Shown here piece by piece: positions 1 through 64,000 of a stretch of 64,000 bases of DNA. The DNA comes from a virus (taxonomy: Duplodnaviria; Heunggongvirae; Uroviricota; Caudoviricetes), in the IMG/VR virus record IMGVR_UViG_3300019935_000001, positions 36,145 to 100,144 of that record; one strand, 5' to 3'. Position 1 is the stretch's first letter. Each line of letters starts with the position of its first letter. The translations under genes and the position numbers were made by a program. The notes under the pieces are model-generated. The model had not been told where the DNA came from and did not search any database. It worked only from the letters and a program-made list of their open reading frames with translations.

Positions 1-164
1 TCGTCCGCAGTGTGCCAGTGACGCTCGGCGAAGAGGGCCTTGAGTTCATGGCAGAGCTCCACCGCGCAACTGCAGAGATCGAGAGCGGCAAAACACCGAG
101 CCGAATCCTTGCCGACATGATAGAGCACCCAACCCTTCCAGCTGAAAAGATTTTCAGTAGTCAC
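1..164 (-). CDS. hypothetical protein, N-terminal part only (gene runs off the window start)
   Basis: Minus-strand frame stays open from GTG at 164 (GAGGTG about 9 nt upstream) to the window edge. It starts just downstream of the rep stop. No recognisable motif. Confidence 0.3.
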   Translation of the reverse strand, partial: MTTENLFSWKGWVLYHVGKDSARCFAALDLCSCAVELCHELKALFAERHWHTAD

Positions 165-174
165 TCGCTGCACC

Positions 175-1305
175 TCAGAATCGCGGCGTAACCCACCGAC
201 CGGTTTGGATTAGATTCAAGCAGACGTTGATTCCCTTCTGAACCGGCCACCACTCCATCGAACCAAACTTCAACGACCAGTCGATCTCCCTAAGCAAGGT
301 CTTCACCCGATCTGGAGCAATCCCCATTTTCTCAAGTCTGGTTTTCACCTGCAGACGAATGTGCGGAAACATCTTCCACGAATCGCGCGAATGCGCTCCT
401 GTTGTCGTATAACATATCTCCGTAGGAGATTTATTTACCTTAGTACTTTGTGTCCCAGATTTGCGACCCCCCTGGCTGTCACCTCTGACACCCCCGCTGT
501 GAGTATCTTTTGTCAGTTCGGGCTGACTTGTCAGAGCGTTTCTAAGCGCGTTCAAATGCCGAATTGCTGTATTGTCACTACTTCTCTGTTTGCGCTCGTT
601 CTGAGCTAAAGCAGAGCGTTCTGCGGGCACATTCTCGCCGGGTTTCGGCTGTAGATTTCGATCTGAACAACCTTCTTCACATGTGCTGTGCTGAAAATCA
701 TAGTCGCGGATAGTCGCGATATATTCTGGTTGTTCAATTTGATCTTTGTAGTAGTCGCGGATAGTCTCGCTAATATCGTCTGGTTGCTCGCATAGTCCCG
801 GATAGTCGCGGTATTCATTGATTTTATTGTTAGAGTCGCGAACAGTCGCGGGGCAATCTTTCTTTACCTTCCGAATCTCTTCAAACTCATGTGCCGTTAT
901 CTGCTTGCTGATCACCTCGCGGGGGGTCGCGGACTTTCGTATCTTTTCCATTTCCTTCATCGGTAGTCGCGGACCATAGATGTTAGGCAAACTCTCACCG
1001 TCTGTTCCATTTCTCGTGACCACCAAAAGATAACCACCTTCCCGAAGCTCTTTGATTAATCGCCAGATAGTTGACTCCGACTTGCCTGTCGCAACTTTAA
1101 GGTAAGTCGCGGAGGCTTCAGTCTTCATGCCTGGTTTAAGCGCTGCCAACCTGTAAAGATTCAGCCACAGGATTTTGGCGGCGTCTGACAAGCCTGATCT
1201 CAGAAGCACATGGTCAATTACAGATGTCGCAAGGATGCGATATTCGTATCGCTCGTTGAGATATTGAAGCTGCTTCTCTGAGCAGGGTTCACACGGTCTG
1301 GACAT
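175..1305 (-). CDS. putative replication initiator (winged-helix N-terminal domain; iterons embedded mid-gene, lambda O-like layout)
   Basis: 376 aa. N-terminal wHTH-like segment (LSDAAKILWLNLYRLA...SESTIWRLIKELREGGYLLV). Central linker with repeated (T/S)IRDY peptides encoded by DNA repeats. Sits next to parAB. Confidence 0.6.
   Translation of the reverse strand: MSRPCEPCSEKQLQYLNERYEYRILATSVIDHVLLRSGLSDAAKILWLNLYRLAALKPGMKTEASATYLKVATGKSESTIWRLIKELREGGYLLVVTRNGTDGESLPNIYGPRLPMKEMEKIRKSATPREVISKQITAHEFEEIRKVKKDCPATVRDSNNKINEYRDYPGLCEQPDDISETIRDYYKDQIEQPEYIATIRDYDFQHSTCEEGCSDRNLQPKPGENVPAERSALAQNERKQRSSDNTAIRHLNALRNALTSQPELTKDTHSGGVRGDSQGGRKSGTQSTKVNKSPTEICYTTTGAHSRDSWKMFPHIRLQVKTRLEKMGIAPDRVKTLLREIDWSLKFGSMEWWPVQKGINVCLNLIQTGRWVTPRF
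701..851. repeat. iteron array: four tandem pairs of a 10-bp TAGTCGCGGA-type repeat
   Basis: Pairs start at 701/711, 752/762, 793/803 and 832/842. Core GTCGCG(G/A). An AT-rich patch lies at 812-831. Extra copies at 924, 964, 1103, 2418, 2448, 2488 (reverse) and 3364. Confidence 0.7.
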
Positions 1306-1323
1306 TGCTGTTCCCCTTAAACG

Positions 1324-1348
1324 AAAAAAGGGTCGCGAAGCGCGACCC
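1324..1348 (-). terminator. GC hairpin GGGTCGCG/CGCGACCC plus T6 on the minus strand (intrinsic terminator and/or Rep operator)
   Basis: Minus strand reads AAAGGGTCGCGCTTCGCGACCCTTTTTTCG. The arms are an inverted pair of the iteron core. It lies 25 nt upstream of the rep start codon. Confidence 0.5.
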
Positions 1349-1408
1349 TTTGGTGGTTGAGTAGTGTTGAGGCATTAAAAAAGGCCGCATTAAGCGACCT
1401 TTTCTTGT

Positions 1409-1598
1409 TTTGTCGTACCGGTACGACAAATGCGATTTTGGGTTATCTGGCGGGGGCGTACTGTATCTCATGGCCTCTTCTTCAATTCTGTCGTACCGGT
1501 ACGACAAACCTGCTTTGCCATACCTTTCTGATTTTGTCGTACCGGTACGACAAACGGTTTGTCATACCCTTTTTCTGTTTTGTCGTACCGGTACGACA
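1409..1598. repeat. parS-like centromere: four copies of the perfect palindrome TGTCGTACCGGTACGACA
   Basis: Cores at 1411-1428, 1489-1506, 1535-1552 and 1581-1598. The last three sit in 46-bp tandem units with similar spacers. The array lies directly downstream of the parB stop. Confidence 0.7.
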
Positions 1599-1600
1599 AA

Positions 1601-2659
1601 TTACTTCACTTTGGCTTCTGCCAGCTCCAGTAAGACCTTCAGGCAGTCATCTACAGAGACATGCTCAAGCAGATCCTTGCGCAGAGAGATCGTAGGGGTG
1701 CCATTGCTGTCGTTGCGGACAGTGAAGCACTCCTGACCATTCACCTTCACAGTGTTGGTCTTTGAATTTGTCGTACCGGTACGACAATGCTCTGTCACCT
1801 TGGAAACGCTGATCTTCCCATCACGTATTTTATCTGCGATCTCAACCAGCTTTGGTATGTTCTGCTCATTGTCACTGCAAAGGCGAGAGAGCAGTTTAAC
1901 CATCTTCAGGCCAACACCTGACATTGGGCCAATAGCTTCTATCAGGCCCCCTGGTAACTTTGTGTATGCCAGATGTTCGCTAATAACCCGACGATCCCGC
2001 TCAAGAGCCACTGCCAGTGCAGACTGGCTTTTATAGACGCCATCGTTGAGCAGCTTGCTCCAGAACATGGCGTCAGCCCATGCTGATAAGCCATCACGCT
2101 TGTCATTCTCCAGCTGCTGGACACGAGCTGCCTCGGCATCAGTAAGTGTCCGGACATTGGCCGGTACTTTGATTCCAAGCTCCAGACAGGCTTTCCAGCG
2201 ACGACGGCCCGCGATCACTTCAAATGAACCCGGTTGGGACGTGTCGGGGCGCACGATGATCGGAACCTCAATGCCTTCGGCTATAGACTTAACGAACTCG
2301 TCCCAGTTGCCAAACTCAGACTCCGGGCGATTCGCATACTTCCAGGGTTTGATTTTTTCAGCAGGGATCAGCCGAACCAGAAATTTATCATCTGGCTTTT
2401 GTGTGGACTTATCGTAGGTAGTCGCGGGCCTCTTCTTTCCTGAACTGCCAGTCGCGGTAGATTTTTCAGCTGCCTTGTTTTTGGCAGCCCGCGACTCTTC
2501 TTTCTTTGGCGCAGGTGAATCCGTTTCCGCTGCAGGAATTTCCAGCGCAGACAGGTTCAGGCCACTAATATCTGCCTTCGGAGCTTGTCTGTCCCGGAAT
2601 TGTTCGGACTGTGCCAACATCGCACCCATTGCGCCTGTCAGCTTCTTGTCACCAGCCAT
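1601..2659 (-). CDS. parB: ParB partition protein
   Basis: 352 aa. ParB-box motif FEVIAGRRRWKACLELG. Immediately downstream of parA (3-nt gap). Palindrome array follows. Confidence 0.85.
   Translation of the reverse strand: MAGDKKLTGAMGAMLAQSEQFRDRQAPKADISGLNLSALEIPAAETDSPAPKKEESRAAKNKAAEKSTATGSSGKKRPATTYDKSTQKPDDKFLVRLIPAEKIKPWKYANRPESEFGNWDEFVKSIAEGIEVPIIVRPDTSQPGSFEVIAGRRRWKACLELGIKVPANVRTLTDAEAARVQQLENDKRDGLSAWADAMFWSKLLNDGVYKSQSALAVALERDRRVISEHLAYTKLPGGLIEAIGPMSGVGLKMVKLLSRLCSDNEQNIPKLVEIADKIRDGKISVSKVTEHCRTGTTNSKTNTVKVNGQECFTVRNDSNGTPTISLRKDLLEHVSVDDCLKVLLELAEAKVK
1769..1786. repeat. fifth copy of the TGTCGTACCGGTACGACA palindrome, inside the parB 3' coding region
   Basis: Exact 18-bp core within parB, encoding ...HCRTGTTNSK... 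Confidence 0.6.
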
Positions 2660-2662
2660 TTA

Positions 2663-3826
2663 TTAATCCATCCCCCACACTCGGCAATAATCTTCAAAGA
2701 TCTCGCCGTATACCAGGTTGAAGTTATCGATTGCCCGCTTATAGGACTCACGGCTCGACAGAGGCTTGTTAAGGTCATAGACGCTTGTCAGTTGCTCACA
2801 CGCCTTCTCGACCTCTGTGGTCTGCACAATGGCGTTACTGAGGACGTATTCGCCGTATAATTCCCTGATGTCAGACTCGACCTTCCGGGCCGTCTGAGTG
2901 CCGCTGTGTTTCGTGATCAAGATACGCACGTAGTCCATCTTCTTGTCTACTGCATCGAACAGAACAGACAGGGAGTTGGAGAACATCACGAACGAAGCCA
3001 GGTCGTAGGTGGCCGGAGGCACTGGGATAACCATGGCGTCCGCTGCGATCAGAGCATTCGTTGTAAGAGCGCCCATGTTCGGCGGGCAGTCGATCAGAAT
3101 CAGGTCGTATATAGGGCGGAGGGCATCCACGACGCGCTTCAGGCGAAGTAGAGGCTCACCCATCTTGCGGGAATTGTTAACGTCCCGGTTCGGGAGAGCC
3201 AGGTCAAGATCCTGAATGCCCAGGTTAGCCGGAATCAGATGGACATTCGGAACGTAAGTCTGACGGATCACATTCTGCAGTGCTGAGTAGTCCTCAAGAA
3301 GCACTGGGTGAATGGTATCTTCAATTGTCAGTTCCAGGTCCGGGATGAATGGCCCCAGCGAGAAGGTCGCGGATGCTTGAGGGTCGAGATCGATAACCAG
3401 AACCTTCATGCCTTTGTTCGAGGCCATATAGTGAGCCTCATTGACAACGCTCGTGGTTTTGCCAACGCCACCCTTGAAGTTACTTGATGCCTTTACGATG
3501 GCACCAGTACCAGAGGGTTTCTGAAAGCCTGTACCAAGCTGTTCGCGCAGTTCCTGGATACGATGAAGGGTGTAGATCTTGCGACCGTTTGTGCCTTTCG
3601 GCGTGTCCTTGTCGTGTTCTCGGAGCCAAGGTACAGAGCGACCAATCATGGCTGCGGCTTCGGCAACACCATATGTCCGTGGCTCTTTCAGGGTCTTTGG
3701 GGAAACTATCGAGGCACGTAGCTCTTCGAGTTTTGCGCTCCCTTTACGATTGAAGTTGGCAAAAGTCTCGCCCGCGTTTTCCATGGCAAGCCGTGACTTT
3801 ACTGTATCGAAGAGGTCTTCTGACAT
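2663..3826 (-). CDS. parA: ParA partition ATPase, type Ia (long N-terminal extension)
   Basis: 387 aa. Deviant Walker A KGGVGKTT. Size matches P1 ParA / F SopA. parB lies downstream. Confidence 0.9.
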   Translation of the reverse strand: MSEDLFDTVKSRLAMENAGETFANFNRKGSAKLEELRASIVSPKTLKEPRTYGVAEAAAMIGRSVPWLREHDKDTPKGTNGRKIYTLHRIQELREQLGTGFQKPSGTGAIVKASSNFKGGVGKTTSVVNEAHYMASNKGMKVLVIDLDPQASATFSLGPFIPDLELTIEDTIHPVLLEDYSALQNVIRQTYVPNVHLIPANLGIQDLDLALPNRDVNNSRKMGEPLLRLKRVVDALRPIYDLILIDCPPNMGALTTNALIAADAMVIPVPPATYDLASFVMFSNSLSVLFDAVDKKMDYVRILITKHSGTQTARKVESDIRELYGEYVLSNAIVQTTEVEKACEQLTSVYDLNKPLSSRESYKRAIDNFNLVYGEIFEDYCRVWGMD

Positions 3827-3852
3827 TTGATGGTATCTCTGTACTTTGTCCT

Positions 3853-3873
3853 ATATGGCAAATTTAAAGCCAT
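3853..3873. promoter_or_regulatory. candidate parA operator
   Basis: Inverted repeat TATGGC-N9-GCCATA 27 nt upstream of the parA ATG. ATGGCAAA / GGCAAAAG repeats at about 3855, 3879 and 3905. Confidence 0.35.
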
Positions 3874-3930
3874 AAGTAGGCAAAAGCAAGGTTTTCTCAA
3901 AAATATGGCAAAAGGGTTATTTTAGGGAAA

Positions 3931-3960
3931 ATAAAAGGTGGCATCGAAATGCCACTTTTT
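3931..3960 (-). terminator. hairpin GTGGCAT-CGAA-ATGCCAC flanked by A/T runs
   Basis: 7-bp stem at 3938-3955 with T-rich sequence on both strands. Positioned after the 4068..4502 minus-strand gene. Confidence 0.5.
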
Positions 3961-4067
3961 AACTGCTAAGGCCCAAAATGCTAGTGAAGTTAGGCCTGGA
4001 ATGTTTGCTATAAAGGGCCTGTGTTTACAGTTGTCTACAAGGGATGACCTCTATGAAGCAGAAGCCG

Positions 4068-4502
4068 CTAGTCATTCGACTGGTAATACTCTCTTATCAA
4101 TTGGTCGATTTTGGCCTGCAACTCAGGGTCGTAACTGCGCTTCTTGGTACCAGATTGTCTAAGTGCATTTAGTACCGCCTGCGTTGAGCCAATTTCAAGG
4201 TCAGATTTGGGTAACAGGTTTACTGCATCGAGTGCTGAAGATACGCCGTCCAGGTATTCTCTAATACACAGGATGGCAAAATTTGCTGGGTCTATCTCGA
4301 TAGCTTTTGCCAGCCTGACTGCCTTGTCGATAGGGACTTTGTATTTACCCTGGCGAATCATTGCAATGTTGTTGCCAAGCTTGAAGCCTGCTGCTTCAGC
4401 TATTTCCTGATGTGGCGTCTCTGCAAAGTCATTGAAGACGGTCTTGTCTACAAGCTCAGCGACCGGACACTCAAGGTTTTCGTGCCGTGTTTTACGTCTC
4501 AT
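4068..4502 (-). CDS. putative HTH DNA-binding regulator (XRE-like)
   Basis: 144 aa. HTH-like segment HQEIAEAAGFKLGNNIAMIRQGKYKVP. Lies upstream of the par operon. Confidence 0.5.
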   Translation of the reverse strand: MRRKTRHENLECPVAELVDKTVFNDFAETPHQEIAEAAGFKLGNNIAMIRQGKYKVPIDKAVRLAKAIEIDPANFAILCIREYLDGVSSALDAVNLLPKSDLEIGSTQAVLNALRQSGTKKRSYDPELQAKIDQLIREYYQSND

Positions 4503-4899
4503 TTCTCTGTCTCTCTGTAAAGGCGCATGTGTCCCTTTCGACCAAACCGGATGCCGTCCGAGTTTCCCCTTCCGTTTTGATCACGCTAAGCAAAAGTTTA
4601 TAGAATCAGCTGTTATAAGTAAATCAGCACCTACTAACAATAACGCTTAATTGTTAACGCGGATAGTTTGTCAGTTCTGCCTTATTAAATAGGCATTACA
4701 TTGCCTCGTCAAATTCTATAGGAAATATTCTTAATTTTGACTGATCATTCTGCTTAATATTTACTGACACTTACGAAGCTAAGGAGGGCTTAACTAAGTT
4801 TATAAGTTTGCTCTTACAATCTAACTATTAAACTTGTACTATCCCGTTTCGCTGATTTTTGTCAGCAAAATCGTTTGAAGACTGAGTATTGGATGTATC

Positions 4900-5100
4900 A
4901 TGAATCAAAAACCACAAGCATTGACTGCGGAGCAGTTCGTAGAGTTCCTCGAAATGGCTGTGATCTCCCACTCTGAAAGGATGGGCGCGAACACCATCTA
5001 CACGGTGAGAATCCCGGAGGGTGATGGACACTATGATGCTTCGCTCATTAACTGCTGTGACGGCTCCGACTTCATGATTCGCCATACGTCTGTTTGCTGA
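4900..5100 (+). CDS. hypothetical protein
   Basis: 66-aa ORF in the same orientation as downstream genes. Weak RBS. An antisense ORF of similar size overlaps it. Confidence 0.3.
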   Translation: MNQKPQALTAEQFVEFLEMAVISHSERMGANTIYTVRIPEGDGHYDASLINCCDGSDFMIRHTSVC

Positions 5101-5149
5101 GAACACCATGGGGGGGGCAATTTAGCTCCCTTATTTTTCGGTTTAGTAT

Positions 5150-5169
5150 ATAAGTCAGCTATTACTTAT
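5150..5169. promoter_or_regulatory. dispersed palindrome ATAAGT-N8-ACTTAT (candidate operator/promoter element)
   Basis: ATAAGTCAGCTATTACTTAT, 20 nt upstream of the cobT-like ATG. Confidence 0.5.
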
Positions 5170-5188
5170 ATTAAAGACGAGAGCGAAT

Positions 5189-7360
5189 ATGAACGGAAAG
5201 CAAAAACGTATACAGGTGATCAGAGAAGCGATGCTCAAGGTGGCCCGAATTATGGCCGGTCGTGGAATCAAGATCACTCAGGCGGGCACTGGTGCTTTTG
5301 TTCGGTATAACAGTCACACTGGCTGTATCGAAAGGATCAACATTCCGATGATCCCGGACGATGCCAGCGAAGATTTGATCCACGCAACGCATGGTTTCCT
5401 GGATCACGAGATCGGGCATGTGCTTTTTACTGAGTACGAATGCTTTGCAAAAGCGAACAGGGCCAAATGCGGCGTCTTGTTCAACATTGCGGAAGACACC
5501 TATGTTGAGCGAATGATGCAGTCCGAGTTCACAGGTTCAATCAGTAACCTGGGCAAGTCATGCCAAATCATGACTGAAAGGTACATTGAGCCGAAGCTCC
5601 GGGAGCTGCTGGCGCACACCGTTCCAACCGAAAAGGATTGGTGGGGGCTGTTATGTGCAACCTCTATCCGGGCAATAGCCGGGCAGGAGCACTTCATCGA
5701 TTACATGAACCAGGACGATAAGTGGGATCTGATCCCGAACTTCGGAAAGGTTCTGCGAAAGCACGAAGCTGAGATCAAGGCGATCAGTAGTTCACAGGAT
5801 TCGTATGAAGTGGCATTGAAGATCAAACAGGACATGCTGGCAGCTGAGCCCGAGGAGCAGGACAGTGAGCCAGACCAGTCCGGCGGTGACGATCAGCAGA
5901 GCGGTGGAGAAGGTAAAGCTGAAAAGCCGCAGGGTGACAGTGAAGGCGAAACCGATGATGGCACCCGAGCAGACGATACCTTCTCGAAAGGTGAAGGTGA
6001 AAGCTCTGGCGAAGAAGAAAAAGATGATTCTTCTTCATCTAGTAGCAACACACAACATAACAAAGACAGTGAAGATGATGACCAGTCAGACGAATCGGAT
6101 GCTGATAGCGATGACTCAAAGGGCGAGTCCGGCAGTGCTGGCTCCGATAGCGCTGAAGAAGGTGATGGTGAATCCGACGAAGGCCCTGGTGCCGGTGATA
6201 GTTCGGGGGATGGTTCAGACGATGATGAAGACTCTGAATCAGAAGGCAGATCAGGGGGTGCAGGCTCGTCAGCTGGCGGCGATGACGCAGGTGAAGGCGG
6301 CGATAGCGAGATTGATGCAGATGATGTGATTAATGACCCGATGGCTCCGTTGCTGACTGAATCAGAGGTGGAGAGCATGGGTGAAGACTTCGACGATGCG
6401 ATGACAAAGGTTATCGGCGAGATGTCAGCTGATGCACTTAGAGGCTCTGAAGAATATGTGCCGTTCACACGCGACTGGGACGTTATCGAGCCACTGAAGC
6501 TATCAAGAAACTACGATCCGAATCTGGCCGACAAGGTTGCTGATACAGTCAATTACATGGTTGGCACGATGGCGAAAAGTCTGGAGCGTGCATTTCGTGC
6601 AGCCAACCGATCCCGCTGGGAAGGCGGTAAGAAGTCTGGCCGTATTAACAGCGCCGCACTATCCCGATTACTGGCAAACGACCCACGGGTGATGCGTACC
6701 CGCCAGGAGATGAAGACTCGTGATGTAGCTGTTTCTCTATTGGTGGACTGCTCCGGCTCTATGAGTGGGAAGAAGATGGAGGTTGCGTGTCAGACTGCGT
6801 GGGCGCTGGGCGAGGTGCTATCAAAGCTGAATTTGCCTTGTGAGATACTGGGGTTCACAACCTGCAGAATCAAAAACCAGTTCGACCATTTGGAGAAGGA
6901 GCTGGCTGATGTATTCCGTGACGGTACAGGTCAGCAATTCAGCAGGTTCGAGCCGATCTATATACCTATATTCAAATCATTTGATGAGCGGTTTGGTACG
7001 GCAGCTAAAGCACGCCTTGCGGATGCCGCATACGAGGGTATGCGGCGGAAGATGAACTGCAATATTGATGGCGAATCTCTGCTGTACGCAGCCGAGCGCC
7101 TGCGGAAGCGCCCGGAGCCAGGAAAGGTAATGATTGTGTTGTCAGACGGAGCCCCGGCCGGTGTAGGTAAACAACTTGAAGCTCACCTGAAGAAGGTGGT
7201 CAAAGATCTCAATACCGAAGGCATCAACACTGTCGGGATCGGCATCATGAGTCAGGCGGTGAGATCTTACTACCCCCGCCATGTAATCCTGAACAAAGTA
7301 GAGGACCTCCCAAAGGCAGTTGTAGGGGAGCTGCGGGAGGCAATTCTGGCGAAAGACTGA
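5189..7360 (+). CDS. cobT: CobT-like protein with C-terminal VWA domain
   Basis: 723 aa. MIDAS motif DCSGSMSG. About 160-aa D/E/S/G-rich acidic region (nt about 5843-6329). N-terminal HEIGH (HExxH) at nt 5405-5419. Paired with the CobS-like ATPase. Confidence 0.7.
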   Translation: MNGKQKRIQVIREAMLKVARIMAGRGIKITQAGTGAFVRYNSHTGCIERINIPMIPDDASEDLIHATHGFLDHEIGHVLFTEYECFAKANRAKCGVLFNIAEDTYVERMMQSEFTGSISNLGKSCQIMTERYIEPKLRELLAHTVPTEKDWWGLLCATSIRAIAGQEHFIDYMNQDDKWDLIPNFGKVLRKHEAEIKAISSSQDSYEVALKIKQDMLAAEPEEQDSEPDQSGGDDQQSGGEGKAEKPQGDSEGETDDGTRADDTFSKGEGESSGEEEKDDSSSSSSNTQHNKDSEDDDQSDESDADSDDSKGESGSAGSDSAEEGDGESDEGPGAGDSSGDGSDDDEDSESEGRSGGAGSSAGGDDAGEGGDSEIDADDVINDPMAPLLTESEVESMGEDFDDAMTKVIGEMSADALRGSEEYVPFTRDWDVIEPLKLSRNYDPNLADKVADTVNYMVGTMAKSLERAFRAANRSRWEGGKKSGRINSAALSRLLANDPRVMRTRQEMKTRDVAVSLLVDCSGSMSGKKMEVACQTAWALGEVLSKLNLPCEILGFTTCRIKNQFDHLEKELADVFRDGTGQQFSRFEPIYIPIFKSFDERFGTAAKARLADAAYEGMRRKMNCNIDGESLLYAAERLRKRPEPGKVMIVLSDGAPAGVGKQLEAHLKKVVKDLNTEGINTVGIGIMSQAVRSYYPRHVILNKVEDLPKAVVGELREAILAKD

Positions 7361-7471
7361 TTTACCTGTAAAAACAGAACAAGAAAGTTGAGTCCCCTTG
7401 CTCTGTTTTTTACAATGTAAGCTCTTACTTAGCAATTAAGTAGTAACGACACACTAGAGACGGACAGAAGA

Positions 7472-8683
7472 ATGACGACCAAAGCTATCAACTGCGAAAT
7501 CTGTGGCGCATCGGTTCACACGATCAAAAAGCACCTGCGTGACGAGCACGAAGAGTGGACTCTGGAAAAGTATCAGGAAGAGTTCCCGGACGCTCCAATC
7601 TTCTCTGAGCTGGCGCTGCGGAAGATTGAAGAGGCCCGCAGTAGAACAAAAGCATCGGTCACGCAACTGGCAGAAGCTAATCCGGCTCAGCAGATCATCG
7701 AGCAGCAGAGCGTTAAGGTCGGAAAGATCGAGATGGGCAAAGCGTTCCGTCTGGGCAACACGAAAGCGACAGTCTCCCAAAAGTCTGGAAACCCGATCAT
7801 GATCACTCAGCTGCAGCGGGATAGCGTCAACTCGCCAGATATGATCCCGGAGTTCGATGATGGCTATATCTTCGACATTGAAGTCCTGAAAACGCTGTTG
7901 ATGGGCATCGAGCTGAGCATTCCTACTTACCTGTATGGTCATGCCGGTTTGGGAAAATCAACCATCTTTGAGCAGATTGCATCTGTCACCAACCGCCCGA
8001 TTCGTCGTGTGCAGCATACGGTGAATACAGAGGAATCTCACATCGTTGGTCAGTACGTTGTGAATCATGTGGAAGACCCGAAGACGGGCGAGCTGAAGGC
8101 GAAGACTGAGTTCCAGCTCGGCGATCTGCCGCTGGCGATGATGAACGGTGAGATCTTCCTTGCCGACGAGTACGACCGTGCCTATCCGTCTGTACTGTCT
8201 GTATACCAGGCAGTGCTGGAGGGTAAGCCCCTGCATATCAAGGATGCACCCGAAGAGCTGCGCGTGATCAAACCACATCCGCAATTCAGATTCGTAGCGA
8301 CCGGCAACACAAACGGCGCAGGTGACGACACCGGCTTGTATCAGGCTACGGTCGTACAGGACGCTGCGACATTTGAACGCTTTGGAATCGTTGAACGCAT
8401 CGACTACATGCCGAAGAAGCAGGAGGTTGCAATACTCCGAGCCAAGACCGGTTTGCTGGAAGAAGACGCCTCGGACATCGTGAAGTTTGCTACGCATATC
8501 CGGAAAGACGCCTTCCCGAACGAAGTGTCTCTGACCATCGGCCCGCGTGTGCTACTGAATATTGCCCGCGTCGGTATCGCCCGATTCAACACGCTGAAAG
8601 GTATCGAGGTTGCATACGCGAACCGACTGCCGGAAGCCGAGCGCCAGGCTGCTATGAACTATGCGCAGCGGATCTTCGGCTAA
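7472..8683 (+). CDS. cobS: CobS-like / MoxR-type AAA+ ATPase
   Basis: 403 aa. Walker A GHAGLGKS, Walker B IFLADEYD. N-terminal CxxC..H..H (CEICGASVHTIKKHLRDEH). ACACACTAGAGAC leader 10 nt upstream. Confidence 0.8.
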   Translation: MTTKAINCEICGASVHTIKKHLRDEHEEWTLEKYQEEFPDAPIFSELALRKIEEARSRTKASVTQLAEANPAQQIIEQQSVKVGKIEMGKAFRLGNTKATVSQKSGNPIMITQLQRDSVNSPDMIPEFDDGYIFDIEVLKTLLMGIELSIPTYLYGHAGLGKSTIFEQIASVTNRPIRRVQHTVNTEESHIVGQYVVNHVEDPKTGELKAKTEFQLGDLPLAMMNGEIFLADEYDRAYPSVLSVYQAVLEGKPLHIKDAPEELRVIKPHPQFRFVATGNTNGAGDDTGLYQATVVQDAATFERFGIVERIDYMPKKQEVAILRAKTGLLEEDASDIVKFATHIRKDAFPNEVSLTIGPRVLLNIARVGIARFNTLKGIEVAYANRLPEAERQAAMNYAQRIFG

Positions 8684-8693
8684 GGAGCGCGTC

Positions 8694-9269
8694 ATGACAC
8701 GACCACAAAATGCACCAGGCTGTTACGGCGTGGGCATTGCCTCCATGAAGAGTCCTGTCTGTAAAGAATGCGCAGCTCGTGAGGGTTGCGCAGAACGAGC
8801 TGTAGAGAACCTGCAGCTCGCTTCCGAGACGGTTGATGTAACCGATTACCTCGCAGTACATGGCCTGGCGCCAAAGCATAAGGGCGAGATGCCCCGCCAC
8901 TATCTAGCAAAGGTGAAAGTCCGGAAGGCGACTCAGCAGGAGCTGAGCATGTTCACAACTATGCCCGCAAAGGCTCGATCCATTGCAGAGTCATTGGTGA
9001 AGAAGAACATCTGTCTTCACACGAGCCTATCAACGAACCAGAACCCCTTTAACACAAACAAACCTCAGTACCTGAAGCCCGTATTCGACATGATACTGAA
9101 CTCCGGGGCGGTGTCCCGCCGCTCGATTATCGACGCGATCCGCTTATCTGGCAGCTCTGCTGCAACTCAGCGATCTCAGCTGTCAACTGCAATAGGGCTA
9201 CTGGAAGGCACCGGAGTCCTGATCAGAGATGGCGCTGAAAATTACAAGGTAGCAAACCGTGACATTTAA
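8694..9269 (+). CDS. hypothetical protein (Cys-rich N-terminus)
   Basis: ATG at 8694 preceded by AAGGAG; the track ORF starts at 8661 inside cobS. Contains CYG..CKECAAREGC. Confidence 0.5.
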   Translation: MTRPQNAPGCYGVGIASMKSPVCKECAAREGCAERAVENLQLASETVDVTDYLAVHGLAPKHKGEMPRHYLAKVKVRKATQQELSMFTTMPAKARSIAESLVKKNICLHTSLSTNQNPFNTNKPQYLKPVFDMILNSGAVSRRSIIDAIRLSGSSAATQRSQLSTAIGLLEGTGVLIRDGAENYKVANRDI

Positions 9270-12200
9270 CCTGACGCACTACATTGGTTGCCGCACCCAC
9301 TTCAGTCTGGGCGAAAGCATCCTGTCCCCTAAGCGGGCCGTTAATGAGCTGTCCGGCATTGCGCCGAGCATGACGATTACCGACCTGAACTCTGTAAATG
9401 CTCTGCCGAAGTCCTACAAGGAGGCGAAGAGCGACGATTTGAATCTGAATTTTGGCGCTGTCTTTAAGGTCGTTGATGACCTGGAGTGGCGGAAGCCAAA
9501 GAAGGGTGAGAAAAAGACAGTTAACCATTTCTTCTCACCTCGACTGATCGCCAAGAATGTAGATGGCATGAAGGACATCATGCACTTGCTGTCCGTATCG
9601 AATGATGCAGACCACTTCTACATGACACCACAATGCTCCATTGAGGAGCTGATCGAGGCAGCTTCACGCGGCAACGTGTACGTGACCACCGGGGACACGG
9701 ATTCGCTGTTTGCGCACCCGGAATACAGAACAAAGCTAGTGCAGCTGGTACGCGCTCTGAAAGCGTCTGATTTGCTGTTTGAAGTCGTTCCAGTCTGCAC
9801 GGCATATTATGACCGTCTTAACGAAACGACGATCAGAGTTGCAGAGAGACTGTCTGCAGCCATGATCGTCACGCGACCGATCTATTACAGCTCCAGCATG
9901 AGCGGCACCCGCAACGCCATGTACTGCGTGAAGAATCGTAGCCAGGTAACAGAGCGCTGGCGCTCCGAGCCTGCAGTGAACAACCTGCACCCCCTGGTTG
10001 CTGCAGACATGGAGCAGGAGCTGAGCAACCTGATAGATCGAATGGTGCTGCGCGACCTGGATCGTGATGCTGTGACTGAAGCCCTGCACCGCGCTGTCGA
10101 TACCACCAACGCTCTGCCTGAAAAGCTGAACTACGCCTGGGAACCATATGACATCTGTCTACCTTCCATGAGTGATGATCCGTTTGGTGGGCTGGTAGAG
10201 ATCGTAAAGCAAGGCTGGACAGACCGGATCGAAAAGGTGGTATACGGGTTCCAACCAGATCAGAGCCAGCTACCGGAGTATCGGGAGCGCCTGAAGTACG
10301 AACTATCTGTCTTGAAGCGCATGGGCTTTGAGAACTACTTCCTTCTGGTGCATCAGGTGGTGTCGCAGGCTAAATCCATGAACATCATGGTAGGCCCGGG
10401 ACGAGGATCTGTAGGTGGATCACTCGTCGCATTTTTGATGGGGATCACCGATGTTGACCCTATCCGCTTTGGCCTGATCTTTGAACGATTCATCAACCCG
10501 GATCGACTCGACCTTCCTGATGCCGACCTCGACTTTATGTCCTCCCGCCGTGAAGACATCATTAAATGGTTGGTCAAAGAGTATGGCCAGGATTATGTGT
10601 GTGGCATCAGTAACTACGGTGAGCTTGGTGCATCTTCGGCACTAAGGAGCGCAGGTAAGATCCACGGCCTGACCGAAACCGATGTTTCATGCTCCAAACA
10701 GGTGCCGAAAGAGCACGGTTCCAGCAAGTCACTGGAAGAAGCGAGAGAAGAGGTTCCGGCAATCAAGGTCTTCGCAGATAAGCACCCGGAAGTGTGGGCA
10801 GACGCCTGCAACCTGCAGGGCATCTTCAACGTTTACGGCCAGCACGCTGCAGGTGTTGTAGTGGCCGGCGAACCCATCATTGAACGTGCTGTGGTTGAAG
10901 TCCGCAAAGGCGGTCAGCTCTGCAACTGGGACAAAAGCGTGGTCGAAGAGTTCGGCCTGGTTAAGCTCGATGTGTTGGGCCTGAGTAACCTGGATGTACT
11001 GCGCCTGGCAAAGGACTACATCAAAGAGCGTCATGGCGTAGCAATCGACTACGAGGATGTTCCGCTGGATGATCCGGACGTTCTGGCTGCATTCGGTGAG
11101 GGCAAGACAAACGCCGTGTTCCAGTTCGAGTCTGGCGGTATGAAGGGCCTGCTGAAGTCACTGGCAGAGTCCGGAAGCCTGACGTTTGAAGACATCGCAG
11201 CGGCAACCGCTCTATTCCGTCCGGGCCCAATAGACGCTGGCCTGATGGATCAGTATGTCGCCATCAAAAACGGCAACATGACAGAGACGTACCCGCATCC
11301 GATTTGTGAAGGCGCGCTGCGAGAAACATACGGGGTAATGGTCTATCAGGAGCAGGTAATGCAGATCGCTCGGGATCTGTCGGGCTTCTCGATGGCTGAA
11401 GCTGACAAGCTGCGTAAAGCGATCGGTAAGAAAGACGCCGACCTGATGGCATCAATGGGCGAGAAGTTCGTGCAGGGTGCTCAGGAGTCGGGCATGGCCG
11501 AAGTATCTGCACAGGCATTGTGGGATGACATCCTCGGCTTCGCGGCTTACTCCTTCAACAAGTCTCACTCTGTCGCCTACACGATGATCTCCTACCTGAC
11601 GATGTGGCTGAAGGTAAAGTACCCGGCAGAGTTCTTTGCCGCCTCAATGTCGATCCTGAAAGAAGAGAAGCTGCCTGGCCTGGTGCGTGACTGTACCGAA
11701 GCTGGCTTGATCGTAGTGCCCCCGGACATTAACCGCTCCACTGACAGGTTCGAGATTGGCTATGACGGTGCCAGACAGTGTGATTCTCTGATTATCCCGT
11801 TCCAGCGATTGAAGGGTCTATCCGAGAAGGCGAGCGCGGCGATTGTCGAGGCCCGTGAGAAGCGGAAAGAAGAGCAGGGCGATAGTCGCTTTGTTTCAAA
11901 GAATGACTTCCTGGGCTATGTGGTGAAGCGGGTGTGCAATGTCCGGGTACAAAGTGCCCTGGATGCGGTCGGTGCTTTCGCGGAAATCGAAGGTCAGATT
12001 CCAGCTCTGCACCCGGATCGAATCAAAGATCAGAAGACCCTGCTACCGGGACTGATCGCCAGCAATGTGAAGGCGGACAGAAAGATCGACCTGTCACCTT
12101 TCGTTCGGCGGGAGCTGGTCGGGCTGATGCAGGAAGCAAAAGACTGCTGCGAAACCTTCAAGGGTGAAACCGTTGTCGGCCCAGCAATGGCTAAAGGTCG

Positions 12201-12660
12201 CGTACCGAAATTCATGGTCGTGATGGATGCACCGAACTGGGGCGAGAAAGATGCTGGCGTCATGTTGAAGGGAAAAGCCAGCAGAGACGTGCTGACTGCC
12301 CTGGACGAAGCCGGGCTCAAGCCTAGCGAGGGTTACTTTACGGCTCTGTCGAAAATGATGAAGCCGAAAGGTGAGAAGCAGATACCACAGCAAATGCTGA
12401 TCGACTTTGGCCCTATCCTGGCGCAAGAGATCGAGCTGCTGAAGCCACCGGTGATTGTGGCGCTCGGAACGGCTGCGGCCCGCTTCCTTCTGCCTGATCT
12501 GAAAGGTGGTTGGGAAGAGATCGCAGGTACAAGCCACTACGATGCCAAGCGGGACTGCACGGTGGTGATCGGGTGCAACCCGTCAATGGTGTATTTCGAT
12601 CCCGACCGGATCAACATTATCGTGGACGCATTTGAAAAAGCACGGGAGATGACAGAATGA
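9259..12660 (+). CDS. dnaE: DNA polymerase III alpha-type (DnaE) polymerase with C-terminal UDG-superfamily-like domain
   Basis: 1133 aa. PHP-like N-terminus, then a colinear DnaE core (GPGRGSVGGSLVAFLMGITDVDP, VKLDVLGLSNL, FRPGP, FNKSHSVAY). The last roughly 150 aa resemble family-4 UDG. Confidence 0.9.
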   Translation: MTFNLTHYIGCRTHFSLGESILSPKRAVNELSGIAPSMTITDLNSVNALPKSYKEAKSDDLNLNFGAVFKVVDDLEWRKPKKGEKKTVNHFFSPRLIAKNVDGMKDIMHLLSVSNDADHFYMTPQCSIEELIEAASRGNVYVTTGDTDSLFAHPEYRTKLVQLVRALKASDLLFEVVPVCTAYYDRLNETTIRVAERLSAAMIVTRPIYYSSSMSGTRNAMYCVKNRSQVTERWRSEPAVNNLHPLVAADMEQELSNLIDRMVLRDLDRDAVTEALHRAVDTTNALPEKLNYAWEPYDICLPSMSDDPFGGLVEIVKQGWTDRIEKVVYGFQPDQSQLPEYRERLKYELSVLKRMGFENYFLLVHQVVSQAKSMNIMVGPGRGSVGGSLVAFLMGITDVDPIRFGLIFERFINPDRLDLPDADLDFMSSRREDIIKWLVKEYGQDYVCGISNYGELGASSALRSAGKIHGLTETDVSCSKQVPKEHGSSKSLEEAREEVPAIKVFADKHPEVWADACNLQGIFNVYGQHAAGVVVAGEPIIERAVVEVRKGGQLCNWDKSVVEEFGLVKLDVLGLSNLDVLRLAKDYIKERHGVAIDYEDVPLDDPDVLAAFGEGKTNAVFQFESGGMKGLLKSLAESGSLTFEDIAAATALFRPGPIDAGLMDQYVAIKNGNMTETYPHPICEGALRETYGVMVYQEQVMQIARDLSGFSMAEADKLRKAIGKKDADLMASMGEKFVQGAQESGMAEVSAQALWDDILGFAAYSFNKSHSVAYTMISYLTMWLKVKYPAEFFAASMSILKEEKLPGLVRDCTEAGLIVVPPDINRSTDRFEIGYDGARQCDSLIIPFQRLKGLSEKASAAIVEAREKRKEEQGDSRFVSKNDFLGYVVKRVCNVRVQSALDAVGAFAEIEGQIPALHPDRIKDQKTLLPGLIASNVKADRKIDLSPFVRRELVGLMQEAKDCCETFKGETVVGPAMAKGRVPKFMVVMDAPNWGEKDAGVMLKGKASRDVLTALDEAGLKPSEGYFTALSKMMKPKGEKQIPQQMLIDFGPILAQEIELLKPPVIVALGTAAARFLLPDLKGGWEEIAGTSHYDAKRDCTVVIGCNPSMVYFDPDRINIIVDAFEKAREMTE

Positions 12661-12905
12661 AGATCTATGTGAAAATTGTAGTAATGATCCTGCTGTTTGT
12701 GTCAATGGTATCATCTCTACAGCTCAGTATTGCCGTGGCCACGTTTGTGGCATCGGGTATTGTAAGCGGGTTGGTATTTGGCGTGATGCCGGGCGGTGAC
12801 AACCGATACCTTTGCAAGTTTATAGTGTTGTGCGCAGCTGTAATGGCTTACTGGGGCATGATTGTTACCTTGGTTATTCTCGCTTCTTTATACCTAAATA
12901 AATAA
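12657..12905 (+). CDS. small membrane protein
   Basis: 82 aa, strongly hydrophobic (2-3 predicted TM segments). Start overlaps the dnaE stop (ATGA). Confidence 0.55.
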   Translation: MKIYVKIVVMILLFVSMVSSLQLSIAVATFVASGIVSGLVFGVMPGGDNRYLCKFIVLCAAVMAYWGMIVTLVILASLYLNK

Positions 12906-12917
12906 GTCAGAACTTAC
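12902..12917. promoter_or_regulatory. short-spacer variant of the dispersed palindrome (TAAGT-N4-ACTTA)
   Basis: AATAAGTCAGAACTTAC overlapping the stop codon of the preceding gene. Confidence 0.35.
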
Positions 12918-12921
12918 TTTT

Positions 12922-12960
12922 AATCGACGCTGCTTTTTATTAGTATAAGCAGCGTCGATT
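12922..12960 (+). other. 14-bp-stem hairpin in the leader of the next gene
   Basis: AATCGACGCTGCTT - 11-nt loop - AAGCAGCGTCGATT. Followed by the ACACACACGAGAGAC leader. Confidence 0.5.
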
Positions 12961-12986
12961 GAGACAACACACACGAGAGACAAGCT

Positions 12987-13574
12987 ATGACCACAGATAT
13001 TTCAGATGCCGAGTTAGACGCTATCGCAGCCGAAGCTCTGGCGGAAGAAGGTCTTGAAGAGGTGGAAACTCCGGCTCCGAAAAGGCAAGCGAATCCAGTG
13101 AAGACGTTCATCAAGCAGAGCCAGCTGAAAGAAGACCTTACGTTCTCTCAGCATAACCTGAACGATGCAATGATGAACCAGGCTTCACTGTATTCGTTCT
13201 ATTCCTCCTGCTCAGCGAAGGCACAGCTGCAGGCTGACCGAATGAAAGTTGAAGTGGAGCGAGTAGAGGCGCAGATCGACAATGAGCTGCGCGAAGAAGC
13301 GAATCAGGATGGCAAGAAGGTAACTGAAGCGTTGCTGGCTAAGCAGATCCGCCTGGACCCACGTTATCAGAGGGCTGTTTCTAACCACAACGAAGCGAAG
13401 ATGGTTGCGTCAATGACAAAATCGACCACAGATGCCTTCGCTCAGCGCCGGGATATGCTGGTGCAGTTGGGCAAAGATCAGCGTGAAGAGCGCCTGGGTG
13501 AGTTGCGCGAACGAGCTAATCAGGAGCGGATGACAGACCTCAAAGACGCAGCAATGAGTAAAGTAGGGCGCTGA
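12987..13574 (+). CDS. hypothetical protein (predicted coiled coil)
   Basis: 195 aa. Conserved leader 5 nt upstream. Charged, helical-looking sequence. Confidence 0.55.
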   Translation: MTTDISDAELDAIAAEALAEEGLEEVETPAPKRQANPVKTFIKQSQLKEDLTFSQHNLNDAMMNQASLYSFYSSCSAKAQLQADRMKVEVERVEAQIDNELREEANQDGKKVTEALLAKQIRLDPRYQRAVSNHNEAKMVASMTKSTTDAFAQRRDMLVQLGKDQREERLGELRERANQERMTDLKDAAMSKVGR

Positions 13575-13579
13575 TTGGT

Positions 13580-13610
13580 ATAGAGCTGGTAACTACGTTG
13601 CCAGCTCTAT
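13580..13610 (+). terminator. hairpin ATAGAGCTGG...CCAGCTCTAT (terminator-like, no T-run)
   Basis: 10-bp perfect stem directly after the stop codon and directly before a palindrome copy. Confidence 0.4.
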
Positions 13611-13612
13611 AA

Positions 13613-13632
13613 ATAAGTCAGATCTTACTTAT
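13613..13632. promoter_or_regulatory. dispersed palindrome ATAAGT-N8-ACTTAT
   Basis: ATAAGTCAGATCTTACTTAT(AAT), 64 nt upstream of the SSB gene. Confidence 0.5.
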
Positions 13633-13695
13633 AATTCGTTTTGTCACTGACTGACATACACGAAAACACAACACTACTGAACAAGGCTTAACACT

Positions 13696-14607
13696 ATGTC
13701 TAAAATGTCCATCAAAGACCTGATCGCTCAAAAACAGAAAGACATCTCCGCTAAGAAAGGTCGTGCTCGCACCTGGAAGCCGAAGCCGGGTAAATCCCGT
13801 GTTCGCATTCTGCCAAGCTGGCGCGGTCTGGACGATCCTCACTTCTTCCACGACTTCGGTGTTCACTTCGTTAAGAACGAAAAGAAAGAAACCGATGCAA
13901 TCTACCTGTGTACTGAAGCGACTTTCGGCAAAGAGTGTCCAGTATGTCAGGCGATTGGCCAGGGCATCAAAAACTCTAATGATGATGACCAGATCAAGCT
14001 GCTGAAGTCTGCGAACGCCGGTCAGCGTTACCTGATGAACGTACTGGTTCTGTCCGAAGATGACATTAAGAGCGAGCCGCAGATCATGGAAGTGGGCACC
14101 ACAGTGTTCGAGTCCATCTGTGAAATCATCTCTGAGTACGACGACATTACCAAGCTGGAAGGCGGTGTAGATCTGGTGATCACACGCGAAGGCTCCGGTC
14201 AGTTCGATACCAAGTACACAGTAATGCCTGCTCCGAAGTCTGTGAAGGTGCCGGAATCTGTGTATCAGAAAGTCCACAACCTGGATGAATACGTTGCTCA
14301 GGAGAACGAAGAGAGCCGTAACAAGGCTGTTGCTGCAGTAAGTCGTGCAGCTGGCTTCATGCTCGCAAGCGACGACTCATTCGGTGGCCCAGCTAATGCA
14401 CTGCCAGGCGGCAAAACAGCTGCACTGCCAGACGCTGAGATGGGCTCTGTAATGGACGACATCGATCTGGATGGCATCGAAGATGCTGAAGTTATCGAGT
14501 CTCCTGCTGCAGAAGCGGTGACTGAGCCGATGGGTACATCAAGCGAGGAGGTTGCAACCGACTTCGATGATGATGAACTGGACGATCTGCTGGCTGACTT
14601 GGGCTAA
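13696..14607 (+). CDS. T4 gp32-type single-stranded DNA-binding protein
   Basis: 303 aa. RVRILPS, Zn-site-like LCTE..CPVCQAI, and an acidic tail DDDELDDLLADLG. These parallel T4 gp32 as I recall it (AVIRFLPS, CPVCQYI, DDTDLDDLLNDL). Confidence 0.8.
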   Translation: MSKMSIKDLIAQKQKDISAKKGRARTWKPKPGKSRVRILPSWRGLDDPHFFHDFGVHFVKNEKKETDAIYLCTEATFGKECPVCQAIGQGIKNSNDDDQIKLLKSANAGQRYLMNVLVLSEDDIKSEPQIMEVGTTVFESICEIISEYDDITKLEGGVDLVITREGSGQFDTKYTVMPAPKSVKVPESVYQKVHNLDEYVAQENEESRNKAVAAVSRAAGFMLASDDSFGGPANALPGGKTAALPDAEMGSVMDDIDLDGIEDAEVIESPAAEAVTEPMGTSSEEVATDFDDDELDDLLADLG

Positions 14608-14621
14608 TCAAAGCTGAACAG

Positions 14622-14648
14622 AAGGGGCCGAAAGGCCCTTTCTTCTTC
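14622..14648 (+). terminator. intrinsic terminator
   Basis: AAGGGGCC-GAAA-GGCCCTT followed by TCTTCTTC. Confidence 0.5.
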
Positions 14649-14659
14649 TGGAGACACCA

Positions 14660-15619
14660 ATGACTAAATCTTTCATGCTCATTGATGGAAACAGCCTTGG
14701 TTACGCTGCAGCAAATGCTTCACCGCTGAGCGCAAACGGCCAGCCGGTTCACGCCATTTTTCATACCCTGAAAATGATCCGCTCTGCCATCAACACCTGG
14801 AGCGACGAGTACCGCACTCCGCTCATTCTGTGGGACGGCAAAGAGTATTGGCGTAAAGACCTGTACCCGGAGTACAAGCAGCGCGATGACAACAACGAGA
14901 AGGCAAAAGCTGTCAGTGAAGACTACAAGCGCCAGCGCCCGGAGCTGATCAAGGCTCTGAAGATGCTGGGGCTGACCCAGATGATCGGTCGCAACTATGA
15001 GGCTGACGATCTGGCGGGCTATATCAGCCGTTTCTTTTCGGCAAAAGGGTACAAGGTGTTGCTGGTATCGGGCGACAAAGATTGGATTCAGCTGGTTAAC
15101 AGAAACGTGACCTGGTTCGATCCTATCAGAGATCGCAAATGCACCCGCAACACCATTGAAGATCTGACAGGCTTTGCATCCCCGGCAGACTTTCTGCAGG
15201 GCAAAGCTCTGATAGGTGACACCTCGGATAACATTCCGGGTATCGACGGTATCGGCCCTAAAGCTGCACCGTTGATCATGCAAGAGTTCGGCGGCGTTGA
15301 GGGTCTATTCGAGGCTTTCAATACGCACGGCGAGCTGGACAAGAAAGCAGGCACACTGCCTGAATCTATGAGCCGCTACCGCAAGAAGATTAACGCCTTC
15401 TGTAGCTCTCAGGAACTGCGCGACCGGTACGATCTGAATATTAAGCTGATGAACCTGCTTGATGTTCAGCTATCAATGAGCGATCTGACCACCGTTCAAT
15501 CCGAACCGAACATGTTGGCATTCCGGGAGTTCTGCGAGTACCACGCTTTCGCCTCCATTCTGCGCAATATGCGTGACTGGGAGCGCCTTTTCAAAAACAC
15601 ACTAGAGACGAAATCATGA
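14660..15619 (+). CDS. 5'-3' exonuclease / flap endonuclease (Pol I N-terminal-like)
   Basis: 319 aa. LIDGNSLGY, SGDKDWIQL, and the H3TH motif LIGDTSDNIPGIDGIGPKAA. Confidence 0.85.
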   Translation: MTKSFMLIDGNSLGYAAANASPLSANGQPVHAIFHTLKMIRSAINTWSDEYRTPLILWDGKEYWRKDLYPEYKQRDDNNEKAKAVSEDYKRQRPELIKALKMLGLTQMIGRNYEADDLAGYISRFFSAKGYKVLLVSGDKDWIQLVNRNVTWFDPIRDRKCTRNTIEDLTGFASPADFLQGKALIGDTSDNIPGIDGIGPKAAPLIMQEFGGVEGLFEAFNTHGELDKKAGTLPESMSRYRKKINAFCSSQELRDRYDLNIKLMNLLDVQLSMSDLTTVQSEPNMLAFREFCEYHAFASILRNMRDWERLFKNTLETKS

Positions 15620-16671
15620 GTCAATTCGATGCCCTGTTCGACGCAATTGGTGAGAACGACGAGCGCCAGTCTGTATCCATTTACCTGGATTCCGGCGTAC
15701 CGGAGCTGAACCATGCAGTATCAGGCCGATACCGCGGTGGCTTCGCTGTCGGTCGCCTGTACGAGATCTTTGGCCCTGAATCATGCGGCAAGACTTTCCT
15801 GTCTACCATGCTGATGATCCAGGCTCAGAAGATGGATGGCTTTGCAGGCTTCTCCGATCACGAGCGCAGCTTTGAAGATGGACTGGCTCAGAAGCTGGGC
15901 CTCGAAACCGGCAAGGGTGCTGCATGGGCCTATCGTCGCCCGGACACCCTGGAAGAGTCCTTTGATACGGCTATCGAAGCGATGGCGACGATCCGTGAGA
16001 AGGGGCTGATCCCGGACGAAGCACCGATTGTATGGACGTTCGACTCCATTGCCTCAATGGTTCCGCACTCCGTCCTCTACGACAAGGAAGGCAAGCGCCG
16101 AAAACTGACCTCCCTGAACATGCGTGACAACCTGGGCCTGGCAAAGTCTCTGTCAGATGCGCTGAAACAGTTGTCGGTATTCGCTAACGACTATAACGCG
16201 CTCTGTCTGCTGCTGAATCAGATTCGATTAGATCCGGGAATTATGTTCGGTGATCCGAACGTAACGCCGGGCGGCAAAGCTGCAAAGTTCTACTGTTCAG
16301 GCCGTGTAAGTCTGGGCAAAAAGCACCTGAAAGAAGACAAGAAGGAAACTAAGAAGCTGACCGGTGCCATCGTTTCTGCCCGCACGGTGAAAAACAAAAT
16401 TGTGCACGAAGGCGAAGATGCTCAATGGCGTATGCAGTTCCTGTCCGGTGGTCAGACTATCGTGGACAAGATTGGTACTCTGCTGGACTACTGCATTCGT
16501 GAGAGCTTCATCAAACGTTCTGGTGCTTACCTGGAGTGGGACGGCAAGAAGATCTATGCGAGCCAGCTGAAAACTCAACTGGAGGCTGCTGATGATGGGT
16601 ACGAACAGCTGCTGGCCCTGCTGCCAGAAGACGTTGATCCTGAAGACGGCGATCTGCTGGATGATGTTTGA
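15616..16671 (+). CDS. RecA/UvsX-family recombinase
   Basis: 351 aa. GRLYEIFGPESCGKTFLS (RecA-type Walker A). ATGA overlap with the FEN gene. Leader motif embedded in the FEN 3' end. Confidence 0.8.
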   Translation: MSQFDALFDAIGENDERQSVSIYLDSGVPELNHAVSGRYRGGFAVGRLYEIFGPESCGKTFLSTMLMIQAQKMDGFAGFSDHERSFEDGLAQKLGLETGKGAAWAYRRPDTLEESFDTAIEAMATIREKGLIPDEAPIVWTFDSIASMVPHSVLYDKEGKRRKLTSLNMRDNLGLAKSLSDALKQLSVFANDYNALCLLLNQIRLDPGIMFGDPNVTPGGKAAKFYCSGRVSLGKKHLKEDKKETKKLTGAIVSARTVKNKIVHEGEDAQWRMQFLSGGQTIVDKIGTLLDYCIRESFIKRSGAYLEWDGKKIYASQLKTQLEAADDGYEQLLALLPEDVDPEDGDLLDDV

Positions 16672-16674
16672 GCC

Positions 16675-16878
16675 ATGCACAAAGCCAAAAGGCTGGGGCG
16701 TCTACACGTAGTCCTGCGTGCTGAACGGGAACTCTGGTACGACACACTGGGTACCGGAGCCAGGGTTTACAAACTGCTTGGCCTTAGTTGGTATCGACAC
16801 AAGCAGTTCCGGTCCAAAGTGTGGGCAGTAACGCTGCCGTTTATTTCTCTGCACATCACCTGGTTGAAGTTCACCTAA
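16675..16878 (+). CDS. hypothetical protein
   Basis: 67-aa ORF starting 4 nt after the recA-like stop. No motif. Confidence 0.3.
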   Translation: MHKAKRLGRLHVVLRAERELWYDTLGTGARVYKLLGLSWYRHKQFRSKVWAVTLPFISLHITWLKFT

Positions 16879-16887
16879 CCAGACCAA

Positions 16888-16935
16888 TCTGCTGCTGACC
16901 TCAGACCTTTACAAGATTCTGAGGTCAGCAGCAGA
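16888..16935 (+). terminator. 18-bp perfect inverted repeat (strong hairpin)
   Basis: TCTGCTGCTGACCTCAGA - 12 nt - TCTGAGGTCAGCAGCAGA. It ends the plus-strand operon just before the IS. Confidence 0.5.
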
Positions 16936-17070
16936 CCCTTTCCTCGTCCAAGTAGATGACTTGGCTGGTACGAGACATCTGGAAACGCGCAATGTCTCAG
17001 CTGCCTGCATGGTACTGTGAGCACCCTCCGATCAACGGTTACAAAGCGACTCATCATCGTTGCCAAGGCT

Positions 17071-18372
17071 GGAGGGTGTTCACCGTTCTGTGTCACCGTT
17101 TTATTCACAGGTCGACATACTGGTCGATTCTGTCAGGGAAGTGGATGCTCAGCTGAGACAGCGTGAGGTTCCAGTTCTGCACTGGATGCGTCCACTTCTC
17201 TGAGGCCCTCAATATGCCCGCATAGAGCAGCTTCAGCAGGCTGTTTTCATTGGCGAAGCCACCCTTGGTTTTGGTCAGTTTCCGGAACTGACGGTGCACG
17301 GCCTCAACTGCATTGGTCGTGTAGATCGCACGCCTTACCTGTTCCGGGTACTTGAAGTACACCGACAGGTTCTCCCACTTGCTACGCCATGACTTGATGA
17401 CCAGCGGGTACTGTTTCCCCCACTTTGCCTCCAGCTCGTCCAGCGCCTGCTCTGCGGCGTTTCGCGTCGCCGCCTTGTAGACGCATTTCAGATCCACCAT
17501 AAATGCCTTCTGATTCTTGCTGGCGACGTACTTCATGGAGTTGCGGATCTGGTGAACAATACACAGCTGTACTTCTGTTTCCGGATAGATGCTTTCGATC
17601 GCTTCAGGAAAGCCTTTCAGACCATCCACAGAGGCAATAAGGATGTCTTTCAGACCTCGATTCTGCAGATCTGTCAGGACGCTGAGCCAGTAATGTGCAC
17701 CTTCATTTTCAGACAGATAGAGTCCCAGCAGCTCCTTCTTACCTTCGATGGTTAGCCCAAGAATGGTGTACACCGCTTTGGAGATGAAACGACCATTCTC
17801 TTTCACTTTGTAGTGAATGGCATCCAGCCAGACAAAAGGGTATACCGGCTCCAGATCACGCTCTTGCCAGGCTTTAAGCTCCGGCACCAGGCGATCAGTT
17901 ACGGCGTTAATCATGCCGTTGGAGACGCTCATACCGTACATTTCACAGATATGGTCACGGATGTTCTGGTAACTGCTGCCTAATGCAAACAGAGACAGTA
18001 TCTTGCCTTCCATTTCATCAGTCAGACGGGTCTGATATTTCCTGACAGTCTGGGGCTCAAATGAGCCATTGCGATCTCTCGGCGTCTCCAGCTCGAACTC
18101 GCCAGCAGCGGTTTTGACTGTTTTCTTTGAGGTGCCATTTTTCCGATTGGCGGCCGGATTTTCTGCAAGGTGCTCATCAATCTCTGCACCCAATGCGGCT
18201 TCAGTGATCTGTTTGATCAGTGGTGTCAGGAGGCCATCCTTGCCATTGAGGTTCTGTCCAGATTGCAGCGCTTTGGCAAACGCCTGAATATCGATTTCGT
18301 ACTTGTCAGACATGATGTGTCGCTCCCCGTTTCACTCAGTGTAGGAAACGACACAGAACTCTGAACACTACC
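17071..18372 (-). mobile_element. IS256-family insertion sequence (about 1.3 kb)
   Basis: Single Mutator-type transposase gene. Imperfect terminal inverted repeats: GGTGTTCACCGTTCTGTGTC (about 17075-17094) versus the reverse complement of GACACAGAACTCTGAACAC (18350-18368). No target-site duplication could be identified. Confidence 0.7.
17105..18313 (-). CDS. IS256-family (Mutator-type) transposase
   Basis: 402 aa. Typical family N-terminus (GKDGLLTPLIKQITEAALGAEIDEHL) and core (WLDAIHYKV, VDGLKGFPEAI, CIVHQIRNS). Confidence 0.9.
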   Translation of the reverse strand: MSDKYEIDIQAFAKALQSGQNLNGKDGLLTPLIKQITEAALGAEIDEHLAENPAANRKNGTSKKTVKTAAGEFELETPRDRNGSFEPQTVRKYQTRLTDEMEGKILSLFALGSSYQNIRDHICEMYGMSVSNGMINAVTDRLVPELKAWQERDLEPVYPFVWLDAIHYKVKENGRFISKAVYTILGLTIEGKKELLGLYLSENEGAHYWLSVLTDLQNRGLKDILIASVDGLKGFPEAIESIYPETEVQLCIVHQIRNSMKYVASKNQKAFMVDLKCVYKAATRNAAEQALDELEAKWGKQYPLVIKSWRSKWENLSVYFKYPEQVRRAIYTTNAVEAVHRQFRKLTKTKGGFANENSLLKLLYAGILRASEKWTHPVQNWNLTLSQLSIHFPDRIDQYVDL

Positions 18373-18394
18373 GCACCACTAAATTATGACCTTT

Positions 18395-18856
18395 TTATTG
18401 AGGAGAGCTGCTTGCGTCGAGCGTCTTTGTAGCGTAAGACAAAAACTTCTGCCCATTGCATTCAAAAAACACACCGTTTCCGATTGTTATTATATTAACC
18501 TTGCTGTTCCTTATTTCTGAAAACTTTGACCTTGCCTTAAATGAAAATAATCCTTGTGACTTTTTATACAATGTTGCTGCATAATGTGAAATCTCATATA
18601 TAGTTGATCTTATGCTTGCATCCATTATTTCATTATTAGATATAAGCGCATTGTTCGCCATACCTATTGTTCTTTTTTGTGATGTTTCAATAAGTATATC
18701 TAAATCAGTAGATTTGTTAGTTATTAATGATATTATCTCATGTAAGTCCAAACCTATTGAAACAGAATTTCCCTTTGTGTGTATTTTTCTTAATTCTGAA
18801 AAAAGTTCTGCAGCAGCAATAACTTTACTATCTAGCTCCATTATGGTGTAGTTCAT
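18395..18856 (-). CDS. hypothetical protein in an AT-rich segment
   Basis: 153 aa. The local sequence (about 18390-18960) is visibly much more AT-rich than the flanks. Abuts the IS. Confidence 0.5.
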   Translation of the reverse strand: MNYTIMELDSKVIAAAELFSELRKIHTKGNSVSIGLDLHEIISLITNKSTDLDILIETSQKRTIGMANNALISNNEIMDASIRSTIYEISHYAATLYKKSQGLFSFKARSKFSEIRNSKVNIITIGNGVFFECNGQKFLSYATKTLDASSSPQ

Positions 18857-19214
18857 TCATAACCCTTGTTAAATATAGTGATAATTTGCATTTGAAAGCT
18901 AAAGCTATATATTGAACGATCGATCTTGAAAATGCTAGGAAAATCTGAAATCACATAACAACTGGTACATCTGAAGTTGAGTAAAGGAGGGCCGCTGGCT
19001 GTAGGTTGATCCAGCCCACAGTCTAATTCTGTGAGAGTTCGGCTAAATTGCCTGTAGACCGTCTGACTTTGTACACTTAGCGATCTTTTGTTCTAGTTAG
19101 AACGTTCATTCGGTTGTCCTGAGCCCCTTTGTACTACCAATCTTTCTCGGGCGACTCCCCTGAAACGATCATTCACAATCTGCTTGTAAATCAATGACAG
19201 AGCAAGGATGAACA

Positions 19215-19745
19215 ATGATTGATACCAATGTCAGAGCAGTAAAGCCGAGTGAGTCCGGGTGGTCGCTATCTGTTGACCGGGATCTCTGTGGGCACTGCGG
19301 GAAACAAAGCACCTGTGAGTCACTGGGCTCCTTGAACAGCTGGCGAGAACAGCATGGGCAAACTATTCGCCTGAAAGAGTGCGGCGGGTACTCATATCCG
19401 ATTCTGTTTGTAGATCCGACAGGCACCGATGGCGAGTTCAACACGATCCGCCTGGGTGAAGCCTGGGCTGGCCGCCTGAGTCCGGGGGTAGAGGTCACGC
19501 TGATAGATAAGCCGGGTAATGTGCTGGGCACAGCGGTGGTAGAGCGGGTACATACGGGAGACAAGGAGGAGGTGATTCGAGAGCACGCCTACCAGAACCA
19601 CCTGTATGTAGAGTCAGGCATGGGGCAGGAGGAGGCCGGTGCTGACCTGCTGAGAAGACTGCCGAGCATTTATGGCAACCTGATTATGAAAAGCAACACG
19701 CGAGCCACAGTAATCTACCTCAAGAACAAGGATCTATTAAAGTAA
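19215..19745 (+). CDS. hypothetical protein
   Basis: 176-aa ORF with AAGGATGAACA upstream of the ATG. Contains CGHCG...C. Confidence 0.5.
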   Translation: MIDTNVRAVKPSESGWSLSVDRDLCGHCGKQSTCESLGSLNSWREQHGQTIRLKECGGYSYPILFVDPTGTDGEFNTIRLGEAWAGRLSPGVEVTLIDKPGNVLGTAVVERVHTGDKEEVIREHAYQNHLYVESGMGQEEAGADLLRRLPSIYGNLIMKSNTRATVIYLKNKDLLK

Positions 19746-19761
19746 GGGCTTACTTATCAAT

Positions 19762-19872
19762 ATGAGCCGCATTATGATTCTGGACTCACTCAAAAACATC
19801 GGCGAAACGGGGCTTGTAGCCTTACTCGGTGCTTTCGCTTTTGGTAGTGAAATCATCGGTATTCTTTTCTAA
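19762..19872 (+). CDS. possible 36-aa hydrophobic peptide
   Basis: MSRIMILDSLKNIGETGLVALLGAFAFGSEIIGILF. The ATG lies 5 nt after a CTTACTTAT motif variant. Below the ORF-track cutoff. Confidence 0.25.
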   Translation: MSRIMILDSLKNIGETGLVALLGAFAFGSEIIGILF

Positions 19873-19908
19873 TTACCATTCGATTCCCCAAGGAAAAGCG
19901 TTTATTTC

Positions 19909-19944
19909 GTAAGTCAGAGCTTATAAACTTATGCTCTGACTTAC
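19909..19944. promoter_or_regulatory. extended form of the dispersed palindrome (12-bp arms)
   Basis: GTAAGTCAGAGC-N12-GCTCTGACTTAC, 25 nt upstream of sbcD. Confidence 0.5.
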
Positions 19945-19968
19945 ACACGCACACAGAGGGGACAGAAA

Positions 19969-21045
19969 ATGACCAAACCGTTCGGGGTTGCATCCGATGT
20001 GCATCTCCATAACTGGACCGCTTTTGCTGAGTCCACAGCAGATGGAGTTAACTCCCGTCTGCGCATCATTCTTAACGAGCTGATCCGTGCCGCCCAACAG
20101 ACTCTCAAGTCTGGCGGTAAGCGCATGGTAATCACCGGCGACCTGTTTCACGTTCGCGGCTCTATCACTCCATCCGTACTGAACCCGACACTGGACACTT
20201 TTCGTCAGATCATAGACATGGGCATCGAAGAGGTCGATGTGCTGGCCGGTAATCATGACCTGGAGTCGAAAGACAGCAACGCACTGACTAACGCCTGTGA
20301 AGCGCTGAGCCAGCTGTCGGAAGTCATGGTTGTATCAGCAACAAAGATCGTTGATCGCAATCGGGCGGTGTATGTCCCGTGGTACGACAACAGTGACGAT
20401 CTGCTGGCAGAGATTAACCGTGCAATCGGCGAGCTGCCGGAGCCTGTTGGCGAGTACGACCTGTTCATTCATGCACCGGTGGACGATGTGCTGCCGAACA
20501 TGCCGGGTCACGGGATCAACCCTGATGACCTGAAGAACCTGGGCTTCCGCTATGTTTTCTCCGGCCACTATCACAACCACAAAGAAGTGCGCGATGGCGT
20601 GTTCTCTGTCGGTGCAACAACTCACCAGACGTGGGGTGATGTCGATTCAAAGGCGGGCTTCCTGCTCGTGAATGACAGAGGCGTTAGCTACTGGCCGTCC
20701 GAAGCACCTGCATTCGTAGATCTGAGCGCTGCAACCGTAACTGATGACGTCGAAGCGTGGGATCTGTGTTCTGGCAATTATGTCCGGGTGAAGCTCGATC
20801 AGGTTACTCAGTCCGAAGTGGCCGAGATCAAGAGCTGGCTGATCGACGACATCGGGGCGAAGAACTGCATTATCCAGGCAACTCCGAAGAACAAGGTTGT
20901 CAGTCGCACCAGGTCGTCGAAAGGCGGAACGCTGCGTGAAAGCGTTGGTGACTTTGTAGGCTCGAAAAATATGACAGTTGAAAAGAAAGATGTGCTGGCA
21001 GTGTGCGAAGACATTCTGACGGCGACAGCAGGGGTGACAGTATGA
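19969..21045 (+). CDS. sbcD: SbcD/Mre11-family nuclease
   Basis: 358 aa. Metallophosphoesterase motifs GDLFH, GNHD, GHYHNH. Confidence 0.8.
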   Translation: MTKPFGVASDVHLHNWTAFAESTADGVNSRLRIILNELIRAAQQTLKSGGKRMVITGDLFHVRGSITPSVLNPTLDTFRQIIDMGIEEVDVLAGNHDLESKDSNALTNACEALSQLSEVMVVSATKIVDRNRAVYVPWYDNSDDLLAEINRAIGELPEPVGEYDLFIHAPVDDVLPNMPGHGINPDDLKNLGFRYVFSGHYHNHKEVRDGVFSVGATTHQTWGDVDSKAGFLLVNDRGVSYWPSEAPAFVDLSAATVTDDVEAWDLCSGNYVRVKLDQVTQSEVAEIKSWLIDDIGAKNCIIQATPKNKVVSRTRSSKGGTLRESVGDFVGSKNMTVEKKDVLAVCEDILTATAGVTV

Positions 21046-21368
21046 TTCAGATTAATGGCGTGACGATTAGCGGTGATGTCTCCCGGATGGACATCATAGA
21101 GGGAAAGATCATCGTTGACGGCGCTCAGGTCAACGGTATCGAACCTCCGATTCAGATTACCGGCAATGTTTCAAATCTCAGATGCGACCAGAGCGTAGAG
21201 GTTAACGGCGATGTCGGTAACGTCAGTGCGGGCGGCTCTGTACGTTGCGGGAACGTTTCAGGCAGCGCTGGTGCTGGAGGGTCTGTACGTTGCGGAAACG
21301 TTACCGGTAACGTTAATGCAGGTGGCTCTGTCCGCGTTGGCAGTATTTCCGGGGGGATGAAGCTGTGA
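21042..21368 (+). CDS. beta-helix repeat protein (bactofilin-like repeats)
   Basis: 108 aa from the ATG at 21042 (ATGA overlap with sbcD). Repeats of GNVS..GGSVRCGNV. Its stop overlaps the sbcC GTG start. Confidence 0.5.
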   Translation: MIQINGVTISGDVSRMDIIEGKIIVDGAQVNGIEPPIQITGNVSNLRCDQSVEVNGDVGNVSAGGSVRCGNVSGSAGAGGSVRCGNVTGNVNAGGSVRVGSISGGMKL

Positions 21369-23290
21369 AGTTCAAGAGCCTGAAAATCGAAAATTTTCTG
21401 ACAGTCGGGGTTATCGAAGCGGGCCTAGCCAATAAGGGGTTGGTGCTTGTACAGGGGGAGAACCGTGATGACACCAGTCAGGACAGCAATGGGTCGGGCA
21501 AGTCTTCATTCGTGGATGCACTGTGTTGGTGTCTTTATGGATCGACAGCCCGAGGTGTTTCGGGTGATGCCGTAATCAACGACACGGCGGGCAAGAACTG
21601 CCGGGTTGTGGCCTCTATCGAATTTGATGGCGAAGAGTACAAGATCTCCCGCCACCGCAAATACACCAAGATGCGCAACCGCCTGATCGTTGAAGGCCCA
21701 TCCGGCGATCTGACACTGGGCACAGATAAGCTGACGCAGGAGGTCGTGAATAAACTGGTCGGTGCCACTGCAGATGTCTTCTGTGCGTCCGTATACGCGG
21801 GCCAGGAAAACGTCCCGGATCTGCCGGGCATGACAGATGTGAACCTGAAAGCAATCGTCGAAGAAGCAGCCGGTATTAACCAGCTCGATGCCGCTCATAA
21901 GCTGGCCCGCGATAAGAAGAACGCCATTCAGCGTGATCTGGAGAACGATAATCGTGATCTCCAGTACAACGAGCAGAAGCTGCAGGATCTGAACAGCAAT
22001 CTCGCCACTACAGAAGCCCGGCTCAAGCAGTGGAAGAGCAACCACGAAGTTCGGGTTGAAGAGGCAAAGCGAAACCTTTTTTCGGTGAAAGTCGAAAAGG
22101 AAAAGCTGACGAGCGACGCGGAGACAGCCCGGACGGTTGAGGAGATCACTGCTGACCTGAATGCGTTGTCTGCACAGCTGACTGATCACGGGACTGCAAC
22201 TAAGCAGCGACAGATGCTTACTCAGGAGGCGGTTGCTGTCGAGAAGAAGGCGGCCGTTCAGGGTGCAAAAGTCGCCACAGTCACTACAGAGGTGAAGCGC
22301 CTGAAGAACAAGCTCGACGCTGTGACCGGAAAGCTCGGAGAGCCATGCTCTGAGTGTGGCCGTGATCACGACGAGTCAACCCTGGGTGTCGCTCACCAAA
22401 CTGTCAAATCTGAGCTGAAAAGCAAAGCGCTTGAAATGAAGAGCGAGAAAGCAGAGTTGGCGAGACTCACAGAAGCGTATCAGAGCGCTGTACAGCGCGT
22501 TTCAGAGTTCACCGATGCGATGACCGATGTTAGCGAGATAATCGCCGCACAGAGCGAACTGAGCGAAGAGAGAGCCGCTGCCAGCGCCCGTAACGCGAAG
22601 GTAGAGGCAGCGAGCGAAAAACTGGGCCAGTGCGCTCGCACCTACAAGGCCGTTCTGCACGAAAACAACCCTTATGCGGACTCCTATGCGGACATTGCCG
22701 AGCAAATCAGAAGTCAGTCTGCCCTGATCGATGATGCCCGGACTGCGATCAAGGCCAAGGAATACAAGCTCGAAGTCGCAGAAGAGGCTGTGCATGTGTT
22801 CGGCCCGGCGGGTGTACGTGCTCATATCCTGGACACAGTGACTCCGTTCCTGAACGACAAGACCTCTGAGTACCTGTCTGTGCTTTCCGACGGCAACATT
22901 CAGGCCGTATGGAACACGCTCGGGACAACTGCGAAGGGTGAGGTTCGGGAGAAGTTCAATATTGAAGTCACCAGCGAAACCGGTGGCGACTCCTTCAAGA
23001 AACTGTCAGGTGGTGAGAAGCGAAAAGTTCGCCTGGCAACGTCTATGGCCCTGCAAGATCTGGTAGCGAGCCGAGCAACAAAGCCTATCGACCTATTCAT
23101 TGCAGACGAGGTTGATGCAGCTATCGACGAATCCGGGTTGGAACGACTGATGACAATCCTGAAAAGCAAGGCCGAACAGGTTGGTACTGTTCTGGTGATT
23201 TCTCACTCGGACCTGAAGAGCTGGATCAGCAACAGTGTGACGGTTGTGAAAGAGAAGGGCATGGCGCGTCTGGAAGGGTATGCACTGTGA
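21365..23290 (+). CDS. sbcC: SbcC/Rad50-family ATPase
   Basis: 641 aa. Walker A NGSGKSS, long coiled coil with a CSEC zinc hook, signature LSGGEKRKV, Walker B LFIADEVD. Confidence 0.85.
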   Translation: MKFKSLKIENFLTVGVIEAGLANKGLVLVQGENRDDTSQDSNGSGKSSFVDALCWCLYGSTARGVSGDAVINDTAGKNCRVVASIEFDGEEYKISRHRKYTKMRNRLIVEGPSGDLTLGTDKLTQEVVNKLVGATADVFCASVYAGQENVPDLPGMTDVNLKAIVEEAAGINQLDAAHKLARDKKNAIQRDLENDNRDLQYNEQKLQDLNSNLATTEARLKQWKSNHEVRVEEAKRNLFSVKVEKEKLTSDAETARTVEEITADLNALSAQLTDHGTATKQRQMLTQEAVAVEKKAAVQGAKVATVTTEVKRLKNKLDAVTGKLGEPCSECGRDHDESTLGVAHQTVKSELKSKALEMKSEKAELARLTEAYQSAVQRVSEFTDAMTDVSEIIAAQSELSEERAAASARNAKVEAASEKLGQCARTYKAVLHENNPYADSYADIAEQIRSQSALIDDARTAIKAKEYKLEVAEEAVHVFGPAGVRAHILDTVTPFLNDKTSEYLSVLSDGNIQAVWNTLGTTAKGEVREKFNIEVTSETGGDSFKKLSGGEKRKVRLATSMALQDLVASRATKPIDLFIADEVDAAIDESGLERLMTILKSKAEQVGTVLVISHSDLKSWISNSVTVVKEKGMARLEGYAL

Positions 23291-23835
23291 GTGCAGATCA
23301 GATCATCAAGGGGATATTCCGGAGGCACGACATTTGCGTGTTGGGCGAGGATACCGTCGCCCAACTATGGCAGATGGTTGACGGCTTTGAGGGTGATGTG
23401 ACCGAGGAAATGGCAAAACACCTGTCTGAGGAGGTTCAGCAGGAGATAGATGATGTTCTGCAGGGGCTATCACACTGGATTGATGCACGCTTGGTAGGGC
23501 CTGACCCCGTTAGTGCTGCTATCAAAGGCTCCCGCGACAGTGTGCGGGTTCTGTCCCCGACAAAGAGAGACAGCTATCGGGTTGAAGTAGTGGACGCCAA
23601 GGATGGAGGCGCTATTGATCGGCTAACTCGCAGTACGAAGTGGTTGGCGACAAACACTGACATTTTGAATCGGATGAATCCGAAAATCAGAGGGTCACAG
23701 GCAACGGCGGTATTTGTAGATGAATTTAACGAGTGGGGAAGCGAGGATTCTGGCTGCTCTGAACAGGAGCGGCGGTCGAGTGCTCAGTCCAGAAGAGACG
23801 AACGGTACGGGGAAGCCTATGGTGCCTTCGCTTAA
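23287..23835 (+). CDS. hypothetical protein ending in ...YGAFA
   Basis: 182 aa. GTGA overlap with sbcC. Confidence 0.5.
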   Translation: MSADQIIKGIFRRHDICVLGEDTVAQLWQMVDGFEGDVTEEMAKHLSEEVQQEIDDVLQGLSHWIDARLVGPDPVSAAIKGSRDSVRVLSPTKRDSYRVEVVDAKDGGAIDRLTRSTKWLATNTDILNRMNPKIRGSQATAVFVDEFNEWGSEDSGCSEQERRSSAQSRRDERYGEAYGAFA

Positions 23836-24295
23836 AGCATACAGCCAGGAAGATCTGGCAGCGATCGCTCAGTACCTGGAAGACAACCCGAGCGAGGAGT
23901 TTGAGGTCGAACCTCCATCCAGCGGAATCTACACGGTGAAAACGGAAAACGGCCAATACAGAAGGCGCCCATTTACCAAAAGCAGCGTTGGAGGGCTTCG
24001 CTGCGTTGGCGGATACCTGGGGACGAGAGGCGACACGATCTTCCAGTTTAGGCAGGGCATGGAGCACATCCCCGTTGAAGTCCACGGCGAGCGCAGCTGG
24101 GTTATGGAGATCGGCAGCAAAGAGACTGCCCGTGAAGGGATGGGGCCCTTTATCGAAAGCATGATGGCGAAGGTGATGGAGTACAGGGCCAATCTTGCAG
24201 CTCTTGCAGCTCGGAAAGCAGAGGAAGAGAGCGGGGTCGACCACAGCATGATGTCCCGCTACTCCGACCAGGAAGATTTTGGTGCGTTCGCCTGA
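23720..24295 (+). CDS. hypothetical protein ending in ...FGAFA (alternative start at 23819)
   Basis: 191-aa ORF overlapping the previous gene by 116 nt. The overlap frame encodes a wHTH-like GEARILAALNRSGGRVLS. The ATG at 23819 would cut the overlap to 17 nt. Confidence 0.45.
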   Translation: MNLTSGEARILAALNRSGGRVLSPEETNGTGKPMVPSLKAYSQEDLAAIAQYLEDNPSEEFEVEPPSSGIYTVKTENGQYRRRPFTKSSVGGLRCVGGYLGTRGDTIFQFRQGMEHIPVEVHGERSWVMEIGSKETAREGMGPFIESMMAKVMEYRANLAALAARKAEEESGVDHSMMSRYSDQEDFGAFA

Positions 24296-24324
24296 GCGCA
24301 CCGTTGTACCAACACACATACGAG

Positions 24325-24924
24325 ATGACCATGATTATAAACGTACTGGGTTGTGACCCGGCTCTGAGTAACTTTGGCCTGGCGCAGGCACAGATCGATA
24401 CTGACACTGGCGAGATTAAGCCGCTCCGTCTGGATCTGGCGGAAACCGCCCCCTCCAAGAACAAAAAGGTTCGCAAGAACAATGACGACCTTGAGCGGTG
24501 TCGAAAACTGACCGAGGCGCTGAGAAAGAACAGTAACGGCGCTTCTGTTTGTTTTGTAGAAATGCCGGTCGGCAGTCAGTCAGCGAGAGCAATGGCCTCA
24601 TATGGTGCATGTATGGGCATTCTGTCGGGCAGTCCGCTTCCGCTGATTCAGCTGACACCAAAAGAAGTGAAAGAGGCTGCGGTCGGAAACCCGAACGCCT
24701 CAAAAGAAGAGATGATTGCCTGGGCCTATGAGAAGTACCCGGATCTGAACTGGATTAAAGGGGATAGCCGAAGCAAAAACCCTGGCAATCTCGCCAACAA
24801 GAATGAGCACCTTGCCGATGCTATCGCGACCCTGCACGCGGGCGTTAACCATGAAGACTTCCGGTCTGTTGTCTCTATCCTGCGAATGACGCAGAGCGGG
24901 GGGTTCGGTGAGTTCGCACATTAA
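24325..24924 (+). CDS. RuvC-like Holliday junction resolvase
   Basis: Start chosen at the ATG after the CAACACACATACGAG leader. Motifs VLGCDPAL (D), FVEMPV (E), NEHLADAIATLHAG (H..D), in the order of the RuvC fold. Confidence 0.6.
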   Translation: MTMIINVLGCDPALSNFGLAQAQIDTDTGEIKPLRLDLAETAPSKNKKVRKNNDDLERCRKLTEALRKNSNGASVCFVEMPVGSQSARAMASYGACMGILSGSPLPLIQLTPKEVKEAAVGNPNASKEEMIAWAYEKYPDLNWIKGDSRSKNPGNLANKNEHLADAIATLHAGVNHEDFRSVVSILRMTQSGGFGEFAH

Positions 24925-25003
24925 ACTGCGCATTTGAGATTGGAGGGTATTCGCCTGATCACGAAAAAGGGCGTGGGGAGGGGGCATCAGCTCCCTTCTT
25001 GGG

Positions 25004-25393
25004 CTATGACTTGTCGTTGACCCCGAAGAGACCTTTAAGGATGAAGCCAACCAGCCCGACGACGATTGTCATCGAGGTTAGCATAGCTAAGGCTACGGTC
25101 TCAGGTATGGGTAAGTTAAGCTTCACCTGATGGTTCATGTAATAGAGCAGGCCAAACACTACAACCACGCACCACCAACACATGAAAAGAAATACGTGTC
25201 TTGCGAGATCTTCTTTCAATCGATTGTTCGTATGCTGCCCTTCAGCATGAGCGCGTGTAAGCGCTGCATTCGCTTTGGCCTGCACATAGTTGTAATCATG
25301 CCCTTGCTCGTTAAGTACAGACCCTTCTGTTTCCTGGACCTGTCGAGGGCTGTTGGAGCCCGCTCTGCCTCCTGCAAATGGCCCTTCTGTCAC
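25004..25393 (-). CDS. small membrane protein, candidate toxin partner of the Panacea-domain protein
   Basis: 129 aa with two C-terminal hydrophobic helices. Start overlaps the upstream gene's stop (ATGA). Confidence 0.5.
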   Translation of the reverse strand: MTEGPFAGGRAGSNSPRQVQETEGSVLNEQGHDYNYVQAKANAALTRAHAEGQHTNNRLKEDLARHVFLFMCWWCVVVVFGLLYYMNHQVKLNLPIPETVALAMLTSMTIVVGLVGFILKGLFGVNDKS

Positions 25394-25920
25394 AGTCCTT
25401 TCACGCTCTTTGGGTTTTCTACAACTTTCTGAAAGTGGTCACGAATTAGGGCGTTTGGTATATTCGCAAACGGGCGATCTTTTCCACCATTCTTGTTCCA
25501 AACTTCGTCCCACGGTGTGTCAGCCCGGTGGGTTAGATCCACGAGATCCATAGCCTCCTGTTCACCATAAAGATCAAGAACGCCTCTGATGACCGTCATA
25601 TCATCCTGACTGAAATGGACGGAAGGGGGCCCAAATTCACGGATCTTGCTTGAGCCATGATGCTTGTATTCATGGTAGATGGCTTGAATCACAGGCCCGA
25701 ATTTCCAAGCCTGGGTGTCATCCATGTACAAAGCTCTTCCTCTCCAGCCAAGCATATAGCCGTGCGCAATGTACGTCAGTTTTTGCAGCTGAAGGTTTGA
25801 AAGGAAAATACTCTTCTGTGCTGCCACATGAAGCATCATCTGAGCCACATCGGTGGCATTGTGCAAAATGCCGGTTTCCTGCTCGACAGCGGAGCTGGCT
25901 GTGCTGGATGTATTTGTCAT
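25390..25920 (-). CDS. Panacea (DUF4065, SocA/GepA-like) domain protein, putative antitoxin
   Basis: 176 aa. LQLQKLTYIAHGYMLGWRGRALYMDDTQAWKFGPVIQAIYHEYK matches the DUF4065 core pattern as I recall it. GGAGGG RBS. Confidence 0.75.
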   Translation of the reverse strand: MTNTSSTASSAVEQETGILHNATDVAQMMLHVAAQKSIFLSNLQLQKLTYIAHGYMLGWRGRALYMDDTQAWKFGPVIQAIYHEYKHHGSSKIREFGPPSVHFSQDDMTVIRGVLDLYGEQEAMDLVDLTHRADTPWDEVWNKNGGKDRPFANIPNALIRDHFQKVVENPKSVKGL

Positions 25921-26321
25921 ACCTAACCCTCCGTTGTGTTGGGTTTTACTGTATATATTGACAGTGTTAGATCATTTGATTTTATGTTGGAGAGAGCCTG
26001 CGTGCAAATTTAATTGAGTTAAATTTATGACATCCGGCGTGTAGATTGAGGTTGCGCTGACAGAACAAGATAGAGGGGGTTATGATGCTGCAAGGGATTC
26101 AGTGGTCATATCGATACTGCGACATGATAAGAATATTGGCCGTGACGAATGGTTAATCGAAAAGACTTTTCTTTGACCCTTTCGTGTGAGCGCGAAGTAC
26201 GGATATTGATCTGTAGGGTCAGGCCCTAGTGGCCTGAATAGCTAGCTAGTCTAGCTACTGTGCAAGCCTGAGAAAAGCAGGCTGCAGATCTTCGCTTTAG
26301 CTGCTGCCAATCAGCGTAATT

Positions 26322-26567
26322 TTACTGGTAACAGTCCTCCTCGGGGCAATCGATTTCTCCTTCCCCGTCGCATTTTTCGCACTCAACCTCATAAAGAACC
26401 CCCTCTCCATCACATGAGTGACAGCTCTTGAGTCTCCCCTCATCATCCGGGTACAGCCCTGTGCCATTGCACTGGTGGCAATCCCGATCTAGCAAGCCTC
26501 CATTACAGTTATCGCAGTGAATTTTTCCTGTATCCATACATGTTGTGCATTTAATAGCTTTACACAC
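26322..26567 (-). CDS. stand-alone DnaJ-type cysteine-rich zinc-finger protein
   Basis: 81 aa with five CxxCxGxG-like units (CTTCMDTG, CDNCNGG, CHQCNGTG, CHSCDGEG, CEKCDGEG). Confidence 0.6.
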   Translation of the reverse strand: MCKAIKCTTCMDTGKIHCDNCNGGLLDRDCHQCNGTGLYPDDEGRLKSCHSCDGEGVLYEVECEKCDGEGEIDCPEEDCYQ

Positions 26568-27355
26568 AGCGTTTGCCTCATAGTGAGTTGGTGATTTGAT
26601 CCCTCACTACGTCCAAGCTGCACGCGACTACCCTGAGACAGCCGAGGGTCAGTTTGGCAACTTGTGACGCAGAGGGGATACGACCTTCGCGTCAGTGCCA
26701 AAGCACCGGCCTTATTTATATGGGGGGTGGAACGTAGAATCCAAGAGGCTTTAGACTGAAAAGTGGCAGATCTAACCTGTATGGCGAGAAATGCCGCTTA
26801 ATTCGTAAGTTGAGACTACGGAATCAAAAATAAAACTATATTCAATATCGACCTCCGTCTCGTACAGAAAGCAGGAGTTTATGTACAAAGTAGACACCAC
26901 TATATCGGATACGAGCGGCCCCTGACTCTGCATCGGGAGATCGCTATTGCCGCACAGGTACGACCAATTGCAGGCGTGAACTTTAGTCGCTAGGTAACCA
27001 GCTAACCGGCGGCCTCTTTTTCCGAGCCAAAATGTAGTTATCCAGACAAACCCGGCGATGCAAGGCTCTTGTCTGGATGGGATAGATGGGATTAAAGAGA
27101 GAGCTTCAGAGAGAGCTTCAGAGAGCCGAAGAGGGAGCCGACTGAGTTTTTGCCATTCATTTAGTGCTTGAAAGCCGAAACGCCGGGCTCGCCTTATTCC
27201 CCTTGAGGTCGGCTTCTTGTTTGGCTGGTCGAATAGTGAAAGTCCCATCCTTGATTCCTACTTACAGATCGCAACAGACAAATCCTAGATTAGCATTCTG
27301 TAAATTCCAGTAAATTCCCAGCTTTTTAAGCTAAACCATAAATGAGCCTTTATAA

Positions 27356-27375
27356 ATAAGTAGTAACTGACTTAT
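27356..27375. promoter_or_regulatory. dispersed palindrome ATAAGT-N8-ACTTAT
   Basis: ATAAGTAGTAACTGACTTAT, 27 nt upstream of the nrdA ATG. Confidence 0.5.
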
Positions 27376-27401
27376 AAACTTTGTAACATGCTGCGCACTC
27401 A

Positions 27402-29669
27402 ATGAGTCACACACATGGGAGACAAACTTTGACCATCAATGTAGTAAAACGCGATGGCCGTATTGAGCCGCTGGATCTGGAAAAGATACACCGCGTTTTG
27501 AATTGGGCGGCCCTGGGTCTGAACGTATCCGTATCTGAAGTAGAGCTGCGCTCCCAGCTGCAGTTCATGGACGGAATCAAAACTGAAGACATCCATGCAA
27601 CACTGATCAAAACCGCTGCAGATCTGATCTCCGAAGAGGCTCCGGACTACCAGTGGCTCGCTGCGCGTCTGAAGATTTACCACATGCGCAAGCAAGCGTT
27701 CGGTCGTTTCACTCCACCGCAGCTGATTAACCACGTACAGGACAATACCCGCAAGGGCCTGTATGACCCGCACCTGCTTGAAGACTATGACCTGCTGGAA
27801 TGGGCAGCGATGGAATCTATGCTCGACCACGAGCGCGACATGACCTTTGCATACGGTGCCACTGTACAGCTGCGTGAGAAGTACCTGGTTCAGAACCGTG
27901 TAACCGGTCAACTGTACGAAAGCCCGCAGATTGCATACATGCTGATTGCTGCTGCGCTGCACTCTAAAGAAGACAAAGCGGTTCGTATGCAGAAGATTCG
28001 CCGCTTCTATGACGCTGCATCAATGCACAAGCTGTCATTGCCGACACCGATCATGGCCGGTGTACGTACTCCGACCCGTCAGTTCAGCTCCTGCGTGAAG
28101 ATTGAGATTGGTGACAGTCTTGATTCTATCAACGGTGGCGTTGGCGCAATCGTGAAGTACATCAGCCAGCGGGCCGGTATTGGCATTGGTGCCGGTGCTC
28201 TGCGTGGTAAGGGTGCAGAGATCCGCAACGGCGAGGCGTATCATACTGGCGCCATCCCGTTCTACAAGCACTTCCAGACTGCTGTTAAGTCCTGCTCCCA
28301 GGGCGGTGTCCGCGGTGGCTCTGCTACAGTCTTCTACCCGCTGTGGACATGGGAAATTGAGTCTCTGCTGGTACTGAAGAACAACCGGGGCACCGAAGAG
28401 AACCGTGTTCGCCACGTTGACTACGGTGTTCAGTTGAACCGCCTGATGTACGACCGCCTGATCAATGGCGAAAATATCACCCTGTTCAGCATGGAGCAGG
28501 TGCCGGATCTACTGGGTGCCTTCTACGCAGATCAGCCTGAGTTCGAGCGCCTGTATGTTCAGTACGAAAACGACCCGGACGTTCGCAAGCATTCGGTGCC
28601 AGCAGTAGAGCTGTTCGGCAGCCTGGCGGCAGAGCGAGCACAAACTGGCCGAATCTACATTCAGAATATTGACCACTGTAATACCCACGGCGCATTCGAT
28701 CCGACGGTGGCACCGGTCAAACAGTCCAACCTGTGCATGGAGATTGCACTGCCTACCAAGCCGCTGGATGCGTTCGACATGAGCAAGGGCGAGATTGCCC
28801 TGTGTACCCTGTTGGCGTTCAACCTGGGTGCGCTTGAGAGCCTGGACGAGCTGGAGGACCTGTCAGAAATTGCAGTGAACGCCCTCGACAACCTGCTCGA
28901 CTATCAGAACTACCCACACCCGGCTGCTCTGCACGCCAAAGGCCGCCGTGCCCTGGGTATCGGTATTTCCAATTTCGCATACTACCTGGCAAAGAATGGC
29001 TGCAAGTACAGCGATGGCTCCGGTATCGATCTGACTCACCGCACTATGGAGGCAATTCAGTATTACCTGCTGAAAGCGTCCAACAAACTGGCAGAAGAGC
29101 GTGGCGCATGTGATTTGTTCCACGAGACACGCTATGCAAATGGCGAGCTGCCGATTGATCATTACCGCAAAGACCTGGATGAAGTCTGCAAAACACCACT
29201 GATGATGCCGTGGGAAGGTCTGCGCGCTGGCATTAAGCAGTTCGGTTTGCGCAACAGTACCTTGACAGCTCTCATGCCGTGCGAAACCTCGTCTCAGATC
29301 ACCAACTCCACCAATGGCATTGAGCCGCCGCGTGGCTTTGTGAGTGTGAAGAGCAGCAAGGATGGCACATTCAAGCAGGTGGTGCCGGAGTACGAGCGGC
29401 TAAAAGGCCAGTACGAGTTGCTGTGGGACATTCCGAACAACACCGGCTACCTGAATCTGGTTGCAGTAATGAGTAAGTTCGTGGATCAGGCTATTTCTGC
29501 GAACACCAACTATGACCCGAAGCGCTTCCCCGGTGAAAAGGTTCCGATGCGCGCCATCGTTGGCGACATTCTGGTCGCCTATAAGTACGGCGTTAAGAAC
29601 CTGTACTACCACAACACCCGCGATGGTGCCGGTGAAGAAGTAGACGCCTGCGATAACTGCAAAGTCTGA
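27402..29669 (+). CDS. nrdA: class Ia ribonucleotide reductase alpha subunit
   Basis: 755 aa. ATP-cone N-terminus (VVKRDGRIEPLDLEKIHRVL), active-site SNLCMEIALPT, C-terminal CDNCKV. An in-frame TTG at 27429 after a CACACACATGGGAGAC leader is an alternative start. Confidence 0.95.
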   Translation: MSHTHGRQTLTINVVKRDGRIEPLDLEKIHRVLNWAALGLNVSVSEVELRSQLQFMDGIKTEDIHATLIKTAADLISEEAPDYQWLAARLKIYHMRKQAFGRFTPPQLINHVQDNTRKGLYDPHLLEDYDLLEWAAMESMLDHERDMTFAYGATVQLREKYLVQNRVTGQLYESPQIAYMLIAAALHSKEDKAVRMQKIRRFYDAASMHKLSLPTPIMAGVRTPTRQFSSCVKIEIGDSLDSINGGVGAIVKYISQRAGIGIGAGALRGKGAEIRNGEAYHTGAIPFYKHFQTAVKSCSQGGVRGGSATVFYPLWTWEIESLLVLKNNRGTEENRVRHVDYGVQLNRLMYDRLINGENITLFSMEQVPDLLGAFYADQPEFERLYVQYENDPDVRKHSVPAVELFGSLAAERAQTGRIYIQNIDHCNTHGAFDPTVAPVKQSNLCMEIALPTKPLDAFDMSKGEIALCTLLAFNLGALESLDELEDLSEIAVNALDNLLDYQNYPHPAALHAKGRRALGIGISNFAYYLAKNGCKYSDGSGIDLTHRTMEAIQYYLLKASNKLAEERGACDLFHETRYANGELPIDHYRKDLDEVCKTPLMMPWEGLRAGIKQFGLRNSTLTALMPCETSSQITNSTNGIEPPRGFVSVKSSKDGTFKQVVPEYERLKGQYELLWDIPNNTGYLNLVAVMSKFVDQAISANTNYDPKRFPGEKVPMRAIVGDILVAYKYGVKNLYYHNTRDGAGEEVDACDNCKV

Positions 29670-29722
29670 TAACAACTGGGGGGGGGGCTTAGCGCCCCCA
29701 CCTTCCACACTAGAGAAGATCA

Positions 29723-30835
29723 ATGACCAACTACAGCACATTTCCACGCACCCGCAACGACCAGCTGAACGAACCAATGTTCTTTGGTCAGAATGTGAAT
29801 GTGGCCCGCTATGACCAGCAGCGTTACCCGCAATTTGAGAAGCTGATTGAAAAGCAGCTGTCGTTCTTCTGGCGCCCTGAAGAGGTTGACCTGAGTATGG
29901 ATAGAAAGGACTTTCTTTCAATGCCAGCTCACGAGCAGCACATCTTCCTGAGCAACCTGAAGTACCAGATATTGCTGGATTCTGTTCAGGGGCGTTCACC
30001 GAATATTGCTCTGCTGCCGGTCGTTTCCCTGCCAGAGCTTGAGACATGGATCGAAACCTGGTCTTTCAGTGAGACAGTTCACAGTCGTTCATATACGCAC
30101 ATTGTCCGCAACGTTCTGGATCACCCGGATCAGGTCTTCAACGACATCGTTGAAAACGAGGAAATCATCCGCCGTGCTGAGGCTGTAACTGCCCACTACG
30201 ACACGTTCATCACCATGGTTCAGGAGTACCAGCTGAAGGGCAAACCGGCTGATCGCAATCTACGCCGCGCCCTAATGACACTAATGGCTTCCGTGTTCAT
30301 CTTGGAAGGTTTGCGCTTCTACGTCAGCTTTGCCTGCTCATTCTCCTTTGCCGAGCGAGCGGTGATGGAGGGTAACGCCAAGATCATCAAGCTGATTGCC
30401 CGCGATGAATCACTGCATAAGCAGGGCAATCAGTTCATGTTCCAGTTCTGGCGCTCAGGTCGCGACGACCCTGAAATGAAGTCGGTCTATGAGGAACTGA
30501 AGGCAGACGGCACCTTCGACCGCCTGTTCGATGATGCGGTAAAGGAGGAGACCGAGTGGGCCGATTACCTGTTCAAAGATGGCTCTATGATTGGCTTGTC
30601 TGCGCCTATTTTGAAGTCCTACGTTGCACATATTGCGGACAACTGCCGTCGGCAGCTCGGCTTAGAGCGCCGTTACAATGGCGAGCATAATCCGCTGCCG
30701 TGGATGGGTGCGTGGCTGTACAGCGACAAGGTTCAGGTTGCGCCGCAGGAGACTGAGATCAGCTCATACCTGACCGGTGCCGTTGAGAACGACCTGAGTG
30801 AAGCTGACTTCAGCGGATTCTCCGTAAGCCTGTAA
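29723..30835 (+). CDS. nrdB: ribonucleotide reductase beta subunit
   Basis: 370 aa. FWRPEEVDLS and di-iron ligand motifs (SETVHSRSY, ARDESLH). Confidence 0.9.
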   Translation: MTNYSTFPRTRNDQLNEPMFFGQNVNVARYDQQRYPQFEKLIEKQLSFFWRPEEVDLSMDRKDFLSMPAHEQHIFLSNLKYQILLDSVQGRSPNIALLPVVSLPELETWIETWSFSETVHSRSYTHIVRNVLDHPDQVFNDIVENEEIIRRAEAVTAHYDTFITMVQEYQLKGKPADRNLRRALMTLMASVFILEGLRFYVSFACSFSFAERAVMEGNAKIIKLIARDESLHKQGNQFMFQFWRSGRDDPEMKSVYEELKADGTFDRLFDDAVKEETEWADYLFKDGSMIGLSAPILKSYVAHIADNCRRQLGLERRYNGEHNPLPWMGAWLYSDKVQVAPQETEISSYLTGAVENDLSEADFSGFSVSL

Positions 30836-30862
30836 GTACCCTTTCTAAAAAACTTTGAAGCC

Positions 30863-30904
30863 CAGCGCTTAGTTGTTAGTATCTTCATTAGTAACTAAGC
30901 GCTG
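30863..30904 (+). terminator. 12-bp-stem hairpin after nrdB
   Basis: CAGCGCTTAGTT - 18 nt - AACTAAGCGCTG, running into a GACTTAC motif. Confidence 0.4.
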
Positions 30905-30932
30905 ACTTACTAACTAAGACAGAAGAAAAATC

Positions 30933-31226
30933 ATGACTATCAACACACAACACCCTGACGAACTGGATCACATTATCGGCCAGATGCTGGACGAGAACAT
31001 GGGTCTGAGACGCCGACTGGCTTCAGCAGAGATCGCCGAAGAGGAGACACTTAATAAGCTGGTCCAGCTGCAGAAGCGCTACGACAGCGACACTCAGGGC
31101 CTGGCCGGTAGCGTTAATACTCTGGTGAACGAACTGAATGATCTGCGCGACAAGTTGGCTGTTGTGACTGCCCAGCGTGATGACGCTTTCCAGCAAATCT
31201 CCTTAATCGAAAGCACCGGAGCTTAA
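30933..31226 (+). CDS. hypothetical coiled-coil protein
   Basis: 97-aa ORF in operon context. Confidence 0.5.
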   Translation: MTINTQHPDELDHIIGQMLDENMGLRRRLASAEIAEEETLNKLVQLQKRYDSDTQGLAGSVNTLVNELNDLRDKLAVVTAQRDDAFQQISLIESTGA

Positions 31227-31228
31227 AC

Positions 31229-31549
31229 GTGAACCTCGAAGTAACCCCTTATTCCCTGATTGTTGTTCTTGTATGCGGAGCCCTGACCCTGGCGGCCTGG
31301 TACTCGGTTTACAAGGGTCGTATGAAGACCGCGATAGCGGTTGTCGTAGCGTGCCTGGTCTTCATGTGGGCGGCCCCGGTACGAATGACAGTCGATACCG
31401 ATGCAGTCAACGCACGAGCTGACCAGCAGATCATGCGTCAGCACAAAGAGAACCTGAAAGAACTGCCTCCTCGCATCGTTGTTGAGGAAGAGTCCTACGA
31501 AGAAATGCTGCGTCGCAAAGAGAAAGAAATCGCAGCGCCAACTGAATAA
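31229..31549 (+). CDS. membrane protein
   Basis: 106 aa, GTG start 3 nt after the previous stop. Two N-terminal hydrophobic segments. Confidence 0.45.
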   Translation: MNLEVTPYSLIVVLVCGALTLAAWYSVYKGRMKTAIAVVVACLVFMWAAPVRMTVDTDAVNARADQQIMRQHKENLKELPPRIVVEEESYEEMLRRKEKEIAAPTE

Positions 31550-31564
31550 CCAACACACATAGAG

Positions 31565-32455
31565 ATGACCACCATGAAAAAGATTATTGCCCTGATTACC
31601 GTTGCCGCCACTGTAGCACTGGCAGGCTGCTCCCAGCCGGTTCCTCCTGCTCACAAAGGTAAGAAGCTAGATCCTACCGGCTATGCACCCGACATCTACC
31701 CGCCGGGCCGCGTCAACGGCTTTGGCCCGTTTTCACGGAGCCAGCTGATTTTGATCGAAACCGGCTCCCGCACCATGAAAGAGACAGTCACAGTGAAGCT
31801 GAAGGATCGTGCGGAGCTGACTTTTGATTTGCGCTTCCGTACTCGCATTGATGGCAGCGACACGGTGATTAACAGCATGTTCAACGACATCGTGCCGGTT
31901 AACAACCTGGTGACCCTGAACATGGTGTACGACACCTATGGCCGAATGATTGTCCGTAATAAGGCCCGTGAAGTGATCAACGATTACAGCCTGGAAGAGA
32001 TCAATCTGAACTACGACCGGATCAGCTCTGAAATGGCGATTGAGATTGAGAAATCGTTCAAGTCGATCCCACTAGAGATGTCTGATGTTGCCCTGGGCAA
32101 TATTCGTTGGCCTGAAGAGGTGACAGAGGCAATCAATGCCGCTCTGAAATCTAAGGCTGACATCGCCCGCATTGAGGCAGACAAGGCCAAAGAAATCGCC
32201 AGTGCACAATCACGAAAGGCCATTGCTGATGCTAACTACGCTGCCGACCAGTCCGAAGCTCGCTCTGTCCGTGACTACAACAAAACTGTGGGCGCCGGTA
32301 TCTCCGAGCAGTTCCTGCGATACAAGGCTCTGATGCTGCAGGAGAAGATGATTGCTCAGATGGGCAAGGACTCCGGCTCCAAGGTCGTCTACATGCCATA
32401 CGACGCTATGGGCACCATGGGTGCTCAAATGCAGATGTTCGGCAGCCAGAAGTAA
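31565..32455 (+). CDS. SPFH/band-7-like lipoprotein
   Basis: Signal peptide with lipobox (MKKIIALITVAATVALAGC); the start may be the ATG at 31574. C-terminal A/E/K-rich helices typical of the SPFH family. Confidence 0.6.
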   Translation: MTTMKKIIALITVAATVALAGCSQPVPPAHKGKKLDPTGYAPDIYPPGRVNGFGPFSRSQLILIETGSRTMKETVTVKLKDRAELTFDLRFRTRIDGSDTVINSMFNDIVPVNNLVTLNMVYDTYGRMIVRNKAREVINDYSLEEINLNYDRISSEMAIEIEKSFKSIPLEMSDVALGNIRWPEEVTEAINAALKSKADIARIEADKAKEIASAQSRKAIADANYAADQSEARSVRDYNKTVGAGISEQFLRYKALMLQEKMIAQMGKDSGSKVVYMPYDAMGTMGAQMQMFGSQK

Positions 32456-32545
32456 TACCCCTCGGGCGACCCCGGTCGCCCTCTTTCTGAAGCATCCGAA
32501 ACCGGGTGTTTCGAGAAAGAGAAAGACCACACACTGGAGACGACC

Positions 32546-33541
32546 ATGTTTGTTAAGAAATCAAGCCACCCCGACCACACGTATATGGCTATGGTTGAAC
32601 AGATCCTCACAGAGGGCGAAGTTCGAGAAGACCGCACAGGTACTGGCACCATTTCGTTGTTCGGCCCGCAGATGCAGTTCGACCTGCTCGATGGCTTCCC
32701 GCTGCTGACGACCAAAAAAGTGAGCTGGAAGAATATCTGGACTGAGCTGTTCTGGTTCCTGAAGGGCGACACCAACATCAAGTTCCTGAACGGTGAAGGC
32801 AACCACATCTGGGACGAGTGGACTAATGATGAAGGCGACCTCGGCCCTGTATACGGCGCGATGTGGCGTAACTGGCCAAGCGAGAATGGTCCGATAGATC
32901 AGATCAACCAGCTGATCAAAAACCTGCGTGATAACCCCCTGAGTCGCCGCCACGTTATCTCCGGCTGGAACCCGGCTCTGCTGCCAGACGAAAACGAAGA
33001 CCACGCTACAAACGTAGCCAACGGCCGCCAGGCTCTGCCGCCGTGTCACACGCTGTTCCAGTTCTACGTGCAGAAAATGAGCACAGCAGATCGCCTGCGC
33101 TACCTGAAAAACATGCTGGGTGTTGATCCGGAGGACTGCGAGCTGCTGAAGCAGGCCGGTGATGCCGCTATCAATCAGTGTGCCGATGAACATCTGGTTC
33201 CGACTCAAAAGCTGAACTGCAAGCTGTACCAGCGCAGCGCCGACATGTTCCTGGGTGTGCCGTACAACATTGGCAGCTATGCAATGCTGACCGGCCTGAT
33301 CGCAGAGATGTGTGACATGGGCCCGGGCAACTTTATCCCTTCTTTTGGTGATGCCCATGTGTACAGCAACCATATCGAGCAGCTGCACACTCAGGCCAAG
33401 CGCTCTGCGAAGCACCTGCCGTTCCTGGATATTGATGAACGTGTTCGTGGCTATGAGTCTATCGACGAGCTGCGCCTGGACGATCTGCGTGTTGTTGGCT
33501 ACCAGAGCCATCCGGCCATCAAAGGGGCAGTTGCTGTATGA
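32546..33541 (+). CDS. thyA: thymidylate synthase (ThyA family, with insertions)
   Basis: 331 aa. REDRTGTGTISLFG, catalytic LPPCHTLFQFYV, YQRSADMFLGVPYNIGSYAML. About 45-aa insertion after FYV. Confidence 0.9.
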   Translation: MFVKKSSHPDHTYMAMVEQILTEGEVREDRTGTGTISLFGPQMQFDLLDGFPLLTTKKVSWKNIWTELFWFLKGDTNIKFLNGEGNHIWDEWTNDEGDLGPVYGAMWRNWPSENGPIDQINQLIKNLRDNPLSRRHVISGWNPALLPDENEDHATNVANGRQALPPCHTLFQFYVQKMSTADRLRYLKNMLGVDPEDCELLKQAGDAAINQCADEHLVPTQKLNCKLYQRSADMFLGVPYNIGSYAMLTGLIAEMCDMGPGNFIPSFGDAHVYSNHIEQLHTQAKRSAKHLPFLDIDERVRGYESIDELRLDDLRVVGYQSHPAIKGAVAV

Positions 33542-34098
33542 ACGTAACAGCCATGGCTGCGGTCGGGCCGAACTGGGAGCTGGGGTTCAAAGGGGATCTC
33601 ATTTACCGGAACAGCGATGACCTGATGATGTTCAAGGCATTCACGATGGGCAAGGTTGTTGTGGTTGGTCGCAAAACCTATGAGTCGATGCCACCGCTGA
33701 AGGGCCGGACAGTTATCTGTCTGACCCGAAGCAAGAGCGTTCAGCCAAAGCAGGATGGTGATCTGATTCTGCGCACACGCCGGGGCGGTAAGTCGCCTTG
33801 GCCGCAGATCAAAAAGATTGCTGAACGGGCAGGGCAGGATGTTGTTGTAGCTGGCGGTGCAGAGATCTATGCACTGATGGCCCAGAACGTCACCAGTTTG
33901 CTTCTGACGCTGTTTTCAGATGGTGCGACATACGCTGACACCTATTTCCCAAAAGACGCCTACAGTGAGCTGCTGGCGTTTAACAGCTCCAAATACATAT
34001 GGGGCGATCAAAGCGACGAGATCTATGCGACTCAGCTTTTTGAAAAGGGCCTGACAACTCAGCGGGCCACCGAATTACTTCAACCGATCTACTTTTGA
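33538..34098 (+). CDS. folA: dihydrofolate reductase
   Basis: 186 aa. DHFR-like pattern (AAVGPNWELGFKGDL..., VVVGRKTYESMPPLKGR). ATGA overlap with thyA. Confidence 0.75.
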   Translation: MNVTAMAAVGPNWELGFKGDLIYRNSDDLMMFKAFTMGKVVVVGRKTYESMPPLKGRTVICLTRSKSVQPKQDGDLILRTRRGGKSPWPQIKKIAERAGQDVVVAGGAEIYALMAQNVTSLLLTLFSDGATYADTYFPKDAYSELLAFNSSKYIWGDQSDEIYATQLFEKGLTTQRATELLQPIYF

Positions 34099-34110
34099 GA
34101 GACAAACGAC

Positions 34111-34683
34111 ATGGCACGTAGCAAAGCCGATAGCTTCAACATGGTTAACGAGTTCCACACGCTGGCAGATCAACCGGTCGCAGGCAAAGGTGCTGCACAG
34201 ATCCCGGATCTTCGAGCGGTTCGATTCCGTGAGCACTTCAAGATAGAGGAGCTGATTGAAGGTCTTGAGGCTCTGACGGCAAAGGGTAGCGTAACTGCCC
34301 AGCGCACGATTGACCTGCTGCGCCAGGCACAGAGCAAATGGATGGAGCTGCAGGAAAGTGATCTCGATGTGGATCTGGTTGAGTACGCTGATAGCCTTGG
34401 TGATCTGCGATACGTTACGGACGGTGCGGCGCACTATTACAACATCGACATGAACAAGGTGATGCCGGCCATCCACACTGGCAACATGACCCGGTTCCCG
34501 CGCAACGAAGAAGAGCTGGCTGCAACTCTGCAGAAGGCTGAAGAGATGGGCGTAGAGGTCGATCACCACCTCTCCGAGGAACACGGTGTGTATGTTGTGA
34601 CCCGCAGAGACACCGGCAAAGTCTTCAAAAACGCAATGCACACGCTGCCAGACCTGACACCTATCCTGGGGGTTAATGGCTAA
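34111..34683 (+). CDS. MazG-like all-alpha NTP pyrophosphohydrolase (putative)
   Basis: 190 aa. EExxE (KIEELIEGLE) and ExxD (VEYADSLGD) motif pair. Nucleotide-metabolism neighbourhood. Confidence 0.45.
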   Translation: MARSKADSFNMVNEFHTLADQPVAGKGAAQIPDLRAVRFREHFKIEELIEGLEALTAKGSVTAQRTIDLLRQAQSKWMELQESDLDVDLVEYADSLGDLRYVTDGAAHYYNIDMNKVMPAIHTGNMTRFPRNEEELAATLQKAEEMGVEVDHHLSEEHGVYVVTRRDTGKVFKNAMHTLPDLTPILGVNG

Positions 34684-35288
34684 TGGGTTTAGGACTCGCA
34701 GGTACGCATCGAACCGGCAAGACGACTCTGGCAAAGGCCGTAGCTGAAAAGCTCGGCCTTCCCTTCCTGCAGTCAGAGGTCGCCGGTGTACTGGATGACA
34801 TGGGTATTAGTGCAGACCAGCAGATGGACTTCAGAACACGAATGAAGGCCCAGTTTGCGATTCTGGAGCATCACTCAAAGCTATGGCGTGAAAGCCCCAC
34901 CTTCGTGGCGGACAGAACACCTCTGTGCTTCATGATGTACACGCTTTCAGACATTCAGCCGCAGGGTTGGGATCAGAGCGTTCTGGAGGATTATGTAGAG
35001 TCGTGCTTTCAGGTTGCCAACCGTCACTTCTCTACCATCGTCCTGCTGCAACCCGGCATCCCGGTTGTTAAAGCGAGCAAGAACACCGGGCGTCTCAGTG
35101 AGGCTCTGATGTTCAAACAGAACTATTTGGCCAAGGGACTCCTGTCAGACGAGCGCCTGTTGGCCAAAGCCAGTTTCATTCGGGAGAGCCTGATCGACCT
35201 GGAGAGCCGGGTCGATGCAGTCAGCGCCATGTACGCTGAGGACAGGAAGTTGGCCGCGATTTTCAGTACCCAACAAATTCTTCATTGA
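34683..35288 (+). CDS. P-loop NTPase, possible nucleotide kinase
   Basis: 201 aa. N-terminal Walker A GTHRTGKTT. Confidence 0.45.
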   Translation: MGLGLAGTHRTGKTTLAKAVAEKLGLPFLQSEVAGVLDDMGISADQQMDFRTRMKAQFAILEHHSKLWRESPTFVADRTPLCFMMYTLSDIQPQGWDQSVLEDYVESCFQVANRHFSTIVLLQPGIPVVKASKNTGRLSEALMFKQNYLAKGLLSDERLLAKASFIRESLIDLESRVDAVSAMYAEDRKLAAIFSTQQILH

Positions 35289-35341
35289 CATCCATAGCTT
35301 ACTTATTGAGACACCAGTATCTGATCTTTAGAATGCTTTAT

Positions 35342-35361
35342 ATAAGTAAGCTATTACTTAC
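35342..35361. promoter_or_regulatory. dispersed palindrome (ATAAGT-N8-ACTTAC)
   Basis: ATAAGTAAGCTATTACTTAC, 27 nt upstream of the next ATG. Confidence 0.45.
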
Positions 35362-35387
35362 CAATACACGCATAGCAGAGATAAATC

Positions 35388-35837
35388 ATGACCGCACAAG
35401 CTATATGGGATGTACCGGATGTCGGCGAGGAGCTGAATAGGAAGGTGCTGGAGACGCTCGACTATCTGGAAAAGAAGAAGAGCAGCGGGGAAATACTGGA
35501 GCGGGACTTCTGTGTTGCCCTGCTAACGCTCAATCAAGTCGCTCTGGGCCTGTACGACCGGGATCTTGCGGAGTGGGTTAGCACGTACCTTTCTGAGAAT
35601 GGGCGTGTACTGAAGCCGATCACCGCCCGCCGTGTATTCGCAGCACCGGCTGCCACCTTTGTCGTTGAATACGAAACAGGCTCTGCTGAGCTGAGAATCT
35701 TCCGGGTTCAGGATGGCGCAGTGAAGCTGCTGAAGCACCTGGATTCATCTGACCAGATAGACGGCATCCGCATCGCCCATAGCAAGTACGTTCGCACAGT
35801 GCGGGAACTTTCAGACAAATATACGGAGGTTCGATAA
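35388..35837 (+). CDS. hypothetical protein
   Basis: 149-aa ORF preceded by the palindrome and a leader-like ACACGCATAGCAGAGA. Confidence 0.5.
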   Translation: MTAQAIWDVPDVGEELNRKVLETLDYLEKKKSSGEILERDFCVALLTLNQVALGLYDRDLAEWVSTYLSENGRVLKPITARRVFAAPAATFVVEYETGSAELRIFRVQDGAVKLLKHLDSSDQIDGIRIAHSKYVRTVRELSDKYTEVR

Positions 35838-36448
35838 TGCGCGAACTGATTGTAAATGTTACCGATATTGAAACTACTGGCCTGAAGCAGGAAGACGGCC
35901 ATCGCATCATTGAGGTTGCGATGGCCCTGCTGAAGATCCAGTTCAACGACGACAACACCTTTGCTGGCTATAAGCGAGTAGGCAAAACCTGGTGTCAGCG
36001 AATCAATCCGTGCCGGAACATCGATGCAGCTGCACAGGCTGTTCACGGTATCAGCTTATCGAGTCTGCGCGGCGAGCCGGTCTGGGAAGATGTAGCCGGG
36101 CGTGTTGCAAAGATCCTGGCGGCGAGTGATGTCGCGGTGGCTCACAATGTTGAGTTTGATATGCCGTTCATTGCTCTGGAGCTGGTACGCATTGGCCAAG
36201 AGATCCCGGACTTCGAAACCTTCTGTACTTTGGAAGGCGGGCGATCTGCTACGGGCCTGGGCACAGTACCTAGCCTGCAGAAGCTATGTTGGGCCATGGG
36301 TGTGCCGTACAACCCGGATGAAGCCCACGCTGCTGATTACGATGTGGACTGCACAGTTGATGCGCTGGTCAAGGGTTTGAATCTGGGATACTTCAGCTTC
36401 GCTGATGTCCTGAACGAAAAGTATGGTGAAGCCAGTGCTGAAGTTTGA
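35837..36448 (+). CDS. DnaQ-like DEDDh 3'-5' exonuclease
   Basis: 203 aa. Exo I VTDIETTGL, Exo II VAHNVEFDMPF, Exo III HAADYDVDC. Confidence 0.8.
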   Translation: MRELIVNVTDIETTGLKQEDGHRIIEVAMALLKIQFNDDNTFAGYKRVGKTWCQRINPCRNIDAAAQAVHGISLSSLRGEPVWEDVAGRVAKILAASDVAVAHNVEFDMPFIALELVRIGQEIPDFETFCTLEGGRSATGLGTVPSLQKLCWAMGVPYNPDEAHAADYDVDCTVDALVKGLNLGYFSFADVLNEKYGEASAEV

Positions 36449-36479
36449 AAGCCGCCGGGGCAGTTACCTGAATAACTGG

Positions 36480-36683
36480 ATGAGCTATTTGGGCCTTTGC
36501 TTCATGATGCCGCTAATGATCAGCAAGATCATTAGCTACGGACGCCAGGCTGGCGGAATGACCGGAGCGCTCAAGGGCATTTTGGCTGCGATTGTTGTTC
36601 TGGCTCTTTTGCCAACGATTTACCTTGCTATGGCTATTCTGGGGAAAGCCCCCAAGGAGCCTAAACGAAAGATGCCTGTTTAG
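36480..36683 (+). CDS. small membrane protein
   Basis: 67 aa from the internal ATG (the track ORF starts at 36423 and overlaps the exonuclease gene). Two hydrophobic helices. Confidence 0.35.
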   Translation: MSYLGLCFMMPLMISKIISYGRQAGGMTGALKGILAAIVVLALLPTIYLAMAILGKAPKEPKRKMPV

Positions 36684-36828
36684 GCTTCGATCAGGTAATT
36701 GTAAAAGCAGTAATTTGGGGCGATAATGCACGGAGATTCAGATCGTTTGGTCACGGTTTGTCTCTATGTGTGTGGCGCGGCTCTTCGGGGTCGCGCCTTT
36801 TATTTGCCCGTAGCACACTGGAGACGCC

Positions 36829-37470
36829 ATGACGACCCTTCTCAAAATGACCCACCCGTCACTCCGACAGCTTAAAAAGAGCCGCCCGGAGCTAAACGGT
36901 AAAATGCTCGGGCGCGGATCTTTTACCGTCGTTTACCCGCGTGACCAGCATTCTGTCTGGAAGCTGAGCATTGACCCCTATAACTACGGCCTAGCCACCA
37001 GTGACCTGAATCGTCAATCCGAGCATTTCATTGGCGCTGTAGATAATCGTGGCATTGTCGGCTATCTGGAAGAGCTGCCGATCTACCTGTACGCCGTTGA
37101 GCGCCTGTATCCGGTTAAGGACTGCAAGATCACCAATCACCTGGTTAAGGACTTCAGCAGGCGGTATGAGGTCGGCTCATTGCTCGATTGCCCGCGCCAT
37201 CCTCGTGATGACCATGCCGGGATAGCTCAGGGTATGGCACAGAACATGAGCACGCCTGGCAGTCTGCGCCATGCAATGACCCTACTGCACCGGTACATCA
37301 TGGACAACGACTGCTCCCTTGATCTCGGGAACCGGGCTAACTTTATGCGCCACCCGGACGGCCGCCTCATTCTCAGCGATCCGATCTATCACGAGACAAT
37401 GCTGGATGAATACATGGAGATTCTGAACCCGCCTGGGGATGAACTGTTCGACGACGAGAACTGGATATGA
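36829..37470 (+). CDS. hypothetical protein with protein-kinase-like motifs
   Basis: 213 aa. G-loop-like GRGSFTVV, a following VWK Lys, catalytic-loop-like DLGNRANFM, then LSDP. GCACACTGGAGAC leader. Confidence 0.45.
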   Translation: MTTLLKMTHPSLRQLKKSRPELNGKMLGRGSFTVVYPRDQHSVWKLSIDPYNYGLATSDLNRQSEHFIGAVDNRGIVGYLEELPIYLYAVERLYPVKDCKITNHLVKDFSRRYEVGSLLDCPRHPRDDHAGIAQGMAQNMSTPGSLRHAMTLLHRYIMDNDCSLDLGNRANFMRHPDGRLILSDPIYHETMLDEYMEILNPPGDELFDDENWI

Positions 37471-37643
37471 ACCTGATCGATGCTGAGATCCTGAAGATCC
37501 TGCGTGAGCCTTATCACCGGTACTCGCACTGGTTCGTAGAGGCTGAGGTCACTGCATATGGTGTGAACTCCGAGACAACCTTGATGTTCAAAACTGAGGG
37601 CCGCGCAAAGGCTTGCAAGGTGGGTGATCAGGTTCAAATCTGA
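37467..37643 (+). CDS. possible 58-aa protein
   Basis: ATGA overlap with the previous gene, same strand. The 3' end contains a 9-bp-stem hairpin. Confidence 0.3.
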   Translation: MNLIDAEILKILREPYHRYSHWFVEAEVTAYGVNSETTLMFKTEGRAKACKVGDQVQI

Positions 37644-37750
37644 TCACCACGCGCCAACCGAGATTCACCATAGTCAGATCTCTATCATGTGCAACATCTG
37701 CTGAGCAACGAAGCAAACAGTAGCACTATGCACACATAGAGGATTGAAAG

Positions 37751-38533
37751 ATGACAACCACTTCTGTTGTAGCCGAAGCCGAAACTGATGCACTGTCCGC
37801 TATCCTGGAGATTCAGGATATGGAAATCGAGGACTCTCTGGAGTCTTTGATGGCCGCCGAAATGGCTGATGACACTCTGGCTGGTCTCGTAGATGCTGAA
37901 AAGGAGCAGTCTGCAGAACCGGAACCGGAGATCGACGAAGACCAGATTCTGGCAGAGATCGAGCTGGATGATGTGAAGACACAGGCTTATGAAGAGCAGG
38001 GCGCAAAAGCTACAGACGACCTCGACCCGGAGGCTGTAACTGCAGCCGAAGCGCAGGCACCTGTCGCTGTCAAAAAGAAGCGAGCGGTAAAGCGTACCAG
38101 CACAGCGTCAATGGCCAAGTCCGAAGCTATCGTGCATAAACTTGGCGAGAGCCGCTATGAAGTCTGCGTTCTGACAAATGAGATGGCAGACATGGACGAT
38201 GACACCCGGAAGGGGGCCATTGATGACTTTATTGTCAGCATAGACAGTCTACCGAAGAAGGTGGGCGAGAAGGTACTGAACCTGCTGTGTCACGTAGCGA
38301 ACGAAGATACGCTATCCACCTATACCGACATCGCCATCCAGATGCTGAAGGATGACGGCGAGCTGACCACAGAAACACTGCGCAACAAGTACCTCGATCG
38401 ACCGTATTCCATCGGAACGTCCGGTGCTCAATCGAGCCAGATGATGTCCTTGTTGCCAGCCATGGGTCTAGCCACCCGAAGCGGGCGAACCCTCACGAAG
38501 AACCCTAATTCTGTCCTAATTGATCTGCTCTAA
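37751..38533 (+). CDS. hypothetical protein with acidic N-terminal half
   Basis: 260 aa. GCACACATAGAGGA leader. Followed by a terminator. Confidence 0.55.
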   Translation: MTTTSVVAEAETDALSAILEIQDMEIEDSLESLMAAEMADDTLAGLVDAEKEQSAEPEPEIDEDQILAEIELDDVKTQAYEEQGAKATDDLDPEAVTAAEAQAPVAVKKKRAVKRTSTASMAKSEAIVHKLGESRYEVCVLTNEMADMDDDTRKGAIDDFIVSIDSLPKKVGEKVLNLLCHVANEDTLSTYTDIAIQMLKDDGELTTETLRNKYLDRPYSIGTSGAQSSQMMSLLPAMGLATRSGRTLTKNPNSVLIDLL

Positions 38534-38540
38534 TGTGTGC

Positions 38541-38563
38541 AGCGCCCTTCGGGGCGCTTTTTT
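38541..38563 (+). terminator. intrinsic terminator
   Basis: AGCGCCC-TTCG-GGGCGCT followed by TTTTT. Confidence 0.7.
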
Positions 38564-38707
38564 ATGACCGCCAGTAACTTACTGTTTTTAATAATGTTTT
38601 TGATTTTGGTTTCAAAAAGGTTGTAGCTTAGTTGCATTAATATCGGTGCTTTCGTTACAACTTTTGAACGCTGTACAGCGCTCTGTATTGCGTTCAGAAC
38701 GCATTTG

Positions 38708-38727
38708 ATAAGTCAGTTATAACTTAT
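38708..38727. promoter_or_regulatory. dispersed palindrome ATAAGT-N8-ACTTAT
   Basis: (G)ATAAGTCAGTTATAACTTAT(C) in a 290-bp AT-rich intergenic region. A second CTTACTTATATAAT half-copy lies at about 38779-38792. Confidence 0.5.
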
Positions 38728-38825
38728 CACGCAATAAATTATTAATATAAATTTGTATGTTTTCTTTTGTTTGTACTAACTTACTTATATAATAAATTCT
38801 CTAACACACACAGAGACAGACCGAA

Positions 38826-39074
38826 ATGACCTATCGAAGTAATCCGCGACGCGCCGGGGTTGACGCTTCAGCTCGCAGACGCTCAGTTGCTAATGCGATT
38901 CGCGATGTTGTGACCAAAACATGCAGAGGCCCCGGATGCACCACCAGATCGTCTCAGACGATCTTCATTGGTGATTACTGCCCGTCCTGTCATGAGAAGC
39001 GACTGGCTGCTGAAGCGGCACGGGAAGAGCAATTGAAGCACTACTCAAGCCTTGGATTTGGAGACTTCGCATGA
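38826..39074 (+). CDS. small Cys-containing protein ending in ...GFGDFA
   Basis: 82 aa. AACACACACAGAGACAGAC leader. CRGPGC...CPSC. Confidence 0.6.
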   Translation: MTYRSNPRRAGVDASARRRSVANAIRDVVTKTCRGPGCTTRSSQTIFIGDYCPSCHEKRLAAEAAREEQLKHYSSLGFGDFA

Positions 39075-39349
39075 GCAGCTGGCATGAGTACCGAAAAGTA
39101 GGCCCGAAGGTACGGATCAAACGCTTTGAACCGAGCATGGCGGACAAAGTAGTTAAGGGTGACACCAAAGACATCTACTACATCAAAACCCGTGAAGGCT
39201 ATCGTCTGGTCGACGAGGGTATGTATGTAGCGGACAAAGGCCGGGGCTACAAGCACCCTATGTCCGCAGAGGTTTATCGCTCTCTCTATGTACCTGCAGA
39301 GAACCTGGATGGTGTGAGTCTGGAAAACAGTAGCGCAGCCAGTTGCTGA
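39071..39349 (+). CDS. hypothetical protein
   Basis: 92 aa, ATGA overlap with the previous gene. Confidence 0.5.
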   Translation: MSSWHEYRKVGPKVRIKRFEPSMADKVVKGDTKDIYYIKTREGYRLVDEGMYVADKGRGYKHPMSAEVYRSLYVPAENLDGVSLENSSAASC

Positions 39350-39398
39350 TCCGGTAGATTTGCCCGGTCCGAGAGTAGCCATAGAACGGAGTGAAGAT

Positions 39399-39869
39399 AT
39401 GCCCCTTAGTTTTCGCATAGCGAACGGAACGTCTGGCGTGTTTGGAAAGAAGCAGGCCAAAGAGCGAGCTGGAGAGATTTATCGCCAGCTGCAGACCCTG
39501 AAAGACCTGCAGAGCCGGTTAGGCAAGAGTAACGCTGAGTCCCTTGATGAGGTAACAGTGGACATGCAGGAGGAGCTAAACAACCTGTTGGAGCTTTGCC
39601 GCCCGGCTGTTCCGACTGAAGCAAAGGCTCAGTTAGTCGCCTTCGGTGAAGGCAAGAGCCTTGCCGACATCGCAGCAGAGGCAGATACAACCCGTCAGGC
39701 CGTATCACGCCGGATGCTCGGCACTGCTCAGACCCTGGCAGAATATGCAGCAATGATGGGCGTAGATCTGCCGATCACACGATTCGTTGAAGACATTCAA
39801 CCACGAGTTCCCGACTTCCTTGAGTTCATTGAAAAGCTGGAAGTCATGAAAGGAAACTGCAACAAATAA
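39399..39869 (+). CDS. hypothetical protein with sigma-70 region-4-like HTH
   Basis: ATG at 39399 after GGAGTGAAG (the track ORF starts at a TTG at 39360). HTH-like SLADIAAEADTTRQAVSRRMLGTAQTL. Confidence 0.45.
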   Translation: MPLSFRIANGTSGVFGKKQAKERAGEIYRQLQTLKDLQSRLGKSNAESLDEVTVDMQEELNNLLELCRPAVPTEAKAQLVAFGEGKSLADIAAEADTTRQAVSRRMLGTAQTLAEYAAMMGVDLPITRFVEDIQPRVPDFLEFIEKLEVMKGNCNK

Positions 39870-39887
39870 CACACTGGAGACAAACAA

Positions 39888-40382
39888 ATGACCATTTCTG
39901 CTAACGCAAAGACCGTATCCGAGAAGGACTTTTCTGAACTGGCTGGGCGCTTAGGCGTACTGATTGATGAAGCGGCTGAAAAGGGTTGCTTCGCCCAGTT
40001 CACAATGATCGCCAAGAACGATGAAGACAGTGAGGCAGTAGCTGGCGGTGCCGCTGGCCCGATAGGTCTTGCGCTGGTCGCTCAGCAGGGCGAATCCGCT
40101 TTGTCTATGGCTCCAGCTCTGTGCAGCATCCTTCCTAATGTGCTGGAGGGTGGCGAAGACGTTGCCCTGACAGTGACCATCGGAGAAGACGAGGTTTCAT
40201 CTATCACAGCGCGGGCCAACATATGGAACCTGCGCCCTCTGATGCAGCAGTGCATGAGTGAAGGCGTGTTCCCGTTTGGCAGTAAAGAAGCCTTTTACAC
40301 TGTCATCAATACAGAAGGCGTAGCGGGTGCTAAGGCGATGCTTGAACAGGCTCTGACGAAGGCTGACAAGGTGGATGCGTAA
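39888..40382 (+). CDS. hypothetical protein
   Basis: 164 aa. AACACACTGGAGAC leader. Confidence 0.6.
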   Translation: MTISANAKTVSEKDFSELAGRLGVLIDEAAEKGCFAQFTMIAKNDEDSEAVAGGAAGPIGLALVAQQGESALSMAPALCSILPNVLEGGEDVALTVTIGEDEVSSITARANIWNLRPLMQQCMSEGVFPFGSKEAFYTVINTEGVAGAKAMLEQALTKADKVDA

Positions 40383-40596
40383 ATTCCTGGTAATCTATCT
40401 GAAGCCCGGCATTGGTCAGCTGCAGAAGATTGTAGAGGCAACGAACTGGTACAGCGTTACCAACGAGGCCACTGAGCAATTGCAAATCACTGAATCGCAG
40501 ATATTGAGCATAGATGAAACGCCCCGGTCTATCCGGGAGTCGCAAGCATTTTGATCAGAGAAGGAGGGCGTTAAGCCCTCCTTTGAGGACAGACAG

Positions 40597-40851
40597 ATGG
40601 AACAGCACCTTTACCACGTTCAAATGACTCGTGATGTTACCGAATCCTGCACAGTGGCTGTGTGGGCCAGCAGCCCGGATCAGGCCGAAGACAAGGCGTA
40701 TATGGCAGCGACCGGTGCCGCCGATGATCGCACTGCACATGTCGGCCCCTGGAGCCTGAATGAAGGCAGTTGCGGGGCTGAAGCGCCATACATAGCTGAT
40801 TCGGGCGAGGACATTAAGCAGGTCAGCCGAGGCTCGTCCGTAGCCATGTGA
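40597..40851 (+). CDS. hypothetical protein
   Basis: 84 aa. GAGGACAGACAG directly upstream of the ATG. Confidence 0.5.
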   Translation: MEQHLYHVQMTRDVTESCTVAVWASSPDQAEDKAYMAATGAADDRTAHVGPWSLNEGSCGAEAPYIADSGEDIKQVSRGSSVAM

Positions 40852-40926
40852 TACTCACCTTAGTCAATTTGAGAGAATTACATTGTCAGAGCTGACTTAG
40901 CTTTTGCACACATACAGGAGCAAACT

Positions 40927-41247
40927 ATGACCACCTGCAATGTAACTTTCTCCACCGCCAGCGTGACGCTGGTTCTCAGCAATCGACCGTACAGCGGTCG
41001 TACCTCAATTATCGACATCAATGATCTCCTCGAAGCCATGTGCGAAGAGCAGGACGGGGCCAAGGCGACAGCCGGTGTCCTGGAGCGCATCACTATTGGC
41101 AACGACGGGGATCTCGTCCTCCACATGACATACGAGAGCCCAGAAGATCTGATGCTGGTCGATGTGGACGCGGACAAGATTCGGACGTTTTTAAATGAAG
41201 CCTGGGACGACGATGAAGAGTCATCTCTGGCTGCAGTGGGTTTGTGA
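40927..41247 (+). CDS. hypothetical acidic protein
   Basis: 106 aa. GCACACATACAGGAGC leader. Confidence 0.55.
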   Translation: MTTCNVTFSTASVTLVLSNRPYSGRTSIIDINDLLEAMCEEQDGAKATAGVLERITIGNDGDLVLHMTYESPEDLMLVDVDADKIRTFLNEAWDDDEESSLAAVGL

Positions 41248-41250
41248 ATT

Positions 41251-41766
41251 ATGAGCAGTAAAAAGAAGAAGCCACGCAATCGGAAGTACACACCTGGACG
41301 GCACATGATTCCGGGATTTCAGAAGGACATCGAGAAGTTCTGGGTTATGAGAACCTGGAACATGAATCAGCTGGCCTGGGGTGGCTTGAACCCGAACGTA
41401 TCGTATTACCAGATGCTGTGTGACCACCTGATTATCACACCGCAGTGCTGGACAGTCCTTGTTGCATCTCTGCAGAAGGATGAACACGGAAACACATGGA
41501 CCAACTTCGAGCAGTACAGCCTGAAAGAGCCGGTACTGCCCCGCCACATCCAAGATGCTCTGAGCGAGAAGCTGGAGAATCTGCACAAGGGTCGAAATGA
41601 GAAGCACCGGGTTGGTGCCGCTTGGTATGCAGTACCGAAGGCTGATGCTGATTTGCTGGCTGACTCGGTACGGATCGAAGAGAAGTTCCGGTCGGTGGGC
41701 GCTTTTGATCGCAAGCAGTCACCTGGCAAGCATGTGTCGAAGCCCTCAGTAGGGAAGGCGGCATGA
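41251..41766 (+). CDS. hypothetical protein
   Basis: 171 aa, starts 4 nt after the previous stop. Confidence 0.5.
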   Translation: MSSKKKKPRNRKYTPGRHMIPGFQKDIEKFWVMRTWNMNQLAWGGLNPNVSYYQMLCDHLIITPQCWTVLVASLQKDEHGNTWTNFEQYSLKEPVLPRHIQDALSEKLENLHKGRNEKHRVGAAWYAVPKADADLLADSVRIEEKFRSVGAFDRKQSPGKHVSKPSVGKAA

Positions 41767-42023
41767 AGGGCTTTAAGCGTTACTTTTTCCAGCAGCGCAG
41801 AAACACCAGTGTGTGGAGAACGCTGCCCGTCATTGTCCGCAGCAGAGAAGATTTGGCGGCTTTGGTTCAGCACTGGTCTGTACTGGGCCAACGGGGCGGG
41901 TGGCAATACCGCGCGCTGATGACGTTGCCCGAGGACCTGACCCGCCAGGAGAACAAGAACCTGGAATTTATAGTCGAGGCCCGCGTTCATCGGGGTCATA
42001 TCGGATACAGCGAGGAGTCGTAA
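41763..42023 (+). CDS. hypothetical protein
   Basis: 86 aa, ATGA overlap. Confidence 0.45.
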   Translation: MKGFKRYFFQQRRNTSVWRTLPVIVRSREDLAALVQHWSVLGQRGGWQYRALMTLPEDLTRQENKNLEFIVEARVHRGHIGYSEES

Positions 42024-42025
42024 CG

Positions 42026-42367
42026 ATGTTGTTTAGCCAGAAACAGGTGGCTGATTTCGTAGCAGAATGCACCGCCCTTCATACCCTGAATTGTCTTCCT
42101 GCCGATCCGGATGACACGCCTGACTTTGATGCTTTTGAGGTGCAGCTGGTCGTGTCTATGCAGGACGGCGACGGTGGCTTCTTCTGTGAGCCTGTGTCCG
42201 AACGGGAGGCTGCTGCCGAGATCTCCTCTGACCGGTTCGACGCTCTGATGTGGACGCTCTATGCCCACTGTCAGGACGGCGGCGTTGAGGCTCTGCACGA
42301 CTTTCACAGCAAAGCCGAAGCAGAGGAAATCTACAAGGCACTTCACGCCAAATTCGTGGCCGATTGA
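42026..42367 (+). CDS. hypothetical acidic protein
   Basis: 113 aa from the ATG at 42026 with a GAGGAG RBS. The longer track ORF (41813) overlaps the previous gene. Confidence 0.5.
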   Translation: MLFSQKQVADFVAECTALHTLNCLPADPDDTPDFDAFEVQLVVSMQDGDGGFFCEPVSEREAAAEISSDRFDALMWTLYAHCQDGGVEALHDFHSKAEAEEIYKALHAKFVAD

Positions 42368-42443
42368 TAGCCACTTCTGATCTACCTGTTGCCGATTGAG
42401 AAAATACATTCATCGGCAACAACACACATAGAGACAGAGAATT

Positions 42444-42728
42444 ATGACCGCTAAGTTGATGACCCTTCCCCCGAAGGGTCGAACCATCTCTACACCGAAA
42501 GGTGGCTGGAAGAAGCAGACGTACTACGTGGTAAACGTGTCTGTGAATCGGAACAACCCGATCTTCCGGGCGATCTTCTACTCCGGATTCCTGGAGAAGG
42601 GCGGACTGCCCGGTGCCTACGCTGCAGCATGGGCGGGCGCTTGCGATGAAACACCGATCCATGAACTTCACTTCCTGGAAGTGGTTTCTGAGATCGACAT
42701 GGGTACTGACGTGGAGGATTCACTGTGA
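42444..42728 (+). CDS. hypothetical protein
   Basis: 94 aa. AACACACATAGAGACAGAG leader. Confidence 0.6.
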   Translation: MTAKLMTLPPKGRTISTPKGGWKKQTYYVVNVSVNRNNPIFRAIFYSGFLEKGGLPGAYAAAWAGACDETPIHELHFLEVVSEIDMGTDVEDSL

Positions 42729-43369
42729 GAAGTGTGAACCTGATTGTCAGAGAAGACCCTGCGACTGGTGCAACCGGCCTGATGTGCAAGGACGTTCGGG
42801 TTATCGATGCCCCGATGGTCGCTGTAACTGGCTCAACCATTGCTCACGACATCATTGAGCACCAGAACGGACTGAGAGCGATCGGCTCCATCGGTGACGA
42901 GCTGGAGGCGCTGGGTGGTCTGTGGTTCTGCCGGGGGCAACTATGTGATCTGGGCAACGGGTGGATGTCGAATACGCAGACCGTATCCGGCGATGTAGAC
43001 AACCTGTTCAGCCTGTATGCCAGCGGCGTTCCGGTTCGCTCCGAAGTTAAGCGCCTGCACCGTGCCCCGGACTACATCGAAGACGACATCGGCGAGATCC
43101 TGGCTCATGTGGGCGTCAGTGACTGTGAGCGGGATCAGTGGGGTGACTTCAAAGAGGCTGCTTTCCGGCTGATCAGCCGGGGCTACAACAAAGCTGTTCG
43201 CCGATTCAAAGATAACGCTATCGCCGCGCATAACCAGTTCTGCACGATTGAGATGGCAGTCAATGATCTACTGATCGGCGATCTGCACCTGGGCCAGGAG
43301 TTCACACTGGTGTACGGGGAAGGTCGAGCACGCACTTTCGGGGAGTACGAAGACAATGCCTGGTACTAA
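42725..43369 (+). CDS. hypothetical protein
   Basis: 214 aa, GTG start overlapping the previous stop. Confidence 0.5.
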   Translation: MRSVNLIVREDPATGATGLMCKDVRVIDAPMVAVTGSTIAHDIIEHQNGLRAIGSIGDELEALGGLWFCRGQLCDLGNGWMSNTQTVSGDVDNLFSLYASGVPVRSEVKRLHRAPDYIEDDIGEILAHVGVSDCERDQWGDFKEAAFRLISRGYNKAVRRFKDNAIAAHNQFCTIEMAVNDLLIGDLHLGQEFTLVYGEGRARTFGEYEDNAWY

Positions 43370-43724
43370 TCGAAAACCTTGCAAGCGCCCGTGTGCTAAC
43401 TGCCCGTGGAAGAAGGACTCGGCTCGCGGCTATCTGGGAGGCAACAGTGTTGGTGTGTACGCAGACTCTATTCGATCTGACCGCCGCCTTGCCTGCCACA
43501 GCCGAGCCCCAGGGTCTGAGAGCCTGCCGTCCGAGCTTATCGCAGCGGCTGACGTATGCACGGGTTACGTTATGGCCCGAGTAAATGACTTCAAGAGTAG
43601 TGCCGATCCAGTGCTGCGCCAGCTTGAAGTGATGCACCGCGAAAGCAGTCACCGTGGTGAGATCTTCTCGTTTCCGGTTCATGAGGGTTTCGCGGGCCAC
43701 CACGGTTTGGAGATCGCAGTATGA
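43356..43724 (+). CDS. hypothetical protein with Cys-rich N-terminus
   Basis: 122 aa. CKRPCANCPW. 14-nt overlap with the previous gene. Confidence 0.5.
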   Translation: MPGTNRKPCKRPCANCPWKKDSARGYLGGNSVGVYADSIRSDRRLACHSRAPGSESLPSELIAAADVCTGYVMARVNDFKSSADPVLRQLEVMHRESSHRGEIFSFPVHEGFAGHHGLEIAV

Positions 43725-44032
43725 AGACACGTATCGAGAAGGTACTGAAGCGCGATGATGGCACCCGGGCAAAGATCGAAGTCTGGCTGTCTGCGGGCTA
43801 CCTGGAGAAGAGTGCGAAATACCATTACGAGGTCGAGTTTAAGCCACCACGCGCCCGAAACTGGCGACCGGTCTATGATCGCAGCGGCTACGACTATCGC
43901 AGGCTGTCGTATGAAGAGCGCCCGGCCTACATCCAAAAGATGAGCCTGGAGCATGTGACAGAAGAAGAGATCCACACCGCAATGCTGGAACTGTGGGAGC
44001 AACTGAAGCCGGGGGTACTCGACCATGATTAA
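43721..44032 (+). CDS. hypothetical protein
   Basis: 103 aa, ATGA overlap. Confidence 0.5.
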   Translation: MKTRIEKVLKRDDGTRAKIEVWLSAGYLEKSAKYHYEVEFKPPRARNWRPVYDRSGYDYRRLSYEERPAYIQKMSLEHVTEEEIHTAMLELWEQLKPGVLDHD

Positions 44033-44210
44033 TCCGAACAAGTGGCCGACCCTTCCCACCACAAAACTCAAAGGCGGCGTTCGCCGTGGTGAGCTGGCAG
44101 TTACCTGCACTGGCATCGGCAAACCGAAGACCTGTACCAGCGGGCTGCTGAAGATCATCGAAAAGTCAGGTGCTGGCAGAAAGAAGGGGGTTGTTCGTTA
44201 TGAACCATGA
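44025..44210 (+). CDS. hypothetical small basic protein
   Basis: 61 aa, 8-nt overlap with the previous gene. Confidence 0.35.
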   Translation: MINPNKWPTLPTTKLKGGVRRGELAVTCTGIGKPKTCTSGLLKIIEKSGAGRKKGVVRYEP

Positions 44211-44637
44211 AGCAGGCATGAGCGGTGAAGAGCTGAAGGCAAAGTACGAAGAGCTGCAGCCGGGTGATCACTGGGCTGAGCACCCCGAGTTCTCGCTGGG
44301 GGCTTGGCGTGAGGAAGTCAGCGAAGAGAACACGCTGCAGGGATACTGGGACTGGGTGGCAGCGCAGGCTCATGAGGCCAACATGACCCGGATCGAGCAG
44401 CTGCTGGAGCAAGATGGCGACCGAATCGAAACGGTTTACTGCTCCAAGAAGCACCCGCATGGCTCTGCATATGTGGCCGTAACTGCTCAGGGCAGATGGC
44501 TTGTTGGTAGAGAACAGGCGTTGATTGATGTGTTCTATGGCTCTGCCCGTGTAGCGTATGACGCCTATTTCCGGAAGGCAGAGCAGGGCGATCACGGAGC
44601 CTGGAACATCTGCTATGTGCTGGAGGATCACTTGTGA
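44200..44637 (+). CDS. hypothetical protein
   Basis: 145 aa from the ATG at 44200 (AAGAAGGGGG upstream). The track ORF starts at a GTG at 44170. Confidence 0.5.
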   Translation: MNHEAGMSGEELKAKYEELQPGDHWAEHPEFSLGAWREEVSEENTLQGYWDWVAAQAHEANMTRIEQLLEQDGDRIETVYCSKKHPHGSAYVAVTAQGRWLVGREQALIDVFYGSARVAYDAYFRKAEQGDHGAWNICYVLEDHL

Positions 44638-44763
44638 GTGCGGCGCTGGTGCCGACCTGACGAATGCCGAGGGGAGTCCCGAACCATCGCTTACTCCCCT
44701 TTTGAGTATTGCGACAATAGATCCCGTTGAAGCAACAACGCTATTACACACAGAGAGACGGAA

Positions 44764-45048
44764 ATGATGACCGACTTTACAGAGCTTTTTGAACGCGCAA
44801 AGACAGAGCAGACCCTGGAGATTATGGTTCGCGGCCGCTGCCGCAAAATGAAGGTGAGCTGCAATCTGTCAGATTACACTTACGCTACGCTGGCTAATTA
44901 CTATCGCGAAGACGCTTTCGCCTCTGTGCGCTGTATGCTCCAGGCCGCTGCAGATCGGCTGACCGAGATCCGTGAAGAGGCAAGCGCTGCTGCTCGCCGC
45001 GAAGCGCTTGCTAAAGATCTTGCGAAGCTGTCCGGGGCCAAATCATGA
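44764..45048 (+). CDS. hypothetical protein
   Basis: 94 aa. TTACACACAGAGAGACGG leader. Confidence 0.55.
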   Translation: MMTDFTELFERAKTEQTLEIMVRGRCRKMKVSCNLSDYTYATLANYYREDAFASVRCMLQAAADRLTEIREEASAAARREALAKDLAKLSGAKS

Positions 45049-45395
45049 AAGCAATTCTGATCGACCCGGAGGAGCGCACTGTTAGCGCTGTCGAACATGG
45101 TAACGAGCTGCGTGACTTCTATAGCTTGCTCGACTGTGAGCGAATCGAGTTCATAGATGTTGAACCTGGCATCTCTGTGATCGTTGATGGCGATGCGTTG
45201 CTCCGGGATGCGCCGCCGCCACCTTTTCTGTTCGACTATATGCGGGTACTCATTTTCGGCAAAGGCCTGATTGTCGGGATCTGCGGTAGCGATGTAGCAG
45301 AGTGCACGATGTCCATGTCAGATGCGTGGCTCAGGACATACTGGACAGATAGTGGCATCGCAGAGTGTGCCGCTGATTATCGGGGGCGGATCTGA
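45045..45395 (+). CDS. hypothetical protein
   Basis: 116 aa, ATGA overlap. Confidence 0.5.
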   Translation: MKAILIDPEERTVSAVEHGNELRDFYSLLDCERIEFIDVEPGISVIVDGDALLRDAPPPPFLFDYMRVLIFGKGLIVGICGSDVAECTMSMSDAWLRTYWTDSGIAECAADYRGRI

Positions 45396-45580
45396 TGAAC
45401 CTGTTGTTTTCATATGGTGCTGACCGTGATAACGAGCTGAATGCGCAGGGTCATATTTTTCTGGGCGCAGGTGAAGACTCAAATGAAGGTGAGGTTCACG
45501 TGTTTCTAAAGGCCGGCGAAGAGCGACAGCTGCCGGGCGACAATATGGTCCTCAACCTGAGCGCCGAAGCCAATGACTGA
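45395..45580 (+). CDS. hypothetical protein
   Basis: 61 aa, TGATG junction with the previous gene. Confidence 0.4.
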   Translation: MNLLFSYGADRDNELNAQGHIFLGAGEDSNEGEVHVFLKAGEERQLPGDNMVLNLSAEAND

Positions 45581-45830
45581 TGTGGTATGCGGTGTATTCA
45601 TTGAGTTCACAGAGAACGAGCACTCTGACAAGGAGCTGTCAGCTGGGCCTTTCTTTACCGGCACCCGAGCAGACTGCAGCAGCTGGCTGCACCGGAACTC
45701 TGAGCTGATGGAAAAACTGAAGGAAATGGCAATTGGCCTGACAGAGTACGGGTCAAACCAGAACTACAGCTGCGAAGATTTTGACATATTTATTGAGAAG
45801 GTAGATGAAAATGGAAAATGGCGTAGTTAA
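45573..45830 (+). CDS. hypothetical protein
   Basis: 85 aa, 8-nt overlap. Confidence 0.45.
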   Translation: MTDVVCGVFIEFTENEHSDKELSAGPFFTGTRADCSSWLHRNSELMEKLKEMAIGLTEYGSNQNYSCEDFDIFIEKVDENGKWRS

Positions 45831-46038
45831 TCGAGCGGGGCAGCCTTGGACAGGGCGAGAGGAGGAAGAGCTGCGTGATTTGTTCGATCAAGCTGAGAGC
45901 ATTACAAATATTGCTTCATGGCATAGACGCTCAATCGGAGCGATCACCAGCCGCCTTGCTCGTTTAAACCTGATTGAGCATAGTCGCCAGGGGTGGCTCC
46001 GCAAAGATACCAGCGAAGTCTATTATCGCTGGTTCTGA
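45805..46038 (+). CDS. hypothetical protein (possible Myb/SANT-like HTH)
   Basis: 77 aa. W..REEEELRDLF...IASW pattern. Last gene before a terminator. Confidence 0.4.
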   Translation: MKMENGVVNRAGQPWTGREEEELRDLFDQAESITNIASWHRRSIGAITSRLARLNLIEHSRQGWLRKDTSEVYYRWF

Positions 46039-46064
46039 CCCCGACAACCAATCCCCCCCCTAAA

Positions 46065-46087
46065 AGCCTGCATCATGCAGGCTTTTC
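46065..46087. terminator. bidirectional hairpin terminator
   Basis: AAAAGCCTGCA-TCA-TGCAGGCTTTT. Confidence 0.65.
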
Positions 46088-46853
46088 TGTTGCTTTCTGA
46101 TACTGAGAGCAGACCTGTTGAATATGCTGCGCCATGAACGATGTAGAAAATGCCCTTTTTGACTCAGAAGTGTCCCCGGCCAGCCCCAAACTTATCATTG
46201 CTGATAGTTGGCCCTTGATATACCCCCGGAATACCCCCAGCGAGTGAAGAGTCATCGCTCGTATTTGCTCAGAAGAAGCGCCAGCTATAACCAGGTCAGC
46301 TTCAGCCTGCTGAATGTCTTCCGTTATCTGGTGAGTATCCAGATCCAGACCTGCATATGTCTTACCTCCTCTTTTTTTCATATTTGAGGAGAAGAGACAA
46401 GCGGTTGGAGTGTATAGCCGCTTCAGATGCTCCTGGTACGCCGCATGAAGCGTTGGATAGTACTCCACTGTTGAAGTCACTTCATTAGCGTGGCTAGAGC
46501 CAGTGTCGCCATAGACTTTTTAAGCATCTGTATTGTCCCTTTGATTCAACGCAGGCCGTATAGTAATTGAATCAACGATCACTTACAAAGACAGTCAGAC
46601 CAGCATCTCTGCACTACATCGACAGACTCATCTGAAAGCATCGCTGTATCGTCCGCAGAACAGCGCACAGCAAGCGCACACAGAAGATACGAGCAATCAC
46701 ACTGCTCGGCTATTCGGGCGCTCAGAACGCAATACAGAAAGCCGATCCATTCCGCTACCAAAAGCACTGCAGGATACCCAGCTGCCAGCTCTGATCAGCC
46801 TGATCCCGCTTGAGAAAATACAAGCGTCACAACGACACACAAGGAGACAAATT

Positions 46854-47174
46854 ATGACCACCTTGAGAATCCCGGTTGAAGCTGCCCGGAAGTTGCTGAT
46901 GCACTGTGAAAAGATCGGATCGGATCAGCTCGCATTTCATGCGTCAGCAACAGACGGGGCATTCTTCAGCACGGAGCACGATAGTAACCCGCTGTATCAT
47001 GTGCCGGGCTACGAACCCGGCAGCAAGCATTGGCAGCAAGAGATAGAGGCAACGTTCGGTATCGAGCCTGTTTCTATCAATGTGCCACTGCAGCTGCTGC
47101 AGCGCCAGCTCGACAACCATGACACCGGCGTGTTCTCTGTGAGGATAGATCGGGAGAACTCAATCATCACCTAA
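46854..47174 (+). CDS. hypothetical protein
   Basis: 106 aa. GACACACAAGGAGAC leader. Confidence 0.55.
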   Translation: MTTLRIPVEAARKLLMHCEKIGSDQLAFHASATDGAFFSTEHDSNPLYHVPGYEPGSKHWQQEIEATFGIEPVSINVPLQLLQRQLDNHDTGVFSVRIDRENSIIT

Positions 47175-47582
47175 CCTATAAGCAGCGCGATCTGCACCGG
47201 TTGTAAATGACCTGATTTTGTAGACCGCGCTGCAACCGAGCACTAACCCGGATACACCCGAAACCGGTACCAGGCTATCACTCCCGTATAACCCCCATAC
47301 AACCAAATTTAACCTGATCACCGAGAGATCCTCCCCCGCTGTCCATTCAAGGAAAACTCTGACCCCCAGATCAATCAGACACCACATGATTTTTCACGCT
47401 ACCAATTAAACCAAAATGCCTACCGACACGAGCATTACCCCTCTATAGGGAACCTTCATGCCCGCTATGGGAATTTACGTGGTCAAATGAGCCAAATTGT
47501 TTACCAGCACCATCAACACCAATTCCGCTCAAACCCTCATAAACGCTGACACTCCGGCCATTTCTCTCACCACCAACCATAC

Positions 47583-47736
47583 ATAGAGCACCATAGAGCC
47601 CCTATAGACACATACCATAGAGAAACACACGCCTATAGAGGCAACTATACCCATAGGGACACATACACACGCTCGCACAGGACATACGAACATAGAGGCT
47701 CACGCTCGTATAGAGGAGACATAGACCGGTATGGAG
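47583..47736 (+). repeat. array of ten same-strand ATAGAG-type hexamers in a CA-rich non-coding stretch
   Basis: Copies start at 47583, 47593, 47604, 47617, 47635, 47653, 47692, 47710, 47721 and 47731 (ATAGAG x6, ATAGAC x2, ATAGGG, ATGGAG). Confidence 0.7.
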
Positions 47737-48285
47737 ACACGCAGGGTACATGTAAGAAAAAGCGTTGGAGCCGGATCGCCAGCTTGCCTCTGTCAACCTT
47801 CAAAATATTTTGCTTATGGATAAGCCAGAGGTTCTTGAGTGGTTGACCATGGCCTGCATGCTGACAGGGTGTCCTGTTTACAGAAGGTTCCCCAGCAGAG
47901 CCAGTGTTTGAATCAAGGCTCATGGCTGCCATGTCGGTATCTGTGAGGTTATCCATGGCCAGACCAATCACCGGCGGCTTCCCTACAGGATATGACCCAT
48001 AGAGAGGATCAGGTGACCTGTGTATGGCTGGCAGCCCCTTATCGGTTATGTCCATAGTATTTTGCTCATATAAGTCAGAGCGCTGGGTAGGTTTACCAGA
48101 GGCTTGCCCATGGTTGACCTGCTCCAATTGAGCCTATGGGTCACATCCGGATCAGCTTCAGGACGCCATGATTTCGACTGGGGTAGCTGAGCAAAGCCTG
48201 ACGATGCCATGAGCCATCGCTTAGTAGACCAGCAACTCATCTGTACTATTACTGCATTAGTTAAGCACGGACAAGGACCGTAAGT

Positions 48286-48576
48286 ATGAAACAAGAAGCG
48301 ATGATTGAACTGATGACTGTGGCTGTGGCGCAAGAGCTGATGGAAGCTGCAGAGGGATTACTGGTGGAGTATGCAGAGGGTAAGGACGTTCTGCACTCTA
48401 GCCCGCGCAGTAAGATCCGTCGCCTATCGCGTGCATCCATGTTTGTAGATGCACTGCCGGGTATGGATGGGGCTGCAGTCGGACACATGATCAATGAGCT
48501 GGACGATCTGGGAGTGATCGACCGCATGGAGGGCTGTTCAAAGGAACGTGTCGCTGAAGGACTCGTGCTTAGCTAA
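48286..48576 (+). CDS. hypothetical protein
   Basis: 96-aa ORF followed by a terminator. Confidence 0.5.
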   Translation: MKQEAMIELMTVAVAQELMEAAEGLLVEYAEGKDVLHSSPRSKIRRLSRASMFVDALPGMDGAAVGHMINELDDLGVIDRMEGCSKERVAEGLVLS

Positions 48577-48606
48577 ACCAAATTCTCAGTGTGTGTGAAT
48601 ACTTTT

Positions 48607-48630
48607 GCCCGGCCATGTGTCGGGCTTTTT
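48607..48630 (+). terminator. intrinsic terminator
   Basis: GCCCG-9 nt-CGGGC followed by TTTTT. Confidence 0.55.
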
Positions 48631-48634
48631 AGTT

Positions 48635-48859
48635 TCACTGCATCATTGTTCTTATAGGCTCCTGCTGCTTTCGTGAACCTCGCGAGCCTGCATCAACGCT
48701 GACTTCTGCACTGGAGACGTCATCCTCTGGTGTATGAACTACACCTAATACTCGAAATACTTCCTTGCCTAATGCAACCCCCTCTTGTGGCAGAGGGACA
48801 CGGGTCAACTCAACTAGCTGGCCGGAGTTATCTGGGAATGCGAGACGTATCTTTACCAT
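48635..48859 (-). CDS. hypothetical protein
   Basis: 74 aa from the internal ATG (MVKIRLAFPD...). The longer track ORF overlaps the divergent gene. Weak RBS. Confidence 0.3.
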   Translation of the reverse strand: MVKIRLAFPDNSGQLVELTRVPLPQEGVALGKEVFRVLGVVHTPEDDVSSAEVSVDAGSRGSRKQQEPIRTMMQ

Positions 48860-48925
48860 CAGTGTAATGCCTGTTTCAGAGTGACATAATGCGAACAGTG
48901 TAACGTGACATGAGAGGAGTAGTAC

Positions 48926-49213
48926 ATGAGTCACAGCAATCATCCGCTGTACCCAAAGATGAAGGGCCTTGTTTATCACCGTCTTGAAGCCATTACGGCC
49001 AAGACAACACCTGACTGTATAGCAGCGGGGCACAAGGACATCTGGGACTGGGTAATGAAGGACACCGACAGCATCGCCTTCGCCATGCTGATTCGGGAGA
49101 TCCCTGGCATTCTGTCTGAGAAGCAGAGCCAGATCCTCCTGGACGGGCTGGCAGAGGAATACGCCGGGGTAGAGAACTGGGTGGCGTTCGTTGACCAGGA
49201 GTGTCAGGACTAA
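48926..49213 (+). CDS. hypothetical protein
   Basis: 95 aa with a GAGAGGAG RBS. Confidence 0.55.
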   Translation: MSHSNHPLYPKMKGLVYHRLEAITAKTTPDCIAAGHKDIWDWVMKDTDSIAFAMLIREIPGILSEKQSQILLDGLAEEYAGVENWVAFVDQECQD

Positions 49214-49502
49214 CCAGGGAGCCGCAGGGATGCGGTTTTGCCTTCAAATCGGGTAGGTTTACCTTGGCAACACCTCCCAAGACCCTCGCTTCACTGCAGG
49301 CAAAGACAGTCTTCCTAAACGTGGCTACGTGCACGTATGAGGTCGTCACAGGATTACCTGCATCATTTGCTGTCTGACAGATCAAGTCCCGTCATATGGC
49401 CCCCTATGTGGCTTCTGAGAGGTCTTCCAGCCGCCAGATCTGATTCGCTATAGCAGTGTTGATAAAATGTAAGCTCAAACTTACAAACACATAGAAACTG
49501 CT

Positions 49503-49745
49503 ATGAACATGACCAGCATCGACCCTCGCTCTGAGGTGGCAAGATCAACCACGAATCTGGTGGCCCGGATTGACCTGTTGGATCAGGTCAGCTTCGATAC
49601 CGACGATTTCGAGACATCCAAGCTCCTGTCAGAGGGCGATAGTCCTGACCACCTGCTGTACGACCATTTCCCCTATCTGTATCGAAGCCAGGGCCATTTG
49701 GAAGATCCGGAGCGTATAGGGCGCTTGGTGAGTGTGGTCACTTGA
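49503..49745 (+). CDS. hypothetical protein
   Basis: 80 aa. GTAAGCTCAAACTTAC palindrome variant plus an AAACACATAGAAAC leader. Confidence 0.5.
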   Translation: MNMTSIDPRSEVARSTTNLVARIDLLDQVSFDTDDFETSKLLSEGDSPDHLLYDHFPYLYRSQGHLEDPERIGRLVSVVT

Positions 49746-50328
49746 TGGAGCAGGGTGCAGGGATGCACCTGGTAAGGCCAGACAGGGTAGGTGAACCAGA
49801 GGAGTGAGGCAGGTCAACCTTCGGCAATTAGGGCAGCCACAGGTTCGCCAGGATTTGCCATGGCAACATTTTTTTTATAAGGCTCGCCAAACCAGGAATG
49901 GTTCGAGGTCTAAAACGGGAAAGGTGCGAAACAGAGGTGCACCTGCGGGCGTCCCGTGATCGGGCGCGGGCGTGCGGGGGCATCGCGTGTCTGCATCGGG
50001 GCGTGTGATCCGTACCCGTCTGCGATCAGGCGTGCGGCGCGTTTGTGTGTGGGGTCGGTGTCTGCTGTATCGTTTCGTGTTCTCCGTGTTGCCGTTGACT
50101 TAGGAGCTATTCTACAGCATTCGGTTTTCAGCGCAACACTTTTTTAATAAAAATTTGTTGCGCCGCTTTTTAGCAACAGGGGCTTGGCCCCCTTGCCCTT
50201 TAGAGAACGTTCCAGTCAAATGCGAACGTTTCGTAATTATGTACCTCTTCGCTGATGCGGTGCCAGTAAACGAAGTGATCCCAGAGCGTCGCTACCTGCG
50301 CCTCTCGCATCCCGGTTGCTTCCGCAAT

Positions 50329-50490
50329 CTACTCTGTCGTTTCCAGCGGCCCCCAGATCAGTGCCCGGTGCGCTGCTTTAATTCGCTCCTCTTTGATCCC
50401 GGTGCGCTCCGCGATCATAACCGCGTAACGATCAACAACTGTATCTGAAGCGTAAAGGAAGTGGCGAACGCCTTTTTTCAGAGTGGTCAT
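50329..50490 (-). CDS. 53-aa protein, possible small DNA-binding regulator
   Basis: Below the track cutoff. MTTLKKGVRHFLYASDTVVDRYAVMIAERTGIKEERIKAAHRALIWGPLETTE. Perfect leader CACAACACACATATAGAGACAGAAT before the ATG. Divergent from the 50731 gene. Confidence 0.45.
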   Translation of the reverse strand: MTTLKKGVRHFLYASDTVVDRYAVMIAERTGIKEERIKAAHRALIWGPLETTE

Positions 50491-50730
50491 ATTCTGTCTC
50501 TATATGTGTGTTGTGTCCGGGCACCGTGCCCCGACTGCATGTGCATATTAATAAGCTCTGACTTACTTTGCAACTCTTTTTAGATAAATAAAAAACAAAA
50601 AAATATTAAAAAAGTGTTGCGTTAAAAAATGGATTCGGTACTATACATCACATCGGCGACACGGGGAGCACATAGCCCGGCCCGATGTCAAACGTGACCA
50701 AAAAACTGAATCAGACAGAGAGTAGAAATT

Positions 50731-51354
50731 ATGACTACTAAAGCAGCAGCTCCAAAACAGACTATCGCTCAGAAACTGGAAGCACTGAATACGGCACTGG
50801 AACGCGAAATGCAGTTGCAGAAAGCACGACAGGAAACAGCAGCAGAGAAGCTGGAAAGCGTTCAAGACCCGGAAAGCGTGAAGGAACAAAGCTCAATTAT
50901 CAGCAACGCTAATCAGCGCATTAAGCGAGTGAGCAAAGTTCAAAAAGGCAGCGATGAATTTAAAAAGACTCTGCTGAAGCACTTCCAGAATATTACAGAC
51001 CTGGTTGCACCCTCTGACATCTACGCATGGGATACCGCTTTGCTGTACATCAAAGCCGCCGAAAACAAAGCAGACATTAAAGATTGCCTGTGTGACTTTT
51101 TTGTTCCATTCAAGCGTAGCCTGACTATCACCGGATCAGAGATTAAAGACCATCTGGCACGCCCTAGCAGCAGCGTTAAGGGATCTGCAAGCCGATGGAC
51201 CAGTGCACCGGCTTGGGCACTGGAAAAGCTCGGAGCGGCTACCATAGAGCGTAACACGCGAGGCACTGTAGCGGCGGTGACTCTGAACCCACGTAGCAAG
51301 CTGATTAAAGCGCTTGTGGAGGGCGCATACATCGGCAATCTGGCCGAAGCGTAA
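50731..51354 (+). CDS. hypothetical protein
   Basis: 207 aa. CAGACAGAGAGTAGAAATT upstream of the ATG. Confidence 0.55.
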   Translation: MTTKAAAPKQTIAQKLEALNTALEREMQLQKARQETAAEKLESVQDPESVKEQSSIISNANQRIKRVSKVQKGSDEFKKTLLKHFQNITDLVAPSDIYAWDTALLYIKAAENKADIKDCLCDFFVPFKRSLTITGSEIKDHLARPSSSVKGSASRWTSAPAWALEKLGAATIERNTRGTVAAVTLNPRSKLIKALVEGAYIGNLAEA

Positions 51355-51477
51355 CACCGGACAAACAGCGCTCTTTCGGGGGCGCTTCTCTGATTACAGT
51401 TCAAGCCCCGGATCATCTGTCAATAGTTTAGATTTTGAACAATATTTGTGACCCTGATGGCGCCATTATGCCAGGGG

Positions 51478-51650
51478 TTTGGGGGACACCCTTATACTAA
51501 GGATTCGACCTGTGGGGACAGTGAAACGTTGGGAGCCTGCACCAGGTAAGGCTTTGGGGATCTGGGACAGTTGGGTCGTTGGGAGGTTTGGATTGTGAGA
51601 GGTTGGGGGACGCTGGAAGAAGGAAATCCAACAGGAACATTGGAAATCCC
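51478..51650 (+). repeat. G-rich short-repeat cluster (TTGGGRR / TGGGGACA / GGAAATCC)
   Basis: TGGGGACA-like at about 51480, 51513, 51562 and 51604. (C)GTTGGGAG at 51528 and 51578 (and 51740). GGAAATCC at 51622 and 51642. Lies between convergent genes. Confidence 0.6.
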
Positions 51651-51670
51651 CCTTCCTTATATATGCCGTC

Positions 51671-51850
51671 TTACACTTTGCCCCGTGGGAGCAGCCCCTG
51701 GAGCCCAAGCGGGACTCGGCTTCGCCTCGCCGCTGGCATATTGGGAGCCTGAAGGTCTTCGCTGGAATCGACCACTCGATCTTTGAACAGTGAGGCCGCG
51801 ATCTGCTGAATCTGAGCCGTGCTCAGGCTGTCAATCGCCAGCTTTGGCAT
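51671..51850 (-). CDS. hypothetical protein
   Basis: 59 aa from the ATG at 51850 (MPKLAIDSLS...). 20-nt overlap with the upstream gene. Confidence 0.35.
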   Translation of the reverse strand: MPKLAIDSLSTAQIQQIAASLFKDRVVDSSEDLQAPNMPAARRSRVPLGLQGLLPRGKV

Positions 51851-52076
51851 TGTTCTTTCTTCCCTGGACAATCAGGCCACCGAGCCCCAGTACCGCTGTT
51901 GCTCCCCACAGCAACTTGATGTGAAACCACGCATCCTTGACCTCGCCGAGTGTGAAGGGCTGGGGTGTGCCGTATAGCTCTGCACTGATGAACTCTTTGA
52001 CTGTGGGGTATTCCGCCATCATGAAGCCCGCGACTGTGGCCGTGAGGGATGCACCGACGTACAACAAAACGTGCAT
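51831..52076 (-). CDS. small membrane protein
   Basis: 81 aa, two hydrophobic helices. GGAGAC RBS and a palindrome copy 23 nt upstream. Confidence 0.55.
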   Translation of the reverse strand: MHVLLYVGASLTATVAGFMMAEYPTVKEFISAELYGTPQPFTLGEVKDAWFHIKLLWGATAVLGLGGLIVQGRKNNAKAGD

Positions 52077-52098
52077 GTTTTACCGTCTCCTGTTGAAT

Positions 52099-52118
52099 AT
52101 AAGTCAGAACTGACTTAT
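52099..52118. promoter_or_regulatory. dispersed palindrome ATAAGT-N8-ACTTAT
   Basis: ATAAGTCAGAACTGACTTAT. Confidence 0.5.
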
Positions 52119-52235
52119 AGTAGGCTTGTTCCGTTCGGAACGTTCAAAACTGTACTACTCTGTCTGTAGCCACCTGAATAAGGTGGCCCATTTTTTCTGC
52201 TTTTGTGCCGTCTCAGTTGCCTGAGAAAGGCGTGA

Positions 52236-52829
52236 TCAGGGCGACTCGCCTTTCTCACCAATCAAAGGGTGCACATGTCGATAGTATGATGACCTGCTGA
52301 TCTCAAATTCACTGCACACATTGGCAATGGACTCGTCCGGGTTAGCAGAAACATACGCCGCAATTGCGCGACGTCGCTCCTTTGATAGAACTTTGGGGCG
52401 CCCACCCACGCGTCCCCTTGCTCTCGCAGATTCCAGACCAGCTTTGGTTCTTTCCTTCAATCGACTCACTTCAAGCTCTGCGAGCGCAGCGAACATATGG
52501 AAGATGAACTGGCCTGTTGGTGTGGTGGTATCGAACTTTTCCGTGGTCGATACAAAGTGAAGCTCTCTTCGTTTAAGCTCCATGGTTGTAGACACAAGAT
52601 CAATGAGCGAACGCCCCAACCGATCCAGTTTCCAAACGACGATGGCGTCCCCGGGTCTTGCAAACTCCAGCATTTCATCAAAGACCTGTCGTGACCAGGT
52701 AGAGCTGGTGCCCGTCACCTTCTCTACGAATACTTTCTCAACGCCTTCTCGCTCGAAGGCATCCAGCTGCAAAAGCAACTTCTGGTCGTCAGAAGATACC
52801 CTTCCGTACCCGAGCTTCACACGCCGCAC
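52236..52829 (-). CDS. small serine recombinase (Hin/resolvase family)
   Basis: 197 aa. GYGRVSSDDQ (catalytic Ser), VVWKLDRLGRS, GRVGGRPK, C-terminal HTH. Confidence 0.9.
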   Translation of the reverse strand: MRRVKLGYGRVSSDDQKLLLQLDAFEREGVEKVFVEKVTGTSSTWSRQVFDEMLEFARPGDAIVVWKLDRLGRSLIDLVSTTMELKRRELHFVSTTEKFDTTTPTGQFIFHMFAALAELEVSRLKERTKAGLESARARGRVGGRPKVLSKERRRAIAAYVSANPDESIANVCSEFEISRSSYYRHVHPLIGEKGESP

Positions 52830-53362
52830 CTTTTGAAGATCATCATTTGGGCCAGTTCTTCATTGGTGTATCGGCTCAGTAGCAGGTCCGTTGCGGCCGT
52901 TGTTGTTTGGGCAGTGCCTGTCTCTATCATTTTGAGGCTCAAATCGTGAAATAAAATGGTTGTCTCGGGATGCCAGGTAAAGGATCGCAGAGCTTTGGTG
53001 ATGCCGCTCCTCATCTCGATCAATGCAAAAGACATTACCAGGCGTTCACCCGGTTCTGGCTCTTCGATGCTTCTATCGCTGTCTGGTATCCGCTTCGGGT
53101 CGAATGGGCAACAGAACCATACCGAGCGTCCCTTTCTGTCCCGAAACTGAAACATGATGATCATAGCGCCGCCCCGAATCAACAGTCCGATGTCTACCGG
53201 GCTTTCGCGAAATGTACGAATCTCTGCTGGTGTCAGATCAGGAAGTCCTGCAACAAACAGGTTGTTTCCGTGATCCAGGAGGTGCAGCTGGGAGAACTCT
53301 GGCAATGGCGGGATGATGCCGGGCCACTTCTTACCCAGCTCTATCTTGGTGTAGTCGTCCAT
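52817..53362 (-). CDS. hypothetical protein co-transcribed with the recombinase
   Basis: 181 aa. Leader ACAGACAGAGACAGAGAAAACACC before the ATG. 13-nt overlap with the recombinase start. Confidence 0.55.
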   Translation of the reverse strand: MDDYTKIELGKKWPGIIPPLPEFSQLHLLDHGNNLFVAGLPDLTPAEIRTFRESPVDIGLLIRGGAMIIMFQFRDRKGRSVWFCCPFDPKRIPDSDRSIEEPEPGERLVMSFALIEMRSGITKALRSFTWHPETTILFHDLSLKMIETGTAQTTTAATDLLLSRYTNEELAQMMIFKRCGV

Positions 53363-53423
53363 GGTGTTTTCTCTGTCTCTGTCTGTACTACAGCCTGATT
53401 AGTCTCAGGCTTGACTGTGCACT

Positions 53424-53556
53424 GTCTCAAAAACGGTAACAGCACCACTCAATTGAAACATAGTTTTTGAGACGGGAAAAGAAACAGGTTTCAGCTACCT
53501 ATCCATGTATTTCGACTGCCTACTTAATTTGTTTCAAAAACGATCGTTTTTGAGAC
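53424..53556. promoter_or_regulatory. hix/res-like site cluster in a divergent promoter region
   Basis: 26-bp GTTTCAAAAACG-AT-CGTTTTTGAGAC (53531-53556). Half-sites GTCTCAAAAACG (53424-53435) and GTTTTTGAGAC (53463-53473). Confidence 0.5.
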
Positions 53557-53592
53557 ACGCTTGGCGGCAAATTCATACAGGGAGCGGAAGGG

Positions 53593-55095
53593 ATGTTGTA
53601 CCGGATTATTGTCGCCAAGGGTGCTAACTATGGCCGGGTGCTGGGAGCCCACGTTTCAGATTCCGCTGCAGGTCGTGCCCTGGGCAAAAACAAGCAGGAG
53701 TTTGGAACAGGCTCGGTACTACTAATCGAAACAGACGAGCGACTGGTGCAGGGTGTGTGTTACCCGGATGTTGCCGATCAGGGTATTGCCGATCATCACC
53801 ATAAGTCAGGTATGCGCCTGATGGAACTGGTCATTAAAAACCGGGCCACCGGTGAAGTGCCGGATTGGGTGATTGCCAGCATCATAGATGAAGGCTGGAC
53901 GATGGATTCGCTGAGCCAAGAGTTTGGGCCGCTGGTTCACCAGAAAATGGAGCAGGAGCGCCGCGAGCACCAGAAGCGGGCAGAGCGCTCTGCAATGATT
54001 CACGCAGGTCGCCTCTGGATGAAGAAAGAGATCGATGACCACGTTATCGAGCTGCCAGCCATTACAGGAACCCAAGCTCGCCGCCAATTCTTCACCGTTC
54101 AGATGACTCTGCAGCAGGTTGACCGGCTTTTGACTGCAGATCACAACGATCTGGCCCCTGAAGATCGCAGCCAGCGCAAACTGAACCCGGCACGGGGCAA
54201 AAAGCTGGGCGGGTACATTGTTGGGAACCACGACAGCTACGTTCTGCCGGCCATCACCGTCTGTATCGATCCGGATATGACCTTTGACCCGATTGAAGGG
54301 TTCGGCGGGGCAGTTGGCACCCTGAAAATACCGGTAACGTCTCTGGTCTATATCATTGACGGCCAGCACCGGCGTGAAGGTATCCGGTGGGCCTTGTCCG
54401 CTCAGTCGCTCCGCTGGCAGATGCAGAAGGAGACGATTGCGGTCACCATTTACTACGATGAAGGGCCTGAACGGCGTCAGCAGATGTTCTGTGACATCAA
54501 CTATCCAGCTGTCCGGGTGTCATCCTCTTTGAACATGCTCTACGACCGCCGAAACTCACTGAACCACTGGATTCTCGATATTTTGGCTAAAAATCAGTCA
54601 ATTTGGGGTCGAATTGAGCTGGATAGCGCGAGCGTAGGTGCCCAAAGTTCCAAATTGTGGGCCGTAGTCGCCATGAAGAAGGCTCTCCTCACGGTTTTGG
54701 GGTTGTCAGAAGTGCAATTTTTCACCAAAACCGATGAAAATCGGGCCGAAATGGAAAAGGTGGTCGATAGGTTCTTCGACACTCTGGCAGAATATCTGCC
54801 GCGCTGGGGCATGGTGATAGACCCGGATTGCTCCGCTCCGGACATCAGGAGCGACTATATTGTTGGCCACGCTGTTTTCCTGCAGGCGCTAGCTATCGTT
54901 GCCCGCAAAGCCCAGGAAGAAGAGGGCGGCTGGCAGAAGCTGTCCGGGCTGGCCAAGCTCGACGTAGCGCGAGATTCAGAAGTGTGGGAAGGTAAATGTG
55001 TCGTCAATGGAAGGATGAACCGGTCGGCAGCCGGGGCCAACGCCACTGCGGCAGAAATTTGTAGCCAGATTGGCATAGAAATGGACTGGAGTTGA
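53593..55095 (+). CDS. DGQHR-domain (DndB-like, ParB/Srx fold) protein with about 165-aa unknown N-terminal domain
   Basis: 500 aa. YIIDGQHRREGIRWAL and QQMFCDINYPAV (the DndB-family QxFxDxN motif). Confidence 0.75.
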   Translation: MLYRIIVAKGANYGRVLGAHVSDSAAGRALGKNKQEFGTGSVLLIETDERLVQGVCYPDVADQGIADHHHKSGMRLMELVIKNRATGEVPDWVIASIIDEGWTMDSLSQEFGPLVHQKMEQERREHQKRAERSAMIHAGRLWMKKEIDDHVIELPAITGTQARRQFFTVQMTLQQVDRLLTADHNDLAPEDRSQRKLNPARGKKLGGYIVGNHDSYVLPAITVCIDPDMTFDPIEGFGGAVGTLKIPVTSLVYIIDGQHRREGIRWALSAQSLRWQMQKETIAVTIYYDEGPERRQQMFCDINYPAVRVSSSLNMLYDRRNSLNHWILDILAKNQSIWGRIELDSASVGAQSSKLWAVVAMKKALLTVLGLSEVQFFTKTDENRAEMEKVVDRFFDTLAEYLPRWGMVIDPDCSAPDIRSDYIVGHAVFLQALAIVARKAQEEEGGWQKLSGLAKLDVARDSEVWEGKCVVNGRMNRSAAGANATAAEICSQIGIEMDWS

Positions 55096-55098
55096 GAT

Positions 55099-55344
55099 AT
55101 GGACACAATAGGCCGAATGGTGTCGCAGTGGGCGACTGAAGATAAGGAACAGATCAATGCGCTGGTTGAGCAGCATGGGGATCTGGTAGTGGAAGTCACC
55201 GGTGCCGACGATGGTTGTGTTTATGCCACCGCGGGCACCTATCGTCTGTCTCTGAACCCGGAGGCTGTCAACGAAGAGGTAGACAACAAGTCTATTAGCG
55301 ACATTCGCCACCTGATCCTGAAAGTGTACCCAACGGTCGATTAG
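55099..55344 (+). CDS. small acidic hypothetical protein
   Basis: 81 aa. Starts 4 nt after the DGQHR gene stop. The ATPase ATG follows 11 nt after its stop. Confidence 0.5.
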   Translation: MDTIGRMVSQWATEDKEQINALVEQHGDLVVEVTGADDGCVYATAGTYRLSLNPEAVNEEVDNKSISDIRHLILKVYPTVD

Positions 55345-55354
55345 ATTGGTAACA

Positions 55355-56185
55355 ATGAAAATCAGAAGACTGAAGATCAACAACTTCCGGGCATTCGGCC
55401 AGTTTGAATGCGAGTTCGAGCCTGGGATCACCGTTCTGACAGGGCTGAACAGCTCAGGAAAAACAGCGGTTCTGAAAGCCATCATCGTGGCAGCTGGCCA
55501 GGACAGAAAGATTCAGACTTCTGATATTCGCCAGACTCGTTCCTCTGCAGGTTCGGGTCTGATCTCTACAGAGCACCACCTTCCTGTGAACATTGAGGTG
55601 TGGGAAGACAGCGACACAGACCCGATCCTGGTCGCATCCCGTCAAAAGCTGAAAGGCAGAACCTCTCAAGCCGGATACATTGGCCCAATCTGCTACTACG
55701 ACAGTGGCAGGCGGAATATCGACAATCCCTCACCTGAATCCCTGGCCCTGGCCAGACAGGCACTGGACATCGTTCTGGAGCCTGTTGGCTGGAGCAACGT
55801 GCGGTACATTCCCGGTATCGATCAGATCTGTGCAGACCATGACGCTCAGGGTACAGCCCCAGTGGCCGCAATAGGTGGAATCGGAAGTGTCATTGATATG
55901 GTGGCCGGGATCGCCCAGCAGGGCAGCCAGCTGGCTTTGATCGACGGGATAGATTTACACCTGCACCCCAAATGGCAGCAGATGATCCTGCCTGGTCTGG
56001 CAGCGGCCTTTCCCGATCTGCAGCTTATCGTGACGACTCACAGCCCATTAGTGCTGTCTACTGTGAGCCGGAGTCAGATCCGGGTGCTTCCAGATTTCGG
56101 AAATGGAGAGTGCGCAACCGTCCCAGCATGTGAGACGCTGGGCAAAGCCTGCGACGACCTGCTCACTGAGGCGATGGGAAATTAA
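55355..56185 (+). CDS. compact ABC/RecF-like ATPase (AAA_15/21-like)
   Basis: 276 aa from the ATG at 55355. MKIRRLKINNFRAFG, Walker A GLNSSGKT, Walker B/H-loop LALIDGIDLHLHP, TTHSPLVL. Confidence 0.7.
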   Translation: MKIRRLKINNFRAFGQFECEFEPGITVLTGLNSSGKTAVLKAIIVAAGQDRKIQTSDIRQTRSSAGSGLISTEHHLPVNIEVWEDSDTDPILVASRQKLKGRTSQAGYIGPICYYDSGRRNIDNPSPESLALARQALDIVLEPVGWSNVRYIPGIDQICADHDAQGTAPVAAIGGIGSVIDMVAGIAQQGSQLALIDGIDLHLHPKWQQMILPGLAAAFPDLQLIVTTHSPLVLSTVSRSQIRVLPDFGNGECATVPACETLGKACDDLLTEAMGN

Positions 56186-56299
56186 CCAAACAGATTACAG
56201 CAGGCCAGCGGCTTGACGGCAGCTGCGCTCAAGAATTGTTAATACTTTCACCCCAACCAAAAACCTGCATGGCAGAGTACATTCCGAATATAGAGTCCT

Positions 56300-56503
56300 C
56301 TATCGACCATCGTCAGTGCTCACTTTTTTCTTGCTGGACGAGTCAAGTATCTCTTGGCTCAGTACCGACGTAAATGCACTATAGAAGTCCGCTTCAAACT
56401 TGCTCATGTTTGTATCAGCGTCAATGTCCTTTACATTGACACCAACAATAGGCCTGCTTGCAAAAAACTCAAATTTCATCTTTACCTTCCTTTGGTTTGA
56501 CAA
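56300..56503 (-). CDS. hypothetical protein
   Basis: 67-aa ORF downstream of mazF on the same strand. The start codon is uncertain. Confidence 0.3.
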   Translation of the reverse strand: MSNQRKVKMKFEFFASRPIVGVNVKDIDADTNMSKFEADFYSAFTSVLSQEILDSSSKKKVSTDDGR

Positions 56504-56520
56504 AACAAGCCTCTATGCTC

Positions 56521-56892
56521 CTACTCAGCTAGATATTTTTCAAGTATCTCTGGTATACCCAGGCTTATAGCCAGCTTCAGAAGGGACTCTTCCAGAACCT
56601 CCGGCTCTGCCTTTACTGCGAACTCAACCTTCCGAGCCTTCCAGTCAAAGGTCTGTGGCATGTTGGAAACAACAACGCAGGCCTGGTCCAGATTGTTGAC
56701 CTTCACCTCTTCAGTGCCACCGTAAATCGAAGTGCTCACCGGCAGCACAGTGGCGCGTCCGGATTTGTTTTGTTCCTTTGTTGAGATAACAAGTGCGGGC
56801 CTGCGCTTGCCAATCTCTTTTCCTGCCTTCGGGTCAAACGTCACGATTACTAAATCGCCCTGACCCGGGATGTATCGACTTACCGATCCCAT
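56521..56892 (-). CDS. mazF: MazF/PemK-family toxin
   Basis: 123 aa. IPGQGDLVIVTFDPKAGKEIGKRRPALVIS. Confidence 0.8.
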   Translation of the reverse strand: MGSVSRYIPGQGDLVIVTFDPKAGKEIGKRRPALVISTKEQNKSGRATVLPVSTSIYGGTEEVKVNNLDQACVVVSNMPQTFDWKARKVEFAVKAEPEVLEESLLKLAISLGIPEILEKYLAE

Positions 56893-57167
56893 TCTGTCTC
56901 CACAGTTTCAAATAGATCGTCAGCCCGAAGGTTAGCCGGAGTCATCCCCGCAATCAGTTCATCCTGAGTGAAGGGAAGTTTATACCTCGGCTTCGCGCGC
57001 GGCGTGACAGCCTTAATGATGATCTCAGTACCTTGCGCCGCGATTTCTACTTCAGCGCCTTTTGTGATACCGGCTCTTTTCATCAGCGCAGCGGGCAGCC
57101 TAATAGCAGAGCTGTTGCCCCACTGACTGACCTGGCCAATGACCCTTCGGGTTTCTCGTGTCGCCAT
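56880..57167 (-). CDS. mazE: MazE/AbrB-fold antitoxin
   Basis: 95 aa. SQWGNSSAIRLPAALMKRAG. 13-nt overlap with mazF. Confidence 0.75.
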   Translation of the reverse strand: MATRETRRVIGQVSQWGNSSAIRLPAALMKRAGITKGAEVEIAAQGTEIIIKAVTPRAKPRYKLPFTQDELIAGMTPANLRADDLFETVETEWDR

Positions 57168-57198
57168 GAAAATTCTTGCCCATCTGGTTAATGCGGAA

Positions 57199-57273
57199 AA
57201 TAGCCCCTGCCAGCGAACAACGCTTCAGGCTATTAATCGGGTCTTTTTAGATCGCCCGACTTGTATATACAAG
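57199..57273. promoter_or_regulatory. candidate mazEF operator region
   Basis: AATAGCC-N22-GGCTATT (57199-57234). 16-bp perfect palindrome ACTTGTATATACAAGT (57259-57274) upstream of mazE. Confidence 0.35.
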
Positions 57274-57295
57274 TATATACGTTTTGATCTTCGGA

Positions 57296-58270
57296 TCAAG
57301 AAGAGGTTGATTCTTCCGCATCCGGTATGCGCTGCTCCAGATTCTTGATGGTTGCCAGGTGAGCCCGGATTTCTTCCTTCAATTGATCGACAGTTTCTCT
57401 GGCCTGATCCCGCTGGTTTGCTGCGATGTCGAGCCGGGTGTTCAGGCTGCTGATCTGCTCGCTCTGGCTATCGATACGCTCACTGAGACTTTTCTTAACC
57501 ATCTCGTGACCAGATGTCAGCTCAGCAAGTAGGGTCGCATGAGCGTCTTTGGTTTCGGCAAGGACTTGGCTGTGCATCTCTCTCAGCTCCTCCTTCTGGT
57601 CGGTCATGGCCATCTGGCGCTCTGTCTCCAGGGATCTGCAGTGCAGCTCGTGCTTTCCTGTTAGGTCTGCCAATTCATTCCGCGCTACCTGAAGCTGGGC
57701 CTCAGCGGTCTGTGCCCTGGCCTGCACCTTGTCGTGCCGCTCGCCCACTGTTTTGAGTTGCCCCTGCAGCTCGCTTATGGTGCGGAGATTGCCGCTCTCT
57801 GTACGTTGGAGCGCCTGCACTGCTGCCTCCCGCTCCTCTAACGTTTTGCCAAGGCTGTCTACTTTCGCCTCCAGCTCTGACACTGCATCAGCTGCATCAG
57901 AAAGCTCTGCCTCTGCACTCTCTTGCCTCTCGCGTGCATCCTTGACGGCCTCCGTTGTACGCCGCTCAGCGGTCATCACGGCGATATGGTTGACCCGGAC
58001 TGCCATCGCTCGCATCTGATCGCCCATGCCAGTGACCACTTCCTCAAGCGTCTCCATCACATCGACCGGAAGTTCATGCACCAGTTCAGCTTCTGCAGCT
58101 TCGCTGACCTCCCCAGTTTCGTGACCTTCCCAGATAGCCTTGATGCGCTGGACGTTTCCTCCACCCATGTGGTTTCGGATACCAAAAGCGGTGACGCGCT
58201 TACCCTCTTGCTGCAGCCGGACTCCGGCCTCCACGATCATGTCATCTGTAAATTCCGCTGGCCGTGCCAT
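57296..58270 (-). CDS. kfrA: KfrA-like protein (N-terminal DNA-binding domain plus long coiled coil)
   Basis: 324 aa. N-terminus FTDDMIVEAGVRLQQEGKRVTAFGIRNHMGGGNVQRIKAIWE. The rest is an A/E/Q-rich coiled coil. Confidence 0.65.
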   Translation of the reverse strand: MARPAEFTDDMIVEAGVRLQQEGKRVTAFGIRNHMGGGNVQRIKAIWEGHETGEVSEAAEAELVHELPVDVMETLEEVVTGMGDQMRAMAVRVNHIAVMTAERRTTEAVKDARERQESAEAELSDAADAVSELEAKVDSLGKTLEEREAAVQALQRTESGNLRTISELQGQLKTVGERHDKVQARAQTAEAQLQVARNELADLTGKHELHCRSLETERQMAMTDQKEELREMHSQVLAETKDAHATLLAELTSGHEMVKKSLSERIDSQSEQISSLNTRLDIAANQRDQARETVDQLKEEIRAHLATIKNLEQRIPDAEESTSS

Positions 58271-58282
58271 TTCTGCCCCCTG

Positions 58283-58322
<40 letters not shown>

Positions 58323-58355
58323 GTCATTGAGTGTAATGCCGACGGGAGAGGACAG

Positions 58356-59036
58356 CTAATTCCCTTGAGAGCGGCTTCTTTCTATCCTTCTACTGCGCTC
58401 TATCTCCCAATCATCAACAGGGTCTGACTTTGCCCAAGCATCAAACAGCTTTCGCTGCTTCTTGCTGATTCGAATCCCATACTTCTCTGACATATAAAAA
58501 TATGTCCGGGCTATATCCCCACGAATGTGGGGGGCTGGCTCAACAATTCTGGACTTGAAGTCAACTTCAACATCGCATGCGCCATATACGCGACGCTCAC
58601 CCGCGATCATTCCATATCGGTAGTTTGACCGATCACCATTAACTTCACCGATGGCCGGTACTAAATTGTACATGTCAGCCTCCATTTTCTTGAACCGGGC
58701 ATCTTTCCGACAGGCTTTTCGCCCCCCTTCTTGCCAACACTGTAATTGGTGACCAAATTCCCATGCAGGCACCAAATGCTCCCACTCTATCCGGGCCGCC
58801 CTCTTCGCTTGCTTTCGAGGTGTATAACCGCAGCTTTCCCAGTTTGGGGTCAGGTGTTTTCTGGAGCTCCCAGGCTTGTTCTTTAGGGAGTAATCACAGC
58901 CACAGTAGAACGAAACTTGATGGTCAGCATATATCTGCTTGGCGAGAATCTTTTTAGACTTAGAAAACGAGGGGTCTGCAGCTACCACTGAAGGTAGAGC
59001 AAACAAAATAATGCAGGTAACAATCTTAATCTTCAT
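58356..59036 (-). CDS. endA: secreted endonuclease I (EndA/Vvn family)
   Basis: Start at the ATG giving the signal peptide [57 protein letters not shown]. Confidence 0.85.
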
Positions 59037-59116
59037 CCAGCAGCCTTCCCTTATCCGCTCATTAGACAATCCTGTGCTGCAGTATAACCAAACGCGAATG
59101 TACTTCGAGCGGGCAC

Positions 59117-59140
59117 AAAAAAGGGGCCTCGCAAGGCCCC
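59117..59140 (-). terminator. intrinsic terminator (minus strand)
   Basis: Minus strand reads GGGGCC-TTGCGA-GGCCCC followed by TTTTTT. Confidence 0.7.
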
Positions 59141-59205
59141 GTCAGGAATCGTAATGGCAAATCAGAAACGCATAGCAACAAACATCTGTGGTCGCAGGAC
59201 TAAAT

Positions 59206-59225
59206 ATAAGTCAGTTCTGACTTAG
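59206..59225. promoter_or_regulatory. dispersed palindrome (ATAAGT-N8-ACTTAG)
   Basis: ATAAGTCAGTTCTGACTTAG. Its centre is the inverse of the 52099 copy. Confidence 0.5.
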
Positions 59226-59248
59226 TTTCAAGCGACTTTTGTTGCCTA

Positions 59249-59722
59249 TCAATCTATCGAGAACGTCGAGGAGTCAGACGAACCCCCTGGTCCGCTGCCA
59301 GAGCAACTACCAGTCCAACCAGAAGCCCCCAGGGTACATGAAGATTCGCTGGAGCTGCCGGATTCGCTAGCTCGACTGCTGGAGCTATTAGAGGATGGCA
59401 TTATCCCGGCTGCAACGGAAGCAGTATCCATAACATCATCTTCACGCTGGCTGCGACGCTCCTCCCGCCCCCGGCGGCGTGCCCTCGCCTGTTGCAATTC
59501 GGCCTGGCGAGACGCTTCTGCCTTGCGAGCTTTGCGGCCCTTTCGGCTAAAGCGGGACAGTATGAAGCTATTGAGAGCCTGACGCTTCGCACCTGTCTTG
59601 TAACACCAGTCCGGATCGGCCTTGTCCTTTCGACTGATGATCCACAGCGCGGTAGCGGCGATAACCCAGAGGCCAACCATGAAGTAAGGCAGTACAGAAC
59701 CTGGATTAAGTACGGTTTCCAT
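59249..59722 (-). CDS. membrane-anchored protein with basic and Ser-rich regions
   Basis: 157 aa. N-terminal TM helix, R/K-rich middle, S/G-rich tail. Confidence 0.5.
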   Translation of the reverse strand: METVLNPGSVLPYFMVGLWVIAATALWIISRKDKADPDWCYKTGAKRQALNSFILSRFSRKGRKARKAEASRQAELQQARARRRGREERRSQREDDVMDTASVAAGIMPSSNSSSSRASESGSSSESSCTLGASGWTGSCSGSGPGGSSDSSTFSID

Positions 59723-59734
59723 ATTATTTCCCTC

Positions 59735-60058
59735 TTAATGAAATGAGCCTGGCAGTTGGCCCAAGGCACCATACTTGTCGTTGAACCAGCGGGCGACACG
59801 AGCCACCGCCGGCTTATCAAGGCGCTTATTGCCAGAGTAGCTCTTCACGGCCTGCTCCAGCAGGTGCATCAGGGACTGCTCCTGGGCAAATTCATCGGGC
59901 GCCAGAGGGTCAGGCATTAGCACGACTGGACACTGACCGTACTTTTCAGCGTATTGTTTCGCAATGGCATCGACTGGGTGCGTCTGCGCCTCCTGGGATT
60001 CTGGCATGTGCGCCGGTGCTGTTTCGATTGCTTGTGGGTTTTCAATTTCGTTGCTCAT
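59735..60058 (-). CDS. hypothetical protein
   Basis: 107 aa from the ATG at 60058 (the longer track ORF overlaps the upstream gene). Confidence 0.45.
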   Translation of the reverse strand: MSNEIENPQAIETAPAHMPESQEAQTHPVDAIAKQYAEKYGQCPVVLMPDPLAPDEFAQEQSLMHLLEQAVKSYSGNKRLDKPAVARVARWFNDKYGALGQLPGSFH

Positions 60059-60068
60059 AGGCTTTCTC

Positions 60069-60638
60069 TCAGCTTCTAACTTTGCGAGCAGCCAACTGCT
60101 GCATCGCTGATTTCTTGGTGGATTTCTTGACCATGCCAATCACCTTGTCCCGGTGGGGCTTATGTGCCAGGTTGAGCAGGGGCACGTTGCCCAGCTCGGC
60201 GACCCGGACCTGAAAGGCGATCTCTTTCGGAGTGGCTGCGGTCAGGGTAGAAATAGAATAGGCCCCGTCAGCCGACCAGATCACGATCATTCGTGAAGGG
60301 GCCAGTGTCTCAGGGCCAAAGGTTCGCGCAACGGCAACCCGAGCCAGGCTCCGGTCGGATTCGGACATCTCAACCATGCCAGGGATCATGCGGATTGCCT
60401 TCTGGTGTGTACTGGGCGAATCAGCACTCAGAGACAGGAGGTGACTACCCTCCCCGTCTGGAATAATGAAGTGGCCTTCCTGTACCGCGGCTTCCATAGC
60501 AGCTTCGCTCATTCGATCAGAACCAGCCCGCAACTGGTAACCACGCTTGCGCATTCGCTCGGCAAAGTGCGCCATCAGCTTTACCAGCTTGTCTGGCGAG
60601 CCCTTACTGCTCGCCACGGTGTAGAAGGCCCCACTCAT
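60069..60638 (-). CDS. hypothetical protein
   Basis: 189-aa ORF in the operon. No motif I can name with confidence. Confidence 0.5.
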   Translation of the reverse strand: MSGAFYTVASSKGSPDKLVKLMAHFAERMRKRGYQLRAGSDRMSEAAMEAAVQEGHFIIPDGEGSHLLSLSADSPSTHQKAIRMIPGMVEMSESDRSLARVAVARTFGPETLAPSRMIVIWSADGAYSISTLTAATPKEIAFQVRVAELGNVPLLNLAHKPHRDKVIGMVKKSTKKSAMQQLAARKVRS

Positions 60639-60919
60639 GCGCCCAGGTCGCCAGCAATGAGCCGTTCGATCTGCTCAGGCGTCAGGTTGCTCATGGCACG
60701 CTTCACCTGCTCTTGGCGTTGCCGCTCTTTGGCCTTTGATACCTTCAGGCGGGTAACGTGGCGGCGGGCAGCCTCACCCATCTTCTGGGAGTCAGCGATA
60801 CCGACCAGGAAGTTAAATACCTCGTCATTGGACGGAAAGCCCCAGGCTTCCCGCAGCTCGCCAACCTTGGCTCGGTTGGCTTCGGTGATTCGCAGAGAGG
60901 TGCGGTTCTCCTTGCTCAT
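60635..60919 (-). CDS. hypothetical protein (possible ribbon-helix-helix)
   Basis: 94 aa. N-terminal TSLRITEANRAKVGELREAWG. ATGA-type overlaps on both sides. Confidence 0.45.
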   Translation of the reverse strand: MSKENRTSLRITEANRAKVGELREAWGFPSNDEVFNFLVGIADSQKMGEAARRHVTRLKVSKAKERQRQEQVKRAMSNLTPEQIERLIAGDLGA

Positions 60920-61149
60920 TTCACCACCTTCACCAGCTGATCGAAGCCGCCGATGAACTCGTCATCAACGAAGACTGCAGGGAACGTACTGAAGCCCGGT
61001 GTCTTCTGCTGCAGCTCTTCCAGCTGATAGTCTGAGCCCAGCTGCAGGTATGTGTAGTCGAGGTCGCGGATGTCGCAGACCTGCTTTGCATTGTCACAGT
61101 ACGGGCAAGAGGTCTTGCCGTAGATTTCAATCTTCATATGGTTCCTCAA
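60916..61149 (-). CDS. glutaredoxin / NrdH-like redoxin
   Basis: 77 aa. KIEIYGKTSCPYCDNAK. Confidence 0.8.
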   Translation of the reverse strand: MRNHMKIEIYGKTSCPYCDNAKQVCDIRDLDYTYLQLGSDYQLEELQQKTPGFSTFPAVFVDDEFIGGFDQLVKVVK

Positions 61150-62858
61150 ACGGCCTGGAAGCCGTACTTCTGAAAGTTGAAAGGTGCCTTGACGACGTTT
61201 TCGGCAAAGCCCGGTGTAGAGTTGACGATCTCCCGGCGGGCCATTGCGTGGCCTTTCAGGTGCTTGTTGTCGCCATCTTCAAAGTCGATGATGAAGCAGA
61301 CATTCGGGCCAGACTTCTTCGCTCGAAGGCCACGACCGATACGCTGGCGCATTGCCACTTCTGCTTTGCCACCACCGGCCAGAATCACCATTCCGACAGC
61401 AGGCACATCGACACCGACATCCAGGATGGTCGAACCGATCAGGACATCGATCCTTCCGGCTCCCAGATTGTCCAGGGAAGACTGGCGGCTATCCTGCCTG
61501 TGCTCACCACTGATGAACTCGGCGTTCAGCCCGGCTGCTTTCAGCATCTTCAGGAGGCGTTTGCCGTGGGCTGTGTGCTGGATCAGGATCATCACTGGCA
61601 GGCCGTACTTCTTAGCCCGCTGAGCTTCGGAAACGATGAAGGCATTCCGGCCGTCACTCTCAACCACACCGACCTTATAAGCCCGCTGCCAGGGTGTACC
61701 CCGGAACAGGGTTTTAGGTTTTTCAGCGCTGTGGTAGTAGAAATACGGTTTGGCCAGGATGCCTTTGTCGATCAGGTCTTTCTCGCTGATCTGAATGCCG
61801 ATAGGTCCGGTAACGGCCATAAGGCGCATGTTGGCCTCTTCGTCATCCTTCATGAACGGAGTGGCAGTCAGGGCCATCCTGTAAACAGCGTTATGGCACT
61901 GATTCAGGATGTCGTAGAAGCCGTTACCGGATACCTCGTGCGCTTCCTCCAGGGTCACAAACTCCATGGAGCGAAGGAACTCGATAGTTTCGGCACGGCG
62001 ATCAGCCTGACGTTGGACGGCGGCCTTGGCCTTTTTGGCAATCTCTTCGTGCGGGTACTTCGAGCGAACCTTCTTTTCGATGGACTGACGGTACGCTTTG
62101 ATCTGATCCCGAATGTGCTGAGGGGCAATCTTCAGGGCCTGATCGGACGTTGGCAGGTTTTTCTTCTTGAAAATGGTTTCGACAGTCTCTGTGACCTCTT
62201 TTTCGATGGCCTCCAGCTGCTTATCGACCTCCTTTTCAAAAGTCTTCTTCTCCAGTCGTGATGTCAGCGTATCCACGATGGCGAAGTTGATACCGGCCGG
62301 TTCCGGGTTCCACGTTCCGTCACCCAGGATGCCGATCGGTCGATTCTGCTCGCCCATTTGAGCGGCCATCTGGTACATCAGGGACTTCCGGGTCGTGATA
62401 AACAGAGTCGGTCGGTAGATGCGAGCACATGCAAGGCGGAAGATGCGGGACTTACCACCACCGGTGGCCACCCGGGCGATCATCGCCTTCAGATTCACCA
62501 GACGGCGAACCGTATCGAGCTGATATGCGTAGTTCGGATTCTCCGGGAAGTTATCGACCTTCGGGTTTTCCGGCCCCAGGGGCTCGGGAACCGACTTTCT
62601 GACAACCTTCGTGCGAACGCCGCGGGTTTCCAGCTTCTTTTTGATGTAGCGAACGAAGCCCGCCGGGAACGAATCCGTTTTCATCTGATAGAACGAGCTG
62701 TGACCGTCCCAGGAGCCGTTACTGAACATACTTGTGTGCTCGGCACCGGCCACCTTGTACGTCAGCAGATCACTGACGAGCAGACGCACATCGCGATCTG
62801 GGTTAACCAGCTTGGCGACAACTGCGTTGTGCTTGATTGTGGCGATTTTTCCTTTCAT
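61146..62858 (-). CDS. SF2 DEAD/DEAH-like DNA helicase
   Basis: 570 aa. Motif I ATGGGKS, motif II LEEAHE, motif III TATP, motif VI QRIGRGLR. Confidence 0.85.
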   Translation of the reverse strand: MKGKIATIKHNAVVAKLVNPDRDVRLLVSDLLTYKVAGAEHTSMFSNGSWDGHSSFYQMKTDSFPAGFVRYIKKKLETRGVRTKVVRKSVPEPLGPENPKVDNFPENPNYAYQLDTVRRLVNLKAMIARVATGGGKSRIFRLACARIYRPTLFITTRKSLMYQMAAQMGEQNRPIGILGDGTWNPEPAGINFAIVDTLTSRLEKKTFEKEVDKQLEAIEKEVTETVETIFKKKNLPTSDQALKIAPQHIRDQIKAYRQSIEKKVRSKYPHEEIAKKAKAAVQRQADRRAETIEFLRSMEFVTLEEAHEVSGNGFYDILNQCHNAVYRMALTATPFMKDDEEANMRLMAVTGPIGIQISEKDLIDKGILAKPYFYYHSAEKPKTLFRGTPWQRAYKVGVVESDGRNAFIVSEAQRAKKYGLPVMILIQHTAHGKRLLKMLKAAGLNAEFISGEHRQDSRQSSLDNLGAGRIDVLIGSTILDVGVDVPAVGMVILAGGGKAEVAMRQRIGRGLRAKKSGPNVCFIIDFEDGDNKHLKGHAMARREIVNSTPGFAENVVKAPFNFQKYGFQAV

Positions 62859-62915
62859 TTCGGGCCTGTCTGGTGTCTGGACGCCTTGCCATTGGAAAGG
62901 CTTATAGAAATAATA

Positions 62916-62935
62916 GTAAGTCAGTCCTTACTTAT
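62916..62935. promoter_or_regulatory. dispersed palindrome (GTAAGT-N8-ACTTAT) in a divergent intergenic region
   Basis: GTAAGTCAGTCCTTACTTAT. 27 nt upstream of the 62962 ATG and 58 nt from the helicase ATG. Confidence 0.5.
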
Positions 62936-62961
62936 AGTAAACACATTGTATCGAGTGACAT

Positions 62962-63648
62962 ATGGAAAAACTACATCTCACCTACGCAGACCCAGCTGAT
63001 CTCCAAGAAAATCCATGGAATCCGAACGAAATGGACGCCATCAATGAGGGAAAGCTGGAGAACTCTATCGACGAGCTGGGCTTTGTAAGCCCAATCAAGG
63101 TACGAGAGCTGGAAGACGGCACTCTGCAGATCATTGGCGGCCAGCACCGGAGCCGCTACGCCCTGCGCAACAACATGAATCAGGTGCCAGTGATCAACTT
63201 TGGCCGAATCAGCGACGACATGGCCCAGAAGATTGGCCTCGTGGATAACGGCCGCTATGGCGAAGACAACCTGGACAAATTGAACGCCTTGTTCGTTGAG
63301 GCCGGTTGGTCGCAGGACGAAATCATCAACATCATGCCGATGGATGAATCCGACTTTGAAAACATCTTTGCCCACTCCACCGAAGAGCTGGATCTGGATG
63401 ACCTGATGGGCGGGATCGAAGACGAGGAGCAGGATGCGGAAGCCGCGGTCATCGACACCGACATGCCAGCTGTGAAAACGCACCAGATCATGCGCTTCAA
63501 GGTGCCAGTTGAAGACGCCCCGGCCATCCAGGCTTTCATTTCCCGACTCCAGCGCGAGCAGGGGTTCACCGATTCTGACCAGCTGACCAACGCAGGCGAT
63601 GCCCTGGTGTATGGCCTTGGTACCCACCCGGAGTTCGACCGTGATTAA
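62962..63648 (+). CDS. ParB-like nuclease-domain protein
   Basis: 228 aa. ENPWNPNEM and IIGGQHRSRYAL. Acidic C-terminal half. Confidence 0.7.
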   Translation: MEKLHLTYADPADLQENPWNPNEMDAINEGKLENSIDELGFVSPIKVRELEDGTLQIIGGQHRSRYALRNNMNQVPVINFGRISDDMAQKIGLVDNGRYGEDNLDKLNALFVEAGWSQDEIINIMPMDESDFENIFAHSTEELDLDDLMGGIEDEEQDAEAAVIDTDMPAVKTHQIMRFKVPVEDAPAIQAFISRLQREQGFTDSDQLTNAGDALVYGLGTHPEFDRD

Positions 63649-63713
63649 CCAGAACTATTTCACTGGCTGGCGCCATCAGTGCAGCGACGATACTGACCAT
63701 GGGGTGTGCGACT

Positions 63714-64000
63714 ATGACTGAGCAGAAAGTAGCTGAAGCCGTCGATCTGCCAATCGAATGGTGGGACATCGACCGGCTGAAGCCATACACCAAAAACGCC
63801 AAGAACCACCCGAAGAAGCAGGTTCAGCAACTGGCCAATTCGATGCGCGAGTTTGGCTTTGCTGCCAACAAAGCAATCGAGGTGGAGCCGGATGGCACGA
63901 TCATCAACGGCCACGGCCGCCGTCTGGGTGCATACGAAGCTGAGCTGAAGAAGGTGCCAATCGTCGTGCGCTCCGATCTGACTCCAACTCAGATTAAGGC
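63714..64000 (+). CDS. ParB-like N-terminal domain protein, 3'-truncated by the window end (possibly a ParB-methyltransferase fusion)
   Basis: Frame open from the ATG at 63714 to the window end. IDRLKPYTKNAKNHPKKQVQQLANSMREFGF...INGHGRRLGA, the pattern seen at the N-terminus of phage/plasmid DNA methylases. Confidence 0.6.
   Translation, partial: MTEQKVAEAVDLPIEWWDIDRLKPYTKNAKNHPKKQVQQLANSMREFGFAANKAIEVEPDGTIINGHGRRLGAYEAELKKVPIVVRSDLTPTQIK

Follow-up and report, generated by a model that had tools for sequence, protein, structure and literature searches.

Tandem 10-bp repeats inside the rep gene of a phage-like plasmid family: putative initiator-binding sites in a candidate plasmid-mode origin

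That an origin of replication can lie inside the gene of its own initiator is already known, from textbook lambda and from the documented cases of RepA_N plasmids and repC. In lambda, each iteron is about 19 bp long and has an internal dyad, and an A+T-rich tract of about 40 bp follows the iterons. In the classical iteron plasmids (Rep_3: pPS10, F, R6K, and pSC101; P1 RepA), iterons of 17-22 bp lie between genes, in an origin that also has DnaA boxes and a distinct A+T-rich element, and the Rep protein has two winged-helix domains (for reviews, see PMC4980987). The lambda ori sits in the middle of gene O, where two extra iterons (4 vs 6) add 13 residues to the protein, and Stx phages are like lambda in having a proven origin inside the initiator gene (PMC7466680). 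In the RepA_N plasmid pSK41, four Rep boxes in the center of rep are bound by the winged-helix N-domain of the initiator, which also has a dispensable linker encoded by the origin DNA and a conserved C-terminal domain that recruits components of the replisome (DnaG) (PMC5703833). An A-tract forms the center of the semi-palindromic RepA_N boxes (PMC7145576). Rep of the Staphylococcus plasmid pPR9 combines a pfam13730 N-domain with the pSK41 C-domain; N-domain and origin were swapped together there, as a segment of about 500 bp, and this region can replicate autonomously (PMC5703833). In repABC plasmids, oriV lies inside repC, there are no DnaA boxes, and the gene order is parA-parB-initiator-like; the spacer between the parB-like gene and the initiator carries a regulatory RNA structure directly ahead of the initiator's Shine-Dalgarno sequence (PMC3155836). 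Iterons are entirely absent from repC, which depends on an extensive A+T-rich region (PMC3155836).

We analyzed a stretch of 64,000 nucleotides from a tailed-phage-like metagenomic record (the window) in which a putative initiator gene, rep, carries a repeat array (Table 1). Three independent assemblies (Logan, ENA, and JGI) agree at every base over 4.8 kb, and the array is therefore not an assembly artefact. The parA-parB-parS-rep order is kept in 8 of 8 fetched homologous loci; these eight distinct loci and the window make up the set of nine loci compared below. The likeness to repABC is one of layout only: it extends to the gene order, in the nine loci and in two Pseudomonas megaplasmids, and to hairpins in the same spacer. 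Unlike in repABC, there is no match to PF03428 (RepC), and iteron-like repeats are present. The perfect 22-bp palindromes between parB and rep are spaced 46-78 bp apart, and a fifth copy lies at 1766-1787, inside the 3' end of parB. Their sequence varies among homologous loci, and the array is probably a sopC/parS-like centromere. The genes that follow rep are convergent ORFs (162 and 199 aa), neither of which has a Pfam match.

The spacer between the palindromes and rep encodes two terminator-like hairpins. The one nearer to rep lies about 10 nt upstream of the rep Shine-Dalgarno sequence, and a U.G wobble in its stem, on the sense strand, is retained in most loci. We considered whether this hairpin, which has GTCGCG in both arms, could be a Rep operator, and rejected this as the main reading. 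The hairpin stays GGTCGCG even in loci with CGAGACT iterons, only a single arm resembles the iteron in most loci, and the U.G wobble is functional solely as sense-strand RNA. An Rfam search returned no relevant family, and a scan for sigma-70-type promoters stayed at chance level, with no convincing candidate for rep.

Table 1. Positions of genes, repeat sites, and other features in the window (position 1 is the first letter of the 64,000-nt stretch)
Feature	Position	Strand	Sequence	Remarks
rep	175..1305	-		376-aa putative replication initiator; ORF list, Pfam, PHROG, AF2
Iteron pair 1	701..720	-	TAGTCGCGGA TAGTCGCGAT on +; ATCGCGACTA TCCGCGACTA on coding strand	Encodes I-A-T-I-R-D-Y
Iteron pair 2	752..771	-	TAGTCGCGGA TAGTCTCGCT	Encodes S-E-T-I-R-D-Y
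Iteron pair 3	793..812	-	TAGTCCCGGA TAGTCGCGGT	Shifted register, Y-R-D-Y-P-G-L
A+T-rich patch between pairs 3 and 4	812..833		tattcattgattttattgttag	82% A+T, ~20 bp
Iteron pair 4	833..852	-	GAGTCGCGAA CAGTCGCGGG	Encodes P-A-T-V-R-D-S
Single site	924..933	-	GGGTCGCGGA	Encodes S-A-T of conserved (S/T)ATPREV
Single site	964..973	-	TAGTCGCGGA	Encodes P-R-L of near-invariant YGPRLP
Single site	1104..1113	-	AAGTCGCGGA	S-A-T in EASATYL; not conserved in relatives
Terminator-like RNA hairpin	1327..1351	-	GGGTCGCG CUU CGCGACCC + U-run	Kept in 9/9 loci
Terminator-like hairpin 1	1383..1399	-	GGUCGC UUAAU GCGGCC + U-run	After parS array
Probable parS	1409..1600		TTTGTCGTACCGGTACGACAAA	Four 22-bp palindromes; repeat search
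parB	1601..2659	-		352 aa, ParB_N; ORF list, Pfam
parB cluster	2419..2497		TAGTCGCGG 2419-2427 (+), CAGTCGCGG 2449-2457 (+), GAGTCGCGG 2489-2497 (-)	
parA	2663..3826	-		387 aa, AAA_31/CbiA; ORF list, Pfam

The first-pass annotation had described four tandem pairs of a 10-bp repeat in mid-gene, 40-51 bp apart, and both direct reading and a repeat finder bear this out. The start-to-start distances are 51, 41, and 40 bp, and each pair spans about 20 bp, as a usual iteron does. An in-frame duplication of 51 bp (17 codons), spacer included, gave rise to pairs 1 and 2; the repeat finder reports the spacer sequence flanking them as duplicated too (719-735 and 773-789). The main array corresponds to nt 456-607 of rep (aa 152-202), at the start of the predicted disordered linker. 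The repeat unit and its scope had been drawn too narrowly, however. The coding-strand word (T/C)CCG[C/A]GACTA occurs in 11 copies, all in one orientation, within 410 bp of rep; these 11 phased sites extend into the region encoding the N-domain, and a second cluster lies in parB. The A+T-rich patch reported between pairs 3 and 4 is present but short, and is at most a weak candidate for an unwinding element.

As a layout, the comparison with lambda that had been drawn for this array is correct (PMC7466680). In lambda, the iterons lie between the segments coding for the DNA-binding N-domain and the C-domain that recruits the helicase loader; here the main array likewise falls between the segments coding for the predicted N- and C-domains. 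In both, iteron number varies among relatives, altering protein length (here four pairs versus one). Unlike lambda, the units in the window are direct 10-mers in tandem pairs with no dyad, the A+T patch is only about 20 bp, Rep has no PF04492 match, and no P-like gene follows rep.

We asked whether the repetition belongs to the DNA or to the peptide. A single word appears in each of the three reading frames, giving PRL, (S)AT, or RDY. The unit is 10 bp, and the two members of a pair are therefore in different frames: one contributes GCG ACT (Ala-Thr) and the other CGC GAC TAT (Arg-Asp-Tyr), giving ATIRDY, while pair 3 stands in another register (YRDY-PGL). At 964-973 the codons are CCG CGA CTA, the last two of them rare. 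The distances of 41 and 40 bp are out of frame and near four helical turns. CGCGACT occurs 8 times in rep, versus 1.1 expected from synonymous-codon permutation within the gene, and 0 of 5,000 permutations reached 8 (P<2e-4). The best helical period is 10.1 bp, with R=0.94 for the window's 11 sites; for its seven independent sites, the phasing has P ~0.009 against random placement, and in seven loci R is 0.93-0.99 at 10.1 bp. The sites all lie on one face of the helix. Among identical residues, codon identity is 0.59 for motif codons versus 0.46 for other codons, a moderate rise.

The word is thus maintained by selection on DNA across the family, and the motif is very probably a DNA-level functional element. 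The earlier view that the DNA forces the peptide has good support. That peptide, given as (T/S)IRDY, is indeed repeated, but is more varied than stated (PATVRDS, EYRDYPGL, SETIRDY, and IATIRDY). We infer that (A/E)T(I/T)RDY in the linker, like part of the near-invariant YGPRLP motif, is a by-product of the DNA sites. The converse, in which a functional (A/E)TIRDY linker motif is what is selected and the DNA similarity is incidental, would fit the near invariance of R200, D201, and Y202 in the protein alignment and the in-frame origin of pairs 1 and 2. It is strongly disfavored, and we give it very little weight: one DNA word yields unrelated peptides in three frames, is in excess over synonymous permutations, recurs at out-of-frame spacings, is found in both orientations in parB, and has changed in concert across frames in the L009 locus.

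The relatives point the same way. A search of 5.8 billion proteins gave 11 close relatives of Rep at 35-45% identity, all metagenomic. Most relatives have one (A/E)T(I/T)RDY peptide only. In their DNA, all eight have a tandem pair at the codons of pair 1 (for example, GTCGCGACTATCCGCGACTATG in L008 and GCCGCGACTACCCGCGACTATG in L004), with one clear unit only in L011. They lack pairs 3 and 4, and the array of the window's element is larger than any other in the family. Further sites in relatives fall in the N-domain, where they coincide with the codons for PRL, PAT, and ATP; the conserved positions are 326, 336, 366, 417, and 427, with spacings of 10, 30, 51, and 10. By synonymous-codon permutation, 6 of 8 relatives are significantly enriched, and L012 and L014, with 1-4 weak sites only, are not. 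At the PRL site, CCG followed by an xGA Arg codon is retained in 9 of 9 loci; the peptide YGPRLP itself varies to IYSPRLP in L009 and YGPRIP in L010. Homologous initiators with IRDY repeats but no conserved DNA repeats would have refuted the first-pass reading, and this is not what we see: in the homologues the repeat is conserved as DNA.

In L009, CCGAGACTA stands in both units of the pair and at the PRL site, a change that replaces Ala with Glu in one frame and is silent in the other two. Such a concerted change is only suggestive of sites co-evolving with a binding protein, the sequences being few and related. Near-identical DNA was found neither in PLSDB plasmids nor in GenBank phages. A tblastn search with Rep gave no phage match and only two distant Pseudomonas megaplasmids, in whose Rep homologues we found no internal arrays. 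Scanning viral and reference-genome contigs with the family alignment yielded nothing, and scanning metagenomes yielded one locus, a duplicate of L013.

We then looked at how the motif is distributed over the 64-kb window. The first-pass annotation had counted the 7-mer GTCGCGG about ten times near the locus, with two copies noticed elsewhere. The clustering stands, with 11 of the 16 copies at 703-3372; the apparent rarity does not, as there are three more outside copies (23532, 38844, and 52028, all on the minus strand and at about chance level), and the total is about twofold over the 8.1 expected from shuffles. Counted over the whole window, then, this k-mer shows extreme clustering at the locus but is not rare. 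AGTCGCG is more confined: 11 of 14 copies lie at 702-2496, which is 2.8% of the 64-kb window and would hold about 0.2 by length. Motif density is 11.5 per kb in rep versus 1.6 per kb in the rest of the 19-kb locus, and no second iteron-like array was found elsewhere in the 64 kb.

The cluster in parB lies in the 5' part of the gene, which encodes a low-complexity N-terminal segment. Over the nine loci, parB has 15 sites versus 2.1 expected from codon permutation, all at nt 130-320 and in either orientation; parA, taken as a control, has 1 site versus 2.6 expected. L013 has four direct sites in parB at 30/10/40-bp spacing, and L009 and L014 are without a parB cluster. Because the parB cluster exists, the cluster in rep is not the sole candidate site of action.

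Such a motif might be recognized by a protein other than Rep, such as a phage repressor or regulator, a packaging (pac) protein, or a host factor. The pac site of P1, a set of short repeats inside a gene, is a precedent. We consider this improbable, as the motif is confined to the rep-parB segment and at chance level elsewhere, travels and varies with the rep family across divergent backbones, and has no terminase context.

Is Rep, then, a plausible initiator and a plausible binder of these sites? Its Pfam match is to HTH_36 (PF13730), at 25.3 bits against a gathering cutoff of 25, with HTH_11 also reported. Among PHROGs, it matches PHROG 186, "DnaD-like helicase loader" (E=2e-9), and "replication initiation protein" (1.7e-7), and more weakly "replication initiation O-like" (3e-4 and 0.013). 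An exhaustive HMMER search recovered 118 related clusters, typically conserved at both ends of the protein and variable in between; in 62 sampled relatives, HTH_36 was found in 56 (best 2.7e-9) and Phage_rep_O (PF04492) in one (6e-6). From a shallow alignment of 12 sequences, AlphaFold2 predicts a winged-helix N-domain at aa ~25-127 (pLDDT 76-91), a disordered linker at 128-309 (pLDDT below 50), and a helical C-domain at 310-376 (pLDDT 83-93). This predicted domain map supports the claim that the repeats encode a protein linker. Foldseek against the PDB returned generic MarR-type winged helices, all with E above 0.01, and a profile search against PDB sequences returned generic winged-helix regulators only. 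The two distant Rep homologues in Pseudomonas plasmids (245 kb and 586 kb) lie directly after parA-parB, which fits a plasmid initiator. With the HTH_36 match, the DnaD-like and O-like PHROG matches, and the parA-parB-rep synteny, the designation of this gene as a putative initiator is plausible.

Rep resembles several described initiators but, tested directly, belongs to none of PF04492, PF06970, PF01051, and PF03428. With RepA_N proteins (pSK41, pAD1, and pLS32) it has in common the general build, namely a predicted winged-helix N-domain, candidate sites placed centrally in the gene, and a conserved C-domain. The RepA_N N-domain structure 4pql is the best low-rmsd initiator match in Foldseek, but it is weak (10th match, E=0.022, rmsd 4.7 A over 99 columns) and MarR regulators score equally well. 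Unlike RepA_N proteins, Rep has no PF06970 match, and PF06970 is not one of the 25 families listed for the 62 relatives; the sites are GC-rich direct 10-mers; and, in contrast to the Gram-positive RepA_N plasmids, the host range is Gram-negative-like and the backbone phage-like. With pPR9, compared by Pfam domain and published description, Rep shares the HTH_36 (PF13730) N-domain, whereas its C-domain is unrelated. The likeness to classical iteron plasmids consists of helically phased direct repeats and a possible second cluster for copy control. Unlike Rep_3 systems, there is no PF01051 match, a single winged helix is predicted, the sites are intragenic, and no DnaA box lies within 17 kb. The tandem GC-rich direct 10-mers, the sites in folded-domain codons, the three-frame word, and the parB cluster set this locus apart from all these models. 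The repeats are most likely binding sites of the initiator, and we think it probable that Rep is the protein that binds them.

We favor the reading that the array in rep is a plasmid-mode origin, with its sites as putative initiator-binding iterons, and we put its probability at roughly 0.55. The points counted for it are initiator homology, phasing on one face, the array being the only one in 64 kb, and its placement in the linker-coding segment, as in the lambda, Stx-phage, RepA_N, pPR9, and repC systems whose origin inside the gene is proven. The usual landmarks are not prominent. The window has three DnaA boxes (TTWTNCACA), which is chance level, and the nearest are beyond 17 kb of rep; this is compatible with DnaA independence, yet it removes the usual landmark. 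GC skew tracks transcription and does not switch at rep, and over rep and the 8 kb on its far side both GC and AT skew follow gene orientation only. The patch at 812-833 does not rank with the 40-bp windows of the locus that are richest in A+T, and relatives with a single pair have no such patch. Also counted against this reading are the weak arrays of L012 and L014, the lack of internal arrays in the Pseudomonas homologues, the only moderate rise in codon identity, and the second cluster in parB.

A second reading of the same sites is that the array binds Rep as a control element, acting by roadblock autoregulation inside the gene, by titration, or by handcuffing with the parB cluster. The true origin would in that case be a different one, such as one of the A+T-rich non-coding stretches (3830-3960 or 4500-4900) or a site beyond the window, which covers only 64 of about 103 kb. 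There is a model for separate clusters such as those in rep and parB, since P1 (oriR and incA) and F have two separate iteron clusters. In every locus, moreover, the most A+T-rich windows are upstream of parA, in the parA promoter region, and not in rep. However, there are no iteron copies near 3830-3960 or 4500-4900, and every relative has the rep cluster, but L009 and L014 have no parB cluster. In known initiators of this domain build, the origin likewise lies in the gene (PMC7466680, PMC5703833). We regard a pure control element as unlikely, although it is the alternative we take most seriously.

If the array in rep is an origin, we envisage that the winged-helix N-domain of Rep would bind the sites side by side to form an O-some-like nucleoprotein complex, which would strain the A+T-richer spacers at 721-751 and 812-833. 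The conserved C-domain would recruit helicase and primase, either the element's own DnaB-like and DnaG-like proteins, encoded 4-7 kb away, or those of the host, and DnaA would take no part in initiation at this array. The parB cluster may serve looping or handcuffing, and so copy control, or may couple replication to partition. An element of roughly 100 kb would use the rep array when it replicates as a plasmid.

We also put forward, as a speculation that we ourselves doubt, a tighter arrangement. The site array would not be limited to a dispensable linker; it would extend into codons of the folded DNA-binding domain and partly dictate YGPRLP and (S/T)ATPRE, and Rep bound at both the rep and the parB clusters would loop out the 1.5 kb with parS and parB and thereby tie partition to initiation or to copy control. 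If this were true, initiator and sites would be interwritten more deeply than in lambda or RepA_N.

The gene content of the element includes CobT, an AAA_5 ATPase, a DNA polymerase III alpha subunit, a DnaB-like helicase, a DnaG-like primase, and a ligase, together with ribonucleotide reductase, thymidylate synthase, SbcCD, and a UvsX-like recombinase. The element's CobT shares about 40% identity with CobT of 112-117-kb Pseudomonas and Rhizobium phages, with weaker matches in Klebsiella, Escherichia, and Salmonella phages, and the longest sequence carrying this rep is 102.7 kb. From gene content, CobT matches, and size, the element is therefore most likely of the phage-plasmid type, as far as sequence comparison can place it.

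Our analysis gives an uncharacterised family of phage-like plasmids of about 100 kb, represented in metagenomes only, a probable replication module made up of the initiator, its sites, and a likely origin. It extends a known design and does not introduce a new principle. The array is a natural case of dual coding, in which one 10-bp word is read in three frames within the gene of its probable binder, and this dual coding explains otherwise puzzling conserved residues in the linker.

Four of the five copies of a parS-like palindrome lie in the gap between parB and rep, the putative initiator gene, at a spacing of 46-78 bp, and the fifth lies within the 3' end of parB. At the equivalent place, each homologous locus holds two to four palindromes with a differing inner sequence (e.g., TTGTCCGTCCGGACGGACAA and TTGTCGGAACGTTCCGACAA). 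This comparison of sequences suggests that the palindromes are parS sites that co-vary with their own ParB. In a Pseudomonas psychrotolerans plasmid (NZ_CP102429.1; locus L015), the 2.2-kb gap separating parB from a distant rep homologue is filled by a 72-bp unit in approximately 25 tandem copies (2034-3845); as a centromere-like array it is very large. In some relatives, rep is followed directly downstream by another parA/parB pair of smaller size (248 and 331 aa; L004, 7174-8935; L008, 6201-7962), and in these same relatives a Peptidase_S24 (LexA/CI-like) gene lies upstream of parA.

The Rep-type 10-mer, a candidate Rep-binding iteron arrayed inside rep, is also clustered in the 5' part of parB, both in the window and in most relatives. 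Summed over nine loci (the window and eight metagenomic homologues), parB contains 15 Rep-type sites versus 2.1 expected; parA, which served as a control, contains 1 versus 2.6 expected. In the metagenomic locus L013, the 10-mer codes for PATTRDS of ParB. On the other side of the partition genes, the ATGGCAAA/TAGGCAAAAG-like words upstream of parA are probably an operator for ParA/ParB autoregulation; a fourth such word is found inside parA (3753-3765).

Features of the window and one relative
Feature	Position	Strand	Location or details
22-bp perfect palindrome TTTGTCGTACCGGTACGACAAA, five copies	1409-1600; 1766-1787
Two terminator-like RNA hairpins	1327-1351; 1383-1399	minus	between putative parS and rep
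Rep-type 10-mer cluster	2419-2497; L013 2965-3052		5' part of parB
(T)ATGGCAAA(A)/TAGGCAAAAG-like words, three copies	3840-3915		A+T-rich region directly upstream of parA
A+T-rich non-coding stretch, ~370 bp	4503-4870		between 144-aa ORF and next plus-strand genes
Transposase, 402 aa	17105-18313	minus	PHROG 2331, E=5e-150
Tandem repeat, 45-bp unit, 2.6 copies	21215-21331		holds GGTAACGTT / CGGAAACGTTAC words
Simple repeat AACTAACCAACT x3.3 (AACT x10)	58283-58322

The A+T-rich non-coding stretch marks the point at which gene orientation switches; it contains neither repeats nor DnaA boxes, and could serve as an alternative origin or as a promoter hub. Farther along, the transposase gene is located in a low-GC 2-kb stretch (GC 0.447 at 18001-20000), likely an insertion sequence inside the phage-like DNA-metabolism module. 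The 45-bp tandem repeat occupies the gap between sbcD-like (19969-21045) and sbcC-like (21365-23290) genes.

Both terminator-like hairpins ahead of rep are kept in all nine loci, and the second, with its U-run, ends about 10 nt upstream of the rep Shine-Dalgarno sequence. Their stems retain U.G wobbles that are compatible only with a sense-strand RNA, and the z-score of the fold is -3.9; the hairpin region had no match in Rfam. Since we found no convincing promoter for rep, its expression may rely on transcription that continues from parAB, or may be under attenuation or antisense control, for which the plasmid systems repABC and pSK41 would provide models.

Follow-up and report, generated by a model that had tools for sequence, protein, structure and literature searches.

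Five copies of a perfect palindrome in and behind parB as candidate parS sites of a probable SSU5/pHCM2-like phage-plasmid

What is the function of a perfect palindrome that is present five times at a single parB gene, four times behind the stop codon and once inside the reading frame? This question is raised by a 64-kb stretch of DNA, analysed as a whole and referred to here as the window. An earlier note had placed exact copies of the 18-mer TGTCGTACCGGTACGACA at positions 1411, 1489, 1535, 1581 and 1769 and regarded them as a candidate centromere of the adjacent parAB genes. An exact match search of the window returned precisely these five copies (1411-1428, 1489-1506, 1535-1552, 1581-1598 and 1769-1786), and no further match was found in the 64 kb when up to three mismatches were allowed. 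Recurrence beyond chance, also part of the original claim, is fully borne out: dinucleotide-preserving shuffles predict 0.01 matches and none of 100 shuffles reached five. We state with good confidence that the five palindromes are parS sites, presumably bound by ParB, of a type Ia-like ParABS partition system in an SSU5/pHCM2-like phage-plasmid. This reading is preferred because of the sites themselves and their statistics, the identities of the neighbouring genes, the co-occurrence of the sites with parB and their conservation at the DNA level.

The palindromes and the partition genes

With the flanking bases included, the full site becomes a palindrome of 20 nt, TTGTCGTACCGGTACGACAA. The 18-nt core is perfect in all five copies, and symmetry reaches 22 nt (TTTGTCGTACCGGTACGACAAA) at 1409, 1533 and 1579 and 20 nt at 1768-1787, in agreement with the 18 to 22 bp described before. 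Among the candidate parS copies, copy 4 (1579-1600, a 22-nt perfect palindrome) abuts the parB stop codon (1601-1603, minus strand). Copy 3 (1533-1554, likewise 22 nt and perfect) and copy 2 (1488-1507, CTGTCGTACCGGTACGACAA), the latter with a perfect 18-nt core and one mismatch in the outer arm (CTGTCG...), belong to 46-bp tandem units 2 and 1, respectively, while copy 1 (1409-1430), a perfect 22-nt TTTGTCGTACCGGTACGACAAA, is the most distant from parB. Copy 5 (1768-1787) is a perfect 20-nt palindrome within parB, with its 18-nt core at 1769-1786. The start-to-start distances of the five copies are 78, 46, 46 and 188 bp. Three of them had been proposed to sit in 46-bp tandem units with related spacers, and Tandem Repeats Finder indeed detected 2.5 copies of a 46-bp unit across 1485-1600, with 87% matches.

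The genes parA and parB and a Rep-like HTH_36 gene (175-1305) all reside on the minus strand. Copies 4, 3, 2 and 1 occupy about 190 bp between the parB stop codon and two tandem terminator-like hairpins on the same strand (1327-1400, the individual hairpins at 1327-1351 and about 1377-1400), each of which is followed by a T-run and contains a GTCGCG motif in its stem. These hairpins follow the cluster of palindromes and end the transcription unit of parAB, shortly ahead of where the Rep-like gene starts; equivalent pairs are present in relatives. A scan of positions 1200-4200 for sigma-70 promoters yielded none, and a comparison of six loci for a conserved operator upstream of parA revealed nothing shared. 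The search for known RNA families in Rfam gave only a sub-threshold chance match to mir-214 inside parA, and megablast of window positions 1-4200 against plasmid and phage collections found no near-identical DNA.

The parA gene (2663-3826, minus strand) encodes a Walker-type partition ATPase of 387 amino acids with the deviant Walker A motif KGGVGKTT at residues 118-125 and an N-terminal extension of about 110 residues, the ATPase core beginning at about residue 113. Domain searches identified AAA_31 (E = 1e-36) and CbiA (E = 1e-16), and residues 75-289 are collinear with residues 74-294 of P1 ParA, which is the long P1/P7 ParA type. An N-terminal extension of about 100 amino acids serves as a regulatory domain in P1 ParA and F SopA. 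Judged from its sequence, the protein is a long P1-like ATPase with a putative DNA-binding function of the N-terminal extension.

The product of parB (1601-2659, minus strand; 352 amino acids) contains a ParB_N domain (E = 2e-12), the arginine patch G151-RRRWK-A157, a GxxRxxA motif that is invariant in the 11 sequences of the family described below, a helix-turn-helix DNA-binding domain and a C-terminal domain (302-351). Residues 88-296 align with Noc/Spo0J through the helix-turn-helix region (E = 8e-18 to 1e-11). The family alignment was used to build an AlphaFold model (mean pLDDT 75, above 85 over most of the core), which predicts helices at 193-292 and a separate, putative dimerisation domain at 302-351. 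In Foldseek comparisons, the model matched CTP- or DNA-bound structures of Noc, ParB and KorB with E values of 1e-13 to 1e-10, as against only about 1e-3 for the DNA-binding domain of F SopB and for P1 ParB, and the SopB Pfam domain gave no match in this protein. ParB is a canonical, Noc/Spo0J/KorB-like protein of the predicted CTP-clamp type. Because a long ParA collinear with P1/P7 ParA is combined with a Noc/Spo0J-like ParB, the locus is identified as ParABS with type Ia gene organisation and a clamp-type ParB.

Sites in related loci and inside parB

Ten metagenomic relatives of ParB with 43-56% identity were available, and their loci are syntenic with the one studied here. Phage and plasmid collections contained no annotated ParB relative above 35% identity, and protein-pattern scans of IMG/VR and JGI metagenomes for more relatives returned only distant ParBs (about 30% identity) and one contig that was already included, such that the family comprises 11 members. 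A census with the pattern TTGTC-N10-GACAA, allowing at most one arm mismatch and demanding at least 14 of 20 palindromic positions, detected 38 sites across the 11 loci, two to five per locus. Every one of the 38 lies within parB or no more than 175 nt downstream of its stop codon, and the pattern was found nowhere else, whether in the family loci (84 kb) or in the remainder of the 64-kb window. The background amounts to 0.16 sites per 64 kb in shuffles of the window, and a single match was obtained for the ParB loci outside the family (L052-L054 and L056-L119). Locus L047 has no Rep-like gene downstream, yet it carries three sites, all inside parB.

Positions 2-5 of the half-site (TGTC) proved invariant in all 76 half-sites, while positions 6-10 are uniform within each element and vary between elements. 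The core reads CGTACCGGTACG in the window, CGGACCGGTACG in L040, CCGTCCGGTCGG in L039, CCACCATAGTGG in L044, CCGCCCGGGCGG in both L046 and L047, CCGTCCGGACGG in L049 and L050, and CCGGTYRACCGG in L048 and L051. Fixed arms combined with element-specific cores are the pattern that would be expected of a diverging ParB co-evolving with its own centromere. Note that with 11 members, covariation of the residues in the recognition helix of ParB with the site core is inseparable from phylogeny. A more distant relative, L120 (37% identity), shows the same layout, with three 20-nt palindromes starting from the parB stop codon, but these are of unrelated sequence (ACCGTGTA...TACACGGT). Spacings between sites in the relatives are irregular (34 to 80 bp), and the 46-bp unit reflects a local duplication within the element represented by the window, not a trait of the family. 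The exact 18-mer TGTCGTACCGGTACGACA was absent from IMG/VR; in GTDB genomes it occurred at 36 loci, all of them unrelated, namely singletons in Actinomycetota and other taxa and a repeat in Ruminiclostridium.

The fifth copy had been described as residing within the parB reading frame. It does so in frame, its core TGT CGT ACC GGT ACG ACA specifying C292-R-T-G-T-T297. A site is present at this same alignment column (residues 291-298 of P0001) in eight of the 11 family members. In P0001, P0003 and P0004 the peptide encoded there is C-R-T-G-(T/S)-T, and in P0005, P0007, P0008, P0009 and P0011, where the DNA site is shifted by one nucleotide, it is L-S-x-x-x-D-K. The site has thus been kept as DNA across a change of reading frame, and the encoded peptide has not. 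In the closest subgroup, formed by P0001, P0003 and P0004, no other 20-nt stretch of parB is as well conserved as the site, which shows 93% DNA identity compared with a mean of 59% and surpasses even the catalytic motifs. Where residues are identical between these three genes, the same codon is used in 14 of 16 cases at the site versus 246 of 564 gene-wide. The intragenic copy is thus subject to selection at the DNA level.

Coding-sequence sites elsewhere in parB yield recurring versions of the same peptide. LSVRTDK is present twice in P0007; P0009 has SVRTDK twice more near its N-terminus in addition to LSVRTDN at the linker site; LSGQPDK occurs twice in P0011, and P0008 contains LSSRADK, LSARADK and LSAREDK. 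In L051 the parB stop codon TGA itself lies inside a palindrome. In the AlphaFold model, the DNA-binding domain ends its last helix within residues 292-297, which continue into a linker modelled with low confidence ahead of the C-terminal domain; over residues 291-300 the pLDDT averages 60, and it falls below 50 at 296-298. According to the model, a peptide dictated by the DNA site should be tolerated in this region. L047 and L050 have extra sites at parB codons 43-63, which in the alignment correspond to the disordered N-terminal region (29-88) of the modelled ParB. A parS site inside the coding sequence of parB/spo0J has reportedly been described for Bacillus subtilis by Lin and Grossman in 1998.

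Proposed mechanism and alternative explanations

How the sites might work can be proposed by analogy with ParB, Noc and KorB CTP clamps and ParA ATPases, which represent established knowledge (summarised in e.g. PMC7022226); binding, clamp formation, spreading and segregation are all transferred from there. The helix-turn-helix domains of ParB dimers would mediate recognition of each 20-bp TTGTC-N10-GACAA site. Conserved ParB residues probably read the outer TGTC/GACA bases, which are invariant, and the inner, element-specific bases probably set partition specificity and incompatibility. Binding to parS would trigger CTP-dependent closure of the ParB clamp, and the closed clamp would slide onto neighbouring DNA, so that a partition complex would build up around the 3' end of parB. 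This complex may then stimulate the long P1-type ParA ATPase on the nucleoid so that plasmid copies part before cell division. Multiple loading points would be available to ParB, namely four sites in about 190 bp, two of which stem from the local 46-bp duplication, and one in the linker codons of parB.

Other explanations have to be weighed against partition. The palindromes could act as hairpins in the parAB transcript, be it as 3'-end stabilisers, REP-like elements or attenuators, with DNA symmetry as a mere by-product. In favour of such a role, all copies are transcribed with parB, and the intergenic four lie upstream of the terminators. The predicted RNA fold of 1300-1640 is very stable (z = -9.3), a value that is uninformative since repeated palindromes pair with each other. 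Regulation of the ParB level by mRNA structure is documented in Caulobacter, but at the 5' end of the gene, and that work addresses the 5' structure and not an intragenic parS (PMC13371061). In the locus studied here, however, none of the palindromes is followed by a T-run, and the terminator scan called none of them, the real terminator-like hairpins being situated further downstream. What is conserved across ParBs of 43-56% identity is the sequence of the outer arms and not merely their ability to pair. The imperfect copies contain 29 mismatches, five of them G.T, a share expected by chance, and every copy of L040 and L039 has fixed G.A and T.T mismatches, which are not wobble pairs, at positions 7-8. 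Taken together with the co-occurrence of sites and ParB throughout the family, this renders a function at the RNA level highly unlikely. Even less probable is the idea that the palindromes are operators of another dimeric regulator, for example a phage repressor or the 144-aa product of a gene upstream of parA, or that they constitute a selfish interspersed repeat. It is true that perfect palindromes of 18-22 bp are also typical of repressor operators and that the same 18-mer forms the core of an interspersed repeat of about 100 nt in Ruminiclostridium MAGs. However, the latter shares nothing but the 18-mer, without any common context, and occurs as single scattered copies. No copy is found near promoters elsewhere in the 64 kb or upstream of parA; instead, in each of the 11 elements the sites are restricted to parB and the DNA flanking its 3' end, and L048 and L049 keep them without having the 144-aa gene in the same position.

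The neighbouring Rep-like gene (175-1305) deserves separate consideration, because the intergenic cluster is located directly upstream of it and because its product matches the phage families 'DnaD-like helicase loader' and 'replication initiation protein'. The palindromes could accordingly be iterons, an operator or an origin for this HTH_36 protein, serving replication or control of rep transcription and not partition. Against this stands a different repeat, CCGCGACT (AGTCGCGG on the plus strand), which tracks the Rep-like gene. Nine of its ten copies in the window are concentrated within the Rep-like gene (702-1112), in the hairpin upstream of it and in the 5' part of parB. The copies in the Rep-like gene encode IRDY repeats, those in parB lie at 2420-2496, codons of about 55-80, and an inverted pair of the GTCGCG core makes up the hairpin at 1327-1351. 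The motif recurs in the same places in L040, L042 and L044, relatives with an HTH_36 rep gene, and neither parB nor its flanks contain it in L046, L047 and L051. TTGTC-N10-GACAA, on the other hand, persists in L047, where no rep gene follows parB, and in L046, where the downstream gene is a different one, and the positions of the palindromes are fixed to the reading frame of parB and not to rep. Since L047 keeps the palindromes without a Rep-like gene, and given the distribution of CCGCGACT, the palindromes follow ParB and CCGCGACT follows Rep. A replication function of the palindromes is the least probable of the explanations considered, and extremely so. The original proposal of a candidate centromere for the adjacent parAB genes, by comparison, has held in all computational tests available, i.e., with regard to gene identities, family co-occurrence, DNA-level selection and the presence of distinct repeats for the Rep-like protein.

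The CCGCGACT copies are candidate iterons for Rep, and as such would lie inside the disordered N-terminal coding region of parB. A further-reaching scenario, which we regard as rather unlikely, holds that binding sites for partition and replication are interleaved in each other's genes and provide reciprocal feedback between parAB and rep, and that the site cores represent at least seven incompatibility types derived from one ParB scaffold. If this were true, ParB clamps in and after parB and Rep bound inside parB would couple copy number and partition. Candidate ParB sites are located at fixed positions in parB, namely in linker codons 292-297, in the 5' region of parB in some relatives, and over the stop codon in others, with further ones just upstream of the Rep-like gene.

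Relation to known systems and the host element

The locus resembles type Ia ParABS systems (P1/P7 parABS, F sopABC) in the order parA-parB-centromere with the centromere immediately downstream of parB and in the long ParA, here of 387 amino acids and collinear with P1 ParA. As in F sopC, a short inverted repeat is reiterated in tandem units, the unit being 43 bp in F sopC and 46 bp here. Unlike the type Ia systems, the ParB studied here is nearest to Noc/Spo0J/KorB and only marginally similar to SopB and P1 ParB (Foldseek E about 1e-3 versus 1e-13), and one of its sites resides inside parB. The box A/box B/IHF architecture of P1 is lacking, and in contrast to F sopC there are only 2.5 tandem units, the periodicity of which is not conserved in relatives. 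The resemblance to F sopC emphasised in the earlier note is therefore organisational and not homologous: the arrangement agrees, but the locus does not belong to the sop family because its ParB is not SopB-like and its tandem unit, a local duplication, is not conserved.

Similarity to chromosomal ParB/Spo0J-parS systems consists in a canonical ParB with the GxxRxxA CTP motif and a helix-turn-helix, and in a simple palindrome of the type TGT...ACA. The differences are that chromosomal parS is a 16-bp site (TGTTNCACGTGAAACA) while the site described here comprises 20 bp (TTGTCGTACCGGTACGACAA), with only the outer TGT and ACA in common, and that the sites here are clustered at one locus, together with a long plasmid-type ParA, on a probable phage-plasmid instead of a chromosome. 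With KorB-OB of RK2 and RepB-parS of repABC elements the locus shares a ParB-family CTP clamp, predicted in our case, that recognises a short perfect palindrome. The model of ParB matches KorB with a Foldseek E value of 5e-10 and a TM score of 0.68-0.70 on the target, and RepB is among the distant sequence matches to ParB, with about 35-40% identity over about 40% of the protein. The palindrome sequences differ from those of both systems, and KorB operators are dispersed and serve as transcription-control sites, unlike the sites clustered at parB here.

In essence, the system is of an ordinary kind, but its ParB represents a subfamily not described before, in which one site has been retained within parB itself; in eight of 11 members this site occupies one and the same alignment column. 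We found no description of this ParB subfamily or its site in the literature, nor one of a partition site of SSU5-like elements. While the understanding of the partition mechanism itself is unchanged by our findings, they offer a concrete candidate centromere and a consensus, TTGTC-N10-GACAA, for an uncharacterised ParB subfamily. The 11 ParBs with invariant outer arms and at least seven site cores form a natural series suited to studies on how ParB-parS specificity and incompatibility diversify, and the intragenic copy provides a clean example of a DNA site, a candidate for ParB binding, that is preserved in coding sequence across a change of reading frame. The carriers are probably large marine SSU5-like phage-plasmids, elements with undescribed maintenance functions.

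As to the nature of the host element, the window encodes a DnaE-like polymerase, SSB, an exonuclease, a UvsX-like recombinase, SbcCD and a helicase, and furthermore both ribonucleotide reductase subunits, thymidylate synthase, CobT/VWA and AAA_5 proteins and an IS transposase. Among the genes recognised in the 64 kb, none codes for a phage structural protein. On related contigs, a DNA ligase and a DnaG-like primase adjoining the rep gene are encoded as well, and the ParB-carrying contig reaches 102,745 bp. On the basis of this replication and nucleotide-metabolism repertoire and of distant similarity to Aeromonas plasmids of about 110 kb and to phage nickie, the element is probably an SSU5/pHCM2-like phage-plasmid of roughly 100 kb. 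Features in common with SSU5/pHCM2 phage-plasmids are the DnaE-like polymerase, ribonucleotide reductase, thymidylate synthase, ligase, SbcCD, CobT/AAA_5 and the combination of parAB with rep on a contig of about 100 kb. As a difference, DnaE is only 45-47% identical to that of these Aeromonas plasmids and of Pseudomonas phage nickie, and ParB relatives in the phage and plasmid collections do not exceed 35% identity. The samples from which the family originates include Tara and other marine metagenomes.

A second repeat family in rep and parB

Besides the palindromes, the window carries ten copies of another repeat, CCGCGACT, which reads AGTCGCGG on the plus strand, and nine of the ten are confined to two places. 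Six lie at 702-1112, within the Rep-like HTH_36 gene (rep), where they code for IRDY peptide repeats, and three are found in parB at 2420-2496, in the part that codes for the disordered N-terminal region of the protein. The layout of the repeats is kept in L040, L042 and L044, metagenomic relatives that carry the same Rep gene. The repeats resemble iterons for Rep; the origin would then reside within the initiator gene, and parB would hold extra copies. An origin inside the initiator gene is known from lambda O, and we propose the same arrangement for the Rep-like gene of the window.

Hairpins and motifs flanking parAB

Two tandem GC-rich hairpins on the minus strand, each followed by a T-run, lie between the parS cluster and the start of rep (1327-1351 and approximately 1377-1400). 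Both contain GTCGCG in inverted orientation, and the one at 1327-1351, just upstream of rep, is formed by an inverted pair of this core. The two hairpins are kept as a pair in the related loci L039 (4524-4600), L044 (7056-7134) and L040 (7096-7182). These hairpins may serve as terminators for parAB, as operators for Rep, or as both.

On the other side of parAB, two copies of ATATGGCAAA with a spacing of 50 bp are located upstream of parA (3853-3862 and 3903-3912), and the complement, TTTGCCATA, is found in the spacer of a 46-bp parS unit (1514-1527). The motif could be a ParA operator. A common motif upstream of parA was not found among five relatives.

Variation of parS sites and occurrence of the 18-mer elsewhere

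Among the metagenomic loci encoding relatives of the window ParB, the sites vary in core and position. L048 mixes two site cores at 6321-6611, three sites being of the CCGGTCAACCGG type and one of the CCGCCCGGGCGG type. In L051, a palindrome at 1245-1264 encloses the TGA stop codon of parB. Two extra sites each are present in the 5' part of parB in L047 (1341-1420) and L050 (1640-1707), and in L047 no site is located downstream of the gene.

The 18-mer core of parS also occurs in unrelated genomes. In the Ruminiclostridium sp. MAGs RGIG5413, RGIG7682 and RGIG3085, TGTCGTACCGGTACGACA is the centre of an interspersed repeat of about 100 nt, flanked by GAGGGGTGC...GGGTATGC and GATAGCACCCCTCAG, which occurs on 25 or more contigs of Ruminiclostridium MAGs from rumen and colon and has no relation to ParB. 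In L013, an uncultured alphaproteobacterial contig of 1.2 Mb, two more half-site-like repeats, GTACGACA, adjoin the single copy of the 18-mer (4380-4450); they may represent a binding-site cluster of an unrelated kind.

Further genes in the window

SbcD- and SbcC-like subunits of a palindrome-cleaving nuclease are encoded at 19969-23290. The SbcD-like gene contains one isolated parS half-site, TTGTCGTACC, at 20372-20381, against a chance expectation of about 0.12. The block of replication genes is split by a complete gene for an IS-type transposase (17105-18313, minus strand; phrog_2331, E 5e-150), which lies in a region of reduced GC content (0.45 across 18-20 kb). The CobT/VWA-like protein encoded at 5189-7360 (phrog_1576) carries at its centre an acidic low-complexity stretch of about 200 aa, enriched in D, E, S and G.

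Follow-up and report, generated by a model that had tools for sequence, protein, structure and literature searches.

A dispersed palindrome as the probable operator of a small Cro/CI-type repressor in SSU5-type phage-plasmids

The window analysed here (the whole stretch of 64,000 nucleotides) covers the replication and nucleotide-metabolism half of an SSU5/RHEph10-type phage-plasmid of metagenomic origin. A 20-bp palindrome genuinely recurs along it, in all likelihood as the binding site of a single small HTH repressor that would silence nearly every operon of the phage-plasmid. The repressor is probably a 144-residue Cro/CI-type HTH protein encoded next to cobT (4068-4502, minus strand). The case for this protein as the binder is built on synteny and co-occurrence, and these lack phylogenetic independence.

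Sequence and placement of the palindrome

A first-pass annotation had described a dispersed palindrome, ATAAGT-N8-ACTTAT, and the counts bear this out. There are five exact matches to ATAAGTNNNNNNNNACTTAT in the window (5150, 13613, 27356, 38708 and 52099), where 100 dinucleotide shuffles predict 0.00. At up to two mismatches, ATAAGT-N8-ACTTAT has 12 matches, against 1.03 expected and a shuffle maximum of 4. Among these, 35342, 59206 and 62916 have one mismatch each, and 12902 and 19738 also belong to the set. The division into arms of six and a spacer of eight did not hold up, since the best-conserved unit in the window is the 18-mer TAAGT(C/A)AG-NN-CT(G/T)ACTTA, and the core of the palindrome is T-M-A-G-T-M-A-G-NN-C-T-K-A-C-T-K-A. 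A weight-matrix scan of the window yields about 20 sites and adds 4619, 4666, 4802, 30891 and 38769 to those annotated before. With sites ahead of 5150, the regulon begins upstream of the start coordinate given previously.

All sites had been called intergenic, and none of the 20 overlaps confidently called genes by at least 50% (binomial p = 5e-12 against 73% coding), with 12902 and 19738 touching a gene end. The earlier distance of 20-27 nt to the nearest start codon in seven cases was essentially right: it is 18-26 nt at eight sites, and an extended form of the element has its right arm 24 nt from the start codon.

The region between the candidate repressor gene and cobT contains three degenerate sites from the weight matrix, GTAAATCAGCACCTACTAAC (4619-4638, score 30.4), ATAAGGCAGAACTGACAAAC in reverse complement (4666-4685) and ATAAGTTTGCTCTTACAATC (4802-4821). 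They are followed by an exact-arm site (5150-5169) that lies 19 nt before the cobT ATG (5189) and has a right arm running into TATATT. The variant CAATGTAAGCTCTTACTTAG (7413-7432) is found in the gap between cobT and a cobS-like ATPase gene. The site at 12902-12921 comes after dnaE and is succeeded by a hairpin with a 14-bp stem and then by a gene at 12987. In the exact-arm site ahead of the gp32-like SSB gene (13613-13632), the right arm and flank read ACTTATAAT, a perfect -10. TAAAGTAAGGGCTTACTTAT (19738-19757) is located at the end of an ORF (19332-19745). The extended form (19909-19944) has the half-sites TAAGTCAG and CTGACTTA, as in other sites, lengthened to an 11-bp stem with a 12-nt loop, and precedes the sbcD ATG. 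Its half-site spacing is wrong for a dimer.

Further downstream, an exact-arm site (27356-27375), its right arm running into TATAAA, lies 26 nt before the ATG of the RNR large subunit (27402). GTAACTAAGCGCTGACTTAC (30891-30910) and ATAAGTAAGCTATTACTTAC (35342-35361) have an ATG 22 nt (30933) and 26 nt (35388) further on, respectively. Another exact-arm site (38708-38727) precedes a long run of small ORFs, and close to it the weight matrix finds one good half, CTTACTTA, running into TATATAAT (38769-38788). The variant CATTGTCAGAGCTGACTTAG (40881-40900; ATG 26 nt on, at 40927) and the weak variants AAATGTAAGCTCAAACTTAC (49465-49484; ATG 18 nt on, at 49503) and ATTAATAAGCTCTGACTTAC (50547-50566; weight matrix) come next. 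The perfect site ATAAGTCAGAACTGACTTAT (52099-52118) is 22 nt upstream of a minus-strand ATG (52076), and ATAAGTCAGTTCTGACTTAG (59206-59225) has one mismatch. The last site (62916-62935) occupies the gap between the divergent helicase and ParB-like genes, 26 nt from an ATG (62962). The extended form and the variants previously placed at 7415, 40880, 49465 and 50549 (here 7413, 40881, 49465 and 50547) are thus present as described.

Double-stranded DNA or hairpin

The behaviour of the element points to a double-stranded DNA site for a dimer, not to a hairpin, because its half-sites are independent, the hairpins are weak, and an Rfam search of the element gave no match. Half-sites vary without compensatory pairing: matched left and right bases at variable positions number 168 in four genomes, against 194.9 expected. 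In six of about 13 window sites, a C-type half-site is paired with an A-type one, which breaks the stem. Most copies have RNA folding energies of only -0.1 to -4.6 kcal/mol, and from 41% to 65% GC it is the identity of the bases that is conserved, not their pairing. Copies are also oriented either way relative to genes (52099 and 59206). A role as an RNA or single-stranded DNA hairpin (RNase site, 5' or 3' stabiliser, nut/boxB-like antitermination signal or N4-type promoter) would agree with the position in 5' leaders near ribosome-binding sites, with the location between stop codon and terminator in some relatives, and with the energies of the extended form (-21 kcal/mol) and of 52099 (-8.6 kcal/mol). 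Against the data above, we regard such a role as very improbable, and this includes the RNA-processing hairpins that had been offered as one of three unranked options for the element.

Conservation in related phages and plasmids

SSU5, an Aeromonas plasmid, RHEph10 (a Rhizobium phage), an Acinetobacter plasmid and many IMG/VR contigs carry lineage variants of the motif throughout the genome, in intergenic gaps that are orthologous, and the motif family spans the SSU5 supergroup at GC contents of 41% to 65%. There are about 20-25 sites in SSU5 (TAAGTAAGTACTTACTTA and TAGGTAAGnnCTTACCTA), 25 against 0.6 expected in Aeromonas pKAM329_1 (TCAGTAAGnnTTTACTGA), and 36 in RHEph10 (TCAGTCAATATTGACTGA and TAAATCAATATTGATTTA). 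The variant is TTAGTAAGCGCTTACTAT in the Acinetobacter plasmid and TAAGTCAGnnCTGACTTA in IMG/VR contigs of 116 kb. Orthologous gaps hold sites even though the proteins are only about 35-48% identical between genomes. Examples of shared gaps are those before cobT, between cobT and cobS (RHEph10 38555; Aeromonas 41538 and 41596; Acinetobacter 12964), before the SSB gene, sbcD and RNR, and between the helicase and ParB-like genes, where site 62916 has orthologues in RHEph10 (106197), SSU5 (99799), Aeromonas (90378) and 13-15 IMG/VR loci. In the Aeromonas plasmid and RHEph10, structural genes as well as early genes are preceded by sites. That real, intergenic sites are kept at orthologous positions in very distant relatives supports their reading as operators.

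A conserved 18-20-mer at a short and, in the window, fairly fixed distance from start codons might also be a promoter read by a phage-encoded sigma factor or RNA polymerase, and RHEph10 carries a sigma-70-family gene between cobS and dnaE. However, the window ORF at the corresponding position is dissimilar and has no Pfam or NCBIfam match, and among the annotated records compared, a sigma-family gene is present in RHEph10 only and a phage RNA polymerase in none. Moreover, in relatives the ATG lies anywhere between 7 and over 100 nt away, and two-fold symmetric, independent half-sites are unlike the promoters of sigma factors or single-subunit polymerases. The chance that the element is such a promoter appears slight, and the earlier suggestion of a phage-specific or N4-like hairpin promoter is unsupported.

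Candidate repressor

The 144-residue protein has an HTH of the Cro/CI (XRE) type and, C-terminal to it, a helical domain. In BLASTP searches it matches RHEph10 gp041 (7e-15), Cyrano CYRAN_45, a 'putative repressor' (3e-11), and an 'HTH transcriptional regulator' of Aeromonas pKAM329_1 (4e-07). These homologues are all encoded just upstream of cobT, and the gene for this protein family always adjoins cobT. Pfam HTH_3 is matched by 28 of the 46 family members. Foldseek with the AF2 model (pLDDT 93) retrieves ClgR, the C-proteins C.Esp1396I and C.AhdI, and the N-terminal domain of lambda cI. Motif copies are found upstream of or beside the protein's own gene. A small ORF of 66 residues between this gene and cobT (4900-5100, plus strand) matches, by gene layout only, the position of CYRAN_46 and of a 60-residue ORF of the Acinetobacter plasmid. 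CYRAN_45 is reported as the putative lysogeny repressor of the phage-plasmid Cyrano; in the Cyrano lysogen, it is among the expressed genes and is marked as the putative master repressor, and the phage genes are silent while it is expressed (PMC9928086). We infer that the palindrome is bound by the 144-residue protein, that binding leads to repression, and that the protein may be the lysogeny maintenance repressor.

Among DnaE-anchored loci, at least three sites are present in 11 of 18 regulator-positive but only 1 of 27 regulator-negative loci (Fisher p = 3e-5, for loci that are not phylogenetically independent). Nickie-like loci have neither motif nor regulator, and their 23-kb replication regions are without a site. 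Seven regulator-positive loci (L125, L131, L132, L138, L147, L162 and L176) have few or no sites under the search pattern, and comparison across relatives gave no clear covariation between recognition helix and operator. In phage SSU5, no homologue of the HTH protein was detected, and sites are still carried; lytic expression thus does not require the protein.

The SSU5 sites count against operators of the HTH protein in that they also fit a different binder, and the scarcity of sites in some regulator-positive loci may point the same way. Other candidates in the window are a ParB-domain protein (62962-63648), which could have a KorB-like role, a KfrA-like protein (57296-58270) and a weakly sigma-r4-like ORF (39438-39869). 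KorB of RK2, a ParB-family global repressor with dispersed palindromic operators, provides a precedent for the first, and the ParB-like gene is always preceded by a copy of the element. Yet Pfam finds no HTH domain in the ParB-like protein, which is present in the nickie-like phages with their site-free replication regions, and the true parS of the plasmid is a different palindrome, clustered at 1411-1786. The other two ORFs have no tblastn match in the SSU5, Aeromonas and RHEph10 genomes, and the lineage-specific motif variants, in hosts from Rhizobium to Acinetobacter, disfavour a single host factor. Binding by a phage or host protein other than the cobT-linked one is, on balance, unlikely.

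Overlap with promoters

To say, as before, that the element is unlike a sigma-70 promoter is misleading, since the palindrome lies inside or directly beside sigma-70-like promoters (52099, 59206, 13613 and 5150). The right arm continues into TATAAT at 13613 and into TATATT at 5150. At 52099 it is the 17-bp spacer of TTGAAT-17-TATAGT (52093-52121, plus strand), and at 59206 the spacer of TTGAAA-17-TATATT (59203-59231, minus strand), which faces an endonuclease-I-like gene (58356-59069). Both promoters score 9-10/12 against sigma-70. Sites 35342 and 62916 begin at about +1 of 10/12 promoters on the plus strand: the predicted start is the first base of the site for TTGAGA-17-TAGAAT (35306-35334) and falls within the left arm for TTGCCA-17-AATAAT (62886-62914). 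Site 4619 is just 3' of the predicted start of TTGATC-18-TAGAAT (4577-4606, plus strand), which is directed towards cobT. The palindrome of SSU5 is flanked by TTGAAA-17-TATGAT/TATCAT, and the Acinetobacter plasmid has CTTACTATAAT.

For many sites no -35 can be recognised, and some have no -10 at all. In the Aeromonas plasmid and RHEph10, several sites end just 7-12 nt before the ATG. Some sites have a stop codon on one side and a terminator-like hairpin on the other (12902, RHEph10 7573 and many IMG/VR loci). Simple occlusion of a promoter does not account for this position.

In many copies a good -10 is joined to the right arm and the -35 is absent, as at 13613, at 5150 (ACTTATATT) and in most SSU5 sites, and likewise in the Acinetobacter and Aeromonas plasmids (CTTACTATAAT in both). 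The palindrome could then be a positive element that stands in for the -35, with a phage activator binding to it; this might be the HTH protein itself (as activator or dual regulator) or another factor. P1 late promoters combine a -10 with a palindrome near -22 and require Lpa; here, the palindrome centre would fall near -20, close to this geometry, and sites precede structural and early genes alike in the Aeromonas plasmid and RHEph10. In contrast, a dimer at about -29 to -10 would overlap the region required by RNA polymerase, the spacer is the optimal 17 bp rather than a MerR-type 19-20 bp where a -35 is present, and 35342 and 62916 sit at +1 of complete promoters. Lytic growth of SSU5 without the HTH protein, and expression of the Cyrano homologue in a lysogen with silent phage genes (PMC9928086), also speak against a positive role, which we consider doubtful.

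Discussion

Of the three options that had been left unranked, operators of a global repressor, in analogy to P1 C1, is the one supported by a double-stranded dimer site, overlap with promoters, a syntenic HTH gene and the precedent of CYRAN_45. The HTH protein would bind as a dimer, with one subunit for each half-site TAAGT(C/A)AG. The approximately 20 operators would be placed in the spacer, over the -10 or at +1 of promoters heading almost all transcription units, and in some cases just 5' of ribosome-binding sites. When occupied, they would exclude or block host RNA polymerase during maintenance of the plasmid-prophage, and the weaker sites in the gap that separates the repressor gene from the divergent cobT operon could mediate autoregulation.

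Similar arrangements are known, but each differs in some respects. P1 C1 is likewise the repressor of a plasmid-prophage of roughly 100 kb with many operators at separate operon heads. Its operators are asymmetric 17-bp sequences bound by a monomeric non-XRE protein, whereas the site here is a two-fold symmetric 18-20-mer and the candidate has a Cro/CI-type HTH. Structural genes are also preceded by sites in the relatives, while P1 late genes are controlled via Lpa. The stoperators of gp71-type repressors in mycobacteriophages L5/Bxb1 are comparable in number (about 20-30 copies in short intergenic gaps genome-wide), and many are near start or stop codons, outside obvious promoters, which fits the sites 7-12 nt before an ATG or after a stop codon. 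Stoperators are 13 bp long, asymmetric and in a single orientation relative to transcription; the sites here are palindromes, several of them placed exactly within promoter spacers. The CIRs of Streptomyces phage phiC31 are also conserved inverted repeats of about 17 bp at the repressor gene and in many gaps near early promoters, but phiC31 integrates, its lineage and repressor family are unrelated, and the sequence differs.

Lambdoid cI/Cro, P22 c2 and the C-proteins of restriction-modification systems share the DNA-binding fold of the candidate according to Foldseek, and bind palindromic operators as dimers, as proposed here. The divergent orientation of repressor gene and early operon, with graded operators between them (4619-5150), is also lambdoid-like. 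Unlike the two operator clusters and the cascade of lambdoid phages, there are roughly 20-36 separate sites here, and the candidate has a small helical C-terminal domain instead of an S24 peptidase domain. KorB and its OB operators in RK2 share the plasmid-wide distribution of palindromic operators over many operons. However, the candidate binder is not a ParB protein, parS is separate (1411-1786), and phages without the motif also have the second ParB-like protein.

A search of the literature found no description of this repressor-site pair. Homologues of the HTH protein are present in 865 PLSDB plasmids. The same pair of probable repressor and site occurs across the large and clinically common family of SSU5-type plasmids.

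Genomic context and accessory genes

The window begins with genes for a Rep-like HTH protein, ParB and ParA, a CobT-like protein, a CobS-like ATPase and a DnaE protein fused to UDG. A gp32-like SSB, a 5'-3' exonuclease, a RecA-like protein, SbcD and SbcC follow, and the order ends with ribonucleotide reductase (RNR) and ThyA, a long run of small ORFs, a helicase and a ParB-domain protein. This gene order is shared with Salmonella phage SSU5, Rhizobium phage RHEph10 and 111-kb Aeromonas plasmids, with protein identities to the counterparts of only 35-48%. A megablast search with 20 kb of the window gave no match among phages, and among plasmids it found only the IS256 transposase and a short dnaE stretch. 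Since close relatives are absent, fine-scale phylogenetic footprinting is impossible. The window sequence recurs in metagenome assemblies, in which the longest contig has 102,745 bp.

Several other features of the window deserve mention. An IS256-family transposase gene (17105-18313, minus strand) separates the recA-like and sbcD modules and is 81% identical at the nucleotide level to a copy on a Photobacterium plasmid, which hints at a marine gammaproteobacterial host. The Rep-like HTH_36 gene (175-1305, minus strand) contains, at 699-814, three direct repeats of ~24 nt (CATAGTCGCGGATAGTCGCG...) that are possibly iterons or an origin. An inverted repeat of 52 nt, imperfect with 75% complementarity (50108-50159 and 50594-50645), surrounds 434 bp; a serine invertase gene (52236-52829, minus strand) is located 1.6 kb away, and the segment between the repeats may be invertible. 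Accessory genes encode a DndB-like protein beside an AAA ATPase (53593-56185) and a SocA/Panacea-domain antitoxin-like protein (25390-25920, minus strand).

A dispersed palindrome in the window

The first-pass annotation had described a dispersed palindrome, ATAAGT-N8-ACTTAT, and this element is real. The window contains five exact copies against 0.00 expected from shuffles, and 12 copies against 1.03 expected when up to two mismatches are allowed. A weight matrix built from the mismatch-tolerant copies converged on 20 sites, which include every coordinate listed originally and add those at 4619, 4666, 4802, 30891 and 38769 (sites are named by their start coordinates). The copies had been called intergenic, and indeed all 20 are found outside confidently called genes (p = 5e-12). 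Likewise, a start codon had been noted 20-27 nt away in seven cases; by our measurement, the next start codon is 18-26 nt away from eight sites and 24 nt from an extended form of the element. The 18-mer TAAGT(C/A)AG-NN-CT(G/T)ACTTA describes the conserved unit better; each half of it consists of two tandem T-M-A-G tetramers. The 18-mer is a two-fold symmetric double-stranded DNA site composed of two half-sites, the spacing of which does not vary, either within the window or in any lineage examined.

The extended form (19909-19944) reuses the half-sites of the putative operator in a hairpin, the 11-bp stem of which is perfect and the loop of which has 12 nt (-21 kcal/mol as RNA). Its half-sites are 18 nt apart, a spacing that is incompatible with the standard operator. 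Site 12902 is located upstream of a terminator-like hairpin, as is site 7573 of RHEph10, and many IMG/VR copies are placed between a gene end of the type '...GITNI*' and a terminator. Several sites in Aeromonas and RHEph10 end 7-12 nt before an ATG. Together with the extended form, the copies before terminators or 7-12 nt from an ATG suggest a roadblock or another role for some of the elements. Apart from the palindrome, a CA-rich leader (ACACACAnAGAGAC...) occurs repeatedly directly 5' of Shine-Dalgarno sequences and start codons (37732, 40908, 42414, 44748, 46835, 50491 on the minus strand, 12960-12986 and 19945-19968), and is a shared translation-initiation region.

Occurrence of the motif in related genomes

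The motif is a family trait and not a local oddity. All 16 specified bases of the 18-mer are found exactly in 112 IMG/VR stretches, with several exact copies within single contigs of ~116 kb, which have ~64-70% nucleotide identity to the window in the most conserved genes only. Lineage variants with the same half-site spacing as in the window are present genome-wide. Aeromonas pKAM329_1 has 25 sites (0.6 expected) of the form TCAGTAAGnnTTTACTGA, RHEph10 has 36 of the forms TCAGTCAATATTGACTGA and TAAATCAATATTGATTTA, SSU5 has about 20-25 of the forms TAAGTAAGTACTTACTTA and TAGGTAAGnnCTTACCTA, and an A. baumannii plasmid has 7 in 34 kb of the form TTAGTAAGCGCTTACTAT. The skeleton is unchanged in loci of 41% to 65% GC, which carry several sites each. 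Sites recur in orthologous gaps, namely before cobT, between cobT and cobS, before the SSB gene, sbcD, RNR and thyA, and between the helicase and ParB-like genes. In Aeromonas and RHEph10, capsid, portal and tail genes are also preceded by sites. Nickie-like phages have no site in 23 kb around dnaE.

Flank logos of all exact-match sites in IMG/VR contain almost no information outside the 18-mer. The sequence TAnnnT at the arm end was seen at 37-39% of these sites against ~25% by chance, a modest excess in a set composed of unrelated phage families, among them a marine group with the 18-mer in a conserved, possibly coding, context. In this separate group of mostly marine viral contigs, the identical 18-mer is embedded in a highly conserved flank (…CACGTAAAGCAACA…TAAGTCAGnnCTGACTTA…GAGGTGTTAAGCAC…). 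The loci (L002, L008, L009, L029, L045, L049, L050, L053, L062, L064 and similar in our collection) are close to RNR genes, and the flank is possibly coding or RNA.

The palindrome behaves as a DNA site

RNA-processing hairpins, one of the options raised by the first-pass annotation, are not supported as an account of the palindrome. For sites from four genomes, the bases at the variable positions of the left and right half-sites were compared with halves dealt independently. The same (pairing) base was observed 168 times against 194.9 expected, and no half-site position was convincingly enriched in compensatory pairing. About half of the window sites (among them 5150, 12902, 13613, 62916 and 30891) combine a C-type with an A-type half, i.e. 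with either C or A at the variable position of TAAGT(C/A)AG, and the stem is thereby broken. Most copies have a minimum free energy as RNA of only -0.1 to -4.6 kcal/mol, the element has no U-tract, and a search of Rfam with it retrieved no family. These results do not support a structured RNA, be it an RNase site, a stabiliser hairpin, a boxB-like element or a terminator. The half-sites vary independently, and base identity is conserved instead of pairing, a pattern characteristic of DNA binding by a dimeric protein.

Candidate repressor

The candidate for this protein is a 144-aa Cro/CI (XRE)-type HTH protein (4068-4502, minus strand); a 66-aa ORF and the cobT operon are divergent from its gene. 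The 690-bp gap between this gene and the operon contains four sites that range in quality, so that an HTH gene of the same element has sites where its own expression would be controlled. Homologous genes at 14 further loci likewise have sites at their flanks. In a word-indexed search, the 144-aa protein matched only itself and looked like an orphan; a 191-aa protein also gave only the self-match. Direct comparison detected RHEph10 gp041 (7e-15), an Aeromonas 'HTH transcriptional regulator' (4e-07) and CYRAN_45, the 'putative repressor' of the E. coli phage-plasmid Cyrano (3e-11), and an Acinetobacter regulator belongs to the same profile family (profile E = 6e-28). All four homologues are encoded directly upstream of cobT. 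An exhaustive HMMER search, which was required to reveal the family, found 223 relatives. Pfam HTH_3 is matched by 28 of 46 aligned members, and the family is of the HTH_3/HTH_19 type. The AlphaFold model of the 144-aa protein (pLDDT 93) has a five-helix XRE domain followed by three C-terminal helices, and Foldseek matched it to ClgR, C-proteins, the N-terminal domain of lambda cI and HigA. Comparison of recognition helices with half-sites across lineages gave no clean pattern of covariation.

An arrangement of int, the HTH gene (minus strand), a small ORF and cobT is common to Cyrano (L204, 42188-43137) and Acinetobacter phage-plasmids (L205, A. baumannii NZ_CP046537.1, 87717-88994). A study of E. 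coli LF82 counts CYRAN_45 among the genes that are expressed from Cyrano in the lysogenic state, and marks it as the putative master repressor (PMC9928086). Homologues are present in 865 PLSDB plasmids from Klebsiella, E. coli, Enterobacter, Yersinia pestis, Salmonella and Acinetobacter.

Sites and regulator occur together. Among DnaE-anchored IMG/VR loci, 11 of the 18 that have the regulator contain at least three sites, compared with 1 of the 27 that lack it (Fisher p = 3e-5, Mann-Whitney p = 4e-5, values that overstate independence because the loci are mutually related). Phage SSU5 has no homologue of the 144-aa protein and has kept the site-bearing promoters, so the protein is dispensable for lytic expression, which fits a repressor better than an activator. 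The expression of CYRAN_45 in the lysogen and the occurrence of homologues in 865 plasmids also bear on the direction of regulation. The whole int-repressor block is missing from the cobT locus of SSU5, as would fit a virulent derivative.

Other binders were considered. The ParB-like protein encoded beside 62916 (62962-63648) has no HTH match and is present in the nickie-like phages that lack the motif, and is thus not the binder. A parS/ParB or KorB/OB identity of the palindrome was rejected as well, because the parAB operon (1601-3826, minus strand) has sites of its own. The 22-bp palindrome TTTGTCGTACCGGTACGACAAA is present in five identical copies (1411-1786, in the interval 1409-1787) at and just 3' of the end of parB (1601-2659, minus strand), and the operon very probably has its parS centromere in this cluster. 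A phage sigma factor is encoded between cobS and dnaE in RHEph10. The window ORF at this position (8661-9269) does not resemble it, matches no family and is without homologues, and a sigma factor was not retained as a candidate.

Overlap with predicted promoters

Promoters were placed by consensus scans, as sigma-70-like matches with predicted starts. The palindrome exactly fills the 17-bp spacer of TTGAAT-17-TATAGT at 52099 (plus strand) and of TTGAAA-17-TATATT at 59206 (minus strand). The predicted +1 positions of TTGAGA-17-TAGAAT and TTGCCA-17-AATAAT coincide with the beginnings of sites 35342 and 62916, respectively, and 4619 is just 3' of TTGATC-18-TAGAAT. The right arm runs into TATAAT at 13613, TATATT at 5150, TATAAA at 27356 and TATAGT at 62916. 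SSU5 palindromes have the same layout with TTGAAA-17-TATGAT/TATCAT, the Acinetobacter and Aeromonas layout is CTTACTATAAT, and in RHEph10 TTGnnn is located one base 5' of the 18-mer. By these scans, overlap with a core promoter is clear at 52099, 59206, 35342, 62916, 13613 and 5150, and in SSU5 and Acinetobacter; the other sites are without a recognisable promoter.

Many sites lack a -35 element. In P1-type late promoters, which depend on the activator Lpa, a -10 element is combined with a short palindrome centred near -22 that replaces the -35 element. The geometry of 13613, 5150, 27356, 62916 and the Acinetobacter and Aeromonas sites is similar. Other copies are at the +1 of complete promoters. 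It is conceivable, though improbable, that the palindrome is more than a passive operator and that, at about -29 to -10 and fused to TATAAT, it forms dedicated -35-less promoters from which SSU5-type phage-plasmids express nearly all their genes, both early and late. Further copies, located before ribosome-binding sites or in the stretch from a stop codon to a terminator, would block elongation, with one small Cro/CI-type protein for both. The protein would then be promoter occluder and 'stoperator' protein together, and possibly, in another state, a surrogate for the -35 element. If so, a genome of 100 kb would be controlled by a one-protein, one-site switch without a lambda-style cascade.

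Two predicted promoters have neighbours of separate interest. An endonuclease-I-like nuclease (58356-59069, minus strand) is encoded behind the predicted operator-controlled promoter at 59206. A strong intrinsic terminator (52169-52187 and a T-run) follows ~45 nt after the promoter at 52093, which has the palindrome in its spacer. The predicted transcript of ~65 nt (52093-52195) could be a small RNA or part of a cassette similar to lambda pR'-tR'.

Comparison with known systems and implications

In our reading, which infers both the binder and the sign of regulation, the palindromes are probably operators of one global repressor. This possibility, also raised in the first-pass annotation, is the best supported one in view of the independent half-sites, the overlap with predicted promoters and the co-occurring HTH gene. 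The principle itself is not new, since scattered operators that serve a single prophage repressor have precedents in the P1 C1 operators, L5 stoperators and phiC31 CIRs. The P1 C1 operator consensus is an asymmetric 17-bp sequence, ATTGCTCTAATAAATTT, bound by a C1-family protein. In contrast, the motif described here is symmetric and unrelated in sequence, and the candidate protein is of the HTH_3 type. Mycobacteriophage stoperators are asymmetric, have a single orientation relative to transcription and block elongation. The sites described here are palindromic, and therefore share neither the asymmetry nor the fixed orientation.

A literature search found no description of this operator or its regulon for the SSU5 supergroup, and with the motif sequence strings it returned chance matches only. 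SSU5-type phage-plasmids are very common and carry resistance genes and toxins, and their lysis-lysogeny control is essentially uncharacterised. The analysis provides a repressor candidate, an operator consensus in several lineages and a genome-wide list of predicted targets. For the SSU5-type family, these may be of use for the prediction of immunity groups, the engineering of induction and the annotation of promoters.
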